Shown in pieces: positions 1 through 64,000 of a stretch of 64,000 nucleotides of DNA. A model generated the notes under the pieces. That model was not told the DNA's origin, searched no databases, and saw only the letters and a list, made by a program, of their open reading frames with translations. A program made the translations under genes and the position numbers. How positions within the stretch are numbered: position 1 is the stretch's first letter; every line of letters starts with the position of its first letter. Source of the DNA: Chiloscyllium plagiosum (lineage: Eukaryota). The DNA lies in NCBI RefSeq assembly GCF_004010195.1, contig NC_057756.1, positions 529,805-593,804 of the forward strand, written 5' to 3'.

Positions 1-1350
1 CATGCCTCACAAGTGTTATTGAGTTCTTTGAGGATGTGATGAAACAAGTTGACGAAGGTCGAACAGTAGATGTGGTGTACATGGATTTCAGTGAGGCATT
101 TGATAAGGTTCCCCACGGTAGGCTCATTCATAAAGTTAGGAGGTATTGCATACAGGGAATTTGGCTAGCTGTATAAAGAACCAGCTGGACAGAAAAGGAC
201 AGCAAGTTTTAGTCGATGAGAAGTATTCTGCTTGGAGGCAGATGACCTTTGGTGTCCTGCAGGGATTTGTTCTTTAGCTTCTGCTCTGTATAGTTTTTAT
301 AAATAACACAGATGAAGAGTGGAAGAGTGGATTAGTATGTTTGCCGATGACAGAAACGTTAGTCGTGTTATAGATAGTAGGCAAAAGTGAGGACTGCAGA
401 TTAGAGTCGAGAGTGTGGTGCTGGAAAAGCACAGCAGGTCAGGCAGTATCCGAGGAGCAGAAAAATCGACGTTTCGGGCAAAATCCCTGCTTCAGAAATG
501 AGGGCTCATTCGTGTTATAGACAGTGTGGGGAGCTGTTGCAAGCTATAACAAGACATTGCCAGGACGCAGATCTGGGCTGAGAAGTGGCAAATGGAGTTC
601 AACCTGGATAAGTGTGATGTGGTTTATTTTGGAAAGTCGGATTTGAATGCTGAATACAGGGTTAAAACCTGGATTCTTGGAAATTTGGAGGATCAGTGGG
701 ATGTTGATGTCCATGTACGTAGATAGTTACCACCCAAGTTTATAGGGTTATTAAGAAGGTGTATGGTGTTTTGGCTTTCATTAACATGGTAATTGAGTTC
801 AATAGGCAACAGGTTTTGTTGCAGCTGTATAAAACCCTGGTTAGACCACTCTTGGAATTTTGTGTCCAGTTCTGGTCGCCTCATTATAGGAAGGATGTAG
901 ATGCTTTCGGGAGGGTGCAAAGGAGATTTTCCAGGATGCTATCTGGATTGGAGAGCGTCTCTTCTAAAGAGAGGTTGAGTGAGCTAGTGCTTTTCACACT
1001 GGAGACAAAAATGAAGAGAGGTGACTTGATAGAGCTGTACAAGGTAATGAGAGACATAGATAGAGTTGGCACCAAAAGACATTTCCCAAAGGCAGAAACG
1101 GCTGTCACGAGGAGTCTGGGAGATGTCAGAGGTACGTTGTTTACACAGAAAGTGGCGGGTTCTTGAAACGCACTGCCAGCGGTGGAAGTAGAGTCATAGA
1201 CATTAGGGGCATTTAATTGATTGTTAGAGAATACCATGAAAGGCAGTTAATTGAGGGCTATGTAGCTTAGGCTGTTCTTAGATTAAGATAAATGCTTGGC
1301 ATAACATTGTGATCCGATGGGCCTATAATGCTGTACTATTATGTTCTATG
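1..1350 (+). mobile_element. CR1-type LINE, 3' part (RT C-terminus and tail), decayed
   Basis: DVVYMDFS and FADD motifs; ORF 759-1166 LYKTLVRPLLEFCVQFWSPHYRKD; tail ending in tgttctatg. Confidence 0.9.
379..509. mobile_element. Short Penelope-like terminal fragment inserted in the CR1
   Basis: Family motif gctggaaaagcacagcaggtcaggcag...cgacgtttcggg; flanking duplication tcgtgttataga(t/c)agt at 363-378 and 510-525. Confidence 0.7.
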
Positions 1351-4300
1351 GTGTGGTATCGGCGCATCAATGGAGTTTTCAAGCATTTTTCCCCCAACTG
1401 ATATCACTGAAAATGCATATCTGGAAGGCAGTGCACCATCCTCTAATGTAATATGGTCAATTTTCAGTCCAAATCAGGTGGCATTATAACAAAATTAATT
1501 CTAATATTTATGTTAACAGTGTACATTCTGAATATATATCCATGCATATTCTATGATGTAAAATAAATGTGAAAAATTAATTCCTGAATAATTATAATTT
1601 GAACAATCAAAGTGAACTTGCTTTTGAATGAAAGCTTCATCTGATAGTCCTTCATGCTTCTATGTAAACACTTATTATTTTCAGTAATAAAGTAATTGTC
1701 GTCAGTAAGTAAACATCCATCCCGATCCTGCAGAGCAGCATGCCTGGAGAATTGCCTTCTGCATCTGAAATTGAAAAGAATGCATTTTTCTTTGGGATAA
1801 CTGTCCGACCATGAGTCTGTCTGCTTGCTGATTAATTGACTTCGCAGCAGTAAAGTTCAGATTTCAGTTACTACATAGGCAGTTTTTCTTTCTCATGCAG
1901 AATTATGCACATTTGCAACAAAAGGCTCAACTGGTTTTCTTTACATTATTTCTCCCTACCTTATTCTTATTTAAGGAGAGAAATATTCAAACTTTGCTTT
2001 GTCACTATTTCATTTGTTACACTGTAAACGAGTTGCATATTAACCAAACATTACTTCCGAAACGATAATGTAAGCGTTAAGTGTGGGAGAGCCGCGGAGT
2101 CAGCAGCAATCATGCTTGCTATGATGGTGGCTCAGTAGCTCCAGTCTCAGATCAGAAAGAGACTGTTCCAGGAAAATCTAGTAAAGAAAGTATGCCTGGA
2201 AATCTCTTTAGCTGTCTCATAAACTGCTCAGTTTGAGCAGAGGAATGAAATGTTACTGCCTACCATTTCTGCCGACAGTCAGGCCCACCTTTCCATTTTA
2301 CTCGCCATGTTTCTCATACACTCATAGACATGGATAGCTTGACAACACAGAAGGAGACCATTCAGCTCATTGCATCTGTGCTCATAAAATAATTTCTGCC
2401 TACTTTATTTCCGTTTTACAGATTTTTGTCCATGACCCTAAGGCTTATCTAAATGCTGCCAAACAGCATCTTTTCAAAATTAAGAATGGAGAAATGTATT
2501 CTTGTTTATGCGTCAAATGCAATTCGTACATGCTGCCTGTTTTCCTGCTTTTCTGCGAGGGTCCACTTTTCACCTACTCTGATCTATTTTAGTTATTATC
2601 ATGAAGTAGATCGTGGTATCACTGATAATGTAATTAGACAAAGCTCTTTGGATGTAAATTACACCCATTATAATATCCATAACAATGCCTCAATGATCAA
2701 AGAACAAAGAACAAAGGAAATCTACAGCCCAGGAACAGGCCCTTCGGCCCTCCAAGACTGAGCGAATCCAAATCTACTGTCTAAACCTGTCGGTCAATTC
2801 CGAAGCATCTGTATCCCTCCGCTCCCCAGACACATCTTAAATGAATCTACCGTGCCTGCCTCTACCACCTCTGCTGGCAACGCATGCCACCACCCTCTGT
2901 GTAATGAACTTGCTGCGTACACAGTATTCTAAATGCGGCCGGACCAATGACTTGTATAATTTTAATATGACTTGCCAGCTCTTATACTCCAAACCCTATC
3001 CAATGAAGGCAAGCATACTATATGCCTTCTTGACCACTCTATCCACCTGTGCAGCAACCTTAAGTGTACAATGGACCTACATTCCCAGATCTCTCTGCCC
3101 ATCAACTTTTCCCAAGGCTCTTCCGTTCATTGCATAATTTGCTCTAGAATGCTTAAATGCATCACTTCACATTTGTTTGGATTGAAAACTATCTGCCATT
3201 TTTCCGCCCAACTCTCCAGTCTATCTTTATCCTCCTGTATTCTCTGGCAGTCCATTATGCTTTCTGCTACTCCACCAATCTTCGTGTCATCTGCGAACTT
3301 GCTGATCATACCAACAGTGCCCTCTTCCAGATCATTTACAAACAACAGTGGCCCCAACACTGACTCCTGTGGAACACCAGTGGTCACCTTTCTCCATTTT
3401 GAGAAACTCCCTTCAACTACAACTCACTGTCTCCTGTTGCTCAAACAGTTCTTTATCCACTTAGCTAGAACACCCTGCGTACCATATGACTTCACTTTCT
3501 CCATTACTCTACCATGGGGAACTTTATCAAATGCCTTACTAAAGTCCATGTACATGACATCAACAGCCCTTCCTTCATCTATCAACTTGGTCACTTCCTC
3601 GATGAATTCTATTATGTTGGTATGGCACGATCTCCCCCGCACAAAACCACGTTGCCTATCACTGATAAGCCCATTCTTTTCAAAATATAAATAGTTCCTA
3701 TCCCTCAGTACCCTCTCCAGCAACTTACTCACCACCAGCACCAGGCTCACTGGTCTGTAGTTGCCTGGAATATCCCTACTACCCTTCTTGTACAGGCGCC
3801 TCACCTGTATGTAAGGATGCCTCAAAGATATCTGTCAGGGCTCCAGCTATTTCCTCTCTCACCTCCCTCTGCAGCCTGGGATAGATCCCATCCGGTCCTG
3901 GGGATTTGTCCACCTTAGCCTCTAGCCTACCCAACGCATCTTCCCAACTTATGTCAACGTGATTCAGACTAATCAAACTTCTATCTCTAATTTCAACATT
4001 CATCATGTTCCTCTCCACAGTGAACACTGATGCAAAGTAATCATTCAGAATCTCACCCATTCTCCCAGGTTCGACACACAACCTTCCTTCATTATCCTTT
4101 AGTGGACCAATCCTTTCTCTAATTACCCATTTTCTTCTTACATAGGAATAGAATGCCTTGGGATTCTCCTTAATTCTGCTTGCTAAAGCTATTTCATGAT
4201 CCCTTTTAGCCCGCATGATTCCTCGTTTAAGACTTGTCCTACTCTTCCGATATTCATCTAGGGCCCGTTCTGTTTTTAGCTGCCTAGACCTTATGTATGC

Positions 4301-6209
4301 TTCCCTTTTTCTCTTGGCTAGTCCTACGATTTCTCCTGTCATCCACGGTTCACGAATCTTGCCCTACCTATCCTTTGTCTTCAACGGGACATGCCAATCC
4401 TGCATTATCTTTGACCTATCTTTGAAAGCCTCCTACATCTCAAATGTGGACTCCCCTTCAAATAGCTGTGTCCAATCCACATTTCTGAGCTCCTGCCTAA
4501 TTTTGATATAATTGGCCTTGGCCAAGTTTAGTACTCTTCCCTTAGGACCACTCTCCTCTTTATCTACGAGTATTCTAAAACTTACAGAATTGTGGTCACT
4601 GTTCCCAAAGAAACCCCTCACTGCAACTTCTACCACCTGTCCTGCCTCGTTCTCCTGTACTAGATCCAATATGTCCCCTTTCCTCGTAGGACTGCTCTAG
4701 AAAACTCTCCTGGTCTCTTCTTATAAATTCTACCCCAGCCAAACCTCTGACGCTAAGAGTATCCCAGTCAATGTTGGGAAAATTAAAATCTCCCATCACC
4801 ACTACCCCATTGTCTCTACATCTTTCCAGAATCTGTTTGCCTATTTGTTTTTTCTACTTCATGCTCACTGTAATACAGCTCCAACAATGTAACTGCACCC
4901 TACTTATTTCTCAGGTCTACCCATAATGCCTCAATAACCAAGATCTCCATAGTGTCCTCCTTTAGCACATGCGTTAATATCATCCCTGACCAGCAATGCA
5001 ACTCCACCCCTCCTTTTTCTTCCCTCTCTGTCCTGTCTGCAGCGTCTATATCCTGGAACATTTAGTTGCAAATCATCACGCTCTTCCTTCAACCTTTCTC
5101 TGTGATTGTAATAATGTCATACTCCCAGGCACCAATCCAAGCCCTAAGTTCATCTGCCTTACACACTATACTTCTTGCATTAAAGTAGATGCATTTCAGG
5201 TCACCAGTTGTTTTGCACTCATCTGCTCTCTGCCTACTCTTCCCTTTATTAATGCTATCTTCATCATTCTTACAGTCTCCAATCTCCACCTCGCTGCCTA
5301 ATTGTTTTCTCTTCTGGTTCCCAGTCCCCTGCCACATTAGTTAAAACCTCTCCAGCAGCAGTAGCAAAAACTCCCCCAAGGACATTGGTTCAGGTCTGGT
5401 TCAGATATAGACCATCTATTTTGTAATAGTCCCACCTTCCCAGAACCGGTCCCAATGTCCAACAAATCTGAACCCCTCCCTCCTACACCATTTCTCAAAC
5501 CACGTGTTCATCTTGCCTTTTTTTATTTCTACGCTGGCTAGCAAGTGGCACTGGTAGTAATCCTGACATTACTACCTTTGAGGTTCTCCTCATTAACTTC
5601 TCTCCTAACTCCCTGAATTCTCCTTACAGGACCTCATCGCGTTTTCTACTTATAGCATTGGTGTGCATATGTACCAAGGCAACTGGTTGTTCACCATTCT
5701 CTTTTAGAATGCTCTGTAGCCAATTGCTGACATCCCTGACGCAAGCACCTGGGAGGCAACATACCATCCGGGAGTCCCATTTTCGGCCACAGAACCGCCT
5801 ATCTACTCCCCTCACAATAGAATCCCCTATGACTATGGCCCAATAATCCTTTTCCCGCCCTTCTGCACAACAGTGCCCGCCATGGTGCCATGATCTTGAC
5901 AACTGCTTTCCTCTGCTGGTGAGCCATCTCCCCCAATAGTCTCCAAAACGGTATACCTGTTTTGGAGGGAGATGACCGCAGGGGACATCTGCACTGCTTT
6001 CCTACTCTTTTTCTATCTTTTGGTCACCCATTCACTGTCTCTCTCAGCAATCCTAACCTGGTGTGACCAGTTCACTAAACGTGCTATCCACGACTTCCTC
6101 AGTATTGCCGATGTTCCACAGTGATTCCATCCACAGCTCCAGAGTCACCATGCGGTCAAACAGGAGCTGCAGCTGGACACATTTCTTGCAAGGGTAAGAG
6201 TCAGGAATG

Positions 6210-6304
6210 AGCTGAAAATGTGTTGCTGGAAAAGTGCAGCAGGTCAGGCAGCATCCAAGGAGCAGGAGAATCGACGTTTCGGGCATAAGCCCTTCTTCAG
6301 GAAT
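6210..6304. mobile_element. Short Penelope-like terminal fragment
   Basis: Same ~95-bp family as at 12692 and 17599; tcaggaat on both sides. Confidence 0.75.
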
Positions 6305-6414
6305 CACTTTCCTGAGCTCCCACATCAATCAAAAGACACATGCCACGGGTCTGAGGTGCCCTGCCATTGTAAGCTTAGCTTTATATGAACTGACTAAAAC
6401 CAAACAAAGCACTT

Positions 6415-6777
6415 AAATATATGAAAAAGAAAGATAAGAAGGAAATAAAAACCTTTACCTTACAGAGTCTTTTTCTTCTGATTAGAGCAAGGGGGTTGAA
6501 GGGAGATACTACAATTGTAGTATCTCGGGTTTAGCCACTGCCCAAATATAAATTCAACCCTTACCTTCCCGGCAGTCCTCTCTTCACCTCACCACCAAAT
6601 ATATGAAAAAGAAAGATAAGAAAGAAATAAAAACCTTTACCTTACAGAGTCTTTTTCTTCTGATTAGAGCAAGGGGTTGAAGGGAGATACTACAATTGTA
6701 GTATCTCGGGTTTAGCCACTGCCCAAATATAAATTCAACCTTTACCTTCCCGGCAGTCCTCTCTTCACCTCACCACC
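6415..6777. repeat. Tandem direct duplication (182 + 181 bp) in the CR1 5' region
   Basis: 6415-6596 and 6597-6777 are nearly identical. Confidence 0.95.
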
Positions 6778-6834
6778 TCTCTTCGCCGCTCTGGAAAAAT
6801 GGGTAGCACCTGGCCCAAATTTAATCTATCACCC

Positions 6835-8150
6835 TATCATGGAATTGTATAGCATGGAAACAGAGTCTTTGATCCATCTAGTACATAGACACCAGAATCC
6901 CACACGAATCTAGTCCCAACTGCCTGCGCTTCGCTAATATCCCTTCAAAGTTTTATTGCTCATGTTTTATCCCAGTGTCTTTTGATCACTACAGCGGTAC
7001 CTACATTCATCATTTCCTCTGGAATTTCTTTCACACACGATACTCCCTGTTTAAAAAGGCTTTCTCCTATTTTTAAAAATCTTCTCCTCTCAACTTAAAA
7101 CTATATCCCCTAATCTTAATTTTTCTTACCATAGAGAAAAGACGCTTTCCATTCACCTTGTCTATACCTGTCATGATTTTCTAAATCACTCTAAAGTCAG
7201 CCGTCAAAATCTTTCACTGCAGTGAAAAACAAATTTCAGTCTATCTAGTCTCTCCTGATAACTCCAGCCCTCAAATCCAGGAAAAATCCTAGCAAATATC
7301 TTCTGAACCCTCTCCAATTTAATAATGTCCTTCCTGTAACAAGGCGAACAGAATTGGACACAATTTTCTAGAAGACACCTTACCAACGTCCTGTGCAACT
7401 TCTGCACAATGTTCCAAATTCCTTTACTCCAAGGTCTGAATAGTGAAGGCAAGCATGCTAAACGCCTTCTTAATGATATTCTCTACATGTGCAGCAAACT
7501 TCAATCGTATTATGTCTCTGATCCCTTAGATCTCTATGTTCCAAACATTGTCCAAGACCCTACGTTTAATTGCATAAATCCTGCCCTGCTTTGTTTTCAC
7601 CAAAATACAATACCTCGTATTTATCCAAATTAAACACAAACTGCCATTTCTCAGTCCACTGACTCAAACTGATCATGATCACTGTAAGCATAGATAACAT
7701 TATTTAACCAATTTTGATGTTGTCCGGTCATTACTAACCTTGCCTTCCATATCCTCATCTAAATCATTAACCTAAATGACAAAGAAAGCGGAGTGCGCAG
7801 CGATCCCTGTGGAACACCACTGATAAAAGGCCTGCAGTCCGAAAGAAACAACTGTCCATCATTTCTCTCCATCTTTTGATGTTAAGCCAATTTTGCATCC
7901 AAGTGTCAACTCATGCTGAATCTCATGTGATTTAACTTTACTGCTCAGTCTACCATGCAGAATCTTATCAAAGTCTTTACTAATGTCCAAGTGTACACCA
8001 TCTACTGTCCCACTCTTAACAATCTTCTTGGTTACTTCCACAAAGATCTGAATGAATTTACTGAAACACAATTTCCCTCGCGCGAACGCATGATGACTAT
8101 CCTTAATTATTCCTAATCTTATCAAATGCATATAAACTATCTGTTTCAGA
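6835..8150 (-). mobile_element. Older CR1-type LINE 3' part
   Basis: LVRCLLENCVQFCSPCYRKDIIKLERVQ; LDISKDFDKILH. Confidence 0.85.
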
Positions 8151-8559
8151 ATGAGAAAATAAAATTCACTTGAACACTTCAACTAACGTTCTATTTCTCA
8201 ATGTCAATTTATACCAGTCCCCAGAAATTGATTATTTTACAAGTACGGAAAGTGCCTTCCTGTTCACACCATGTCTCCTCATAATCATTATTACCAATAT
8301 AAACTTACCTACTAGCCATATTTGCTCCAATTGAGAGAATCCCAGCCTAAACAATCTTTCCTCTCTCCAGCGAAAGGAACATCCTAATCGAAGTCCACTG
8401 CACCTTTTCTTATGCTGTCGTATTTTTCTTGTAATATGCTGACGCAATTTGCATGCAGTATTCTGGTTGCTTTAAACAACAACTGCTGTGCTATTTCAAC
8501 ATAACCTTGCTGTTCTTGTATTCGATGACTAGCATAGTACCCACTATCATGATCATCAT

Positions 8560-8870
8560 TGTTGTGGTTCTGTTCACCGAGCTGGGAATTTGTGTTGCAG
8601 ACGTTTCGTCCCCTGTCTAGGTGACATCCTCAGTGCTTGGGACCCTCCTGTGAAGCGCTTCTGTGATGTTTCCTCCGGCATTTATAATGGTTTGTCTCTG
8701 CCGCTTCCGGTTGTCAGTTCCAGCTGTCCGCTGCAGTGGCCGGTATATTGGGTCCATGTCGATGTGTTTGTTGATAGAATCTGTGGATGAGTGCCATGCC
8801 TCTAGGCATTCCCTGGCTGTTCTCTGTTTGGCTTGTCCTATAATAGTAGTGTTGTCCCAGTCGAACTCAT
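8560..8870 (-). mobile_element. Penelope-like element 3' end (C-terminal GIY-YIG region and terminal sequence)
   Basis: HEFDWDNTTIIGQAKQRTARECLEAWH...INKHIDMDPIY resembles the PLE endonuclease C-terminus; followed by a hammerhead motif. Confidence 0.8.
8597..8636 (-). ncRNA. Minimal type I hammerhead ribozyme motif
   Basis: Minus strand gca-CTGAGGA-t-gtcacct-agac-aggggac-GAAA-CG-TC-tgc: intact core, stem II, 3-bp stem I, palindromic ACGU stem III. Confidence 0.75.
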
Positions 8871-10500
8871 GTATTGAGCCCTGCAAAACTTCATTGGAAA
8901 TAGATTTCCAGTAACAGAAAATTCCTATACAATCACGTTCCGCTTCTTGCCTCTCATTGACTTTTGGATCCAAAGTACAATTTCCCTTAGCTCACAGTTT
9001 TCTTTTAACAAGGAACGAAGAACCGTGGTTTCTGGTGGCCTGAAGCAAAAGCACAATTAAGAGGTGCTCCAGCATGTTCTGTTTTTCGCCTTATTTTACT
9101 GACTAATGTTCCAAGACGAACTTGATTAAGCACTTTCTGAGAATGTGTATAGACCCCATCAAACATACAATCGTCATAAACACTCTTCATTAACATTTTT
9201 TTTAAACAACAATTTTGTGAAACACTTGATTTGTTGAAAACAATGCCAAATGTCCGTGATTTGATCACGGGTGCATTCTGTCTCAGAATTCATTCAATAA
9301 TTTCCCCACAGTAAATCTGCACTGATGGGCCACTTACTTCCTAACCTATTACTTCCACTTATTTTAACATGGGTGTGTAGTAGCAGTCCTCCATCTCTGT
9401 GAATTACCAATTGTGGCCAATGAGGTTTTGAACATTTCTACAAGAACCCCTGAGATGTTTCTGTTTGCCACCCTCAACAGCATTGGAAACATATCTGCGG
9501 TCTTAGAGTTATCCACTTTTAAGGCTGTTGTACCCTATAGTTGCTCCTCTCTCTCAGTTTAAATGTGTTCTAACCTCCCCTAATCCTTCACCCGAATGTT
9601 TCTGTCTGCGTCTTCCTTTTTACATTCTGAAGAGCAGCGCAAGTTATTTGTGGAATAGCTTGTCATGTGTTGCAGGTTCAGACACAGATTGCCTTTTTGT
9701 TCCTTCATCCGTCCTATTTTTATCATCGACCTCCTGTTGTCTTCACATAATCTATCTATTACTTCATCATGTGCCTTCTTTTACTTTTCGAATTTCTTGA
9801 TTAAATCACCCCACCCACCCATTTCTTTCCAACATACAATGCCACACTGCGTCCTCAGTATCCACTATATGTTCTTTGTTCTCTCCTTTATATTAATCCA
9901 CGTATTCAAAATGTATGCCTTTACGGGCATACATTTGCCCTGTTATTTTAACTATTTCCTACCTCAGTGGATCCCGCTACATGTTAAAATTCAAGTAGAA
10001 GCTCACATTGTCCTCGGGCAAAATAATATCTTGTAATCATATAGTCAGGTTTAATGAATGGTCTGTTCTTATCCTTCCTCCATGAACCTAGTAAATCTAA
10101 GCAAATGCTGGTCATTGTTTCAAAATAATGGACTGAGACTGATGCACGGACAACCCGTTGTGCCCATTGCTGCACATTCTATCTGGAGCTGCACCCTTGC
10201 TGAGTTATCTAATTTGCACACGACATCTATACCAGTTAGTAGTTGGGTAATTAAAAACCATACCGTTTTCTCTGAAATAGTCTTCATCCCTTCTTGCTTA
10301 TGGTGTTATAGTCGATCTGTTCTCACTCCCTGGTTGTTCTCGGCGTTTATTTTACACCTGAAAACGTGGTAGCCCCGGTTCCAGGTATTTTCTTTTCATG
10401 ATTTCTAACGGTAGGACCTCATTAGATGATCCTTCCAAGATACGATCACTTTTTATTGCTATCATTGATTCAATGATCAATTTTTGGTACCATCCTTCTC
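8870..10500 (-). mobile_element. Heavily decayed CR1-type LINE
   Basis: Degenerate similarity to the other CR1 copies (GVYT.SQKVLNQV; ttatccacttt region); continues the 8330-8530 fragment. Confidence 0.5.
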
Positions 10501-11189
10501 TTCATTCCGCTTCTCTACTTGTCTCAGTATTCTATAGTTGTCAGCTATGTGCGTCTTTCAGATAGCTGTATAGCTTTAACAATGAGGCACGAGGGAGAAT
10601 TGAAGATTCCTAAATCATCCGTATCATTTCAGTGAGATGTGATAATTGCATGACTTAGATGCGTTGCATTTAAACAGATCGTAACAAAAGTCATTTCGTT
10701 CTTGTTTGATAATTCTGACAGAGTTGATTTAAAATAGCATCGCAGGAAATGGGATATTTGAATGGTCCAGACCTGACCCACTCAAAACATTTCAAGAAAA
10801 AAGCCAAGACCCTAACTTTGCGAGTTGTTTTAAGTAGGTGTGAAGTGGATATTCCAGCAGAGGTACCACGGATCAGATCACTTAGTTTTAAACAAACAGA
10901 ATTTATTTACAAGATTACTAAATGAAACACAAACAACAGAGATCAGAATGCAGAATAACCCTCACAATGCCAAATGTTGAACTGGATTAAAATTAATAGG
11001 GATCTGTGAGATCTGAAATCACAAACTTGACAAAAAAAAGATCAGCGTAATCTGACTGCATCAGACTTGATTGACAGTACTACATGCAGTTTTGGCTAAA
11101 ACTTGTAAGGCAGGGAGAATTATCTTGCAAGTTTCACGTGACAATATTTTTATACTTAATTTCTGCCATCGATAGACATAATTTATATT

Positions 11190-11467
11190 ATATTAGATTA
11201 CAGTGTGGAAACAGGCCCTTCGGCCCAACAAGTCCACACCGACCCGCAGAAGCGCAACCCACCCACACCCCTACCCCTACATTTACCCCTTACCTAACAC
11301 TACGGGCAATTTAGCATGGCAAATTCACCTGACCTCCACATCTTTGGACTGTGGGAGGAAACCAGCGCACCTGGAGAACGTGCAAACTCCACACAGTCAG
11401 TCGCCTGAGGCGGGAATCGAACCCGGATCTCTGGCGCTGTGAGGCAGCAGTGCCACCGTGCCGCCCA
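11190..11467 (-). mobile_element. tRNA-derived V-SINE (HE1-like)
   Basis: Minus strand gggcggcacggtggc head, B-box ggttcgattccc, tgtgtggagtttgcac core, CR1-like tail. Confidence 0.9.
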
Positions 11468-12691
11468 TAATGTTACATGTTCGTCATTCACCAGGCCATC
11501 ACATTGAACCTTGATCTGTGTTGTCCTATTGACTTTCCAATTACTCCCGTCATTCCATAACTTTGTTTTTCATATAAATGTTTTGTTTGGAATAAAAGTA
11601 GTAAATCAAAACATGCGAGGAGCCATTTACAATAAAAAAGCTTGCCAAGGTTAATGAATTCAGCCTGTGTCATGTTTGCTTGGCTCAAGTAGGGTCTTGG
11701 ACAAATTGAATGGCTTAACAACAAGCTCCATCTAAACAATCTGGCATCTTTTGTCCTTAAATTTTTCTACAAACTTCAATGGGTTATGATCAGTACGTGT
11801 GCTTGTCTCAGGTACGTTACTGTTAACATAAACATTAAAATCTTGTAAAACCAAGCTCAAAATCTCCTTCTCAACTGTAGAATATTTCTGCTCCTAGAGA
11901 TATGCCTGATAGGTCTTTCTATGTTGTCGTCATCTTCCTCTAAGGGAACAGCACTGACACACATTACTTGCATTGACAGCCACGTCAAATAACTGCACAT
12001 AATTTGAGGTGGCTAATACAGGGGCAGTGGTTAACACAGCTTTCAGGCTATCAAATGTATCCTGACATTCCGCTGTCCACTAAATCTTCTTGCCCTTCTT
12101 TAGCAATTCAGTGAGTGGAGCAGCCACACTGCTAAAAGTTGGTACATATTTTCAATAAAATCTACTTAGTCCCAGGAGCCAAACACTGCTTTTTTTGTCA
12201 ATGGTATGGGAAACCCCCCAATTACATTTGTTTCTGCATCCCGTGGGGCCTTTTGTCCATTTCACAGAACATAGCTCAGGGCTATGGCAAATTCACTTTT
12301 AGCCATGTTTATCACCAAGCCTGTCTTCCAAAGTCGATCGAACAAGTCTGATAAATGTTGCAAATATTCCTTCCATGTGCGACTAAGAATCATCAGGTTG
12401 GGTAGTACAGCAATGACATCATTGGTTAGTCTCTGAAATGTGGCTGGTGCATTTTTTTTTAATATCAAATGGCATGAATTTGAACTGATTCAGTCCTTTT
12501 GGTGTTACGAAAGCTGAAATTGCCTTTGCTCTTTTTGACAAAGGTACCATCCATTATCCTCTGAGCAAGCCCAACATAGAAATACAGCTTGCTTGTCCCA
12601 CCTTTTCAATGCAGTCTTCCAAACGCAGAATCGGGTTTGCATCAGCCTTTGTAACTGCAATGACTTTACCATAGTCCACACATAATCGTTG

Positions 12692-12784
12692 GCTGAAAAT
12701 GTGTTGCTGGAAAAGCGCAGCAGGTCAGGCAGCATCCAAGTAACAGGAGAATCGACGTTTCGGGCATAAGCCCTTCTTCAGAAT
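12692..12784. mobile_element. Short Penelope-like terminal fragment inserted in the Gypsy RT
   Basis: Near identical to 6210-6304. Confidence 0.75.
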
Positions 12785-13764
12785 AGTATCTCCTATCTCT
12801 CCATCATGTATGATAAGGTTAGTGCTTTCCATCTTATTTCCACGTATCTCCCCATGTTATAGCAATAACTCTTTCAGGTCATTTTGATTTTTCTCTGGAA
12901 GGTAACTCAATAATTTATCCCAATTTCTGACATCTTCCTCATTGTCCAACTTAATTTGAAGAATGTCCAATTCAGCATCCTCTGAACTTGGTTCTTGACT
13001 CTGTGTTGTAGCCAATAAAATAGTCTGCTCTCGCTTTTCTTCCCCGTCAAAATATCTTTTGAGCATATTCACATGACGCACTCTGTGAGATCCCTTTCTC
13101 TCTGGGGTCCTTGTGAAAATGTTCGCCTCACTCAATTTCCTTTCGACTTGATAATGTTCACTGTACTTTGCTTTTAAAGGTTCACTATGACCGGAAGTAA
13201 TACAAACACCTAATCGCCCATTGCAAAACTGCGGGTTTTTGCTTTCTTCTCTGCTTCCTATTTCATTGCATACTGCGATACTTTTAAATTCTGTGCCAAC
13301 TCTCCTGCACTCCATAGTTGCCGAAAATTTGACACCTATTCCAAATATGTGGTCTTTGAATTCTGACTTACCAATTTCTCCTTGAACAATTTCAGTGATC
13401 CTCTCACCTTGTGCCTAAAAAAAACTAATTCAAATGGACTGAATGTGGTCGATTCATTTGGTGCATCTCTGATCACAAAAAGTACAAGCAGAATTCCCTT
13501 ATCCCTATCATCTGGATATTCCTGAAGAGAGGCCTAAAACATAGTTTGTAATATCCGATGCCACATTTGTAGGGCTCCCTGCGACTCTGGATCATCCGCA
13601 GTAGATTTGAATTGTATTATTCCCAAGCTGCGCATAAATTACTAGAATAATTTTGATGCAAAGTTTGACCCTTGATCTGATTGTATCTCTGTGATTTGTC
13701 CATATCTAACGCAACATTTGCGTAATGGGATGGCCTCTGGGAATCTACTGGGCACATTCTTTTA

Positions 13765-14310
13765 TGTTAACAAATACTCGCTCCCACATTCTGTTCGAGG
13801 TAGGGGACTGAAACAATCAATTAAAACCCCTGGAAAAGATTGCGTGGCTTGGAGGGGAAATTGCAGGTGGTGTCGTTCCCAAGTACCTGCTGCCCTTGTC
13901 GTTCTAGATGGAACCGCATTGTCCTGGATAGTGTCTAGCTTCCTGAGTGTTGTTGCAGCTGCACCTGTCCAGGCAAGTGGACTGTATTCTATCACACTCC
14001 TGACTTCTGCCTTGTAGATGGTCAACAGATTTTGGTGTGTCAGGAGGTGAGTTACTTACCGCACTATCCCTAGACTTTGACCTGCTCTTGTAGCCACTGT
14101 GTTTATGTGGTGAGTCCAGTTGAGTTTCTGGTCAATGGTAACCCTAAGGATGTTGACAGTGGGTGATTAAGTGATGGTAATACCGTTGGTTGTCAAGCGT
14201 GGTGGTTAGAGTGTCTCTTATTAGTGGTGGTCATTGTCTGGCATTTCTGTTGTGAATGTCACTTGCCACTTGTCAGCCCAAGCCTGGATATTGTCTAGAT
14301 CTTCTTGCAT
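13765..14310 (-). mobile_element. 3' fragment of a second non-LTR family (CR1/L2-clade) nested in the Gypsy element
   Basis: QEDLDNIQAWADKWQVTF; YKAEVRSVIEYSPLAW; homologous to 47100-47710. Confidence 0.8.
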
Positions 14311-17133
14311 TCGAGCCAATAACAGCTTCACTATGGTAGGCAGCACTCCTAGTTGTGAACTAGCAATAAGATTAGCAAGGATAAATTGTGTTCCTGGAGC
14401 TGAGAGTTTGTTCTCTACCTTTACCACGACTTTTGCTCTCTTCACTGGATACGCTAACCTCACTTTACATAATTGAGCGCTTCTTGTCTCAGCGTGAATT
14501 CCTGTTACTAGTAGCTTTTCAGAGGTACATATTTCCTCACTTTTCAACTTCACAGATTAAGAGGATCCTATACCTCTTAATATTGTAACACCTTTACCTG
14601 CCACTCCTGGCCTATTTAAATAAACTTTACCTTGGCGGGTGTGTAGTATAAGAAGATCTGGTATTTTTCCTCAGCCAACCTTCCACCAATGTGTACATTT
14701 TATTGCATGTTTCTAGTCTCTACTGTGATTTCCATTACAACTCCAACAAAATTCACTATTGTTTTCCTATATCTGATTTCACATTGCTTTTCCTAAACCA
14801 CCGACCCTGCGTTTTAATGTGGCCTACTGTGTTTCAGTGAAACCACTAAAGCTTTTTAACTTCTCTTTCCCCTTCAAGGATTTCCTTTTTACTCTGTAGT
14901 TGATTATCTTTATGATCTGCATCAGGATCTATCTTTCCCTTTCCATGTGAGGGTTTCTCTGTTCCCCTATGCCTCTCCCCCATGGAGTGAAATTGATCTT
15001 CGAAGCCAGCTTTGATTTATGGACCAACTCATAATGATCATTCATTTCAGCTGTTAATCTTGTAGTTTTCACTCTCTGTTCGTCCACATGAGTTCTTACT
15101 ACTTCAGGAAGAGGATTTTTGTACTTCCCCAAAAGAATTGTCTCTGGAAGAACATCTTAGGGTTGCTCTATTTTTAAGGCCCTCATCCACCTTTTCAAAA
15201 TTGCTTTGTTTGATCCTTTCAACTTCAATGTAAATTTGATGAGGGTTCCTCCTTTGATTCCTGAGACGTTCTCTGCTGGCTTCTAGCACAAATCCTACGC
15301 ACTTAAGATGGCTTTCTTCACCTCCTCATACTACCCCGGTACATCCTCTGATATCGATGCAAATATGTCACTAGCTCCACCTACAAGTTTTGCTGGATCA
15401 ACAAAACCCACATGGTCGCTGGCTACTTATGTTTGTTTAGCCACCTTGTCCAATGAGATGAAAAAGGCTTCCACATTCTTCTCATTAAAGTTAGCCAATG
15501 CTTGAATATATTTAAACAGTTTTAACCAGACATTTGGCTACTGTGGGATTGTTCATCCTCACTAAATTTACCTTCAGCCTTCATCTCCATCGTTTTAAAC
15601 TGCCTTTCCTCGCTAAGTGCTAATTTCTGAAGTTCAATCTCCCTCTCCTGCTTCCTTTCCTCTCTCTGCTTTTCTCTCTCCTCTCTCTCTTTCTTTCCTC
15701 TTTCTCGTCCCTCTCTTTTTTCTTTTTTTTCTGCAAAGAAAATTCGTTCTTTTCCCCTTCCCTCTGCTTTCAATCCGAAATCAACCTGTTTCATTTCTAG
15801 TGTCCTTTCCTTGTCTTTAACCTCAAACTGACATTGTTTCATTTTCAATTGAATTTTAGCCATCTCTGAAGATTCCGATTGTGTTTCCAGCAAATTTAAA
15901 TTTGTGCTGTTGCGGTAATTATATCTCCTTTCCTCATGGAAGGAGGCAGCTCCAACTCCACATTGTCAGCTAATTCCAGCAGCTTGGCCTTAATCACTTT
16001 TTCCACAACCCCCAAGGTCACTTCTTCCACCCCCAGAAAACTCTTGGTGACCGAAAGAGCTATTGCTAACCCTAGCACTGTTTAAAACCAACTGAATTCA
16101 ACAACCAGAACAAAAGACAATAACACTTACCACTCGCTGCAATCAAATCCAACAGCCCTAATCCCAATTTGAACCTATAGGGCAAATCCTGCAGAAAGCC
16201 CCCAGTCTGTTATGGATCAGGCTTGACCTCATCAAAGCATTTCAAGAAAGTAGCGCAGAACCTAACTTTGCGAGTTGTTTTAAGCAGGTGTAAAGTAGAT
16301 ATTCAAGGAGACATGCTGCTCTTCAGATCACTTCGTTTTAAACACAAATGAAAGAGAACAGTAGACGGAATAATTTAACCTCCATAAACACCTTTTGCTG
16401 CACAAACTAAAATCAAATATAGGGTCTTACAAGTTTTATTTCTCGTCTTACACAAAATTAGCCTGCGGCGCATAGATTATAGCCATCCAAACATGCAGCC
16501 CAACACTATCTTATCAAGGGAAATGAGAAATGGGCAGTGTGTTTTGGACAATCTATCAATGCCCACATGCTACGGATGAATAAATAAAAGTGTAGAATTG
16601 AGAAACTTATTCTTGTTTATGTGTCAAGTACTGTTCTGGTATGTGACCTTTTCTGTTTCTCAGTGTAGGTCACCATTTCATGCACTCTGACCTATTTTAG
16701 ATATTGCTATAAAAGTATATAATAATATAAGTGATATGGCAGTGCAACAGAACTCTTTGAAAGTCGACAACCTCTGCTGTATTATCCATGGAGATGTCCA
16801 AGTGATTCACAGCCTACCTATCTTGTCCAACTTCATCAGCTAATCTAGATGTATCATCATGCCACAGGCATGTCAATGCTAATCAGCGCCCATCAAAATA
16901 GTGCCTTTTTATAGTTACTGTTTGTCCCTTCTTTACTAAAATTAGATTTGCGTTTTCATTTCCTGTGATTGCAAGACTGGAAGTATTAACTGAGTGTCTC
17001 TTTTCTAGCAGCATTATGTTACAGTTAAGATGATGATCTCACATCAGTAATTTTCTTTCATGTTTAATCTGTTTATCTTTCTTTTTATACATCAGAAATG
17101 CATGCCAACTATCAACAATTATTTTCTCCACAG

Positions 17134-17169
17134 AAATTCGTAAATTAAAAGATGCATTGGGTGGCAGAG
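17134..17169 (+). CDS. Microexon 1 of an unidentified coiled-coil-like protein (36 nt, xIRKLKDALGGR)
   Basis: attttctccacag|AAATTCG...GGCAGAG|gtaagc: strong acceptor and donor, length divisible by 3, open in phase 1; LKxAL motif shared with microexon 2. Confidence 0.75.
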
Positions 17170-17560
17170 GTAAGCAAATGATCAGGTGAATGGTATGGTT
17201 CATGAATTGCCAATTTATGGTATTGCAAAGTCACTTACTTCTTTGATGGAAATATGCTTATAACATCACTTGAGCAACATATTATCAGTTGATTGTTTGG
17301 CTACGGTGCAAGATAATCTATTAACTTTATGTGGTGTTGCAATTAGAAATGGTCAGTGATTCAATGTGGATAAATCACTTTGGGAAGAATAAAGAACGTC
17401 AAAATGCAGAAAGTGAATTCTGGTTGCAGGTTTCAATATCTAGATTCAATTAATTTCCATTGCATCATCATTGGCAATGTTTGGAATTACATAATGACTA
17501 TAGCGACCTTATGTTAGTTCCAATGCAAAACAATAGCAGAGTCAACATTTCTTCAACACA

Positions 17561-17780
17561 GGAGAAAGTGAGGTCTGCAGATGCTGGAGATCAGAGCTGA
17601 AAATGTGTTGCCGGAAAAGCGCAGCAGGTCAGGCAGCATCCAGGGAACAGGAGAATCGACGTTTCGGGCATAAGCCCTTCTTCAGGAATCATTCCTGAAG
17701 AAGGGCTTATGCCCGAAACGTCGATTCTCCTGTTCCCTGGATGCTGCCTGACCTGCTGCGCTTTTCCAGCAACACATTTT
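17561..17780. mobile_element. Palindromic Penelope-like mini-element with 15-bp TSD
   Basis: 91-bp inverted arms 17599-17689 and 17691-17781 with 1 mismatch; TSD catttcttcaacaca at 17546-17560 and 17781-17795. Confidence 0.9.
17695..17722 (+). ncRNA. Minimal hammerhead core (mirror copy on the minus strand at 17658-17685)
   Basis: CTGAAGA-a-gggc-ttat-gccc-GAAA-CG-TC; weak stem I. Confidence 0.6.
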
Positions 17781-18108
17781 CATTTCTTCAACACATTCTA
17801 TTGAATGCAACAGTTACACATATGTGTGTGAAAAATGTTCATAGCTGGCAGCCTCAATCATTAAGTGAAAGTAAAACGCGAATTTCAATTGTAGAAGAGA
17901 AGAAGTGCTAACTATCAAAGGCATGATTATGCCCCAGGCTCTAGGAAACTTTAGAAAATCATTCCAAATGCAGCTACCATCTCCACAGTTGCTGTTTTGA
18001 CAAATATCACGCAGTCAGGATCTTTGTTTTTTTTGGATTTTACTCCCTTAATCTCCTCCAAAATGTTCATTTTAGTGTTATTGATGACTTTACATCCCTA
18101 CTATACTC

Positions 18109-18293
18109 ATGATTTGGAGATGCCGGTGTTGGACTGGGGTGTACAAAGTTAAAACTCACACAGCACCAGGTTATAGTCCAACAGGTTTAATTAGAAGCAC
18201 ACTAGCTTTCGGAGCGTCGCTCCTTCATCAGGTGTGCTTCCAATTAAACCTGTTGGACGATAACCTAGTGTTGTGTGATTTTTAACTTTGTAC
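18109..18293 (-). mobile_element. Hairpin Penelope-like mini-element of a different family
   Basis: 62-bp inverted arms 18141-18202 and 18232-18293 (57/62 match) enclosing a hammerhead core. Confidence 0.8.
18194..18240 (-). ncRNA. Type I hammerhead ribozyme motif with extended stem I
   Basis: Minus strand gaagcacac-CTGATGA-a-ggagc-gac-gctcc-GAAA-GC-TA-gtgtgcttc. Confidence 0.8.
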
Positions 18294-21229
18294 TATTTTC
18301 ATGCCTTGTTTGCCGTATTTTTTTTTAGCATTTAATTCATGATCTTTACTGTAACAAACGGTTGTTAAATATTGATGATATTTCTCATTCTTCCATGATA
18401 ATTTCTTCTTCCTTGATTTGACCCTAACTATTGAGCAAAGCTGCCTCTAAGATATGTTGGTACTATAACATTTCCACGAGTTATTGGTGTAGGAACTCGG
18501 TATGATCGCAACCTATAAACCAATTCTAAGAGTTTCTTTTGTGAAGTTGGTACAATATTTTGTTACAGTGAACCTCCCACCACATTATCTCATAAACTGT
18601 GAACATTCAATCAGAATTGTAACGCATTGCAATATACATTCTGAATAATTCAGTGAATCCTTCGTTTCAACATTGCCGTCTGAATAGCGAGAACGACCTC
18701 GGGATTTCGTAAAGTGTAACATAATCTGTTAGCTCAGTTGCTGCATTGCAGAGGAATGCCAACAATAGAACCTTAATATCTGTACAGGTCAAGATGCGTA
18801 TGCCAGTTCTGTGTTATCAATCTCAATGCTCATCCACAGTAACTCTCTCATTAACTTCGCCACTATCTCACAGTAATGATAGGGGTGACGATGAAAACTG
18901 ACATTTTTTTTAACTGACTCTAATGGTGCAAATGCAGTCTACAAGTTACACCTGATTCAGAAAAAAAATATCCTTCCATATCTCAAAACGTTGTATTAAG
19001 GATACCTACATGAAATATTCGCTGCTGGGTATCTGATGAACTGCTAACACAGGACAATATGTTCGCTAAATTGCAATGTATAAACTAGCCATATGCATGA
19101 CCGCAACTCAGTCTCCATTTTCTCTGATTAACTTCACTCTTGCAATTTTATTTCATTATAACATAGGTGGAAGTGGTAAGTAGGTGCTAGTAAGTAGAAA
19201 CCTAAGCATCGAATTATGTGCCCTAATTGTCAGTACCCAATGTTGATTGCTTTTCGTAGTACCACTTAATCTCTAGACCTGACGCGCTGGTCGACAGACT
19301 TCTCTGCTTCTCTTGTAGGCAGACTTCTCTGTTTTAAAAACAGCAACTAATGTTGTGTGTTGATAGTATTCTAAGAAGACAGACGATCAGAAACTTGTCT
19401 CAAAACTTGCCTGACTATTCTGTTTCATAATTTAAAATTCTTCAATGCCTCCTCTTCACACGAAATTATCAATTTGTGAAGATACATGGGAATTTCCACT
19501 CTGCGAACAAGATCACATTGCAGGTTCTGAACTTTATTACAAACAAACTAATTTCACCAAAATGACCTAATAGAGTACTTGAATACCCTCAATGCATGAT
19601 TTATGTAAACCGATTGTAAACAGATTTGATCAGCTTCCCGTATATAATGAATACATCTACAGATAGTTTTAGGGATGAAACTCTCTGAAGTGTTTCACCT
19701 GCAAAAGAAGAGGCTATATGACAATTGATCTATTTTCACAGTAATAAGAGGTCAAAAAGACATACAAAACTTTCACGCAGTCATTAAATGTGGAGAAATC
19801 ACTTTGATAACGATAGTAAACGTCAGAGTGTTCCAAAGTGAATTCTGCATGTGTGTTTCAATATCAAAATTCGATTTAAACTCCATTGTATCATTATTGG
19901 CAAAGCTTGGACGAACCTAATTGCTATAGCTGTCTTATGTTCGTTCATGTGCAGAACAGCATGAGGATCTGTGTTGAAAGAGCTGAAGTATCTTCCAAGA
20001 GTTTTTGAAGCGTTGAGCATTTCGTCATCACGAAAGAATTATTACTCCTTGCACGACATTTCTTTTCTGTGAAAATCCAAACTAAGTTACCAGGCTGACT
20101 GTCTGCTACCAGCTAATTCAGAGTGAGTTAAAATGAATGAAATCTTACAAATAACTAATTCCTTTTGTTTTGTCTCTCTGACTAGATTATTTACTACTCT
20201 GTTGTGGGCCAGGCAAATTCATGGTGCTTAGCGATTTTCCTTCATGTCCAGTTAGAAGAACATTCTAAATTCTGTGATACATTTTCTAAGTGATTCTAGC
20301 ATTATTCTTGGAGATTGCCGTCCGCCCTGTGTCCCACCTCCCGGCATGTTAAGCAAAGAAATATGAAGAGCAAAATTAACTAATAATAGAGATCTGTGGG
20401 AAAAGTAGGCCAGGATACAGCGTATACAGTATATACATTTATTTATGATTCTTCCAATACAAAAAAAACTCTACCTACAATAAGCATCAATAGTTCGAAG
20501 AGAATTATTTACATGAATCACGCGGTTAACCTGAGTAGTCATGATAACTCATCACCAGAACTGTTGACGTCTGTCCAGTTAAAAAAATCGTCTTGGCTTT
20601 GACTGAGATTCTGGACAGCATTTTATCTATCACTGTGTGATTCTTTCCACAGAATCACTTGCTTGACAGAGACAGCTGCATAATTCATACCGACATATTC
20701 ATGTTTTAAGCTAATCACCAGCAAATATTAGTTACTTTCCCTGTTACTTCGTGTCTCCTTCATAGAAAACTCCCTCAACAGTAATTGTATGGCAATTGAA
20801 ACTAAATCAGCAATAAGGACCTGTTTGAATCCACGCATTTTGAGTTACATCTCTACTCCTGTGGGGACTGCAACGTGTCTTCATCCTCAAATCATAAAAC
20901 GTATGTGTAGTAGATATTGTCAAATCTCCTAAATATAGTTGATTCTCACTTATGACTGGAGTTATGTATCAGTTAGTTGCTGTTTTGTAAACGATGGTGA
21001 GATGATTGTACTTTATATTTCAAAATGCTGTTAAAGAAACCCTCAAATAATATGATAATCGCTGGGGCAAATCTCTTGCTAATATATTCACACTGAACAT
21101 AAATATCACATTTAACTACGATATTATTTGTTAATTAAATCAATTCAGCAATACTGTATAAGTAAACTTTCACTCAGTTTTAACTTAATTCACGAAGTTG
21201 AATATTACAAATGCCCATCAATAAAAGTC

Positions 21230-21720
21230 CTCAAGATTTTGAACAGCAGTAGGCTGCTCCGCTCTTAAAATCTGTTCCACTAATCACAGGGTCTTGGTTG
21301 ATCCGTCCACACATTCACTTTCCAGCCCTTTCTCGTAAACCTTGACTCTCATACCCATCTATCTATCTCAGCTACAAATACACATAAGGAATCTGCACCA
21401 ACACGATCTGCCAGCTCTCTGTGATGTGACATTCCAAAGACTTACAGCTTACTGAGGGAATTACTTCGTTATTCAATGTTAAATTAGCAACCTTACATCA
21501 CAAGATTTTGCCCTTTGGTCCTAGACTCTCAGATAATGGTAAACATCCTCTCAATATTTCAACAAGCAAGTTCCTTATGAGGTCACCTGTCATTCTTATA
21601 AAATCCAGCAGTATAATTCCAACTCGTTTAACCTTTGCTCATAAGATAATGTATCCATACTAGGGACCATCTTGGTGAAACTTCTGTGAACCTTTAATAA
21701 TGAGTCTTTAATAATTTCCA
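21230..21720 (-). mobile_element. Old CR1-type 3' fragment
   Basis: gtcctagactctc, tcacctgtcattctt and acctttgctcataaga resemble the other minus-strand CR1 3' ends. Confidence 0.6.
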
Positions 21721-22046
21721 TATGCAAAGTTCACCATCATTGTTAATAACTGTTGATTTGTCTTTTCAGGCAATTGCCATATGCTAAATAAATTGCTCAG
21801 CATCTGTGAAATGTTTTAGAGAATTGACAAATGTGTTTTATATTAGCAAAGTTTTGAACATTTTCAGTGTTATTATTCAAAATGGAAATAAATATGTTAT
21901 TGAGAAGGTACAGTTGTGTGAAGTTATATTTGGCACTAATATTTCAGCACATGTTTAAAAAGATAAATCCATTCGTTTCATTCCATTTGCTTGTCTTATA
22001 CCAGTGGGACCACTTAAAGGACTGAAATCATATATTATCTTTTCAG

Positions 22047-22082
22047 ATGAATCCAGCCTAAAACAAGCTCTGGATAAAGCAG
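22047..22082 (+). CDS. Microexon 2 (36 nt, DESSLKQALDKA)
   Basis: atcttttcag|ATGAATCC...AAAGCAG|gtgggg: moderate donor, phase 1-1, open frame; SLKQALDKA aligns with DLNKDLTDM of microexon 5. Confidence 0.65.
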
Positions 22083-22439
22083 GTGGGGTAAACAAAAAGA
22101 AAAATAAACGGACAAAATTTTGGCCACTTCCATTATATTCCCTTTTAACGAATTATTCACATAATTTCACTCCTGACATTTATTGAATCAAGTTTTTCTA
22201 TATCGACAAATTATAAAAACATATGGCCTAAAATTCTGGTCAGCGAATTCACTCAGAAAATTTATTCTAACCGTAAATAATTGTGACAAACCTTTCTTTG
22301 TATGCTGACCCAGTTGCATCAAATATGTACAATATGTCATCAATGACAGCAAACATGGGGAGACAGGAGCAGGAGGCATAATACACACCTTATCAAACAT
22401 AATGAAGCTGCCATAACATGGGAAAATCTTAATCGCCTT

Positions 22440-24600
22440 AATCTTACAGTGGGTGTGGTGATTGAATGGATGATTTTCTGAATCTGTACATGAGTGAGTA
22501 AGCAAATAAGCAACTAACTGAATAAATACGAGTGAGCGAAAAATTCATTTTTAAGTGGGTATGCAGTTATGGGGGTTGCAGTTATGGGGGTGATTGGGTG
22601 AACGTGAAATTGTGCAGTCCTAAGTGAGTGGCATGTGAATGGGTGTTGTCTGATTCTGTAGCAATGAATGGACAAGTAACTGGATTGGATTTAGTGGCTG
22701 TATGAGTGAGTTTGTGTGTGTGAGTCATTACGTGACTCGGTGTCTGAGTGACTTGGAGTTCGTGTAACAGATGCTGCAACATTAAAAATGATTGATTGGA
22801 TGTTTCAATAGTTGGATCAATAAGTGGTCGAGGGTGAGGTGAAAAATGCTTCAATGAATGCTTGACTGGCTGATTTGAATGGGGCAATGAACGAATAAGT
22901 ACCTTTTTTATGATGGCTGGGGGCATCAGGGATAAAGTAATTATTTTAATGTTTGCTATGAGTGGGAGGGTGAGTGGATTCTTGAGTCCCCGGAATTGTC
23001 AGATGTTCATTGGGTAAGAAGGCTGGCTGAGATAATCTTACATGAGTAAATGCTTTGCTGAGTAGTTTAAGGAGCAATTCTATGACTGGAAGATTGTTTG
23101 AGTCAGTTGGTAAATTATTTAGCGAATGAAGAGTGATAGGAAGTACATGAGTGGTTGGGTGAAGGACGTGTGATTGGGTGATTTCGGTTGTGAATGCATG
23201 CATACTTGCATGGGTGGCTGTCTATGTCAGTGATTTTATGTGAGTTAACTAGTGATATTGTTGACAACTTCTGTGAATATGTCAGGAAATGAGTGGTTTG
23301 AAGAATTTAGGGAAATCTAAAATGACCACGATAGGAGAATATTTGGATGACATGTTTGTTCTGTTGAGCATGTACATGAAGTAATAGGATGACAATTTGT
23401 TGTGACTGAGTTGCAGTGTTCCTATTTCTGGACAAGGATTTAGATTCAAGTTGTACCTGTTTCAGATATATGCCATAACATCTGCAAACAGATTGATTAA
23501 GATGTTTTCAGTATCTGGCAGGGGAGAAGCCTTGGTCAAGAAGGAGGTTCCTCCAGGACGAGCCTATCCCATTGCACTTCATGTGTTTGACGCCTGTGAT
23601 GTCCTCAAATGCTGGATACTCGACTGCAAAATTTGTGTTAGTGGAGGACTCCCCTCATTAATGAAGTAAAAGCAGAGTTTTCAATCAGCGTCCTGCACAG
23701 GACACATTTACATTCTTCCTTTTAGAGGTGATACGGTGATTCAGTGGTCAGCACTGCTGCCTAACAGCTCCAAGGATGCACTTCGATTCCAGACACTTGT
23801 CTGTGTGGAGTTTTCACATTCTCCCTGTGTCTGTGGTGGTTTCCTCTGGGTACTCTGGTTTCCTCCCACAACCTAAAGATATGCATGCCAAGTGGGTTGG
23901 CCATGCTAAATTGCTCCTGATGTTCAGGGATCTGTAGGCAAGATGCATTAGTTGGGGTAAATGTCGAAAATAGGTTAGTGGAATTGGTCTGGGTAGGTTA
24001 GTCTTCAGAGGGTTGGTGTGGACTTTGGGTCAAATGGCCTGTTTCCACACTGTAGAGGTTATATGATGCTAAATAGGGGGTTGCTCGATTATTAATGACT
24101 ATGTTCTTGAGAATTTAATTTTACTTATTGGGGTGACCGAGTGAGTGTTTGAATCAGTGATTTTTTGGTTACTGAATAAATACTAATTTCTTTTCGTAAG
24201 TACTTTGAAACAATGCAGCAGAGTGGCTGTTTTAATGAGTGGGAAGAAACTAGGTAAGTGTGTGAACAAGTGGCTCAGTTAGTGTATACATGAGTGATTT
24301 GTGAATGAGTTTAAAGCAATTAAATATTATTTGACCCTGGTAGGGACAATGTCTTGATGGTTTTGTAAACTGACTTAGTACATAGGTTAATGAATTGGTT
24401 AGTCTTTGAATACGTTTGAGGATGTGAGTAAGCACGTAAATAAATGCATGATTGCTTGACTCAACAGGATAGTACCTGAGTGAGTCAACCAGTCATTTAC
24501 GGAAGAAGTATGAATGATGTGGTGAATGACTATGTGGATGAGAGGATCAGTGCGTGCTTGTACAGTTGGTACTTGTAGTGAAGATGGGACGTGTTCCGAT
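22440..24600. repeat. Degenerate TGAG/TGAA/TGGG-rich low-complexity region
   Basis: Dense tgagt, tgaat and gtgag words with G/T strand skew; interrupted by a SINE. Confidence 0.6.
23730..24060 (+). mobile_element. Older V-SINE (HE1-like)
   Basis: cagtggtcagcactgctgcc; tgtgtggagttttcacattctcc; ggcctgtttccacactgtag tail. Confidence 0.85.
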
Positions 24601-25396
24601 GCGTGTATTGTGGAGCTAATCAGATAAAAGCTTTGGGCAGTCTGATAGGCACGCAGTCAGTTCGCATTCACGACTCATTGGCTGATAATCTGGTGAATGA
24701 TGTCAGCGTTCACAGCGTTCATTCAGTCCAATGCATTAGTGTTAAGACAATAGCAATTCTCCCGTGAGAAAGTATAAATATTTAATTCAACACTGAGAAA
24801 TACAATGTAGCCAAATTGAAAATTAATATGTATTACTTTATCAACAAGTAGACTTTAAAAATTCCGATGTATTTCAATGTAAGTACATTAACAAAACTAT
24901 TGTAAAGAATATAGTCAATAAGCGTTCAGATGGTCAGCATATGATTCCTTGGAAGCTATAGTAATTTTCATAGATGTAGTGCGTGTTCAAAATGAGAATC
25001 AAAATGCTTGGACTGAAATCCGAGATATTGCAAAATAGATTTTGCATCAGTGCAACTGTGTTCCATGAAGGAGATTCATGACATTAAGTGATCCTGAGAG
25101 GATTTAGTAGAGCTACTAGTTAAATTCATGAATCTGAGTTTACCTCTGAAGGGAATTAGGAGATTTGGTATCATCTAGCTAAAGTAAAGCAAGGTATAGT
25201 CAGAATGAGATCCTTTGCAAAAGGCATCAAAAGTGAAAGGTTCTGCAGTGGAGAAATGCTCAATATAATTTCATAATCAATGCCATTACTCCTCAAGCAA
25301 AAAAATCAAGCTAATATTCCAAGTCAGACGATATAATTTGACTTTGTGAACTCGTGCAGTGGCGCGTTTTGGAGGATTTAAATATATATATATATA

Positions 25397-25896
25397 NNNN
25401 NNNNNNNNNNNNNNNNNNNNNNNNNNNNNNNNNNNNNNNNNNNNNNNNNNNNNNNNNNNNNNNNNNNNNNNNNNNNNNNNNNNNNNNNNNNNNNNNNNNN
25501 NNNNNNNNNNNNNNNNNNNNNNNNNNNNNNNNNNNNNNNNNNNNNNNNNNNNNNNNNNNNNNNNNNNNNNNNNNNNNNNNNNNNNNNNNNNNNNNNNNNN
25601 NNNNNNNNNNNNNNNNNNNNNNNNNNNNNNNNNNNNNNNNNNNNNNNNNNNNNNNNNNNNNNNNNNNNNNNNNNNNNNNNNNNNNNNNNNNNNNNNNNNN
25701 NNNNNNNNNNNNNNNNNNNNNNNNNNNNNNNNNNNNNNNNNNNNNNNNNNNNNNNNNNNNNNNNNNNNNNNNNNNNNNNNNNNNNNNNNNNNNNNNNNNN
25801 NNNNNNNNNNNNNNNNNNNNNNNNNNNNNNNNNNNNNNNNNNNNNNNNNNNNNNNNNNNNNNNNNNNNNNNNNNNNNNNNNNNNNNNNNNNNNNNN
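25397..25896. other. Assembly gap (500 N) adjacent to an (AT)n run
   Basis: Run of N; the round length suggests a placeholder. Confidence 1.
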
Positions 25897-27252
25897 CCTG
25901 ACCAGGACAGAAGTTTCAGAATTTTGACAAAGAAGTTGTGCCAAATTTATAGACAGACGAACGTGCAGGCATTCTGTTCTCAGAGTAGGTCCTTCATTTC
26001 TGCTTCCAGCAAATTTTGCAAGTATTGAATGTTGAAAATGTTGGATCCAGCACCAAATTAATGCAATTGTTATTTTGTTTTTCAAATAACATGGAGCATC
26101 AATATATTCCATGACTTTTCTGACATGAGCCCTGGAGTTTAAATTTATTTCAAATTGACCTATGGAATGCAGCATCTGCTTCTGGATTAAGTTTCAAATA
26201 AGTTTTAGAGCTATGTTGCCCTGGCAGATCACAAACAGAGCATTATTCAATGCTTTAACACTGATAAACTGTTGAGATTGCATGCATCACCCAGTTTGTC
26301 ACTGAAACAGGCTAAAAGATTTACAATTTCCAACCAGAATGTTTTCACTCATGTACACGTAACAATGGGACTATTGTCTACCTTACTTGGGAGATATTTT
26401 TTTATTTTTAAAACTATATTTTGCATTAAATGACAAGTCTCGTGTAATTTTGAGCGCAAATCTTTGGCACTATGGATAGAATGCTGTGAGGGCCATGTCC
26501 TCTGGTACATTTTGAGTTTGAGTCATTTTGCTCTAATGTCTGGTAGGGTGTGCTAAAATTTCAGATGGTAGTTGAAGTACAATTGCGCAGTTGTAAATAT
26601 CAAGGAAAAACAGTCATAGGACAAAAGGATGTTCATTCTCTGAAGAACAATTCTATTTCTCAGAGATGATAATTTGCATGCAGAATGCACAATCCAAGAC
26701 AATGTTTTAAGCACATTCAGTCAAGGCAATTAAAACGAATGTCAATGGTCATTTTAAGAAGAAAAATGTGCATTGTAACAGGGGCTCATCGTGACATTAA
26801 TATTGAGCCACATGTTCATTTAAGAAGCCCACAAAGGAAACTGCCTGAATGGCTTCCTGAAAACCTGCAGTTCTGAAGTCCTCTCTCAGAAGCAATCATC
26901 ATTGATAACACAGTGAATTTGACCTGATCAAGTCTGATTTTGAAGGAAATGTCCACTTTCCAATTGCTATTCCTGTGATTCTAAAATTATGGTCCCTAGT
27001 TATTGTCTCAACTGTGAGAGGAAAAAGCTTTCCCAGTTCTTAGTCTATTAAAAACAAACATAGCGGTTAAAATTAGAAGACAACTCTCCTTGATCTTTCC
27101 TGGACTGAAGGGAAATATTACAACCTCCCCAATCACTGCAATGAAGTTTTCAAAGATTTGTCATGCTTGTAAACATTAACTTTTCCTTTTCCAAGTCATT
27201 CCAAAAAGATCGCATTCGACTTCACATTGTACCTTCTTTGTCGTCTTTACAG

Positions 27253-27279
27253 AAGAGCGATTGAAGCAATGTCAGACAG
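27253..27279 (+). CDS. Microexon 3, type A (27 nt, EERLKQCQT)
   Basis: gtctttacag|AAGAGCG...CAGACAG|gtaaag; paralog at 40868-40894 keeps both splice sites and the peptide pattern. Confidence 0.85.
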
Positions 27280-27344
27280 GTAAAGAGTTAATGGAAGGCA
27301 AACAGAAGTTTGATGAGGTGTGATTAGTTTTCAAATGATGGGTT

Positions 27345-27620
27345 GCACGATTGGTGCGTGACTAGGACTCTTGCCTAACACCACCAGGGAGATTCAAATC
27401 CAGGCTTGGGTGATTGTCTACGTAGAGTTTGAAAATTCTACCTGTGCCTGTGCGAGTTTCTGCTGGGTGCTCCCTTTTCTTCAAACTGTCAAATTATGTG
27501 CAGGTTGGGTGGATTGGCCATGATGAATCTGGAGGTAGGAGAGGGTCTGAATTTGAGGGGATGCTTTTCACAGAGACCCGGTGGATTGAACAGCCTCTAT
27601 CCGGACTGTAGGGATTTATA
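27345..27620 (+). mobile_element. Degenerate V-SINE
   Basis: gtagagtttgaaaattct...gtgcaggttgggtggattggccatg...ctgtagggatt. Confidence 0.65.
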
Positions 27621-27694
27621 AGTGCATATAAATGTAACACCATTCCATTTTAAATTTTGGCTTGAAACATTCCATCTTTGCTTAGCAATATGCT

Positions 27695-28090
27695 AGAGTC
27701 ATACAGTCATAGAGAAGTACAGCATGGAAGCAGACCCATCAATTCAACTTGTCCATGCCGACCAGACATCCTAACCTAATCTGGTCTGATTTGCCAGCAC
27801 TTGGCCCATATTCCTCTAAACCCTTGTTATTCATATACCCATCCAGTTGCCTTTTAAATGCTGCAATTATACCAGCTTTGTCTGGCAGCTCATTCCATAC
27901 ACGCACCACCCTCTGCATTAAAAAGTTGCCCCTTAAGTCCTTTTTATATCTTTCCCGTCTCACCCTAAACATATGCCCTCTAGTTCTAGACTCCCCCACC
28001 CCAGGGACAAGAATTCGTCTACTTATCCTATTCAGGCTGCTCATGATTTTATAAAACTCTATAAAGATTACCCCTCAGCCTCCGATGTTC
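27695..28090 (-). mobile_element. CR1-type 3' fragment
   Basis: SRTRGHMFRVRRERYKKDLRGNFLMQRVVRVWNELP; agagtcatacagtcatagag tail. Confidence 0.9.
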
Positions 28091-28484
28091 CTTTATTTTC
28101 GGTACCAATATCACTCAGGATATTCTTAATACTTGCCAACTTAAACTGTATGTGTTGGTGAGTGAATTTCATTAGGGAGTGTAAATCTTAGTCACAAGAA
28201 TGGAAACAGCTAAATTCGTATGTAATAAATCAGCATTGAAACACCTCAGTGCAATGTTTTCATCAGCTCCTGCTATGACTTTACCTACAGTGCCATGAAG
28301 AAGGCAATAATTTCGTAGGCTGAAAGATGTGTGAAACGTCTTTTCCCTGCTATGACCTTCCTGTACCCAACGAGAACATAGCTCAAATTGTTTTAGATTA
28401 AAATGAAACTAACATTGGAATTCAAAGTAGGCATTTTAAAAGAGATTCCATCAATAAGTTAAACTTGATTATTGGCACAATATT

Positions 28485-29125
28485 GAGGAAGGCTTTTGCC
28501 ACCCTGACATTCATTAGTCAGGGTATTGAGTGTAGAATTTATCTTGCTGTTGTACAGCACATTGCCTAGGTTGTACTTGGAATACCTTGTTCAGTTTTGG
28601 TCACCTTTTCAGAGGAAAGATGTTAAAAAGCCAAAAAAAGTGCAAAAGAAATTTGCAAAGATGTTGCCAGGATTCAAACGTCTGAGTTGTAGGGAGAATT
28701 TGGACCAGCTAAGGCATCTTTTTCTTTAGAACGTAGGAGGCTGTGAGGGGATCTCATGGAAATCCATCAGATCTTGAGAAGCATGGATGGGGTGAATGCA
28801 TTCAGTCTTTTTTTTCTCGGGTTGTGAAATTGAGGACTAGATAGCATCAGTTTAAGGTTAGAGGGAAAAGAATAAAAGGAAATGTTAAGGGCAATATTTT
28901 TTACACAGAGGGCAGTATGCACATGGAATGAGCTGCTAGCAGAAGGAGTAGACATGGGTACATTAACAAAATTCAAAAGATATTTGAACAAATACATGCA
29001 CGGGAAAGGTTTAGAATGATTTGAGCCAACTGCAGGGGTATGGGGTTAACGTAGATGGATGTTTTGCTCGGCATGGACCAGTTCGGGTAAAAAGGGCCTG
29101 TCTCAGTACTGTAGAACTCTATGAC
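28485..29125 (+). mobile_element. CR1-type 3' fragment
   Basis: LYSTLPRLYLEYLVQFWSPFQRKD; tail actgtagaactctatgac. Confidence 0.85.
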
Positions 29126-29547
29126 ACTATTTATTTTCATTCGTCTGATGATTAACTGAACTGAACGGAACTGAAACGGTATTGGCAGCTCATGTGAGAA
29201 GAATGATGGGATCAAAACCATGCTGAATATTTTGAATTATCTAGCGATACGCCAGATTTTGTTATCCACTTCACTTTTTCAATAAAATCTATTTAAATGT
29301 CATATGTGTTCGCCCCTCCTTTTGTCACATTTCTCGTAGAAATATTTGCACTTCCTTCTTTAAGCAGTTTCCTGGTTCGTGGATTGGGTCCTCATTTATG
29401 CTATGCACAACTGTCATTTGAGTTTAATGAGTTTAATTCAATTTCACTTGACGAAACACTGATGCAAAATACACTTTATATGAGTGTAAAAGTACACAAA
29501 AAGGAAAGTTAGACAATTCGTTTAGATGTTGCAATTTTCTCTTTCAG

Positions 29548-29574
29548 AGTCTAAAGAAGGTCCAACAACGCATG
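29548..29574 (+). CDS. Microexon 4, type B (27 nt, ESKEGPTTH)
   Basis: ttctctttcag|AGTCTAA...CGCATG|gtaaat; paralog at 51965-51991. Confidence 0.85.
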
Positions 29575-29606
29575 GTAAATTGTGGAGCTACTTCTTTCTG
29601 AACACT

Positions 29607-30900
29607 TAGAACATAAAACAGTACAGCACAGTACAGACCCTTTGGCCATAGAAGCTGTGCTGACATTTCATCCGACTCTAAGATCAAACTAACCTACATA
29701 ACCTTCATTTTACTGTCATCCGTGTGCCTATCCAAGAGTCGCTTAAATGTCCTTCATTTATCTGACTCGATTACCACTGATGGCATTGCATTCTGCGCAC
29801 TCACCACTCTCTGTGTAATGAACCTACCCTGATATTGCCTGTAAATCTTCCTCCAATCATCTTACAATTATGCCCCCTCATCGTAGCCATTTCGGTCCTG
29901 GGAAAAGAAGTCTCTGGTTATCCACTCTATCTGTGCCTCTCATCATTGTACACCTTTATCAAGTCACCTCTCCTTATTCTTCTCTCCAGTAGGGAAAGCC
30001 CGAGCTCCCTCAACCTTTCTTCATAAGACATGCTCTCCAATCCAGGCAGCATCTCCGTGAATCGCCTCTGCATCTTCTCTCAACAGTCCTATAATGAGGC
30101 GACTAGAACTGAACACAATATTCCAAGCGTGGTCTAATCAGGACTTTATAGAGCTATAACATAATCTCGTGGCTCTTAATCACAATTTCCCTGCCAATGA
30201 ATTCAACGCACCATGCGCCTTCTTGACAACCTTACCAACTTGAGTGGCAAATTTGAGGATCGACGGACATGGACCTCAAGATTCCCCTGCTCGCCCGCAC
30301 AGCCAAGACTTCTGTCTTTATCCCTGTAACCTGGTTAAAATTTGACCTTCCAAATGAATCAACTTACACTTTTCCATGTTGAACTCCACCTGCCACTTCT
30401 TAACCCAGTTGTGCATCCTGCCAATATCCCATGCAACCTACAACAGCCGTCCACACTATCCATAACTCCATCAACCTTCGTGTCATCGGCAAAGTTACTA
30501 ATCCATCTTTCCACTTCCTCATACAAGTCATTTATCGAAGTCGCAAACAGCAGAGGTCCCAGAGCTGATACCTGCGGAATGCCACTTCTCATTGAGCTCC
30601 AGGGTGAATATTTTCCATCAACTACAACCCTCGGTCTTCTCTGGGCCAGACAATTCTGTGTTCAGAAAAGCAAATTTACCTGTATCCCATACCTCCTTAC
30701 TTTTTGAATGAGCCGACCATAGAGAAATTTATCACAAGTCTTACTAAAACCCACATACGCCACAACAACTGCTCTACCTTCTTCAATGTGTTTTGTTGCG
30801 TCCTCAAAGAATTGAATAGGGTTTGTGAGGCATGACCTACCCCTCACAAAGCCATACTCACTATCTCTAATCAAGCTATTATTTTCAAATAATTATAAAT
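29607..30900 (-). mobile_element. CR1-type 3' part
   Basis: GFVRGRSCLTN; GIPQVSALGPLLF; NFADDTK; tagaacataaaacag tail. Confidence 0.9.
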
Positions 30901-30904
30901 AAGT

Positions 30905-32120
30905 ACGAACTTTGGGGAGATGACAAAAGTGATTGATGTGGACAGGGTGGTAGATGTAGTTTAGCAAAACATTAAACAATGTGCCTAATGGGAGGCAGAT
31001 ATTATAAGGTGAATTCACATGTCGTGAACTGGTCAGATGGATACAAAATTGGCTTTATCATAGAAGACAGATAGTAGCATTGTAAAGGTGCTTTTTTTCT
31101 GATTGGAGATCTATGACCCCAATGGTATTCCGTAGAGATCAGTGTTCGTCACCGTGTTGTTTGCATTTTAAATGTAAACGAGTTGGAGGAAAACGTAAAT
31201 GGCCAGATTTGTAAATTTGCTGACAGAGCAAAGATTAAGGGAGCTATCAATAGTGAGGAGGATTGTCAGAGGAAACAGCAGGGTAGATATAGGTGAGAGA
31301 CATAAGTGGAGGAATTACAGATGTTGTTTAATCCATACAAGTCTTAGGCGATGCATTTTCTAAGATTGAATGCAGGCAAGTTGTGTACAGCAAATGCAGA
31401 ACCCTTAGTAGCATAATCAAACGGAGGGATCTGGGCATACACGTCCAAAGTTACTCGAAAGTGGCAGTACAAGTGGATAAGGTGATAAAGAAGTCATGAA
31501 CTCTCCTTTCAATTTTCAATAGGGCATAGAGTATAAAAAAATGCTAAGTCGTATTTCAGCTGTGTAGACATTTAGACAATCCACATTTGGAATATTGTGT
31601 ACAATTCGAAGGGCTAGACTACCAGAAGAGTTTGGAGGCTTCGGTTAATGCACACAAACTGCTTACCAGGATGTTGTCTGGTTTAGAGATTAATAACTGT
31701 GAAGAAAGATTGGATAAATTGAGTTCGATTTCACTTGAATATCAAGGATGAGGTGACCTGATAGAAGCTTACTAAAGTTTGAGAGTTTTGTCTAGAATGG
31801 ATATTCAGAATATTTTCCGCTCGTCAGAAATGGGGAACATAGGTTTAAAGAAAAATGTGATAAGTTTAAAAGAGATGTGAAAGGCTAGTTTTTTACACAG
31901 ACTGTGGAAGGTTCGTGGAATGTGTTGCCAGAAGAGGTGGTGAAGGTACATACGGCAGCAATGTGTAAGAAACATCTTGACAGAGCTATGAATAGGCAGG
32001 AAATCAAAAGATATAGGCCACGAAGAAGCAAAAGGTTTCCAGATGAGAAATGCATCATGTGACATCGCAGTTTTGGTTAAGTAAAAGGGCCTTATGATAT
32101 GCTGTACTGTTTTTTGCTCT
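30905..32120 (+). mobile_element. Older CR1-type 3' part
   Basis: Degenerate RT (aaatttgctgac; ttggaatattgtgtacaattc) and tail. Confidence 0.8.
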
Positions 32121-33500
32121 TGAAAATGGTGACTGCTGAAATTTCGCTGTCCATATACTTCACCCCATCTTAGAAAGAAAGTGTGGCTCTATCAAATGCA
32201 GAAAACGGTTCCTGGATTGATATATATATATATTGCGAAATCAAATAACATTTCACACTGTGCAACGTGAGTTATATTTGGACTGCTAGCGAAACAATTG
32301 GCTACAATTTTTTAAAAAAAAGTATTACTTCACAAATTAGACATGAAAAGTATGACGTTCAGAGGGGCATTCAGTCCTTGAGGAAAGACCATCAATGATG
32401 GAATGACGTAAAGGCAAAATAATGCAGATGCTGGAAACCTGAAACACTCACAGAGAATTTAGATTAAAATCAATAGTACTGGCAACATCTGTGGAAAGAA
32501 AAACAAGTTAACGCTTCGAGTTTCGAAACGTGGCTGAGTCTGCTTCAGAAATGAAACATTGCATAATCATAGCAGCTAATAGAAGGGAGGGGAGGAAATT
32601 TGACTACCAGGCCAAACATTCTAAGCCATATGTTAGGTTAAAATTAGGGATGGTCATGTTTAATAAGAAAGACATGCTTCTCTCTCATTTTGAATTATGA
32701 ATCACAGATCTCTTGGAACTGCACGGTAGACAGATGTTTGATTGTCCTTGCAGTGCTGATGCTCTAAAGCTCAACGTTACTCTTCACCCCAGAGTTATAG
32801 ATGGGGTTTTATAATTTAATAACAGTTTTATAACAAGAAGGAATTTTCAGGTGAAGAAATGTTCGTAAGCCTTTTTCTGATGCTTACTTGTCACGAGCAT
32901 TTTTTTATGATTTATCAGCTCATGTATGAATGTTGGGCAGATCTGGCCAAGTAGGTATTTGAACTGCGGTAAATTAGGCATCACTGTTCTGACGAACCTC
33001 TGCAGTATTAACATGCAACAAGAAAACTGACTTCCAAAGACCAGAACTATTTTTCACGACCTGAAATATGATTGGAAACAGTGGGACTTCAACCCTCCAT
33101 TTCCCAAGTCTTATTCTGTCGCCATTAGTTTTGCTCGTAGTTCATTGTATCATAGTTGTTCGAATCATTCTCTTAATGAAGGGCAGTTATTATAAATTCA
33201 CTGCTGGGATTCTATATTATTTAATATGTTTGGGTGGCTGATCAGTTTCCCAGAAATATTGTTTTTTTTCCATTATACTCTGCAGACCTGAACTCTGTGT
33301 ATCTTGTTGGTAGTGGTTCGAATGCTATTCTGGTAATGTGCCCAACGGTCTCTGTATGGTTAATAATTTATTTGTGAATATTGTTCCCAGAATTGGAAGC
33401 AATATCATAAACTGTGCATTTCATAGTGAAATACCTTTCACAACTTCTGTGCAAGTCCTGTCATTCTGCAGTAAAACCTCTAAGTTAATTTATTTTACAG

Positions 33501-33527
33501 ATTTAAACAAAGATCTTACAGACATGG
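33501..33527 (+). CDS. Microexon 5, type C (27 nt, DLNKDLTDM)
   Basis: ttattttacag|ATTTAAA...GACATGG|gtaaac; paralog at 54043-54069 has an identical acceptor region (ctaagttaatttattttacag). Confidence 0.85.
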
Positions 33528-33979
33528 GTAAACAACTAGTTTCTTTTTAAATAAGTAGGACTAGTGCTTATTACGTGATCATCAATTAATCTAAACTTTG
33601 TTGCACTTTTCTCAGTGTGATCCCATTAGCGAGATGATATAAACATGGAATTCTTTCTTTCAAATAACAAGATTTCGGAAGGTTCAGAACTTGCAATATT
33701 GTCATATCGGTACACCAGCAATGGATAAACATTACCTTACTACTGTTCTCATTTAATGTCAAGAAGTGAAGCAACATCAGCAAAACTTGACTTTGAATGT
33801 CAGTGGTCTTGCTGTCAAGATTTGCCATGGGCGGCTCCGTGTCTGGAAGTTGAAGTTGATTAAACAAAATGTTTTGAACATATTTGACACAATAAATTAC
33901 GGTTAAAATGAGGAGAAAAAAGTCAAAGATTTAATGGGAAGTCCATTTCTCATTTAAAACGTTGTTGAAATGTTTATTA

Positions 33980-35030
33980 CTGGAGGCATGCATTTCAGTT
34001 GAGGGGCGGACTTCAAAGGAGACGTGAGGAGCATATCTTTTGCATAGAGAGTGGCAGGTATCGGAGTGGTGGTGGAGGCAGATATGATAGGTACATTTAA
34101 GGGAGTTTTCGATAAGCACATGCAAGGATTGGACGGATATGGACCAAGGGTAAAGGTAGATAAATAAGGTGAAGGTGGATAAATTCGCTGGACCAAATGA
34201 ACTACACTCCAGAGATCTGATGGTGACATCCGAAGGGATATTGGAGGCGTTCGTGGTGATTGTTCATGTATCACTGGAGTCAGGCAGGATCCCAGTGGAC
34301 TGTAAAATCGCTGATGTAACCCTCCTGTTGGAAATAGGGAGCAAGGCAGAAGACAGGAAATTACAGGCTGATTAACCTGACCTCAGTCTTTGGTAAGGTT
34401 TTCGAAACCATTGTGAAGGATGAGATCTCTGAATAAATATAAATGCATGGTAAAGTAGGGCAAAGACAACATGGTTTCATCAAGGGGTGGTCATGTCTGA
34501 CAAATCTGCTAGAATTCCTTGAGGAGGTGATGAGCAGTTTAAATCATGATGAGCCAATTGATGTTAGCTGCTTGGAATTCCCGAAGACATTTGACAAGGT
34601 GCTGCACAGAGGCTTCTGAGTAACATGAGAGCCGATGATGTTCGAGGCAATACACTAGCATAGTTAGAAGATAACAGACCTTGAGGATAAAAGGGTCCTT
34701 CTCAGAATGGCAGCTGGTGATTGGTGGTGCTCCACAATTGTCAGTGTCGTGACCACAAATTTTCATTTATACATTAATGATCTGGATGAAGGAACTGAGG
34801 GTATTCTGACTAATTCTGCAGATGATGCAAAGATAGGCGGAGGGATATAATATGATGAGGCAGGGAGGCTTCAGAAAGATTTGGAAAGGATAGGAGAATG
34901 GGCAAGAAGTTACAGTTGAAAAGTGTGGTGCTGGAAAAGCGCAGCAGGCCAGGCAGCAGAAGAGGTTGGTAAGACGATTGCAGGTCAAGAAGGCGGTGCT
35001 GAATCCAGGGGTTGGGGCTGAGATATGATG
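33980..35030 (+). mobile_element. CR1-type fragments with a Penelope-like piece at the end
   Basis: KVDKFAGPNELHSR; catggtttcatcaaggggtggtcatgtctgacaaatct; family motif gctggaaaagcgcagcagg near 34930. Confidence 0.8.
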
Positions 35031-36174
35031 TACATGTATTTTTAAACTGTTAAATAGAGAACCCATAAAATGTAATTGTTTACTCTTTTCCTCTTTAGCA
35101 TTACCTTTTTTTTTATATTAGTTAAGGTCCATGCATTCAATGTATTCCATGATGTTTTGGACATGATCTTTGGAGTTAACAGTTATGCCAACAGTCACTT
35201 GTCAATTCAACTGTGATCCTGACCAAAGCTTGCAATGATGAATACAGCTATGTGGTCCTGACAGAATCTAAACCGAAGATTATTCAGAAGATTACTGTTT
35301 ACAAATTGTCGAGATTATATACATCATTTCATTCCTCACTGAAACGGAACAACAGATTTACTGTTGCTGATTTGATTACTACATGTTTACATGAACGCTT
35401 AAAACTTAGATTATTGTGCACACTACTTAGGCGATATCTATTTTTTGCACAATATATTTTGCATTTAATGACAGCTCTCACGTAATCTTTAAAATAAGCC
35501 TTTGTCACTATTGACAGAATATTGTGAGGGTTACTACGATGGTATATTCACCAGTTGTAACCATTATGTCATAAGACATGTGGATTATTCATATTGCTGT
35601 TGTAGTGTGCTAAATTTTCCAAGAGTGGCTGAAGTAAACTTCCACTGTTGTCAATATGGAGGAAGAAGTAGATAGAAAAAGGAAAGTTTTCATTCACTGA
35701 AGGTCTTTCCTATTTGTCAGAGAAGATAGTTCGTATGCAAAGTGCAGTATTGAGAGTGCTGTCAAAACGCATTCAGTTGAGGCAATTAAATCGACATTAA
35801 GTGGCCATCTGTAGCAGAAAGAATGCGCAAAGTGCAAATCCTGTGACTGTGTGGGTCTGAGGTACCGAGCAGCGATCATCATTATTAAAGTCGTACATTT
35901 GAACTAAAATAGCTTGTTAGTGAAGGAAATTTCACTTTTTGATTGTTATGGCTGTGATTCAAAAATGCTGATTTCTTGTTGTTTTCTCAGCTGTGAGAGG
36001 AAGCAACGTCCCTGTTTTTCGTCCATCAAAAGCAAACTTTGCAGCTAAAATTAGAAGGCAGCTCTCCTGGATTTTCCAGTGCTGATGAGATCTACTCCAG
36101 CTTCTCTAATCAAGGCAATAAAACGCATCAAAGACATTATTTGTTTGTAACATTAACTTGCTCCCCTCAGCAAG

Positions 36175-39100
36175 TAGTAAGAAGGGTATTTAGTTCTATT
36201 TTGCATTTTTGAAGACAGATTTTAATTCAGAGTTGTGGATCTGTCTATTCCAATCCAATAGAGTTAATAGCCTTTTAGGCATTGTTTTTTCTTAGCTTGG
36301 GACAATAAAAGAAGCCTGAATGTGTTGAGTCAAGTTCAGCTGGAGGTAATATTTTTAGTATTAATTTTGCAGTCGACATAGTTGGTGCCTTGAATATGCA
36401 TTTGGAAGCTGTTATTCGGACTCTCTGAGTTTCCTCTTGATGTTTCTCTTCCTGGACTTGTTTAAATTAAATGAAATAAATCCCAACATTTAGATGAACA
36501 ACTTTGGGCTGCCTTTGAAGTAATCTAATTTATTGAATTTGCCTATGGCAATAGTGTGGGTATGGGATGTTACTGCATTGTAACAGTTATTGTTTTAGTA
36601 GTTAAATAATCTATTATTATTTTAAGTTTTCCAAAAGAGGTAATTATCCAAGTACTCTTCATTCTTTTGTTGTCTTTTGATTATGGCCTATGTATAATGT
36701 CTGTTTTGGTTCATGACTGATAGTGTGACCAATTGAATTGCATCTGGAATGCAATGTCTGGCATTTGCCTTTAAAATAATAAGAAGTTAGGGTCGATGCT
36801 ATATTCTTAATGTATTTTGAGGGGTTTTGGTCTGGTACATAGCAAATTCAGTGCTCTTCTCTGAATCCAAATCTCAAATTCTTGTTTGGATTTAAATTGT
36901 TTGACTCAAAGGCAGCCCAAAGTTGTTCATCTAAATGTTGGGATTTATTTCATTTAATTTAAACAAGTTGCGCCTTGTGTAGTAATGGCTCATTCAGTCA
37001 CTAAGAGTTTGCTGTAGGTACAAGTTTTACAGAATGTTTTATAGTCAGTGAGCAAGGCAAAGCTTTTGGAATTGACAAACACATGGAGTTGGGTTTGGCT
37101 GTGTCTGTGAGGGAACGGGAGATCTGTGGCATTTGCAACTGCAAGAAATACCAACCAAGTCTTTCGAAATGTCTAAAATTAAATTGCAAATGTAGCAGCT
37201 TGAATGACAAGGAAAAGCAAAGGAAAAGCTAAAAGAAAAAAATAGTCCTGGCAGAATAAAAAGGAAGATAAAAGGTAAGAAAATAGTGTGAATTCTGATT
37301 AAAAGCTAACGAAAGGGAGAAAGAGAGAGTTTTTGAACTTCAGACGTTGGAACTGAAAATTCAAAGTCGACTTTGAGTCAGAGGTAGTGGTGAAAACTAG
37401 GAGTAGTGTGAGGATATTGATGGAGACCAATCCCATCGTAGACAAAGGCCTGGTGGGTATTTGTTTTAATATGTCCAAGCATTGCTTCAGATCGACAAGA
37501 AGGATGTGGAAGCTTTTTTCATTTAATTTGAGAAAGTGGCTAAACTAATGAAATGACCAATGACCACGTGGATGTTGTTGATTCCACCAAATATGTAGGC
37601 AGAACAAGTGAGATATTTGCATCAGTGTTAGAGGTACTATCTCGTGAGTAAGATGAGATGAAAAAGTCATCTAAAGGCCATCTCAGCCAATATCAAAAGT
37701 CCACAGATAACCTTTAGAACTAAGGAGGGAAACTTGTCAAACGTAGATTGAGTTTGAAAGGATTAATTAAAGTAATTTTGATCAGAAGATATGAACTTTG
37801 AAAATATATCAAACAATTGATGCTCTTAGAGGGGCAGTTATTTTGGTGGAAGTCAAAATTCACTTCCTGACGTAATGAGAACTCATGAAGAAGAGCAGAG
37901 TTAAGACTGCAAGATAATCAACAGATGTGACACATGATTATGAGTTGGCTCTTCGCTCACAGTTCAGCTTCTGACATCTACTTCAATCGGTGAGACATAG
38001 AAATTAGAGAAAAGAGAAATGCTTAGATGGAAAGGGAAAAGGGGATCTCATTGAATATGGTAATGATTGTTGAGCACAGATAAAAAGGAAATTGCTGAGG
38101 GGGAAAGAGAACTAGAGAAGCACAAATGTTTTCTCTATATTGCAAGGTAGTCCAAATTAACAGTTTACCCTTTCTAATAGCTCGATCACACGGCTGTGGT
38201 TGAAAAGCCAGTGGAAAATGAGGCAACTTAAGTGTTACAGAAAGAATATCCTGGTATTTTTCTTGATTGTGTGTTAACAATGTCACAAAGCCACAAGTGG
38301 AAACACGAGGAGAAATCAAAGAACAAAGATAAGGAAGTTTAAATTCAATTCTCAGAAACAATGTTTGACTAAATGTTTGAGAAAAGAAAAATAACAGGTG
38401 GAGGACATAGTGGATATTTTTATTTCAGAGAAATTATCTGAATTGCAACATCAAGATGAAAAAAAAACTAAAGCAGCTTTATCAAAAGTAGCACCTCAAT
38501 GTACCCCAGAATGTTATTGTCTTTAAAAACAATGACGTTTTGATGAGGAAATAGAGATCATCATATATTCAGTGCGATTAGACATGGGCAGATGTTCATC
38601 AAGTTGTATTGCTGGTGGGATATAGAAAGGAGAACTTGAGGACAGCACATCAATTACCAGATGGAGGGCATTTGGGGTGCAAGAAAACTCAAGCGAAGTA
38701 CAAAAACATTTTTATTGGCTGAGACGGCAATAGGATGTTGTTGAATTTTGTCAGATATGACACGTGTGTAAGCTAATTGGTAAATCTCAGGCAGAGCCAA
38801 AACAGGCAGCTTTATAATCTTTCCCACATGTAGGAAACCTTTTCCAATGGTGTTTATTGATTGCAATGGACCCCTACCTAAAATAAAGGTCGGAGTCACT
38901 ATCTGTTAACAATCGTGGATGTATCCACTAAATTTCCAGAGGCCATTCGTTTGCGCAGTAACATGGCAAAAATGATTGTAGAAGAGTCACTCAAGGTTAC
39001 TTTTGCTAGATATGGACTACCAACAGAGATACAATCAAATTAAGGATTAACATTTACTTCAAAGTTATTCAACAAAGCCATGGATGCTTTAGGGTTAAAA

Positions 39101-40803
39101 CAGTTCAAATCTGCTATATACCACACAGAACTGAAGAGTTCATTAGAATGGTGGCATTAAACTTGAAGGTCAATATTGAGGGTTTACAGTCAAGACAATT
39201 AAGAGGATTTGGATAAAGGAATACCATTTGCAATTTTTGCAATTAGGGATACACTCAACGAATCTACCAAGTTCCATCTATTTGAATTAGTTGAGGTGAG
39301 CGGATGAATAAAATTAATCAAAGAGAAAATAGTAAATCGGATTTGAGAGATCACACATGTGAACTTTGTGTTAGGGGAAGATTAAATAAAGCAGGACAAT
39401 TGCTTAGACAGCATTTGAGAAGACAACAGCATATGATGAAGGGAAACAACTAAGAAATTTTGAAAAAAAGCATTTTTTTTGGAGTAAATATGCAGTACTT
39501 CTAGTGATAGGTGAACATTTAATGGCGAGATTTAGTAGACTTTTTCAAATTGAAAGGATATTGAGCTGGTAAACTTATTGATAAGAACATCAGATTAAAA
39601 AAAAAAGTCACAGAGTGAGTCATGTGAATATGCTCAAAAATGTATCTTGAAAGGGAAGGAAAATAAAAGGAGAATGTATTATTACATCATAGAATGAAGA
39701 ACCAATTCTGAATTGGACGCTGCTCTTTAAATTATACAATGAGGATGTTCTTAATACCTGGGAGGAATTATTCAATTCTTTTCAGTGGAAAATAGAAATT
39801 ACCTGGAAGAATTATTACCATCACAGCGGGAAATATCTGTGAATAAGATGAGGAGTACTAATCAAATTACTCATGATATAGATACCGGAAATGCTGTTTC
39901 AATTAGGAAATTTGGCACAGATTCAAAAAGAGATTGAATGCATGCACAAACACAATGTAATTCAAATGAGCTGCAATGAATGTAGCTCATCCGCAGTAAT
40001 AGTGGCAAAAACAAACGGTGCCTAACATTTACATATGGTCCATCGCAATGTCAGCGCAGTTACAAAATCTGATTTATGTGTTCCTCCATGTTTGGAAAAC
40101 TGTATTGAGAAGGTGAGACATTTCTAAAAGTGAAGCCATTGTTGAGTATTGATGGTTCAGTCTTCTTAAGGGTGGAGGTGTGACTACGCTACTTAAGAGG
40201 TGTATTTTCTGTTCCCTTGAAGAAAGGTTTTAACACAGAGATACCGAGATGTACAGTTGAATCCAATGAAGTAAACAGCTTATGGGGTCTTGGTTTTTTT
40301 TAAATAAAACTGGAACAATAGAAACATGCCTGAATAGATGGGGTAAAGCTCGCCCAGATATGTGCATTTTCTTTCAATAGCAGTTACTGAAATCTTGTTG
40401 CTGCGTTTTGAAGCTGCGGTACACCTCTTCCTGCTATTCTCTCTCTCAGAGTATTATCTAAATATCTTTCCTCCTGGACTGGAGAATTACCATGAGATTA
40501 CCTATTTTGCCTTTTCCAAATGTTTGTTGAAAGGATGTCTCTGTAGTGGAACAACTACTGTTTAGGAGTTAAATAATCTATAAGTCTGTCAAGTCTTCCA
40601 ATAACTAATTATTCCAATTTCTTCTTTGGCTTGTTCTGTTTTAATATAGTATATGAATAAAGTACGCTTTGCTTCAAGTTTGGTAGTTTGATCAATCAGA
40701 TTGCATTCAAAACACAATGCTTTCAATTTAAGGAAAGGTTAGAGTCTAGGCTCTATGTTCCTAATTTTTTGAAGGGTGGTATGGTTTGGACTGGTCCATA
40801 ACA
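36175..40803 (+). mobile_element. Second Gmr1-like Gypsy element, decayed, most of RT/RH deleted
   Basis: LTRs at ~36175-36843 and ~40180-40803 end in ggtctggtacatagca and ggactggtccataaca; gag gatgtggaagcttttttc (~37505); integrase ttccagaggccattc (~38935) precedes the RT start (~39950-40120). Confidence 0.8.
36456..36968. repeat. Perfect 63-bp inverted repeat
   Basis: 36456-36518 is the exact reverse complement of 36906-36968. Confidence 0.95.
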
Positions 40804-40867
40804 AATGCCATATTTCTGGGAAGGAGGCATCCAATTTCTCATTGTCCCATTAATGTTTTCTTCACAG

Positions 40868-40894
40868 AAGAACAATTGAAGCAATGCCAGAAAG
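40868..40894 (+). CDS. Microexon 6, type A' (27 nt, EEQLKQCQK)
   Basis: ttttcttcacag|AAGAACA...CAGAAAG|gtaaag; paralog of 27253-27279. Confidence 0.85.
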
Positions 40895-42809
40895 GTAAAG
40901 TGTTGAAGTAAATGGCAAGCGCACAAGTTTGTAATGATTTGAATGTTTTTCAAACGATAGTTAATGATTTTGTTAATGAGATAAATATATTAATACTTCA
41001 TTTTAGATCTCAGTTGGAAACGTCCTACATTTGGTGAGCAAAATGCCATGCCCTGTGTTGTATTTACCATAATCCCTCAGAGCAGTACAAAACTAGGCAA
41101 CTGAAACTGTATGTGTCAGTGCGGAGTTTACATCATGCCCATACAAATTTAATCAAATCTAAATTGTGATTTAATAATCGGAATGATGACACTTCAGTGT
41201 GACATTTTCATTGCCTCACTTATTTAATACATTAGTGTGAATGCACTTCACTGTAACTTTTTGATCAATTCTTGTAGGAGGTATCTCCCAATTGACTTTC
41301 TGATACACCATTGCATCAACAGCCACTGAAATAATTGTAGTTCTAACAAATCTACAGAACCTTTGTAGGTTACAGGATATGTGAAATGTCTTTTTTTGTT
41401 GTCCCATACTTCCATGCAAATTTTTGACCTAATTTGGTTAGAGAACAATTGCGTTCTGAATGCCGGCAGAAGGGATTTAACAAAGGAGAAGTTACAGATT
41501 ACATCCCAAGGATATTTCAAATGATTAAAAGAGATAATTGGTTACGCATTGTGAATACAGTTCAATAAAAACCGAAAGAACTGCGGATGCTGTAAATTCG
41601 AATACAAAAATAGAAGGAGTTGGATAAGCTCAGAAGGTCTGGCAACATGTGTAAAGAGAAATCAAAGTTAAGTTTTCGTGTTCGATGGAGTAAGGATTGG
41701 CAGACCTGAAATGTTAGCTTTGGTTTTTCTCCACAGAGTCGAAAAGTGTGGCGCTGGGAAAGCATAGTATATCAGGCAGCATTGGAAGATCAAGAGAGTC
41801 AATGGTTCGGGTATGAGCCCTTCATTGTGGAGACAGAAGGGGCTGTGACATAAATAGAGGGTGGAGGTGGGGCTGGGGGAAGGTAGCTGGGAAGGCGATA
41901 GGAGGATGCAGGGTGGGGGGTAATTGTGATAGTTTGTTGGGGAGGATTGAACGGATAGGTGGGAAGGAAGATGGACAGGTAGGACAGGTGAAGAGGGCAG
42001 TGTTGAGTTGCAGTGATGGATCTGGGATGAGGTGGGGGAGGGGAGATTTGGAAACTAGTGAAGCTGATGTTGATGTCATGTGGCTGAAGCGTCCTGAGGT
42101 GAAAGTAGAGACATTCTACATGCAGTTAGCTGGTGTCATTGATTTGGTGGTGGAGGAGGCCCAGGACTTACATGTCCTTGGAGGAGTGGGAGAGGGAATT
42201 GAAATGGTTGGCCATAAAGCGATGTGGTTGTTTAGTGTGTGCATCGCAGAAGTGTTTCCTGAACTGCTTCACAGGTTGATGTCCTGTCTCCCTGATGTAG
42301 AGGAAACCACATCAAGTGCAATGGATGCAGTAGACGAGGTGGTTGGACGTGCAGGAAAATCTCCAACGGATGTGAAATCATCCTTTGGGGCGTTGGACAG
42401 AGGTGAGGGGAAGGGGTGAGGGGGAATGTGTGGGTGCATATTTTACAACTCATACAGTGACAAGAGAAGACACTGTGGAGGGTGAGTTGTTAGAGAGTGT
42501 GGACGTAATGAGGGAATGGTCTTTGTGGAATGCTGTTACAGGTGGGGAGGGAAATATATCTTTCATGATGGGGTCTGACTGTAGAGGCGGAAATGATGGA
42601 GGATCACATGTTGTATCCAGAGCCTCATGGGCTGGAAGGCGAGGACCAAGATGGTTCTATCCTTGTTGTAGTTGCAGGGGTGGTGTTTGAAGGCAGAAGT
42701 GCAGGCAGTGGAGGAGAGGCACTGGACAGCATTTTTGATCATGTTGGAGCGGTTTTGCGGTCCTTGAAAGAGGAGGACATTTGGGATGTGCTGGAGTGGA
42801 ATTGCTCCT

Positions 42810-45800
42810 CCAGAGGGTCCACTTCGGAGCAGGGAGAGCCGGGAGGAGGTGACGTTGTGCGAGGTGATTGTCGGGAAGGCCGGTAAGTATATTTAAACTT
42901 CTTACCGACAAGCCAGCGAGGGAGGAGCGAGCAAAGGACTTTTGGGAAGGATAAGTAGAACAGGTTATATTTGTGTGGTTACAAATTCAGGAAGATGGAT
43001 GGAAGCTTAGAGCTAGGACCAGCAGAGTTGTTTTCTCTGGTTTGCTGCCTGTTCCACGTGCTAGTGATGTGAGGAATAGGGAGAGAAAGGAGTTGAACAC
43101 GTTGCTGCAGGGATGGTGCAGGAGGGAGGGTTTCGCGTTTTTGGATAATTGGAGCTCTTTCTGGGGTAGGTGTGACCTCTGCAAGCAGGGTGATGTTCAT
43201 CTAAACCAGAGGTGTACCAATATCCTGGGTGGGAAATTCGCTAAAGCTATTAAGGTGGGTTTAAACTAATACAGCAAGGGGATGGGAACCAAAATTGTAG
43301 GACAGGTACAGAAGAGGATGAGAGTAGGGAGTTCCCAAATGAAGTATTTGACACTGGCAAGCGAGAACCTGGTTTGAAGTGTGTGTACTTCAATGCGAGG
43401 AGCATCTAAAATAAAGTGGGTGAACTGGCAGCATGAGTTGGTACCTGGGACTTCGATGATGTGGCCATTACAGAGATATGGATAGAGCAGGGACAGGAAT
43501 GGCTGTTGCAGGTTCCGGGATTCAGATGTGTCAGTAAGAACAGAGAAGATGGTAAAAGAGGTGGAGGTGTGGCATTGTTGATCAGGGACAATATTACAGT
43601 TGTAGAAAGGATGTTTGGGGAGCCGTTAACTGAGGTAGTATGGGCTGAGGTTAGAAACAGGAAATGAGATGGCACCATGCTGGGAATTTTCTATAGGCTT
43701 CTGAATAGTCCCAGAGATGTAGAGGTAAAGATAGCAAAGATGATTCTCGATAGGAGTGAGACAGGCAGGGTAGTTGTCATGGGGGACATCAACTATCCAA
43801 ATATTGACTCGGATCACTACAGTACGAGTACTATAGATGGGTCAGTTTTTGGCCAGTGTGTGCAGGAGGGCTTCCTGACACCGTATGTTGCCAGGCCTAC
43901 AAGGGGCGAAGCCACTTTAGATTTAGTACTGGGTAACGAGCCTGGCCAGGTGTTAGATTTGGAAGGAAGTGAGCACTTTGGAGACAGCGATCACACTTCT
44001 GTCAGGTTTACTTTAGTGATGGAAAGGGATAGGTGTACACCACCGAGCAAGAGTTATAGGTTGGGAAAGGGAAATTACAATGCAATTAGGAAAGATTTAG
44101 GAAGTGTAGAATGAGGAAGGAAACTGCAGGGATGAGCACATTAAAAATGTGGAGCTTATTCAAGGAAAAGCTCTTGTGTGTCCTAGATAAGTATTTACCT
44201 GTTAGGCAGGGAGGAAGATATAGAATGCATGAGCCATGGTTTACTTAGGAAGTGGAATCCCTGGTCAAGAAAAAGAAGAAGGCTTATGTTAGGACAAAAC
44301 GTGAAAACTCAGTTAGGGCGCTTGAGGGTTACAAGGAAGTCAGGAAAGACCTAAAAAGAGAGCTCAGAAGAGTCAGGAGGAGGCATGAGAAGTTGTTGGC
44401 GGATAGGATCAGGGTTAACCCTAAGGCTTTCCATAGGTATGTGTTTTAAAAAAATTCACAAGGTCAAGGACCAGGCTCGCAGGAAAACATGTATTGGGAC
44501 ACAATTTTAACCCTTTCACCACATTCCACTGCTTGGCCCAATGCATGTGTTGCATAATGATTCACACATGTATTGGGACATAATTTTACACCACAGTATG
44601 TCAGGAATAAAAGAATAACGAGAGTTAAATTAGGGCCAATCAAGGATAATAGTGGGATGCTGTGTGTGGAGTCAGAGGAGATGGAAAAGCACTAACTATT
44701 TTTCGACAATGTTCACTATAGAAAATGAAAATGTTGGCGAGGAAGATACAAAGATACTTTCATCTACACTAGAAGAGATTGATGTTCAAAGGAAGAGGTA
44801 TTAGAAATACTGCAGAGTGTGAAAATAGACAAGTCCCCTTGGCCGGATGGGATCTATCCTAGGATCCTCTGGGAAGCAAGGGAAAAGATTGCCGAGCCTT
44901 TGGCATTGATCTTCAAATCATCATTGTCTACAGGAATAGTGCCTGAGGACTGGAGGATAGCAAATGCGGTTCCCTTGTTCAAAAAGGTTTGGTAGAGACA
45001 ACCCTAGTAATTACAGACCAGTGAGTCTCACTTCAGTTGTTGGTAAAGTGTTGGAAAAGGTTATAAAAGATACGATTTATAACCATCTAGAAAAGAATAA
45101 TCTGATCAGGGACAGTCAGCACGGTTTTGTGAAGGGTAGGTCGTGCCGAACGAATCTTATTGAGTTTTTTGACAAAGTGACCAAACAGGTAGATGAGAGT
45201 AAACCGGTTGATGTGGTGTATATGGATTTCAGCAAGGTGTTTGATAAGATTCGCCACAGTAGGCTATTATACAAAATGCGGAGGAATGGGATTGTGGGAG
45301 ACATAGCAGTTTGGATCAGTAATTTGCTTACTAAAAGAAAACAGAGGGTTGTAGTTGATGGAACATGTTCATCTTGGTGTCCATTTACTAGCGGCATACC
45401 GCAAGGGTCGGTGTTGGGTCCACTGCTGTTCGTCACTTTTATAAATGACCTGGATGAGGGCTTAGAAGGGTGGGTTAGTAAATTTGCGGATGACACTAAG
45501 ATCAGTGGAGTTGTGGATAGTGACGAAGGATGTAGTAGGTTGCAGAGAGACATAGATAAAATGCTGTGCTGGGCTGAGAGGTGGCAAATGGAGTTTAATG
45601 TGGACAAGTGTGAGGTGATACACTTTGGCCGGAGTAATCGGAATGCAAAGTACTGGGCTAATGGTAGGATTCCTGGGAGTGCAGATGAGCAGAGAGATAG
45701 TGGTGTCCATGTACACAGATCCCTGAAAGTTGCCACCCAGATTGACAGGGCTGTTAAGAACGCATACAGTGTTTTGGCCTTTATTAATAGAGGGATTGAG

Positions 45801-46357
45801 TTCCGGAACCAGGAGGTTATTCTGTAGCTGTACAAAGCTCTGGTATGGTCACACTTGGAGTATTGTGTACAGTTCTGGTCACCGCATTATAAGAAGGATG
45901 TGGAAGCTTTGGAAAGGGTGCAGAGGAGATTTACTAGGATGTTGCCTGGTATGGAAGGAATGTCTTACGAGGAAAGGCTGAGGGCCTTGAAGGTTGAGAC
46001 GTGACTTAATAGAGACATACAAGATAATCAGAGGGTTACATAGGGTGGAGAGGGAGAGCCTTTCTCCAAGTATGGAAATGGCAAACATGAGGGGTCACAA
46101 CTTTAAAGTGAGGGGAGATAAGTATAAGACAGTCGTCAGAGGTAGTTTCTTTACTCTGAGAGTAGTAAGGGTATGGAATGCTTTGCCTGCATCGGTAGTA
46201 GATTCGCCAAGTTTAAGTGCATTTAAGTCGTCATTGGACAGGCATATGGACGTACATGGAATAGTGTAGGTGGGATGGGCTTCAGATTAGTATGACAGGG
46301 TGGCGCAACATCGAGGGCCGAAGGGCCTGTACTGAGCTATAATGTTCTATGTTCTAT
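42810..46357 (+). mobile_element. CR1-type LINE (ORF1 C-terminus, APE, RT) nested in the Penelope element
   Basis: VVFSGLLPVPR and HLNQRCTNIL (ORF1); GGGVALLI; MGDINYPNID; RT ORF 44964-45827 with FADDTK; tail tgttctatgttctatg. Confidence 0.95.
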
Positions 46358-46919
46358 GCCATAGAGGTGGAGGAATTGAGAGCAAGGGATCATGTTTTTA
46401 CTGGGAGGGGGCACTGGTGGGAGGAGGTGTAGTCAAGGTATCTGTGGGAATTGGTGGATTTGAAATAGATGTCCTTGTTGAGTTGATTAGCAGAGATGGA
46501 AACGGACAGGTCCAAAAATGAGAAGGAGGTATTGGAGATGGTCCATGTGAACTTGAGGTCGGGGAGGAGGTGTTTGTGAAGTTAACGAACAGTTCAATCT
46601 CCTTGTGGGAGCACGAGGTGGCGCTGATACAGTCATCAATGTAGCAGAGGAAAAGGCTGGGGAATGGTACTATTGTGACTGCAGAATATGGACTGTTCCA
46701 CATATGCTACAAAGTGGAAGGCATAGCTGTGCCCTATGTGGATGCCCATGGCTGTCCCTCTGGTCTGTAGCATTTGGGAGAATTCGAAGAAGAAGTTGTT
46801 GAGGGTGAGGACCAGTTCTGCCAATCGAAAAAATGTGTCAGTGGAGGAGGAAAGAAGGTCGGCAGGAAAGGAACAGAGGGCTTGTCGGCCATCGCCATGG
46901 GGGATGGACGTCATAGTAT

Positions 46920-49300
46920 CTTTTTTACAAATTCTTTTTGTTATACATTTGTGGGACTTGGGCATCGCTGGCTGGCCAGCATTGATAAACCATCCCTATT
47001 TGCTCTTCCAAAGGTATTGGTTAGCCGCCTTTTTAATCACTGTAGTCCACCTTCTGTGGGTTGACCCACAATGCCAGTCGGGAGTGAGTTTCAAGAGTTT
47101 GACCCAATGGCTGTGAAGGAACAATGGTATATTTCCAAGTCAGGATGGTGAGTGGATTGGAGGTGAACTTGTGTGTGGTGGCATTTCTCAGTATATGCTG
47201 CCCTTGCCCTTCTCAGTGGAAGTGTTCATGGGTTTGGAAAATGCTGTCTAAAGATCTCTGGTGAATTTTTGCAGTACATATTGTAAATAGTACACACAGC
47301 TGCTACTAAACGCCAGTGGTGGAGGGATTGAACGTTAAAAGATGTGGTGCCAATCAAGCGGGTTGCTGGATGTTGTCAAGCTTCTTGACTGTTGTTGGAG
47401 TTGCACCCCTCCAGACAAGTGGGGATTATGCCATCGCACTCCTGACTTCTGCCTTGTAGATGATGGACAGACTTTGGGGTGTCAGGAGTTGAGACTAGTC
47501 TCAATTAGTCTCTGATCTGCTCTTGAGTTTCTGGTCAATAGTAACGCCAAGGATGTTGACAGTGCGGGATTCAGTGATGGTAATATCGTTGAATGTCAAA
47601 GGGTGGTAGTTAGAGTGTCTCTTATTTGTGATGGTCAATGTCTGGCATTTGTGGGTGCGAATGTTACTTGCCACTTGCTGAACCAAGCCTGGACAATTTC
47701 CAGATCATGCTGCAATATCTGAGGATTCGCGAATCATGCTGGACACTGTGTAATCATTGGCGAACATCCAAATTCTCACCTAATGACAGAGGCACATCAT
47801 TGATGACGCAGCTGAAGATTCTTGGGCCGAGGATACTACCATGGGGGACTCCTGCAGTGATAGCCTGGAGCTGAGATAACTGACCCTTCAAAACCACGAC
47901 CATCTTCCTTTGTGCCAAGTATGACTCTAACCAGTGGAGTGTTTGCCCCTTGATACCAATTGATTCCAGTTTGTCCAGGGCTCTTTGATTTTATACTTGG
48001 TCAAATGCGGCATTGATGTCAAGGGCTGTCACTCTCATCTCATGTCTGGAATTCAGTTCTTTTGTCCATGTTTGAACCAAGGTTGTAATATGATCAGGAA
48101 CTGAGTGACTCTGGCTGAACCTAAACTGGTTGTTGCTGAGCAGGTGCTGCTTGATAACGCTATTGTTGACTCCTTCCATCACTTTACTGGTGATTGAGAG
48201 TAGATTGTTTGAGTAGTAGTTGGCTGTGTTGGCTTTTTCCTGCTTTTTGTGCACAAAACATACCTGGGCAATTTTCTACATTGTTGGGTAAATGCCAGTG
48301 TTGTAACTGTGCTGGGAGAGCTTGGTTGGGGGAGTGTAAAGTTGTAGAACAAATGTCTTCAATATTGTTTCCGGAAAGTTATCAGGGCCCATTGCATTTG
48401 TAGTATCCAGTGCCTCCAACCACTTCTTGACACCATGTGGAGTGAATTGAATTGGTTGGAGATTAGTATCTGTGATGCAGGGGATCACTTGAGGAGCCCG
48501 AGATGCATCATGAACTCAACCCTTCTGACTGAAGATTTTTTGCGAATGCTTCAGCCTTACCTTTTGCACTGATGTGTTGAGCTCCTCCATCATTGAGGAT
48601 GGGGATATTTGTGGATTCCCGTCCTCCAGTGAGTTGTTTGATTGACCATCACCATTCGTGACTGGATGTAAAAGGACAGCAGAACTTAGATCTGATCCGT
48701 TGGTTGTGGGATAACTTAGCTCTGTCTATCACTTGCCCTTTTATGCAGTTTGGCATGCAAGTTTGGTAGCTTCACCAGGTGATACCTCATTTTGAGGTAT
48801 GCTTGATGCCACACCTGGCATGGCCTCCTGCACTCTCCATTGATCTAGGGTTGAACCTCTGGCTTGATGGTAATGGCTGAGTGGGGGATATGCCTGGTCA
48901 TGAAGTTGCAGATTGTGCTGGAGTACAGTTCTGCTGATATTGATGACCCACAACGCCTCATAAATGCCCAGTCTTGAGCTGCTAGATCGGTTCAAAGTCT
49001 GTCCCATTTAGCACGGTGACAGTGCCACAAAACATGATGGTTGATATTCTCAGTGTGAAGGCGGGACTTTGTCTCCACAAGGAGAGTGTGGTGGTCACTT
49101 TTACCTATACTGTCATGGACAGATGCTGCTGTAGCTGGCAGATGAATAAGGATGAGGTCAAATATGTTTTTTTCGTCTTATTGTTTCCTTTACCACCTGC
49201 TGCAGAACCAGTCTAGCAGTTATATCCTTTAGGATCCGACCAGCTCGATCAGTAATGCTTGGTGATGGACATTGAAATCCCCCACCCCAAGTATATTTTG
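46920..49300 (-). mobile_element. CR1/L2-clade LINE nested in the Penelope element
   Basis: ALDINAAFDQV; LLSITSKVMEG; AMGPDN; NILGVTIDQKL. Confidence 0.85.
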
Positions 49301-49309
49301 CGCCCTTGC

Positions 49310-49612
49310 CACAATACAGTGCGGAAACAGGCCATTTGACTCAACAAGTCTGCACTGACCCTCAGAAGAATAATCCACCCAGACCCATTACTCTACCAAA
49401 ATACTCTATATCTCCCCTGACTAATGTACCAAACATACACATCCCTGAATGCTTTGGGCAATTTAGCACGGCCACTTCACCTAACATGCCCGGAGGAAAC
49501 CCGTGCAGACGCGGTGAGAATGCAAAAATTCGCCACAGAGTCGCCGGAGGCTGGAGTCAATAACAGGTCCCTGGTGCTGTGAAGGAGCAGTGCTAACCAC
49601 TAAGCCGCCGTG
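49310..49612 (-). mobile_element. V-SINE (HE1-like), internally deleted
   Basis: gcagtgctaaccact head; cccggaggaaacccg; gcggaaacaggcc tail. Confidence 0.8.
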
Positions 49613-49902
49613 TTGACATGTATAGGGACTGGATATCCATAGTGAAGATAAGGTGTCAAGTGCCAGGGAATCAAAAACACGGAGAAATTGGAGTGTATGG
49701 TTGATTTCCCTTATGTATGTGGGCTATTCCTGAACCAAGGGTGATAGAACGGAGTCGAATTATAAGGAATTGAGTTCTATGGGGCAGTAGCAGGTGGAGA
49801 CGATAGGTTGACTGGGGCAGTCAGGTTTGTGGGTTCAGGGTAAGATGTAGAACCGGGTGTTGTGGAGTTGGGGAGTTATGAGGTTGGAGGCTGGGAATGG
49901 GA

Positions 49903-50018
49903 GAACGTGAAGACTGCAGATGCTGGAGCTCAGAGTCGAGAATGTATGCCCGAAACGTTAATTCTCCTGTTCCTTGGATGCTGCCTGACCTGCTGTGCTT
50001 TTCCAGCAATACTCTCTC
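49903..50018. mobile_element. Collapsed palindromic Penelope-like mini-element
   Basis: Left start ctgcagatgctggag joined directly to the right arm atgcccgaaacg...cttttccagcaa. Confidence 0.7.
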
Positions 50019-51964
50019 GGCTGTAGATAGGTGAGCTCCTGAAGATTGATGAGGTTGTAGATGGCTTGGGAGATGATGGTTTGGTGATGATAGGGGTTTC
50101 ATGGTCGAAGGGGTGATCGGAGGAGGTGTCGGCAAGGTGGCGTCCGACTTTGGTAAGATAAAGGTCAGTGTGCCATATTACTACTGCAACCCCCTTATCA
50201 GCTGGTTTGATGGTGAGTTGGATTTGGAGCAGGAGTTGGAGGGCTGCATCTTGCAAGGTTGAGAGTTGGAGTGAGTGAGAGGTTGGAGTGAGTGACTGGT
50301 TGAGATAGTCAATGTCGTGATGAGAGGCCAGCATGGTTGTCCATGGGGTTGGATTATGTTGGAGGTACGAAAAGGAGCTTTAAGAGGGTAGGTGGGAGTT
50401 GCCATTGAAACAGTAAGCATGGAGGCAGAGGCCATAGAAGAAAAGTCTGCAACACATGTGGGGGTGTTTTGGAATGAAGATGAGACCTTTACTGAGGTTT
50501 GATCATCCTTCCTTGGTGAGGGGGAGGTCTGTGGGACAGGTAAGAATCTGGCAGGTTGAGGACTGGGGCCTGATGTGGAGGTGGAGTTGTGTTTGGAGGT
50601 GGAGAATGCCCTTGACTGGGGGCAGTGATTTGATCTTTGGTGACGTCTGAGTGGCATAATTGACAGTGGACATGTGGGCGGAAGTGGTGCTGTCAGTGGC
50701 AACAGTGGGAGTGGTTGTGAGGTTCTTGGTGGCATTTGTGGACATGGTGCCCTCAGCGGCAACTGCAGAGGTGGCTACAGCAGTGTTTCGTTGAGTGACA
50801 TCAGTGTTGCTATTCACATAGGCAGAAGTATACTGTTCTTCATCAATCATGGGTGTGGAAGTGATGTTCTCGGTAGTGTTTGTGGGAGCAGTGCAATTGG
50901 CGGTGTGTATGTAGGAGGCATGGTCGTCGGCAGTGTTCCAGTGAATAATGTCTATAGGGGTGGAATTAGCATTGGCAGCAGCAACCATGGGGGCGGCGTT
51001 CGCGGAAGTAGTCATTCCGACAGTATTTGCGAAGGTGGAAGTTCCAGTGCATTCACCTCTCCCTCGAGCTCAACATTGCAATTTGACATGACCCTCTTGA
51101 CCAGTCCTCCCTGTCCATCTTCATTCTTGCCTATCTGGTCCACCTCACCCCGCCCCCACCAACTTATCACAATTACCCCTCCACTTTCACCTATTGCCTT
51201 CCCAACATACCTCGCCACCACCAGTCTCTCCCCCATATCTTTATTCATGTCTGAGTCCGTTCCTCCTCCACATTCCTGATGAGGGGCTTGTGCCTAAACC
51301 GTTGACTCTCCTACTATTCAGATGCTTTGGATCCTTTTGACTCTGACTCCCCAGCATCTGCAGCACTCACTTTCTCTTCACAAATACTGCCAGACCTGCT
51401 GAAAATTTCCAGCTACTTCTGTTGTTGTTTCTGAGAATAAAGCTCATATCATTTTCGATTAAAATGAATAATATTTCCAGTTGGATCTATGCAATGTAAA
51501 ATAGACTCTACGAATAATAAACTGAACCAGTGCCTGCCAAATTCTATCATTGCCACAGCGTTTTTCTTTTCATTTGTTGAACTCATATGGTACTGCCAGC
51601 CAGTATTAGAAGAACAGTAAAATGAAAAAAAAACTGAAATAATGTTGTATTATTTTGTGAACCTTCAGGTTTTAATATCCTCTTTTTGTAGCACTTTATA
51701 TCCAATTAAATCCTTTTAGTCTAATGTCTGCTACTCATTTTGTGACATTTTCTTGAAAGAAATATTCGCATTTCTCTCTTCCTGCCTGATGGACCCCATC
51801 CTCACTTAACATGTGCATGCCAACCATCTGTATTGTGCAACTAGAATGAAAAATTTCTCAACTTTACATATCCAAACACCGATGTGCAATGCAATTTTAT
51901 TGAATGGAAATATTCTAAAAGAAGCAAGTTAACAATAAGTCTAAATCTTTAAATTCTCTTACAG

Positions 51965-51991
51965 AATCTAAAGGAGATCCAGAAATTCATG
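51965..51991 (+). CDS. Microexon 7, type B' (27 nt, ESKGDPEIH)
   Basis: ttctcttacag|AATCTAA...ATTCATG|gtaagt: consensus donor; paralog of 29548-29574. Confidence 0.85.
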
Positions 51992-54042
51992 GTAAGTTGC
52001 TGAGCTATGTATTTACAACTAACATTGAGAACTACATTTGTTTTTCTCAGTCTGTGGATTGTGACATTGATCCTGGAAGTCGAATCATGCTTGCAAAAGA
52101 CTGGTGGACATATCTGATATTCATGACTGTATCAAAGAACAACTTTCCATTATTATTTTCTGAGAAAATTCATGGAGTTTTCACCTTTTTTTGAAAAAGC
52201 CATTTTTCCTCATCAACCTGTTTGGAGGTGCTACTCACCTTTGGAGCAGCTGGGACTTGAAACCGGTCTCAAGTCTTGGGTTGGGGATGTGACCACTGCA
52301 TCACAAAGAGGCCTTTTATTTCATTGGGATACTTAAATGACTCAGGATATAGATGGAATTAGGGGAAGAAGCATGTAATAATGTAACGTCAGTTGGCCCT
52401 GTGTGTGAAATATGCTAAGTGTGCAAATGTGCCTTTCTTTGCCTTTCAATCATGTGCTGCTATGTCAGTCGGTAATGCAGCCATGACAAGAGGCATCACC
52501 AAACTGCTGGAAAATAACAGTGACGATAATCAGAAGAGACTCGATATTACCTTAACCAAGCAAAATAGAGAATGCTGAAATTACTTCCGGAGTGCAAGGA
52601 ACAATCCATCAACTTCATGTCACAGCAGGAAGTGTGTTTCACGGTGTTGAATGAGTAAATAGTTGCTATGTTAATCAATCTCGAGGAATTGAATCGTGAC
52701 AACACAATTATCTGCAAATGGAATTTGCTACTTATGGTGCTTAACAGATTAGACGTTACTTTCATGTCAGGTGCAAGGGCAAACTCAATCCTTGAAGAAT
52801 GACCATCAATGATAAAATGATAGTGCAGATACTGGAAATCTGCAACACATACAGAGAGTGTTCAAGAAAATTGGTACCTGGGGCAGCATCGATGGAGAGA
52901 AAAATCAAGTTCTGAGTTTCGAGACTGGGACAACTCTTCTTTAAAACCGAAACATTTCATAGATGTAGCAAAAAATAAAAAAGAATGGGAAGAGACAACC
53001 GATAGATTTGACCACAAGGAAGAACATTTTAAACCATTTGCCTGCTCAAAATGGAAACATTCTAGATTATCGAGTGGGAGACAACTGCGCTTTTCTCCAT
53101 TTTAGCATGAATCACAAATGTGTTCATAGTTGCTGAGTACTTTGGCATGGAAGATAGATTTTCGATTGATTATTGGGCTGGTCTAAGTTACATGAATTGA
53201 CCTTCATTGATGTTTGAAACACTTTGCAGAAATTTTATGTCCATTTCCTTTATTCCTGTGCTGTCATCTGTCCTTGTTTGAATTGCACTCATATGGTCGG
53301 TGCAGTTAAGTCACACTTTACTGCTAATGCCAGGGCATTTGTGATGAGGATTTCTTTCGAAAATAAGGGTGTTTCTGGTGATGAAATATTCTTCGACTAT
53401 ATGTTGCGGAGACAATTTATGTCTGAGAATTACATATCATAATCGTGACTTGCGAATTACTTGCTCATATATGAATGTCCAGCAGATCTTGCCACATAGG
53501 GATTTGAACTGATGTAAAACCTCACATAGCCAACCGAGTCCTGATGAACCTCTGCAGCAATATCATAGGATAAAATTGTTGATCTGAAAGGGACAACATA
53601 TTTTTTCCCTAAATTGAATTATCACTGGAAACAACAAGATTTTGTTCTTCCATTTCCTAAATCTCATTCTTATTGCCGCTAGATTTGTTAGAGTTTTATG
53701 ATTTCAAAATTATTTGAATTCCTCGTGTACGCATAGAGCAGACACTGTCAATTCGCTTATTGAATTCCATAATTTTTAACATGCTTGAATCACAGCTCAG
53801 GAGACCAGAAATATTGCCATTGTTTGGAGGCTTAGATTGCATGTATGTTGCTGGTATCAGTTCTGAAAAGTGTTGTGGAAATGCCTCAACAATCTCTGCA
53901 CGGTTAATAATTTCTTTCTAAATATTGAATCCAGAACTAGGACTAATGTCATAAGTTGGGTATTTCGTGTTGAATGAACTTTCACAATTCTTGTATAACT
54001 CTCATCATTCTGTAACACATTCTAAGTTAATTTATTTTACAG

Positions 54043-54069
54043 ATCTTAACGAACTTCTTAAAGATACAG
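54043..54069 (+). CDS. Microexon 8, type C' (27 nt, DLNELLKDT)
   Basis: ttattttacag|ATCTTAA...GATACAG|gtaaaa; paralog of 33501-33527. Confidence 0.85.
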
Positions 54070-55229
54070 GTAAAAAAAATGAAAAACTGCCATTGATTAT
54101 TATATTAACATTAATTTACATAGACTTTCTTGCATTCTTGTGAGTTTGGGCGTGTTAAGGAGCTGGCATAATTCAGTATTTCATATTCACCCTGTTGAAT
54201 TTGAAGGATTATCGTTTAAAACTGGAATTATTTACTGATTGGCGTACCAGCAATGGACAAACATCACTTTATGATTTTAATTTTTACAAAGCCCAGGATC
54301 ATTTGATTTGAATTGTCAGTCATGTTGCTATCAATATACCGACGTTAATGAAAATTATATTTGCCACAATAAATTACAGGTAAAATAAGAAGAAAAAAAG
54401 AGTCAATTTATGATGGATAAAACAATTCTCGTATATTATCCTAGTTACTAACATGACAAGGCAATTGCATTCCTTGGTTAGAATTCCAGCTCAGTCTTCG
54501 TTAGTGATACTTATCTCTCAACATCTTCCCCATGTGTTACATGGCCCCAGCTTTCAACAAACCATGAATATTTATATTGCATTTCTAAGTCTGCTGTCAA
54601 TGGTCTGCATTGAGTAGTTTCTCCAGGATCATCTTCCTCTGTTGCAGATGTGAAACACCATGAATTTGTTGCCGTTTCTGAACCGCGTGATGTAATCATA
54701 TTTTATGGTAGGCCGTTGGATCCAGCTCTTATTTTCTCCCATTTTGAATTTAACCACCACATCATTTAATGCAAACTTGGTCACATGTGGCAACATGTGT
54801 GCCACATCTAAGTAAAGATAGGTCCAGTTCCTGACATTGTACTGGCTGGAGTTATATTGTCCCAATGTAGTTTAGGTGCTACGGGCAGGTGGTGGTCTAT
54901 TTGTAATCTTCGCTAATCCAGAAGTCCGGAATATGTTTTTTGAATATTTTTTCCAATCTTGTAATGATATATATTAAAAGATGAATTTAATAAAATCACT
55001 GGTGAAGGTATCCGACTGTCGGGAACCATTAAAAATGCTGAATTAATCCGATTAAGAGAACAAATTCAGCCATTCTTATGAGACTTATCTTCCATTTGAC
55101 ATAAGATTACCAGTCATTTGGATTACTCTTTATTTTTTTCTGTGAAATTGGTGATCACCGGTTAATTCTGACATAGCCTAGAACTCTTAAATCACACGAA
55201 CTAATTAAAACCTGGACACCATCAGGCAT

Positions 55230-56100
55230 AAGACCATAAAACATAGGAATAGATTTCACCCATTGTTCCCCTCGAGTCTACTCTACTATTCAATCATGAT
55301 GGATATATGTCTTTACTGTATTGTTCTGCCTTTTCGCTATTATCCTTGATCCCTTAGCAAACAAGAATCTCTCTCTCTCTTAAACACATTTAATAACTCA
55401 ACCACCATAGCCCACTGACGCAATGAATTCCACAGATTAACCACCTTCTGGCTGAAGACATTCCTCCTGATTGGAGATCTAGCAGGCGTCTATACAATCG
55501 GATGCTATGCTCCAAGGTGCTAGTCTATCCTTTTAGTAGAAACAGCCTCTCTGTGCCCACTCTAACCAGGCCGCTGAGTATCCTGCAAGTTTCAAACAGA
55601 TCTCCCCTCATCCTCCTAAACATCATTGAGTAAAAACTCATATGCGAAGTCTTGCATTCCAAGAAACTCTTCCCTTCCAAGGATAACACATTCTTCCTTG
55701 GCTATGGAATGAAAAGGGCTCACAATATTCCAAATATGGTCTGACCAGAGCCTTATGCAGCTTGAACAATGCATTCCTGCCCTTGTATTTTATCCCTGTT
55801 GAAAGGAATATTAACATTGCATCTGCTTTCCGAACAGCCAACTGAATCGTTGTGTGAAGTTTAAGAGACTCCCAAGCTCGGGATCCCCATTTCCTTTGTT
55901 CTTCAGGTTTGCGAAGGTGTTCCTCGTTTAGAAAATAATGCATGCCTCTATTTGTCCTACCAAAACGCATACCTCATACATTGCATTTTAACTGTCAGTT
56001 TTTTTGCTCTCCCTGCTAGCCTGCCCAAGTTCTTCTGTAGCCTTTTCTCTGCCTCAACATCCCTCTTTATGTCATCTGCAAACTTTAGATCAATACCACA
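55230..56100 (-). mobile_element. CR1-type 3' part
   Basis: LHKALVRPYLEYCEPF; cataagaccataaaacatagga tail. Confidence 0.85.
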
Positions 56101-56140
56101 TGTACAAGAATTCCTCCTCTATTTGCCATATTCAAGTATA

Positions 56141-57505
56141 TGCACAAACACTTTACAGAACTATGTGACAGCTCATGACATTGTATCAGTTGCTGAGCAA
56201 AATTAGTTTCTGGTAAATTTAATAGCATAACTCAATGCTTGATACAGCAATGACCAATACAGAAGCAGAAATTGGACCCACTGTTGAGTCCTTTTTGTTT
56301 ATGTAGACTCCAGAGTTCACATGCAATCACAGAATTCCTACAGTGTGCAAACAGGCTATTTGGCCGAACAAGTCTAACCCACCCACACCCATTCACCTAT
56401 CCTACTACTCTACATTTACTCCTGACTAATGCACCTAACGTACACATCGTTGAACACTATGGGAAATATAACATGGCGAATTCACCTAATCTGCATGTCT
56501 TTTGACTGTGGGTGGAAACTGGAACACCTGAAGGAAACCTATGCAAGCACAGGGAAAATGTGCAAACTCCACACAACGGTCTAGCAAGGAATCAAACCGT
56601 GTCCCTGGTGCTGTGAGGCAGCAGTGCTAACCTCTGAACTATGGTGACATATAATTCAAACAAAGCATAAAAACTGGTATCATTTTGAATGGTATTGGCA
56701 TACAGTACGTTATTAATGTTTTCGATATTAATATAATAAGTTGCCATATAATGCAGTGTGGCATGATTTTCACATAGAACAGTTATTCATAACTGACCAG
56801 GTCTTCTACTCACTCTTGGAAACTCTATTTCCAATTCTGACCGGACAGAAAAAAAACCCAAAAATAATATTACATTTCTACGCGTTTTTAATACTGACCT
56901 GTGTACCAGGATCGTGCCCAGCTCAAGCAGACTTGTTGAGACTGGAAGTCCACACAATCTGACAAAGAACGTTTTCACATAGAACTCATCTGTTTTTTTT
57001 ACTGAAAATTGCTGACCTATTCACGATTTAATGGTCCTCACCCCATATTGATGGTTACTAATTGAATATACGCATGTAAGTGATAGAGGGCATATGCTTG
57101 CAGGCAGGTGACAGAGAAGGGCTCTATGGTATTGACTATTTAAAATTCCAGTGAGGCTGTTTAATAACATTGTTTGGAGAATAGTGGGTAGTGGGGTACG
57201 AGTGAGGACAAAAATAAAGAGGAAATGGATCAAAAGTTCGATCACAAATATTTGAGGGGCAATGCGCAAAGCCATATGTTAGAGTAAGATTCCAGGTTTC
57301 CACAGTGTAGGGATTCTGCGATTGCATGATCTCTGGAGTCTACATAAAGAAGAAGGGCTCAACTGTGGGTCCAGTTCCTGCTTCAGCATTGCTCATTGCT
57401 ATGTCAAGCACTGAGTTATGCTATTAAATTTACCAGAAACTAATTTTGATCAGCAACTGATACAATGTCATGAGCTGCCACATCGTTCTGTGAAGTGTTT
57501 GTGCA
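56141..57505. repeat. Diverged ~210-bp inverted repeat
   Basis: 56141-56352 is the reverse complement of 57296-57505 with scattered substitutions. Confidence 0.9.
56330..56650 (-). mobile_element. V-SINE (HE1-like)
   Basis: gtgcaaactccacac; ctgtgaggcagcagtgctaacc. Confidence 0.85.
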
Positions 57506-58365
57506 ATTAAGCAGGTGGTTGAATAATGCTGGCATTTAAGTTTTCATTAAGTTTTGTGTAATTGCCTTGGCAGAATCATAACTATATAAAGAGTGTCTTT
57601 TCCAATGTAACAATCCTAATTTGGAGTATACTGCTTCTCATAATTAACAAATGTCAGAATATTCTTCCCTCTGACATACTTCACAATATCTCTCGAAAGG
57701 GCACAGCAATAACATTGCTTTCTATTTTTTTCGCAGCAAATGTACTGCAAAAAAACAATTAATGCCGCATTATGAATGAGCAGCCTATAAATATTTGTTG
57801 AAATGTATTTCAGGGAATGTGCTAATTGTTATCTGTGAGGAATATTGCATGAAATTGTCACCCAGGCTGTCTATTGTTCATGATCCAGGGCACCACTTAA
57901 ATATTCTTAATTTATTGTGAATGTTATCTTTGACACTTATTAAACTTCGTAGAGAACGAAGGATTAACCCATTTCATCCAATCATCACAACCTTGATGGA
58001 TCTTATCTCATTTCCTTTCAACAGCCATCCACAGCTATCTTGCAAAATTCCTTACCTTCTGGCACTGCATGGACAAGCTTACTAATCAACTTGCCCAATC
58101 ACTCTGTTTTATGACACCTGGGCTATCAAGGTTCAGTTCTTCACTTCCATAAAACAATCAATTGTGTAGCTACTGTACTATAAGTGAAGTTTCATTTCTT
58201 GCAGAATCCATAGTTGTTCAGACATTAATTGATTGAATTAAAAGAAGAGGTGCTTAATGAAAATGAACCTAATTAATTACTTGCTATTGACTTTTTTCTG
58301 GCATTCATAACAAACATAATATTGTATCCCTTCAATTGAAATTAATAATTATCTTATGTATTCAG

Positions 58366-58392
58366 CCAAAGCATTGATAAAAAAGAATGACG
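58366..58392 (+). CDS. Microexon 9 (27 nt, AKALIKKND)
   Basis: cttatgtattcag|CCAAAGC...AATGACG|gtaaag: same length, phase and donor hexamer as the type A exons; continues the heptad pattern. Confidence 0.65.
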
Positions 58393-58699
58393 GTAAAGTA
58401 TCACAAACAATTTTAATCATACAATGAGTTTTGTTCTAATGGTTCTATACTAATTGCGCATAAGGATAAAATGTATTTCGTTGAAATAAAACTATGTCTT
58501 TAAGTTATTATGAAATTCTGTCACATTTGCTTAACTTGGTTGAAATTTATGCTTTGCATCCTCTAAAGATATATTTGAGAATTTACTGCATGCTACGTTT
58601 TACAGGTGTAAGTACAGAGCAAATTAGATAGTAATTAATAATTACTTTTGCTTGCCAGATGCATTTAGTACCTGTCATTTACAAGCTGCCAATGAATCT

Positions 58700-61650
58700 C
58701 CCACTTGAACCATGGCATTCTTTATTAGAGGTTCGTCCACAGAGCTGTGTGGACAGAGGCATCAAACCTATGAGCCAGTTACAACGACTGAACTACAAAT
58801 GGCTCCAAGTGAGGTTGTTGAGTGTCTTTAATGAAGGCTTACTGGTCTTGATCTTCCAGTGTCCATACATTGTTCTTCAAGATGGTCGAAGTCGCAGTTA
58901 AAAAAATTGATTTGGAAGGAGATTTGTAAAGTTGAAGCAATGCATTTTGTAGCTGTTGCCACTGCCAATGCTGTTCACTGACTGTGCACTGATTGATTGC
59001 TTATCGAGATGGATGGGGTGTAAGTAAATTAACTAGTTTACTTTTATCCCTGAAAGCGTAGTTCACTTGATTGCTGTTGATATTGCAATGTTTCAGGCAA
59101 GAGGATTGGAAGATGCAATCTAAGGATCTTTGGTGAATACGAGCAGGGCATCTTGGACATGATACACACAGTGCATTCTTTTAGATTAGATTACTTAAAG
59201 TGTGGAAACAGGCCCTTTGGCCCAACAAGTCCACACCGCCCCCCCGAAGCGCAAACCACCCATGCCCCTACATTTACCCCTTACCTAACACTACGGGCAA
59301 TTTAGCATGGCCAATTCACCTGACCTGCACATCTTTGGACTGTGGGAGGAAACCGGAGCACCCGGAGGAAACCCACGCAGACACGGGGAGAACGTGCAAA
59401 CTCCACACAGTCAGTCGCCTGAGGCGGGAATTGAACCCGGGTCTCTGGCGCTGTGAGGCAGCACTGTGCCACTGTGCCGCCCATTTGTGATCTGTAGTGG
59501 AGTATGTGGATGCTTTTGCATGTCGCGCCAATCTAACAGGTTGCACTTGGATAATGAAAGGTTTCTTCAGTTTTGTTGGAGGTGCATTCGAGTAGACAAT
59601 TGTGGAGTATTCTGTTGCACCCTTGACCCGTGCCTTGTCGATTTAGAACAAACTTTGCGAGTTGCTTTCTGCAGCATTCCTAACTTCTGAAATGTTCTTG
59701 TAGCCACTCTATTGAAAGGAGTCCAGTTCAGTTCCTGATCAATGGCATCGCTGGATGAATGAAACTGGGGTACTCTGTGATGGTAATACATTTAAATAAC
59801 AAGGAGTGGTGGTAAATTATTTGAGAAATTATTTGATTCTTGCCTGAAATTTGTGCGGGCCAAATATAACTTGTTAATTGCCAGCTTGCGGTTTTATATT
59901 GTCCAAGTTTGTTGAACATGGAATTCTTTAGTATCTGAGGAGTAGCAATCAGAACTGCAACTACAAACTTCTTCTTTTGTGTCAGGCATTACTCTTACCC
60001 GTGGAGAGCTTTCGACCGGATTACCATTGATCCTGTTATTGCAAACACTCCTTGATGTAAACTCTGTTCAATGCACCCTTGATATCAAATGTGTTCATTA
60101 TCCCCTCCCATCTGGAAATCAACTCTTTCCTCCACGTTTGAATCAAGCATGCAATAAGTTCAGAAGCTGAGTGGTCTGTGTGGAACCAAAACTGGACATG
60201 AGTCAGCAGGTTGTTTCTGAACACATGTTGCATCACAGCACTATCGATGATATCTTCACTGTTTTACTAATCATCGAGATTAATGGCTGCTAATTTGTTG
60301 GATTGGACTTGTCTTATCTTTTTTATACATGAGACACCTGGACAAGGTGCCAGTGTTGTAAGAAGACTGGAACAGCTTGGCCAGGAGTGCAACAAGTTCT
60401 GGAGCACACATCTTCTGTACCTTTGCGAAAATGTTGTCAGGACCCGTAGCTTTTGGAGTACCCAGCACCTCCAAATTTTTCTTGATATTATATCGAATGA
60501 ATCGAATTGGCCAAAATGGGGAACCTGCCTTCTGGGGACCACTGGTTGAGACCGAGATGGATTTGCTTGACATTTCTGGCTGAAGATTGTCGTGAGTTCC
60601 GCAGTCTTATTTTCTGCACAATGCGTTGGGCTTTTCCATAATTGTGTGTAATGATAATTATGGAAGCTTATACTCCAGTGAGTTATTTAATTGTCTACCA
60701 CCATTCAGGACTAATGTGACAGACATGGAGAGCTTAGATTGGATCCCTTGGCATGCAAGTAGATTTAACTGGTGGCTTCACCAGATTGAAACCTCATTTT
60801 TGATTTTGAATGTTTGGTGCTGCTCGTAATATGCCCTCCTACTCTCTGCATTATAACAATGTTGCCCTTCTACAGGCTCCATTGAGACAATGTTGATCCT
60901 TGATTTTGTAGTAATAGTTGAGTGGAGGATTTCAGGGTTATTAGTTAACAGATTGTCTTAGAGTGCGATTCTGCTACCGCTGATGGCCCACAACACCACA
61001 TGGATGTGCAGACATGTTCCAGGTTGTCTCATTTAACACAGTGATAGTGTCACATGACACAGTGTATGCTGGAGTTTGGACTTCATCTCCACAAGGTCTG
61101 TGCAGTGGTGTCTGCTACTGATGCACGCCATTGACAGGTATATCTGCCACATGCAGTTTGGTGAGATAGAGTTCAAATTCGTCTTGCCTTCTTTTTGGTT
61201 CCTTCACCACTTACTGCAGGCCCATTCTAACAGTTATATACTTTAGGATATGTCTTTAGATTTGTAGTGCTGGTCCCGAGTCACTCCTGATGATGGACTT
61301 GGAAATTTCCCAATCATAATATCTTTGTCACCTTCAGTGCTTTCTTCAGGTGGTATTCAATGTGGAAGAGTGTTGAGTGATCACCTGAAGAAAGATGTGG
61401 TAACAAACAGGTCTTTTCCTTGTCCGTTCTTACCATGATACCGCACAAATTCATAGTTGCTGCAAGTATTGTTGAGGACTACCTGGGCAACTTCATCTTC
61501 ATTCTATACCATTGTGCTGCTAACTTGGCCGAGTCTGTTCTGCTGCTGGGATAGGATATGTCCAAGGATGGTGATTGTAATGCCTAGAACATTGTCCGTT
61601 AGGTATGATCCCGTGATTATGCCTATATCAGGCTGATTATTTGAGTAGAA
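58700..61650 (-). mobile_element. Old copy of the CR1/L2-clade LINE
   Basis: KATGPDNI; APELVALLAKLFQSSYNTG; FDIKGALNRV; colinear with 46920-49300. Confidence 0.8.
59183..59482 (-). mobile_element. Young V-SINE (HE1-like)
   Basis: Highly similar to 11190-11467 with an intact core; ttagattagattac tail. Confidence 0.92.
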
Positions 61651-62063
61651 TGAATGTGCAAGATTACTGTGTAGACTGCAAGAGAATGACACTGAATCAT
61701 AATGCAATTTGGAAAGTGAAAGCAAATGCAATGTACTTGATGATGAAATGATTTGTGAGGCTCCTCTGTAGTTGGTAAGACTATAGTCAGATCTGATCCA
61801 TCGGTTATTAGGACTGAGCTCTGCGTTTCATTGCATATTACTCTAATCTACTAAAGCACTGTCACCAATCTCTTAAAATTCGCTGTACCACAGCAAAGCA
61901 ATCTCAATATATGCAATAAAATGTATTGCATTTTGTTATGCTTCTTCTGTACAGTTGTAAAGTATGCAAGGTAAATCGGTATTGAACTGGGTAAACATGT
62001 GCTTTTCACGCATCTGTCTCAATGTTCCACATTGATTTCTGAACGATTCTTTATCTTTTGCAG

Positions 62064-62099
62064 AATTGCAAAAAATGGCTCAAGATTTCGATGACTTAG
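62064..62099 (+). CDS. Microexon 10 (36 nt, ELQKMAQDFDDL)
   Basis: ttatcttttgcag|AATTGCA...GACTTAG|gtaagt: strong sites, phase 1-1, open frame. Confidence 0.75.
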   Translation, partial: NCKKWLKISMT

Positions 62100-62139
62100 G
62101 TAAGTCAAGCTAACAAGCAACTGAAGAATACGCACATGT

Positions 62140-64000
62140 CCAAATACTTCTTCTGATATTGATGCAAATACTTCACTGACTCCTCCCACAAGTTTTGCAT
62201 GGATCAACAAAATCCAAAGGATGGGTGAAATTTGCCTCAATAGTCAACCAAATTGGCAGAGCATCAAGGTTCTCATAATGGAGCCAATAGTCCAAATTTC
62301 TAATGTTTTCTGCCCAATAATAAAGCAAAATATTTTGCAGCACTGTTCCACCCCAAATCTTATGCCTTTGCTTCCATAACCTAGGAGTTCTTTTTACTCT
62401 AAATAAATTTAATAATAAGACTTTATGGAAAAAGGAGAGAGGTAGAAAAATTAGTATACATTGCAATAACTAAGAAAATCATGGATAAACCAACATTCGA
62501 AGTCTCGTTGAATTTGTACCAGTAATAGTTCAAAGATTTTCCTGTACAAATTGCCTAGTGTATATGCCCAAGTGTACACTAAGATAAACAAAAGAATTGG
62601 CAATTTTAAGTGGTAAATTATCTATTGGGTATTCCCTGGCAGCTTATTGATAGCAAATATCCCACTTCTGCTAAAATTCAATTTATACCCAGAAATCTTA
62701 CTGAAAGATTCTAAAACCCAAAGTGGAGAGAGATAAGTTCGAGGAAAATAGAAAAAGGTCATCTCCATAGAGGGGAACCTTCAACTCCATACCATGCCAG
62801 AGAAGTCAGGTTGAGTCCATTGATAGAGGTTCAATTACAATGGCAAACAGCAGTGGATTCATAAAACAAGATTGCCCAGTGGAACGTTAAAGATGGAACT
62901 AATCGGAATTCATGTTATTGGGCCAAACAGAGGCCAGTCATAATGCATAGAATAGTTTGATCGAAGGAGTAAATTTTTCCCTGAAGCTAAATTGCTCCTA
63001 AGAAAAAAAAAGAAATGATTGGATTCGACTCTTTCAAAGGCTTTTTGAGCATCTAAATATATCCAAGCCTCAGGACAGTGAATGGGGAAGAATTGTAAAC
63101 AATGTTAAATACCCAGCCAAGACTAAAAACGGGGTGTCTGTTGTGAATAAATCAAGTTTGATCCAAGGATATAATAGATGGAGGGATGGTTTCCAATCAT
63201 TGGACCAATAGCTTTAACAATAATTCAAAGTCAACATTTCACAGACTTACAGGATGATATCAACCACACTATAAGGGATCTTTGCCTTTCTTAAAAAGCA
63301 AAGAAATTGATGCCTGAGGTAAAGTTTGGGAAGATACCCAGAATTAACACTTCAAAAAACATCTACTGAAAGCAGAGCTAACTTTTCCCAGAATGTTTTA
63401 TAAAACTCGATTGGAAAACTATCGGATCAAGGATTTTTACCACTTTCTAGGGATCTAGTCATAGCACAAGTTCTATTAATGTGATTGTTTGTTCCAATTC
63501 CTTTGCCACATTTTGATCAATAGTAGGAATGTTAATCTTATCCAAATAAGTCTCAAAACTTTGCTGTAGCAGAAGAACATTCAGATGGATTAAGTGAAAT
63601 GTAAAATTCCTTAAAAGTCTTGTTGCTTTCTAACAGATCTGATGTGACACTTGAATTAGTCTTAATTTGTATTATTAATTGAGATGAGAACATTTGACAC
63701 AACTGATGTGCCAACAATTTAGTAGTTATTTCGCCTTGTTAATAAAATTTAGACCCAGAATGATGTAAAAGTTCAGTGGGTTATTGTGACATGACCTGGG
63801 ATATGTTTCTTTACCTACTTCTGAAGACGTAGAGATTGTGTAAAGAGAGTCTAATTGAGACTGGTGTTGTGCTAACCATAACAATTTATTTTTCCTAAAT
63901 CGATTCTGATGCGCTGCATAGGAAATTGATTCATCCCCGATGAATGCCTTCAAGGTTTCCCATGGCAAGGAAGCTGTAACATCTGGGGTTTTGTTAAGTT
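62140..64000 (-). mobile_element. L1-like LINE ORF2 remnant (runs off the window end)
   Basis: WETLKAFIG..ISYAA; LDAQKAFERVE (~63030-63060); LYYWAENIR. Confidence 0.8.

Follow-up and report, generated by a model that had tools for sequence, protein, structure and literature searches.

The window, i.e. the whole stretch of 64,000 nt from Chiloscyllium plagiosum analysed here, corresponds to positions 529,805–593,804 of a 10.7-Mb contig (NC_057756.1) in a genome of 3.56 Gb, and ten microexons can be identified on its + strand (Table 1). The first-pass annotation had proposed exactly such a chain, with exons of 27 or 36 nt, a CAG acceptor and a G/GT donor, and all ten segments were found at the positions that it implied, each preceded by a pyrimidine-rich tract and the CAG acceptor and ending in G directly before the GT of the donor. 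The donor reads GTAA in nine cases out of ten and GTGG in exon 2. Joined together, the exons form 297 nt which in phase 1 are free of stops, as had been claimed, while the other two frames contain 8 and 11 stops, and the three peptides quoted in the earlier annotation are all present in the translation.

Table 1. Microexons in the 64,000-nt window (positions counted from the first nucleotide of the window).
Microexon	Position	Strand	Length (nt)	Characteristics	Composite score
1	17134..17169	+	36	Phase 1; CAG acceptor, G/GTAAG donor	23.2
2	22047..22082	+	36	Phase 1; CAG acceptor, G/GTGG, the weakest of the ten donors	26.4
3	27253..27279	+	27	Cys-bearing; opens duplicated unit A	27.4
4	29548..29574	+	27	Gly/Pro linker exon, unit A	
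5	33501..33527	+	27	Third exon of unit A	23.4
6	40868..40894	+	27	Cys-bearing; opens duplicated unit B	30.2
7	51965..51991	+	27	Gly/Pro linker exon, unit B	19.8
8	54043..54069	+	27	Third exon of unit B	26.7
9	58366..58392	+	27		21.8
10	62064..62099	+	36	Phase 1	30.2

The order of exon lengths in the window, 36-36 followed by seven exons of 27 nt and a last one of 36 nt, is an atypical stretch of the larger array described below. For microexon 1 there is a weaker alternative donor that would give an exon of 27 nt, and its sequence is similar to three 36-nt array exons located upstream. Microexon 4 falls under the threshold of the composite score because of its own composition, and microexon 9 is the sole window exon with C as its first base, so that the split codon gives Ala. 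The intron before microexon 7 is 11,070 nt long and contains a LINE-type element. At 31687–31722 (+) there is a 36-nt segment that may be a decayed member of the Cys-bearing exon class; its pyrimidine tract is weak, its last base is A in place of G and its donor is poor. It may be due to chance and was left out of the exon count.

A strict scan of the window, which required CAG, G/GT, a tract with a pyrimidine content of 60% or more and an open phase-1 frame, gave 15 sites on the + strand versus 6 on the - strand; 100 first-order Markov simulations averaged 4.9 sites (sd 2.6, max 13). When the scan was restricted to GTAA donors it gave nine sites on the + strand and none on the - strand, against a simulated mean of 0.28 (max 3), and chance is therefore no explanation for the ten segments. 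Together with the open phase-1 frame, these strand and simulation controls support the earlier claim of a host gene on the + strand to which the segments belong as internal coding microexons.

Exons 3–5 (unit A) and 6–8 (unit B) constitute a duplicated three-exon unit, with identities of 23/27 for exons 3 and 6, 20/27 for exons 4 and 7 and 18/27 for exons 5 and 8, and with collinear intron remnants that are 74–88% identical. Alignment by BLAST revealed 87% identity between exon 3 and exon 6 over 46 nt, flanks included, and 74.6% over 197 nt when exon 5 and its upstream intron were compared with unit B; conservation of this intron flank equals that of the exon itself. The two units differ at 14 places in residue-changing codons and at five in non-changing codons, and these counts gave no signal of purifying selection in this young duplicate pair.

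The array is not confined to the window. In a composition-filtered scan of 264 kb the + strand carries 28 exons of 27 nt and 16 of 36 nt, the - strand none and two, respectively. Across 314 kb a score combining splice sites and composition, which was trained on 61 of the exons later recovered and is thereby partly circular, gave 79 hits on the + strand versus one on the - strand. The 79 hits represent 72 non-overlapping candidate microexons, 39 of 27 nt, 26 of 36 nt, four of 21 nt, two of 15 nt and one of 39 nt. The ten-exon chain of the first-pass annotation thus stands as far as its exons are concerned but not in its scale, since it is a small part of an array of at least 72. Downstream (3') of the window the array resumes from contig position 599,571, and between 958 and 978 kb five further non-overlapping hits were found on the + strand and none on the - strand. 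As read from the sequence, the array would extend from ~475 kb to at least 971 kb on the contig, i.e. over about 496 kb or more, and the exons probably number more than 100 in total.

Across the whole genome a 33-place motif describing one exon type is matched 12 times, and ten of these matches are located on the + strand of this contig between 651,319 and 963,167; a control with the pattern reversed gave 1+1. A shorter motif for the 36-nt class gave 168 genome matches versus 183 for its control, the matches listed ending ahead of this contig, and therefore carries no information on the array. No such circularity affects the - strand counts, the number of motif matches in the genome or the periodicity of the product (see below).

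Outside the window the commonest unit is a pair of one 36-nt and one 27-nt exon, which together encode 21 residues or three heptads, and four successive blocks each open with similar 36-nt exons. The introns have a median length of 2.7 kb and reach 18.7 kb, and directly upstream of window exon 1 lies a stretch of 18.7 kb devoid of exons. Weak donors occur in some members of the array. Mean pairwise identity, which the composition filter raises and which is to that extent partly circular, is 0.50 among exons of the 36-nt class (n = 27) and 0.44 among those of the 27-nt class (n = 34), compared with 0.28–0.29 in introns and 0.26 for random sequence, and the similarity is hence limited to the exons, where codon position 2 is the most conserved, followed by position 1 and position 3. 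A DNA search of the genome with a whole exon pair of 1.1 kb, intron included, returned only the match to itself; because of this, and of the restriction of similarity to exons, the array is not a dispersed repeat.

When 71 of the exons are joined a conceptual product of 714 residues is obtained, the open frame of which is given by construction since candidates containing stops were excluded. It consists to 62% of Lys (18.5%), Glu (18.3%), Leu (15.3%) and Asp (9.5%), with six aromatic residues, 2.4% Gly and only two Pro. The split codon at the exon junctions encodes Glu or Asp in 58 of 70 cases, and of the 24 intervals between the 25 Cys residues nine are exactly 21 residues long. The first-pass annotation had described the product as a coiled coil interrupted by Gly/Pro linkers, and both parts of this description are supported. 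For the window peptide the 3.5-residue periodicity is 0.73 versus a shuffle mean of 0.21, a value matched by 2.3% of 1000 shuffles, and for the 714-residue chain the local power at 3.5 residues is 0.83 versus 0.22 ± 0.04 in 300 shuffles (max 0.36). Both Pro are located in the two linker exons of the window, one of them in microexon 4. The chain has the properties of a coiled coil, namely the 3.5-residue periodicity, few helix breakers and a composition rich in Lys, Glu and Leu. When proteins of 133–2000 residues were searched with the natural 75-residue ORF that surrounds exon 2, none of the 38 candidates had E ≤10, which says little in either direction.

We consider it likely, judging from the sequence, that a single very large gene on the + strand encodes a long coiled-coil rod and that the ten segments are among its internal coding exons. 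Such a gene would consist of symmetric phase-1 microexons, mostly of 27 and 36 nt, arranged collinearly in tandem, and its product would be a long alpha-helical coiled coil rich in Lys, Glu, Leu and Asp. With 36- and 27-nt exons alternating over much of the array, each pair would add 21 residues and one Cys, and Cys would therefore recur at 21-residue spacing, which could allow disulfides between the chains of a parallel coil. The stretch with the two linkers is the only expected helix break in 714 residues and is therefore probably a hinge. Growth of the array probably proceeded by tandem duplication of two- or three-exon units, as demonstrated for exons 3–5 and 6–8. Owing to the symmetry of all exons, the rod would change in length and the frame stay intact whenever an exon is duplicated, lost or skipped. 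This agrees with the first-pass proposal of 9- and 12-residue units that can each be skipped in frame, the 27- and 36-nt phase-1 exons of which were recovered. Microexons between kilobase-long introns are difficult targets for the spliceosome, and near-consensus splice sites together with a purine-rich coding sequence acting as splicing enhancer (68% purine in the exons versus 49–50% in the flanks) probably aid their recognition.

Another possibility, put forward already in the first-pass annotation, is that the product is a membrane protein of butyrophilin/BG type and the exons encode its cytoplasmic tail, with signal, Ig V and transmembrane exons upstream and optionally a B30.2 domain at the end. 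Chicken BG is the one described case of many tiny exons encoding a heptad coiled coil (PMC4046983). The Pfam search covered 61 ORFs of the window (at least 100 aa, both strands) and 523 + strand ORFs across 314 kb, of which 111 (at least 60 aa) are from the upstream 48 kb and 412 (at least 65 aa) from the array; twelve ORFs crossing locus borders were excluded from the set. The matches were to reverse transcriptase, endonuclease, RNase H and SCAN, with a few unrelated ones under the family cut-offs. No V-set or other Ig domain, nor any other host domain, was found in the 111 + strand ORFs within 48 kb upstream of the first microexon, and no exon for B30.2 or another host domain in the 314 kb covered by the 61 window ORFs and 523 + strand ORFs. 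The upstream 48 kb contain seven hydrophobic 19-residue stretches, and of the two nearest to the array one is without a donor and the other has donor-like sites, with no convincing exon seen. The first-pass annotation had named Ig and transmembrane exons upstream and B30.2 or C-type lectin exons downstream as features to look for; in the DNA covered, no Ig, B30.2 or lectin exon and no convincing transmembrane exon was found.

Among the SPRY matches listed (150 of 293 candidates scored) one is located on the contig, at 4,577,660 (+), 3.6 Mb away, and a looser motif revealed one exon similar to those of the array at 4,506,114 (+), 72 kb upstream of it, which hints at a relative with B30.2. However, 10 kb at each of two places near 4.5 Mb gave a single candidate exon apiece. 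As 150 of 1319 V-set candidates and 150 of 293 SPRY candidates were scored in the genome-wide searches, domain exons of a BG or butyrophilin gene could lie further out. The exons themselves also argue against such a tail, being of 27 and 36 nt and not of 21 and 24 nt (21 nt in four of the 72, 24 nt in none), separated by introns of kilobase length and present in at least twice the number of the largest BG gene. Altogether we regard a butyrophilin/BG-type tail as improbable.

The nearest known design is the chicken BG tail with its 21-nt exons. According to PMC4046983 this tail is encoded by 13–36 exons whose length is 21 nt or in some cases 24 nt; codons straddle the exon borders, and the exons together encode a heptad coiled coil. 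Butyrophilins have a few heptad exons ahead of B30.2. Chicken BG and the shark array share a run of tiny exons, codons split between neighbouring exons and a heptad coil whose length is set by exon number, and short heptad-encoding exons serving as a coiled-coil spacer are common to mammalian butyrophilins and the array. Compared with chicken BG, the shark array differs in its 27- and 36-nt exons, often paired to 63 nt, its at least 72 exons spread over at least 0.5 Mb with kilobase introns, its Cys every 21 residues and in that the search of the upstream 48 kb revealed no exon for a signal peptide, Ig V domain or transmembrane segment; compared with butyrophilins, which combine their few heptad exons with B30.2, no B30.2 was found in 314 kb. 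A literature search found nothing on coiled-coil arrays of 27- and 36-nt exons or on heptad exons in shark butyrophilins.

It could also be that the array is not one gene but several tandem genes, a bank of alternative exons or a largely decayed array that is not expressed. Neither a first nor a last exon was found, and the 18.7-kb gap together with the similar 36-nt exons opening four blocks could mark repeated gene-sized units; since both gene ends are missing in the DNA examined, no CpG island was found in 314 kb and the gap is present, the array could span more than one transcription unit. Decay would fit the predominance of residue-changing differences between the young duplicates, the decayed-looking exon at 31687 and the weak donors of some members. 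However, 71 consecutive candidates retain length class, phase and splice sites while their introns are at background identity, which decay would not preserve, the intervals between array members showed neither start nor stop nor domain exons, and the 36/27 alternation yields a continuous heptad only when neighbouring exons are spliced together. These readings taken together appear more doubtful still than a butyrophilin/BG-type tail. The other lead of the first-pass annotation, a type II C-type lectin receptor (CD23 or DC-SIGN type) whose extracellular neck the exons would encode ahead of lectin exons, is highly improbable and already close to refuted. A 21-residue periodicity, regular Cys and symmetric phase-1 exons would suit an extracellular oligomerising stalk. 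However, the 43 Lectin_C matches found in the genome (all 133 candidates scored) all lie outside the 10.7-Mb contig, and three N-x-S/T sequons in 714 residues, with ~2 expected by chance as estimated from composition, give no sign of a glycosylated stalk.

A single gene for a long coiled-coil rod, the reading that we favour, resembles several other systems in part. The CD23 stalk has 21-residue repeats with one exon per repeat, and CD23-type necks share with the array the 21-residue repeat, the coiled-coil stalk and the exon-wise modularity; the array differs in having no lectin domain on the contig, far more repeats and a 21-residue unit split over two exons. Collagen genes have exons of 27, 36, 45 and 54 nt, and as in the shark array the exon lengths are multiples of 9 nt, the arrays very long, the exons symmetric and the rod extended by exon duplication. 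Collagen itself was considered as the identity of the product and ruled out, as there is no Gly-X-Y repeat, Gly is scarce and the power at period 3.0 is 0.24, compared with 0.83 at 3.5. In the micro-exon genes of Schistosoma nearly all exons are symmetric microexons that can be skipped in frame, giving short secreted variable peptides; the array is similar in its symmetric, skippable microexons and differs in that it would encode a long regular rod and in belonging to a vertebrate and not to a flatworm.

A further step, which we propose as a tentative possibility, is a single gene of at least half a megabase with more than 100 symmetric 27- and 36-nt exons, encoding a rod of more than 1000 residues that has a single Gly/Pro hinge and a Cys for every three heptads. 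Such a gene would lie outside the described families and would be the coiled-coil counterpart of the exon arrays of collagen and titin-PEVK; duplication and skipping of single exons could adjust its length.

The locus is also a warning for annotation, as ORF-based and many ab initio methods would be blind to half a megabase of this contig. If spliced as read here, the array would encode by far the largest known coiled coil built heptad-block by heptad-block, from a number of exons at least twice that of the largest chicken BG gene and across introns of kilobase length. It would then be a natural test of how the spliceosome locates 27-nt exons, dozens of them in succession, between large introns, and the length of the rod would be evolvable or regulable in steps of 9 and 12 residues.

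Scanning the 64,000-nt window for segments of 27 or 36 nt between a CAG acceptor and a G/GT donor recovered, on the + strand, all ten microexons proposed in the first-pass annotation, each where it had been placed (see table). The ten segments sum to 297 nt and, as had been claimed, join into a phase-1 frame free of stops, while the other two frames contain 8 and 11; the peptides quoted there are likewise present in the translation of the window. Introns among the ten range from 2,051 to 11,070 nt, and the one between exons 2 and 3 includes an assembly gap of 500 N (25397–25896), which could conceal an exon. When a CAG acceptor, a tract with at least 60% pyrimidine, a G/GT donor and an open phase-1 frame were demanded, 15 sites were found on the + strand and 6 on the - strand, compared with 4.9 ± 2.6 in Markov simulations (n = 100) using the same criteria. 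Adding a GTAA donor left 9 sites on the + strand and 0 on the - strand, compared with 0.28 per simulation (maximum 3). Chance is ruled out as the source of the ten segments.

Microexons and retroelement matches in the window
Feature	Position	Strand	Remarks
Microexon 1	17134-17169	+	CAG acceptor, G/GT donor
Microexon 2	22047-22082	+	CAG acceptor, G/GT donor
Microexon 3	27253-27279	+	CAG acceptor, G/GT donor
Microexon 4 (linker)	29548-29574	+	CAG acceptor, G/GT donor
Microexon 5	33501-33527	+	CAG acceptor, G/GT donor
Microexon 6	40868-40894	+	CAG acceptor, G/GT donor
Microexon 7 (linker)	51965-51991	+	CAG acceptor, G/GT donor
Microexon 8	54043-54069	+	CAG acceptor, G/GT donor
Microexon 9	58366-58392	+	CAG acceptor, G/GT donor
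Microexon 10	62064-62099	+	CAG acceptor, G/GT donor
Endonuclease match	43668-44111	+	LINE-type element
Reverse transcriptase match	44961-45824	+	E 2.8e-32, LINE-type element
Reverse-transcriptase fragment	3427-3834	-	E 8.4e-15

The scale first suggested, ten exons, proved far too modest when the window (contig positions 529,805–593,804) was analysed with its flanks, 100 kb on the upstream and 150 kb on the downstream side (314 kb of a 3.56-Gb genome). When the first 264 kb were scanned with a filter on composition, the + strand yielded 28 candidates of 27 nt and 16 of 36 nt, the - strand 0 and 2, respectively. A composite score of acceptor, donor and residue composition, trained on 61 exons chosen by eye and circular for these, with the minus strand as control, gave 79 matches on the + strand and 1 on the - strand over the 314 kb. 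Among the former, 72 are non-overlapping (39 of 27 nt, 26 of 36, 4 of 21, 2 of 15 and 1 of 39), the earliest confident member of this array lying at about 475.3 kb of the contig. Beyond the 3' end of the window the exons mostly alternate between 36 and 27 nt; junctions from 36 to 27 nt and from 27 to 36 nt number 22 each, with median introns of 2.1 kb and 3.2 kb, respectively. A degenerate motif of 33 places, derived from one 27-nt exon type, matched 12 times genome-wide, ten of these, all + strand, on the contig of the window from 651,319 to 963,167, while the reversed-pattern control gave 1+1 matches; a looser motif returned the same ten together with a background of 35 scattered matches. 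Five further non-overlapping + strand matches, and none on the - strand, were found in the 20 kb at contig 958–978 kb. From the motif matches and these five it follows that the array spans at least about 496 kb, a lower bound since its 3' end lies beyond the DNA examined, and extrapolation at the observed one exon per 4 kb would give roughly 120 exons.

The candidates carry near-consensus splice signals, with C at -3 of the acceptor in 57 of 71 and tracts of 75% pyrimidine, G as the last exon base in 66/71, and A at +3 (49/71) and +4 (56/71) of the intron. Such sites likely help the recognition of 27-nt exons amid kilobase-long introns. Purines make up 68% of the exons but 49–50% of the flanking introns, and the purine-rich coding sequence likely doubles as a splicing enhancer that would aid microexon recognition.

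When aligned, the 36-nt class (n = 27) showed a mean pairwise identity of 0.50 and the 27-nt class (n = 34) one of 0.44, both figures being inflated by the composition filter on the candidates. Identity of the introns, beginning 31 nt upstream and 7 nt downstream, was 0.28–0.29, the random expectation being 0.26, and the limits of conservation therefore coincide with the splice sites. Within exons, conservation is highest at codon position 2, intermediate at position 1 and lowest at position 3. This pattern is read as that of exons constrained in length and phase and not as that of transposon fragments. That the segments are copies of a dispersed repeat is ruled out by this splice-site-bounded conservation and by a genome search with an entire 1.1-kb exon pair and its intron, which returned the self-match only.

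Sequence comparison within the window identifies exons 3-4-5 and 6-7-8 as copies of one three-exon unit. Their exons are identical at 23/27, 20/27 and 18/27 positions, and BLAST revealed four collinear same-strand remnants between the units (74–88% identity), one of them a 197-nt stretch of intron plus exon preceding exons 5 and 8; a fifth match, on the reverse strand (293 nt, 73.7%), lies outside the duplicated unit. Differences between the copies fall at 5 positions in residue-keeping and 14 in residue-changing codons, so the residues of this pair show no purifying selection, and only length, phase and splice sites are preserved. A 36-nt segment at 31687–31722 (+), similar in translation to the Cys-bearing 36-nt exon class and having a weak pyrimidine tract, a terminal A and a poor donor, may be a decayed exon of the first copy.

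The introns also hold transposon sequence. A LINE-type retroelement at 41800–47100, on the strand of the gene, occupies part of the 11-kb intron that separates exon 6 from exon 7 and coincides with a G-rich, higher-GC part of the composition profile. Immediately upstream of exon 1 a stretch of 18.7 kb lacks microexons; it includes window positions 1–17133 with the reverse-transcriptase fragment, a 181-nt sequence duplicated in tandem (6415–6777) and a strongly negative GC skew at 4–16 kb. It is probably an intron enlarged by transposon insertions, although it could represent a border between transcription units. Within another intron of the array, at about contig 620.4 kb (locus L004, 6517–6780, +), an ORF matches the SCAN domain above the family cut-off (E 2.8e-07) and is probably part of a gag-like retroelement remnant.

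Joining 71 candidates of 21, 27 and 36 nt gives a conceptual product of 714 residues (2,145 nt), whose frame is stop-free by construction while the other frames contain 75 and 59 stops. It is rich in K (18.5%), E (18.3%), L (15.3%) and D (9.5%), carries a net charge of -43 and contains 25 Cys, 17 Gly, 2 Pro, 6 aromatic residues and 3 N-x-S/T sequons; the codon split at exon borders encodes Glu in 45 and Asp in 13 of 70 cases. Hydrophobic periodicity, which was not used in exon selection, has its maximum at 3.5 residues, with a value over all 714 residues of 0.83 compared with 0.22 ± 0.04 in 300 shuffles (maximum 0.36), and 0.73 compared with 0.21 for the 98 residues of the window, a value equalled in 2.3% of 1000 shuffles. 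Cysteines are spaced by exactly 21 residues in 9 of 24 intervals, in agreement with a 36+27-nt exon pair encoding three heptads. Both prolines fall in linker exons 4 and 7, so the window holds the only site where the predicted rod should bend or break. The original proposal of a hidden gene of symmetric-phase microexons encoding a segmented coiled coil is right in kind.

To place the array in a family, 61 window ORFs of at least 100 aa on both strands were scanned against Pfam and, throughout the 314 kb, 523 ORFs of the + strand, leaving aside twelve that straddle locus borders. Matches were to reverse transcriptase, endonuclease, RNase H and SCAN, with a few unrelated ones below family cut-offs; neither Ig, SPRY, lectin nor other host domains were found among these ORFs. 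The natural ORF around exon 2 gave no match when compared with proteins of 133–2000 residues, which is weak evidence. A C-type lectin neck, an early lead together with its proposed downstream lectin exons, is close to excluded, since the genome's 43 Lectin_C matches (every candidate scored) all lie on other contigs.

The butyrophilin/BG lead fared better in design than in membership. Chicken BG genes are described as having signal, Ig V and transmembrane exons followed by 13–36 exons of 21 or 24 nt, which together form a coiled coil (PMC4046983). The flanking Ig and B30.2 exons suggested by the first-pass annotation were not found among the ORFs scanned across the 314 kb. On this contig V-set (best 150 of 1319 candidates scored) and SPRY (best 150 of 293) were found only at a distance, at 10.2 Mb and 4.58 Mb. 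A single exon closely resembling the 27-nt type of the array lies at 4506114 (+), 72 kb upstream of the SPRY match at 4577660–4577983 (+), the only one on the contig among the matches listed; the ten kb at each of these two places hold one candidate microexon. The 4.506-Mb exon may point to a relative ending in B30.2. Most SPRY matches, among the best 150 of 293 candidates, form dense clusters at about 9–34 Mb of another contig (G000:C37), suggesting that B30.2 genes have expanded there to very large numbers.

Literature searches found no description of 27/36-nt coiled-coil exon arrays of this kind, and the closest described design is the chicken BG tail. As there, microexons would encode a coiled coil; in contrast to BG, the shark exons are mostly of 27 and 36 nt and no Ig V exon occurs within 48 kb upstream of the array in the Pfam scan, and on these two points membership of BG fails. 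The shark array is rated as a putative variant of a known principle, the building of a coiled coil from an array of microexons as in BG.

Follow-up and report, generated by a model that had tools for sequence, protein, structure and literature searches.

An old head-to-tail duplication of three 27-nt exons with their introns in a putative micro-exon gene, apparently retained mainly for exon architecture

Internal duplication of several exons at once is a known, textbook process, and the locus described here is another example of it. In the nebulin super-repeats, internal tandem duplication has copied multi-exon units with four exons for every seven domains (Bjorklund et al. 2006, PMC1553488). 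For chicken BG, Salomonsen et al. (2014, PMC4046983) describe many tiny exons, varying in number from 13 to 36, that together encode what is presumed to be a coiled-coil rod, and for the butyrophilins they describe heptads followed by B30.2. The present locus is like nebulin in that several exons recur together as a tandem block, with exon borders falling inside the structural repeat and not at its edges, and it is like BG and the butyrophilins in that a rod would be assembled from many tiny exons. A literature search for elasmobranch micro-exon coiled-coil or B30.2 genes found none in a collection made up mostly of papers outside subscription.

Self-BLAST of the window, which is the whole 64,000-nt stretch of DNA that was analysed, shows that the segment from 26.0 to 34.0 kb matches the segment from 35.0 to 54.5 kb in the same order and on the same strand. 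Specifically, plus-strand diagonals were observed at 26099-26772/35137-35829 (65% identity), 26888-27182/35868-36159 (71%), 27212-27339/40827-40958 (74%), 28372-28465/51433-51523 (72%, a weak match with E 0.002), 29438-29590/51858-52007 (70%), 32371-32565/52785-52961 (69%), 32918-33535/53463-54077 (66%) and 33880-33921/54357-54398 (88%). All seven homologous blocks scored beyond every shuffle (z 7.6-44, 40-100 shuffles each), and an eighth block to the left of 26015 scored at chance level in the same test (z 0.3). Introns and exons are both homologous, on one strand and colinear. The first-pass annotation had proposed a tandem duplication of a three-microexon cassette together with its introns, citing colinear intron anchors; the colinear diagonals and the seven blocks above shuffles bear this out, and the five anchor motifs that were looked up all lie within ~11 nt of the positions it gave (26105/35143, 26417/35455, 27012/35991, 32387/52801 and 28338/41388). 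The 7-mer of the last anchor has 11 occurrences in the window, yet the block surrounding it reaches z 7.6. The head-to-tail duplication of three 27-nt exons and their introns is real. An assembly artefact is ruled out because the copies are 30-35% different, and a common transposon family is ruled out as the source of the diagonals because order is kept over 8 kb and the blocks cross exons.

Copy 1 of the cassette occupies 26015..33996 (7,982 nt, plus strand) and copy 2 occupies 35029..54473 (19,445 nt, plus strand), as delimited by local alignments and the shuffle test. The difference in size, 8.0 versus 19.4 kb, arises because transposons inserted later into copy 2. On the left, homology ends at ~26015, with 25898-26014 unmatched and a 500-N gap (25398-25897) immediately upstream. 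The junction between the copies (33997..35028, no strand assigned), recognised by self-hits and high repeat depth, is composed of multicopy repeat fragments, including a short repeat at ~34914-34958 and fragments termed LINE-like from their matches to an RT-bearing LINE region, and the exact breakpoint within it is unreadable. A repeat-mediated unequal crossover was considered as the origin and set aside, as no matching repeat was seen at both flanks, the left one being interrupted by the N gap. Alignments place an LTR retrotransposon-like insertion in copy 2 only (36178..40822, plus strand), the LTR-LTR divergence of which equals the divergence of the duplication. This 4.6-kb insertion stops ~45-65 nt ahead of the acceptor of exon A', and A' is intact despite it. 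A LINE at 42780..46360 (plus strand, ends approximate) was identified by Pfam Exo_endo_phos and RVT_1 matches and by self-hits, and further self-hits mark additional repeat fragments at ~46.4-51.4 kb. The intron distance between the copies suggests an age of roughly 170-380 million years for the duplication; the molecular clock of sharks is slow (PMC13100897).

The exons carried by the cassette are all 27 nt long, of phase 1-1 and on the plus strand. Exon A (27253..27279) would encode the latter half of an amphipathic helix, including a Cys in a core position, exon B (29548..29574) a Gly/Pro hinge with the lowest helix propensity, and exon C (33501..33527) a first helix half. Their counterparts are A' (40868..40894), which is the same as A at 23/27 nt, B' (51965..51991), the same as B at 20/27, and C' (54043..54069), the same as C at 18/27. 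As the first-pass annotation had reported, all six keep 27 nt, flanking AG..GT and an open, stop-free frame despite the diverged introns. The acceptors of the three exon pairs are pyrimidine-rich, the donors read G|GTAA, and the 20 nt preceding C are identical to the 20 nt preceding C'. The duplicated unit is frame-neutral, consisting of three 27-nt exons in one open frame with equal intron phase at both ends. Four unduplicated micro-exons, also on the plus strand, lie outside it: X1 (17134..17169, 36 nt, phase 1-1) and X2 (22047..22082, 36 nt, the presumed ancestral partner of A) upstream, and D (58366..58392, 27 nt) and F (62064..62099, 36 nt) downstream. Introns of 2-11 kb separate the exons. 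When the ten exons from X1 to F were joined in a script, only one of the three frames stayed open. Three further proposals were rejected: a 16-nt candidate at 61955-61970 disrupts the frame as a constitutive exon, a decayed X1 copy near 19.5 kb aligns convincingly only over 17353-17540/19777-19966, and A, B, C and D match one another at just 4-13 of 27 nt, too few for older paralogues.

Could these segments be chance AG..GT stretches that happened to survive in both copies of a neutrally duplicated intron or intergenic region? We regard this as very improbable. The AG, the length and the GT are kept in 3/3 exons versus 13/311 intronic pseudo-exons of 18-45 nt (Fisher 1.1e-4) and 0/12 of exactly 27 nt, and where candidates were chosen by signals in one copy, non-exons kept them in 3/43 and 1/44 cases (Fisher 0.0013 and 0.00025); the pseudo-exon sets overlap, hence are not independent, and the splice-signal thresholds were fixed after the exons had been seen. 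Between the copies, 32% of 31-nt intron windows (1188/3714) are free of indels, and a cassette under neutral drift would be stop-free 40% of the time. A chance origin does fit the few intronic candidates that persist in both copies (the 3/43 above), as well as the closeness of exon and intron identity that is described below. Against it, the three 27-nt survivors share their acceptor and donor features and one open phase, four further such exons lie outside the duplication, and a heptad pattern runs across the C-A' junction. The 27-nt excess is moreover limited to one strand, with splice candidates of this length numbering 7/39 on the plus strand and 0/40 on the minus strand under a filter that passed over both C and C' and whose hits include a candidate located within the LTR element and an internal donor of X1. 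This strand excess counts separately because it is independent of the duplication, and the earlier claim that the duplication is the strongest evidence for the reality of the exons is arguable, the excess being about as strong.

Conservation of the encoded residues presents a different picture. The exons are identical between copies at 61/81 nt (75%), which differs from the introns with P 0.18 if intron identity is taken as 70% and with P 0.03-0.07 at 65-67%; the 70% value is inflated, as shuffled sequence already reaches 62-67% with that aligner and the intron value falls to 65-67% once gap costs are made stricter. Splice-flank identity (49/66) is not significant (P 0.07-0.27). The cassettes share 16/26 residues (P 0.02-0.11 versus intron divergence, depending on gap penalty), with 14 nonsynonymous and 6 synonymous changes giving a dN/dS of about 0.44 over 26 codons. 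Judged against the introns duplicated with them, the putative exons of both copies are shown to be under purifying selection on their length, reading frame and AG/GT, whereas any selection on amino-acid sequence appears weak. The proposal that selection retained both copies holds for length, frame and splice sites, in which the exons are better preserved than intron windows, but constraint on residues is marginal and exon identity only marginally exceeds that of introns.

Heptad and helix patterns bear on how the unit is arranged. The C+A' junction has the best phase among the ~8-9 junctions scored (heptad P=0.0012, rank 1/7 spacings), and X2+A, which shows the same heptad pattern as C+A', is also continuous (P=0.0072, rank 2/7). 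Continuity was likewise observed for C'+D+F (P=0.012), and was not observed for C'+D (P=0.45, rank 4/7) or X1+X2 (P=0.92). Heptad continuity is therefore not general, being interrupted by hinge exons. Helix cost is 0.91 in B and 0.88 in B' versus 0.31-0.45 in the other eight exons. By these patterns the DNA unit is a permuted one, with A the predicted end of a helix, B a Gly/Pro hinge and C the predicted start of the next helix. Where a 27-aa helix+hinge unit from an old duplication had been envisaged, the old tandem duplication stands, but the unit is half-helix, hinge and half-helix, and by the heptad test a complete helix arises only across the new C-A' junction.

We consider it likely that an old intragenic tandem duplication, with its six exons spliced in a row, lengthened a segmented helical rod under selection that acts mainly on architecture. 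The host would be a large gene, probably of a shark, built from 27- and 36-nt exons. With both breakpoints within introns, a block of ~8 kb would have been copied with three symmetric phase-1 micro-exons aboard, changing the exon order from X2-A-B-C-D to X2-A-B-C-A'-B'-C'-D. Consecutive splicing of all six exons would add 27 residues to a rod of ~18-residue amphipathic helices with Gly/Pro hinges between them. Such a duplication would be tolerated because 81 nt preserves the frame, because C ends in the heptad phase of X2 so that C+A' rebuilds the X2+A helix, and because the hinge that was copied too makes up for the one residue by which 27 falls short of 28; an unbroken coiled coil would be thrown out of register by a 27-residue insertion. 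Selection would then act mainly on spacer length and on the pattern of helix and hinge, with little weight on the exact residues.

The two cassettes might instead be alternative modules, with transcripts taking one, both or any subset and rod length varying by splicing. We think this unlikely, although every exon is a symmetric multiple of 3 in a frame-neutral phase-1 cassette, weak amino-acid constraint fits optional exons, and chicken BG tail exons are alternatively spliced, with read-through (PMC4046983). The best heptad phase falls on the C-A' junction, which only the duplication made, and this suggests that the junction is used in protein.

Evidence from RNA was sought by comparing 25900-41100, a stretch that ends before B' and C', with reads from two single-cell RNA runs and with two contig sets, one of DNA and one of RNA-guess type. 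Of 81 joints 15 were listed, and in these no read or contig links any pair of A, B, C and A' by splicing; the comparison has low power, as it took in ~2% of one single-cell run and 6% of the other and as exons of 27 nt anchor poorly. RNA matches in this stretch were repeat-derived only (X5, 693/693 reads partial; X6, 0 reads), the RNA-guess run X7 had zero depth in two bins around exon C, and no RNA set was listed as matching 25900-35100. Among proteins of <=2000 aa, none shared three words with a 40-residue read-through frame around X1, and none of 38 candidates aligned to the A/A' read-through frame at E <=10, both being weak tests in which 9-12 residues are exonic. In a Pfam scan of 10 frames, the three read-through frames that bear exons matched 0 families, and the single Rfam match in the window is unrelated. 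The RNA and protein-search results are congruent with a gene that worked during most of the period after the duplication and is now silent or recently dead, its exons undecayed because sharks evolve slowly (PMC13100897). As all 10/10 frame-symmetric exons of the window are still intact, such a recent loss seems to us improbable, more so than alternative splicing of the modules.

More tentatively, the host could be a giant, so far undescribed gene of micro-exons in cartilaginous fishes, a possibility to which we give rather less than even weight. Its protein would be a rod with joints between short amphipathic helices capped by Cys, lengthened across hundreds of millions of years through duplication of permuted half-helix/hinge/half-helix cassettes under selection on spacer length and splice architecture and not on sequence. 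Such a rod may act as a molecular ruler, its length set in evolution, and perhaps by splicing too, in 9- and 27-residue steps.

The duplication provides a built-in neutral control for judging exon retention. It reveals, with neither RNA nor another genome to draw on, that easily overlooked 27-nt segments have been under selection over a very long period. It also captures what may be a specific step in the growth of a micro-exon array, the addition of a permuted cassette that its hinge releases from the heptad register, although the greater interest lies in the host gene rather than in the duplication process. Unlike the nebulin super-repeats, this locus shows a single event, in which three 27-nt exons were doubled for a predicted gain of just 27 residues; at about 30-35% divergence the introns are still recognisably homologous and the breakpoints can be placed approximately. 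No Ig V or transmembrane exon was recognised among 123 window ORFs, some of them Pfam-scanned, and no B30.2 exon lies in the window; both ends of the gene would lie beyond it. Finally, each BG exon has 21 or 24 nt and encodes one heptad (PMC4046983), whereas the exons of this locus are 27 and 36 nt and include predicted Gly/Pro hinges and core cysteines that set it apart from BG.

We compared the window with itself by BLAST, and the segments at 26.1-33.9 kb and 35.1-54.4 kb were found to be joined by eight colinear plus-strand diagonals of 65-88% identity. This bears out the first-pass annotation, which had claimed a tandem duplication of three micro-exons (A-B-C to A'-B'-C') together with their introns and had named such a self-comparison as the check; the five quoted intron motifs that were checked each lie within ~11 nt of their annotated position. 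Specifically, the homologous blocks score above their shuffles in 7 of 7 cases (z 7.6-44; 40-100 shuffles per block, none as high), and the block left of 26015 scores at chance level. Local alignment places copy 1 at ~26015-33996 (7,982 nt) and copy 2 at ~35029-54473 (19,445 nt), both on the + strand. DNA contigs of sequencing run X1 (a label unrelated to the exon X1), a run possibly not independent of the assembly, match unique parts of both copies, exons B and C included, with 0-10 differing letters per 570-900 nt. It is near certain that this tandem duplication of a block with three 27-nt exons plus introns is real and old. The process behind it is of an already known kind; the breakpoints and the mechanism, unequal crossover or other, are unreadable because repeat fragments occupy the junction between the copies and a 500-N gap lies immediately left of copy 1.

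The six exons are A (27253-27279), B (29548-29574) and C (33501-33527) in copy 1, and A' (40868-40894), B' (51965-51991) and C' (54043-54069) in copy 2. All lie on the + strand and, as annotated at first pass, are intact (6/6), each with 27 nt, AG/GT sites and an open frame; the borders are AG and GTAA and the phase is 1-1 throughout. Four unduplicated micro-exons flank them, X1 and X2 (36 nt each) upstream and D (27 nt) and F (36 nt) downstream, and joining the ten exons from X1 to F in a script gives a single open frame of 98 residues, the remaining two frames being closed. Among splice-signal candidates on the + strand 27 nt is the most frequent length (7/39; Poisson P 1.4e-5, or 7e-4 corrected for 52 lengths), an excess that holds independently of the duplication, and none of 40 on the - strand has this length; note that the filter was chosen after the exons had been seen, missed C and C', and took in two probable non-exons. 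The same kind of search found no convincing micro-exon in 1-17133, which is mostly transposon sequence.

Several further observations concern these exons. For exon A another donor is conceivable, which would extend the exon to 65 nt (27253-27317), with a read-through open for 13 codons and of helical-looking composition. All ten exons lie within stop-free read-through frames of 25-91 codons, which may recall the intron read-through of chicken BG genes. A 16-nt AG..GT candidate with fair splice signals (61955-61970) precedes exon F by 93 nt. Including it moves the reading frame into a stop, and it is possibly a poison exon, or noise.

The first-pass annotation also held that selection had retained both copies, with exons and splice sites better preserved than introns. 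For exon architecture this stands. In the aligned introns 1188 of 3714 31-nt windows are indel-free, AG is kept in 90/223 cases and GT in 73/217, and intronic AG..GT look-alikes of 18-45 nt (pseudo-exons) keep both ends and length in 13/311 cases (0/12 at 27 nt), versus 3/3 for the real exons (Fisher 1.1e-4). When candidates were chosen by the signals of one copy only, non-exons were kept in 3/43 and 1/44 cases (P 0.0013 and 0.00025, both optimistic since the candidates overlap). The stop-free condition contributes a factor of just 0.40. The exon sequence itself is only weakly held: the copies are identical at 61/81 nt and 16/26 residues, and 14 of the changes are nonsynonymous and 6 synonymous (dN/dS 0.44, from few sites). 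Tested against intron divergence, all exon sites give P 0.18 if intron identity is taken as 70% and P 0.03 if it is taken as 65%; the nonsynonymous sites give 0.11 and 0.02, respectively. Splice flanks beyond AG/GT match at 49/66 positions (P 0.07-0.27), and the 20 nt upstream of C and C' are identical.

Gly/Pro hinges are encoded by B and B', whose helix cost is 0.91 and 0.88 vs 0.31-0.45 in the other eight exons, and A and C are each predicted to encode half of an amphipathic helix. A heptad pattern is found in X2+A (P=0.0072) and in C'+D+F (P=0.012), and is absent in C'+D alone (P=0.45) and in X1+X2 (P=0.92). The top heptad score belongs to C+A', the junction made by the duplication (P=0.0012, or ~0.01 when corrected for 8 tests; first among 7 spacings), whose core-residue pattern is that of X2+A, ending in Cys. 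With half helices in A and C, the hinge in B and the best register across C+A', the DNA unit is thus circularly permuted with respect to the structural unit. The 27-aa helix-plus-hinge unit of the first-pass annotation needs refinement: the duplicated DNA would encode half-helix, hinge and half-helix, with a full helix arising only across C+A'. Three features may have made the step tolerable: it leaves the frame unchanged, C could replace X2 ahead of A', as the heptad pattern suggests, and the copied hinge would take up the 27-versus-28 register slip. The outcome would be an additional segment of a predicted jointed rod in which length and pattern outweigh residues. Judged from sequence, there is a good probability that selection preserved the two copies and that their exons are spliced consecutively, lengthening the rod by one segment.

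Copy 2 has since been enlarged by transposons. An LTR element at 36178-40822, whose internal part matches the window's second LTR element, contains a stop-riddled frame that we take to be integrase-like; Pfam did not confirm this identity for the frame scanned from the second element. Under three gap settings the two LTRs of this element are 72.5, 67 and 64% identical, the same level as the two copies of the cassette (70, 67 and 65%), and it therefore inserted soon after the duplication. It lies only tens of bases ahead of the A' acceptor, and exon A' survived. Copy 2 also holds a LINE with Pfam matches to endonuclease and reverse transcriptase. The intron distance between the copies is 0.38-0.47 substitutions per site. 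Calibrated with the dS of 0.061-0.111 that separates whale shark and zebra shark after ~50 million years (PMC13100897), this would put the duplication at ~170-380 million years, a rough age that applies coding rates to introns and presupposes that the organism is a shark, a point taken from the first-pass annotation and the repeat types. The rate taken from PMC10587355 is per generation only and was left out of the dating.

Other repeats were observed in the window. The LTR of the copy-2 element, otherwise ~30% diverged, carries a perfect 63-bp inverted repeat by self-BLAST (36456-36518 / 36906-36968), which points to recent template switching or inversion, or else to an error of assembly. The second LTR element (10762-16423, opposite strand) has LTRs 78-80% alike and an internal part 65-71% like that of the copy-2 element. 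A 188-codon Thr/Ala-rich open frame in the A'-B' intron (50503-51069, - strand) adjoins repeat sequence and probably belongs to a transposon. In the X2-A intron, a full-length U1 snRNA-like copy at 23507-23658 (+), probably a retrocopy, narrowly passes the Rfam cut-off (74.2 versus 69.5 bits). Short pairs near exon X1 (17353-17540 / 19777-19966 and 2476-2697 / 16587-16806; ~72-75% identity), which carry no exon copy, are either repeats of old date or what is left of a further duplication nearby. There are also a 98% palindrome from two facing short repeats (17598-17782), an 85% palindrome (18141-18293), a two-copy tandem (6415-6777; 181 bp, 98%) and an inverted pair (56141-56352 / 57296-57505; 212 bp, 89%).

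When RNA reads were mapped to 25900-41100, a stretch with B' and C' outside it, none of the 15 joints listed out of 81 was an exon-exon joint; the reads sampled amount to ~2% and 6% of two single-cell runs, of which one yielded zero reads. Protein searches with the short exon-bearing frames, a weak test given the query length, gave no match. Targeted searches of a literature collection lacking most subscription papers returned nothing on shark genes of this type. We tentatively suggest, as a possibility short of even odds, that the host is an undescribed shark gene for a jointed molecular ruler enlarged by permuted cassettes.

The duplication provides its own neutral control for hidden micro-exons, and it lets one step in the growth of a micro-exon array be read. 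It resembles nebulin, where, according to PMC1553488, multi-exon blocks are tandemly repeated with borders inside the structural repeat, as is the block here. The rod design, predicted here from exons alone, is like that of chicken BG genes, which according to PMC4046983 build rods from many tiny exons (13-36 of 21 or 24 nt). However, the exons here are of 27 and 36 nt and include hinge exons, and thus depart from the BG exon signature.
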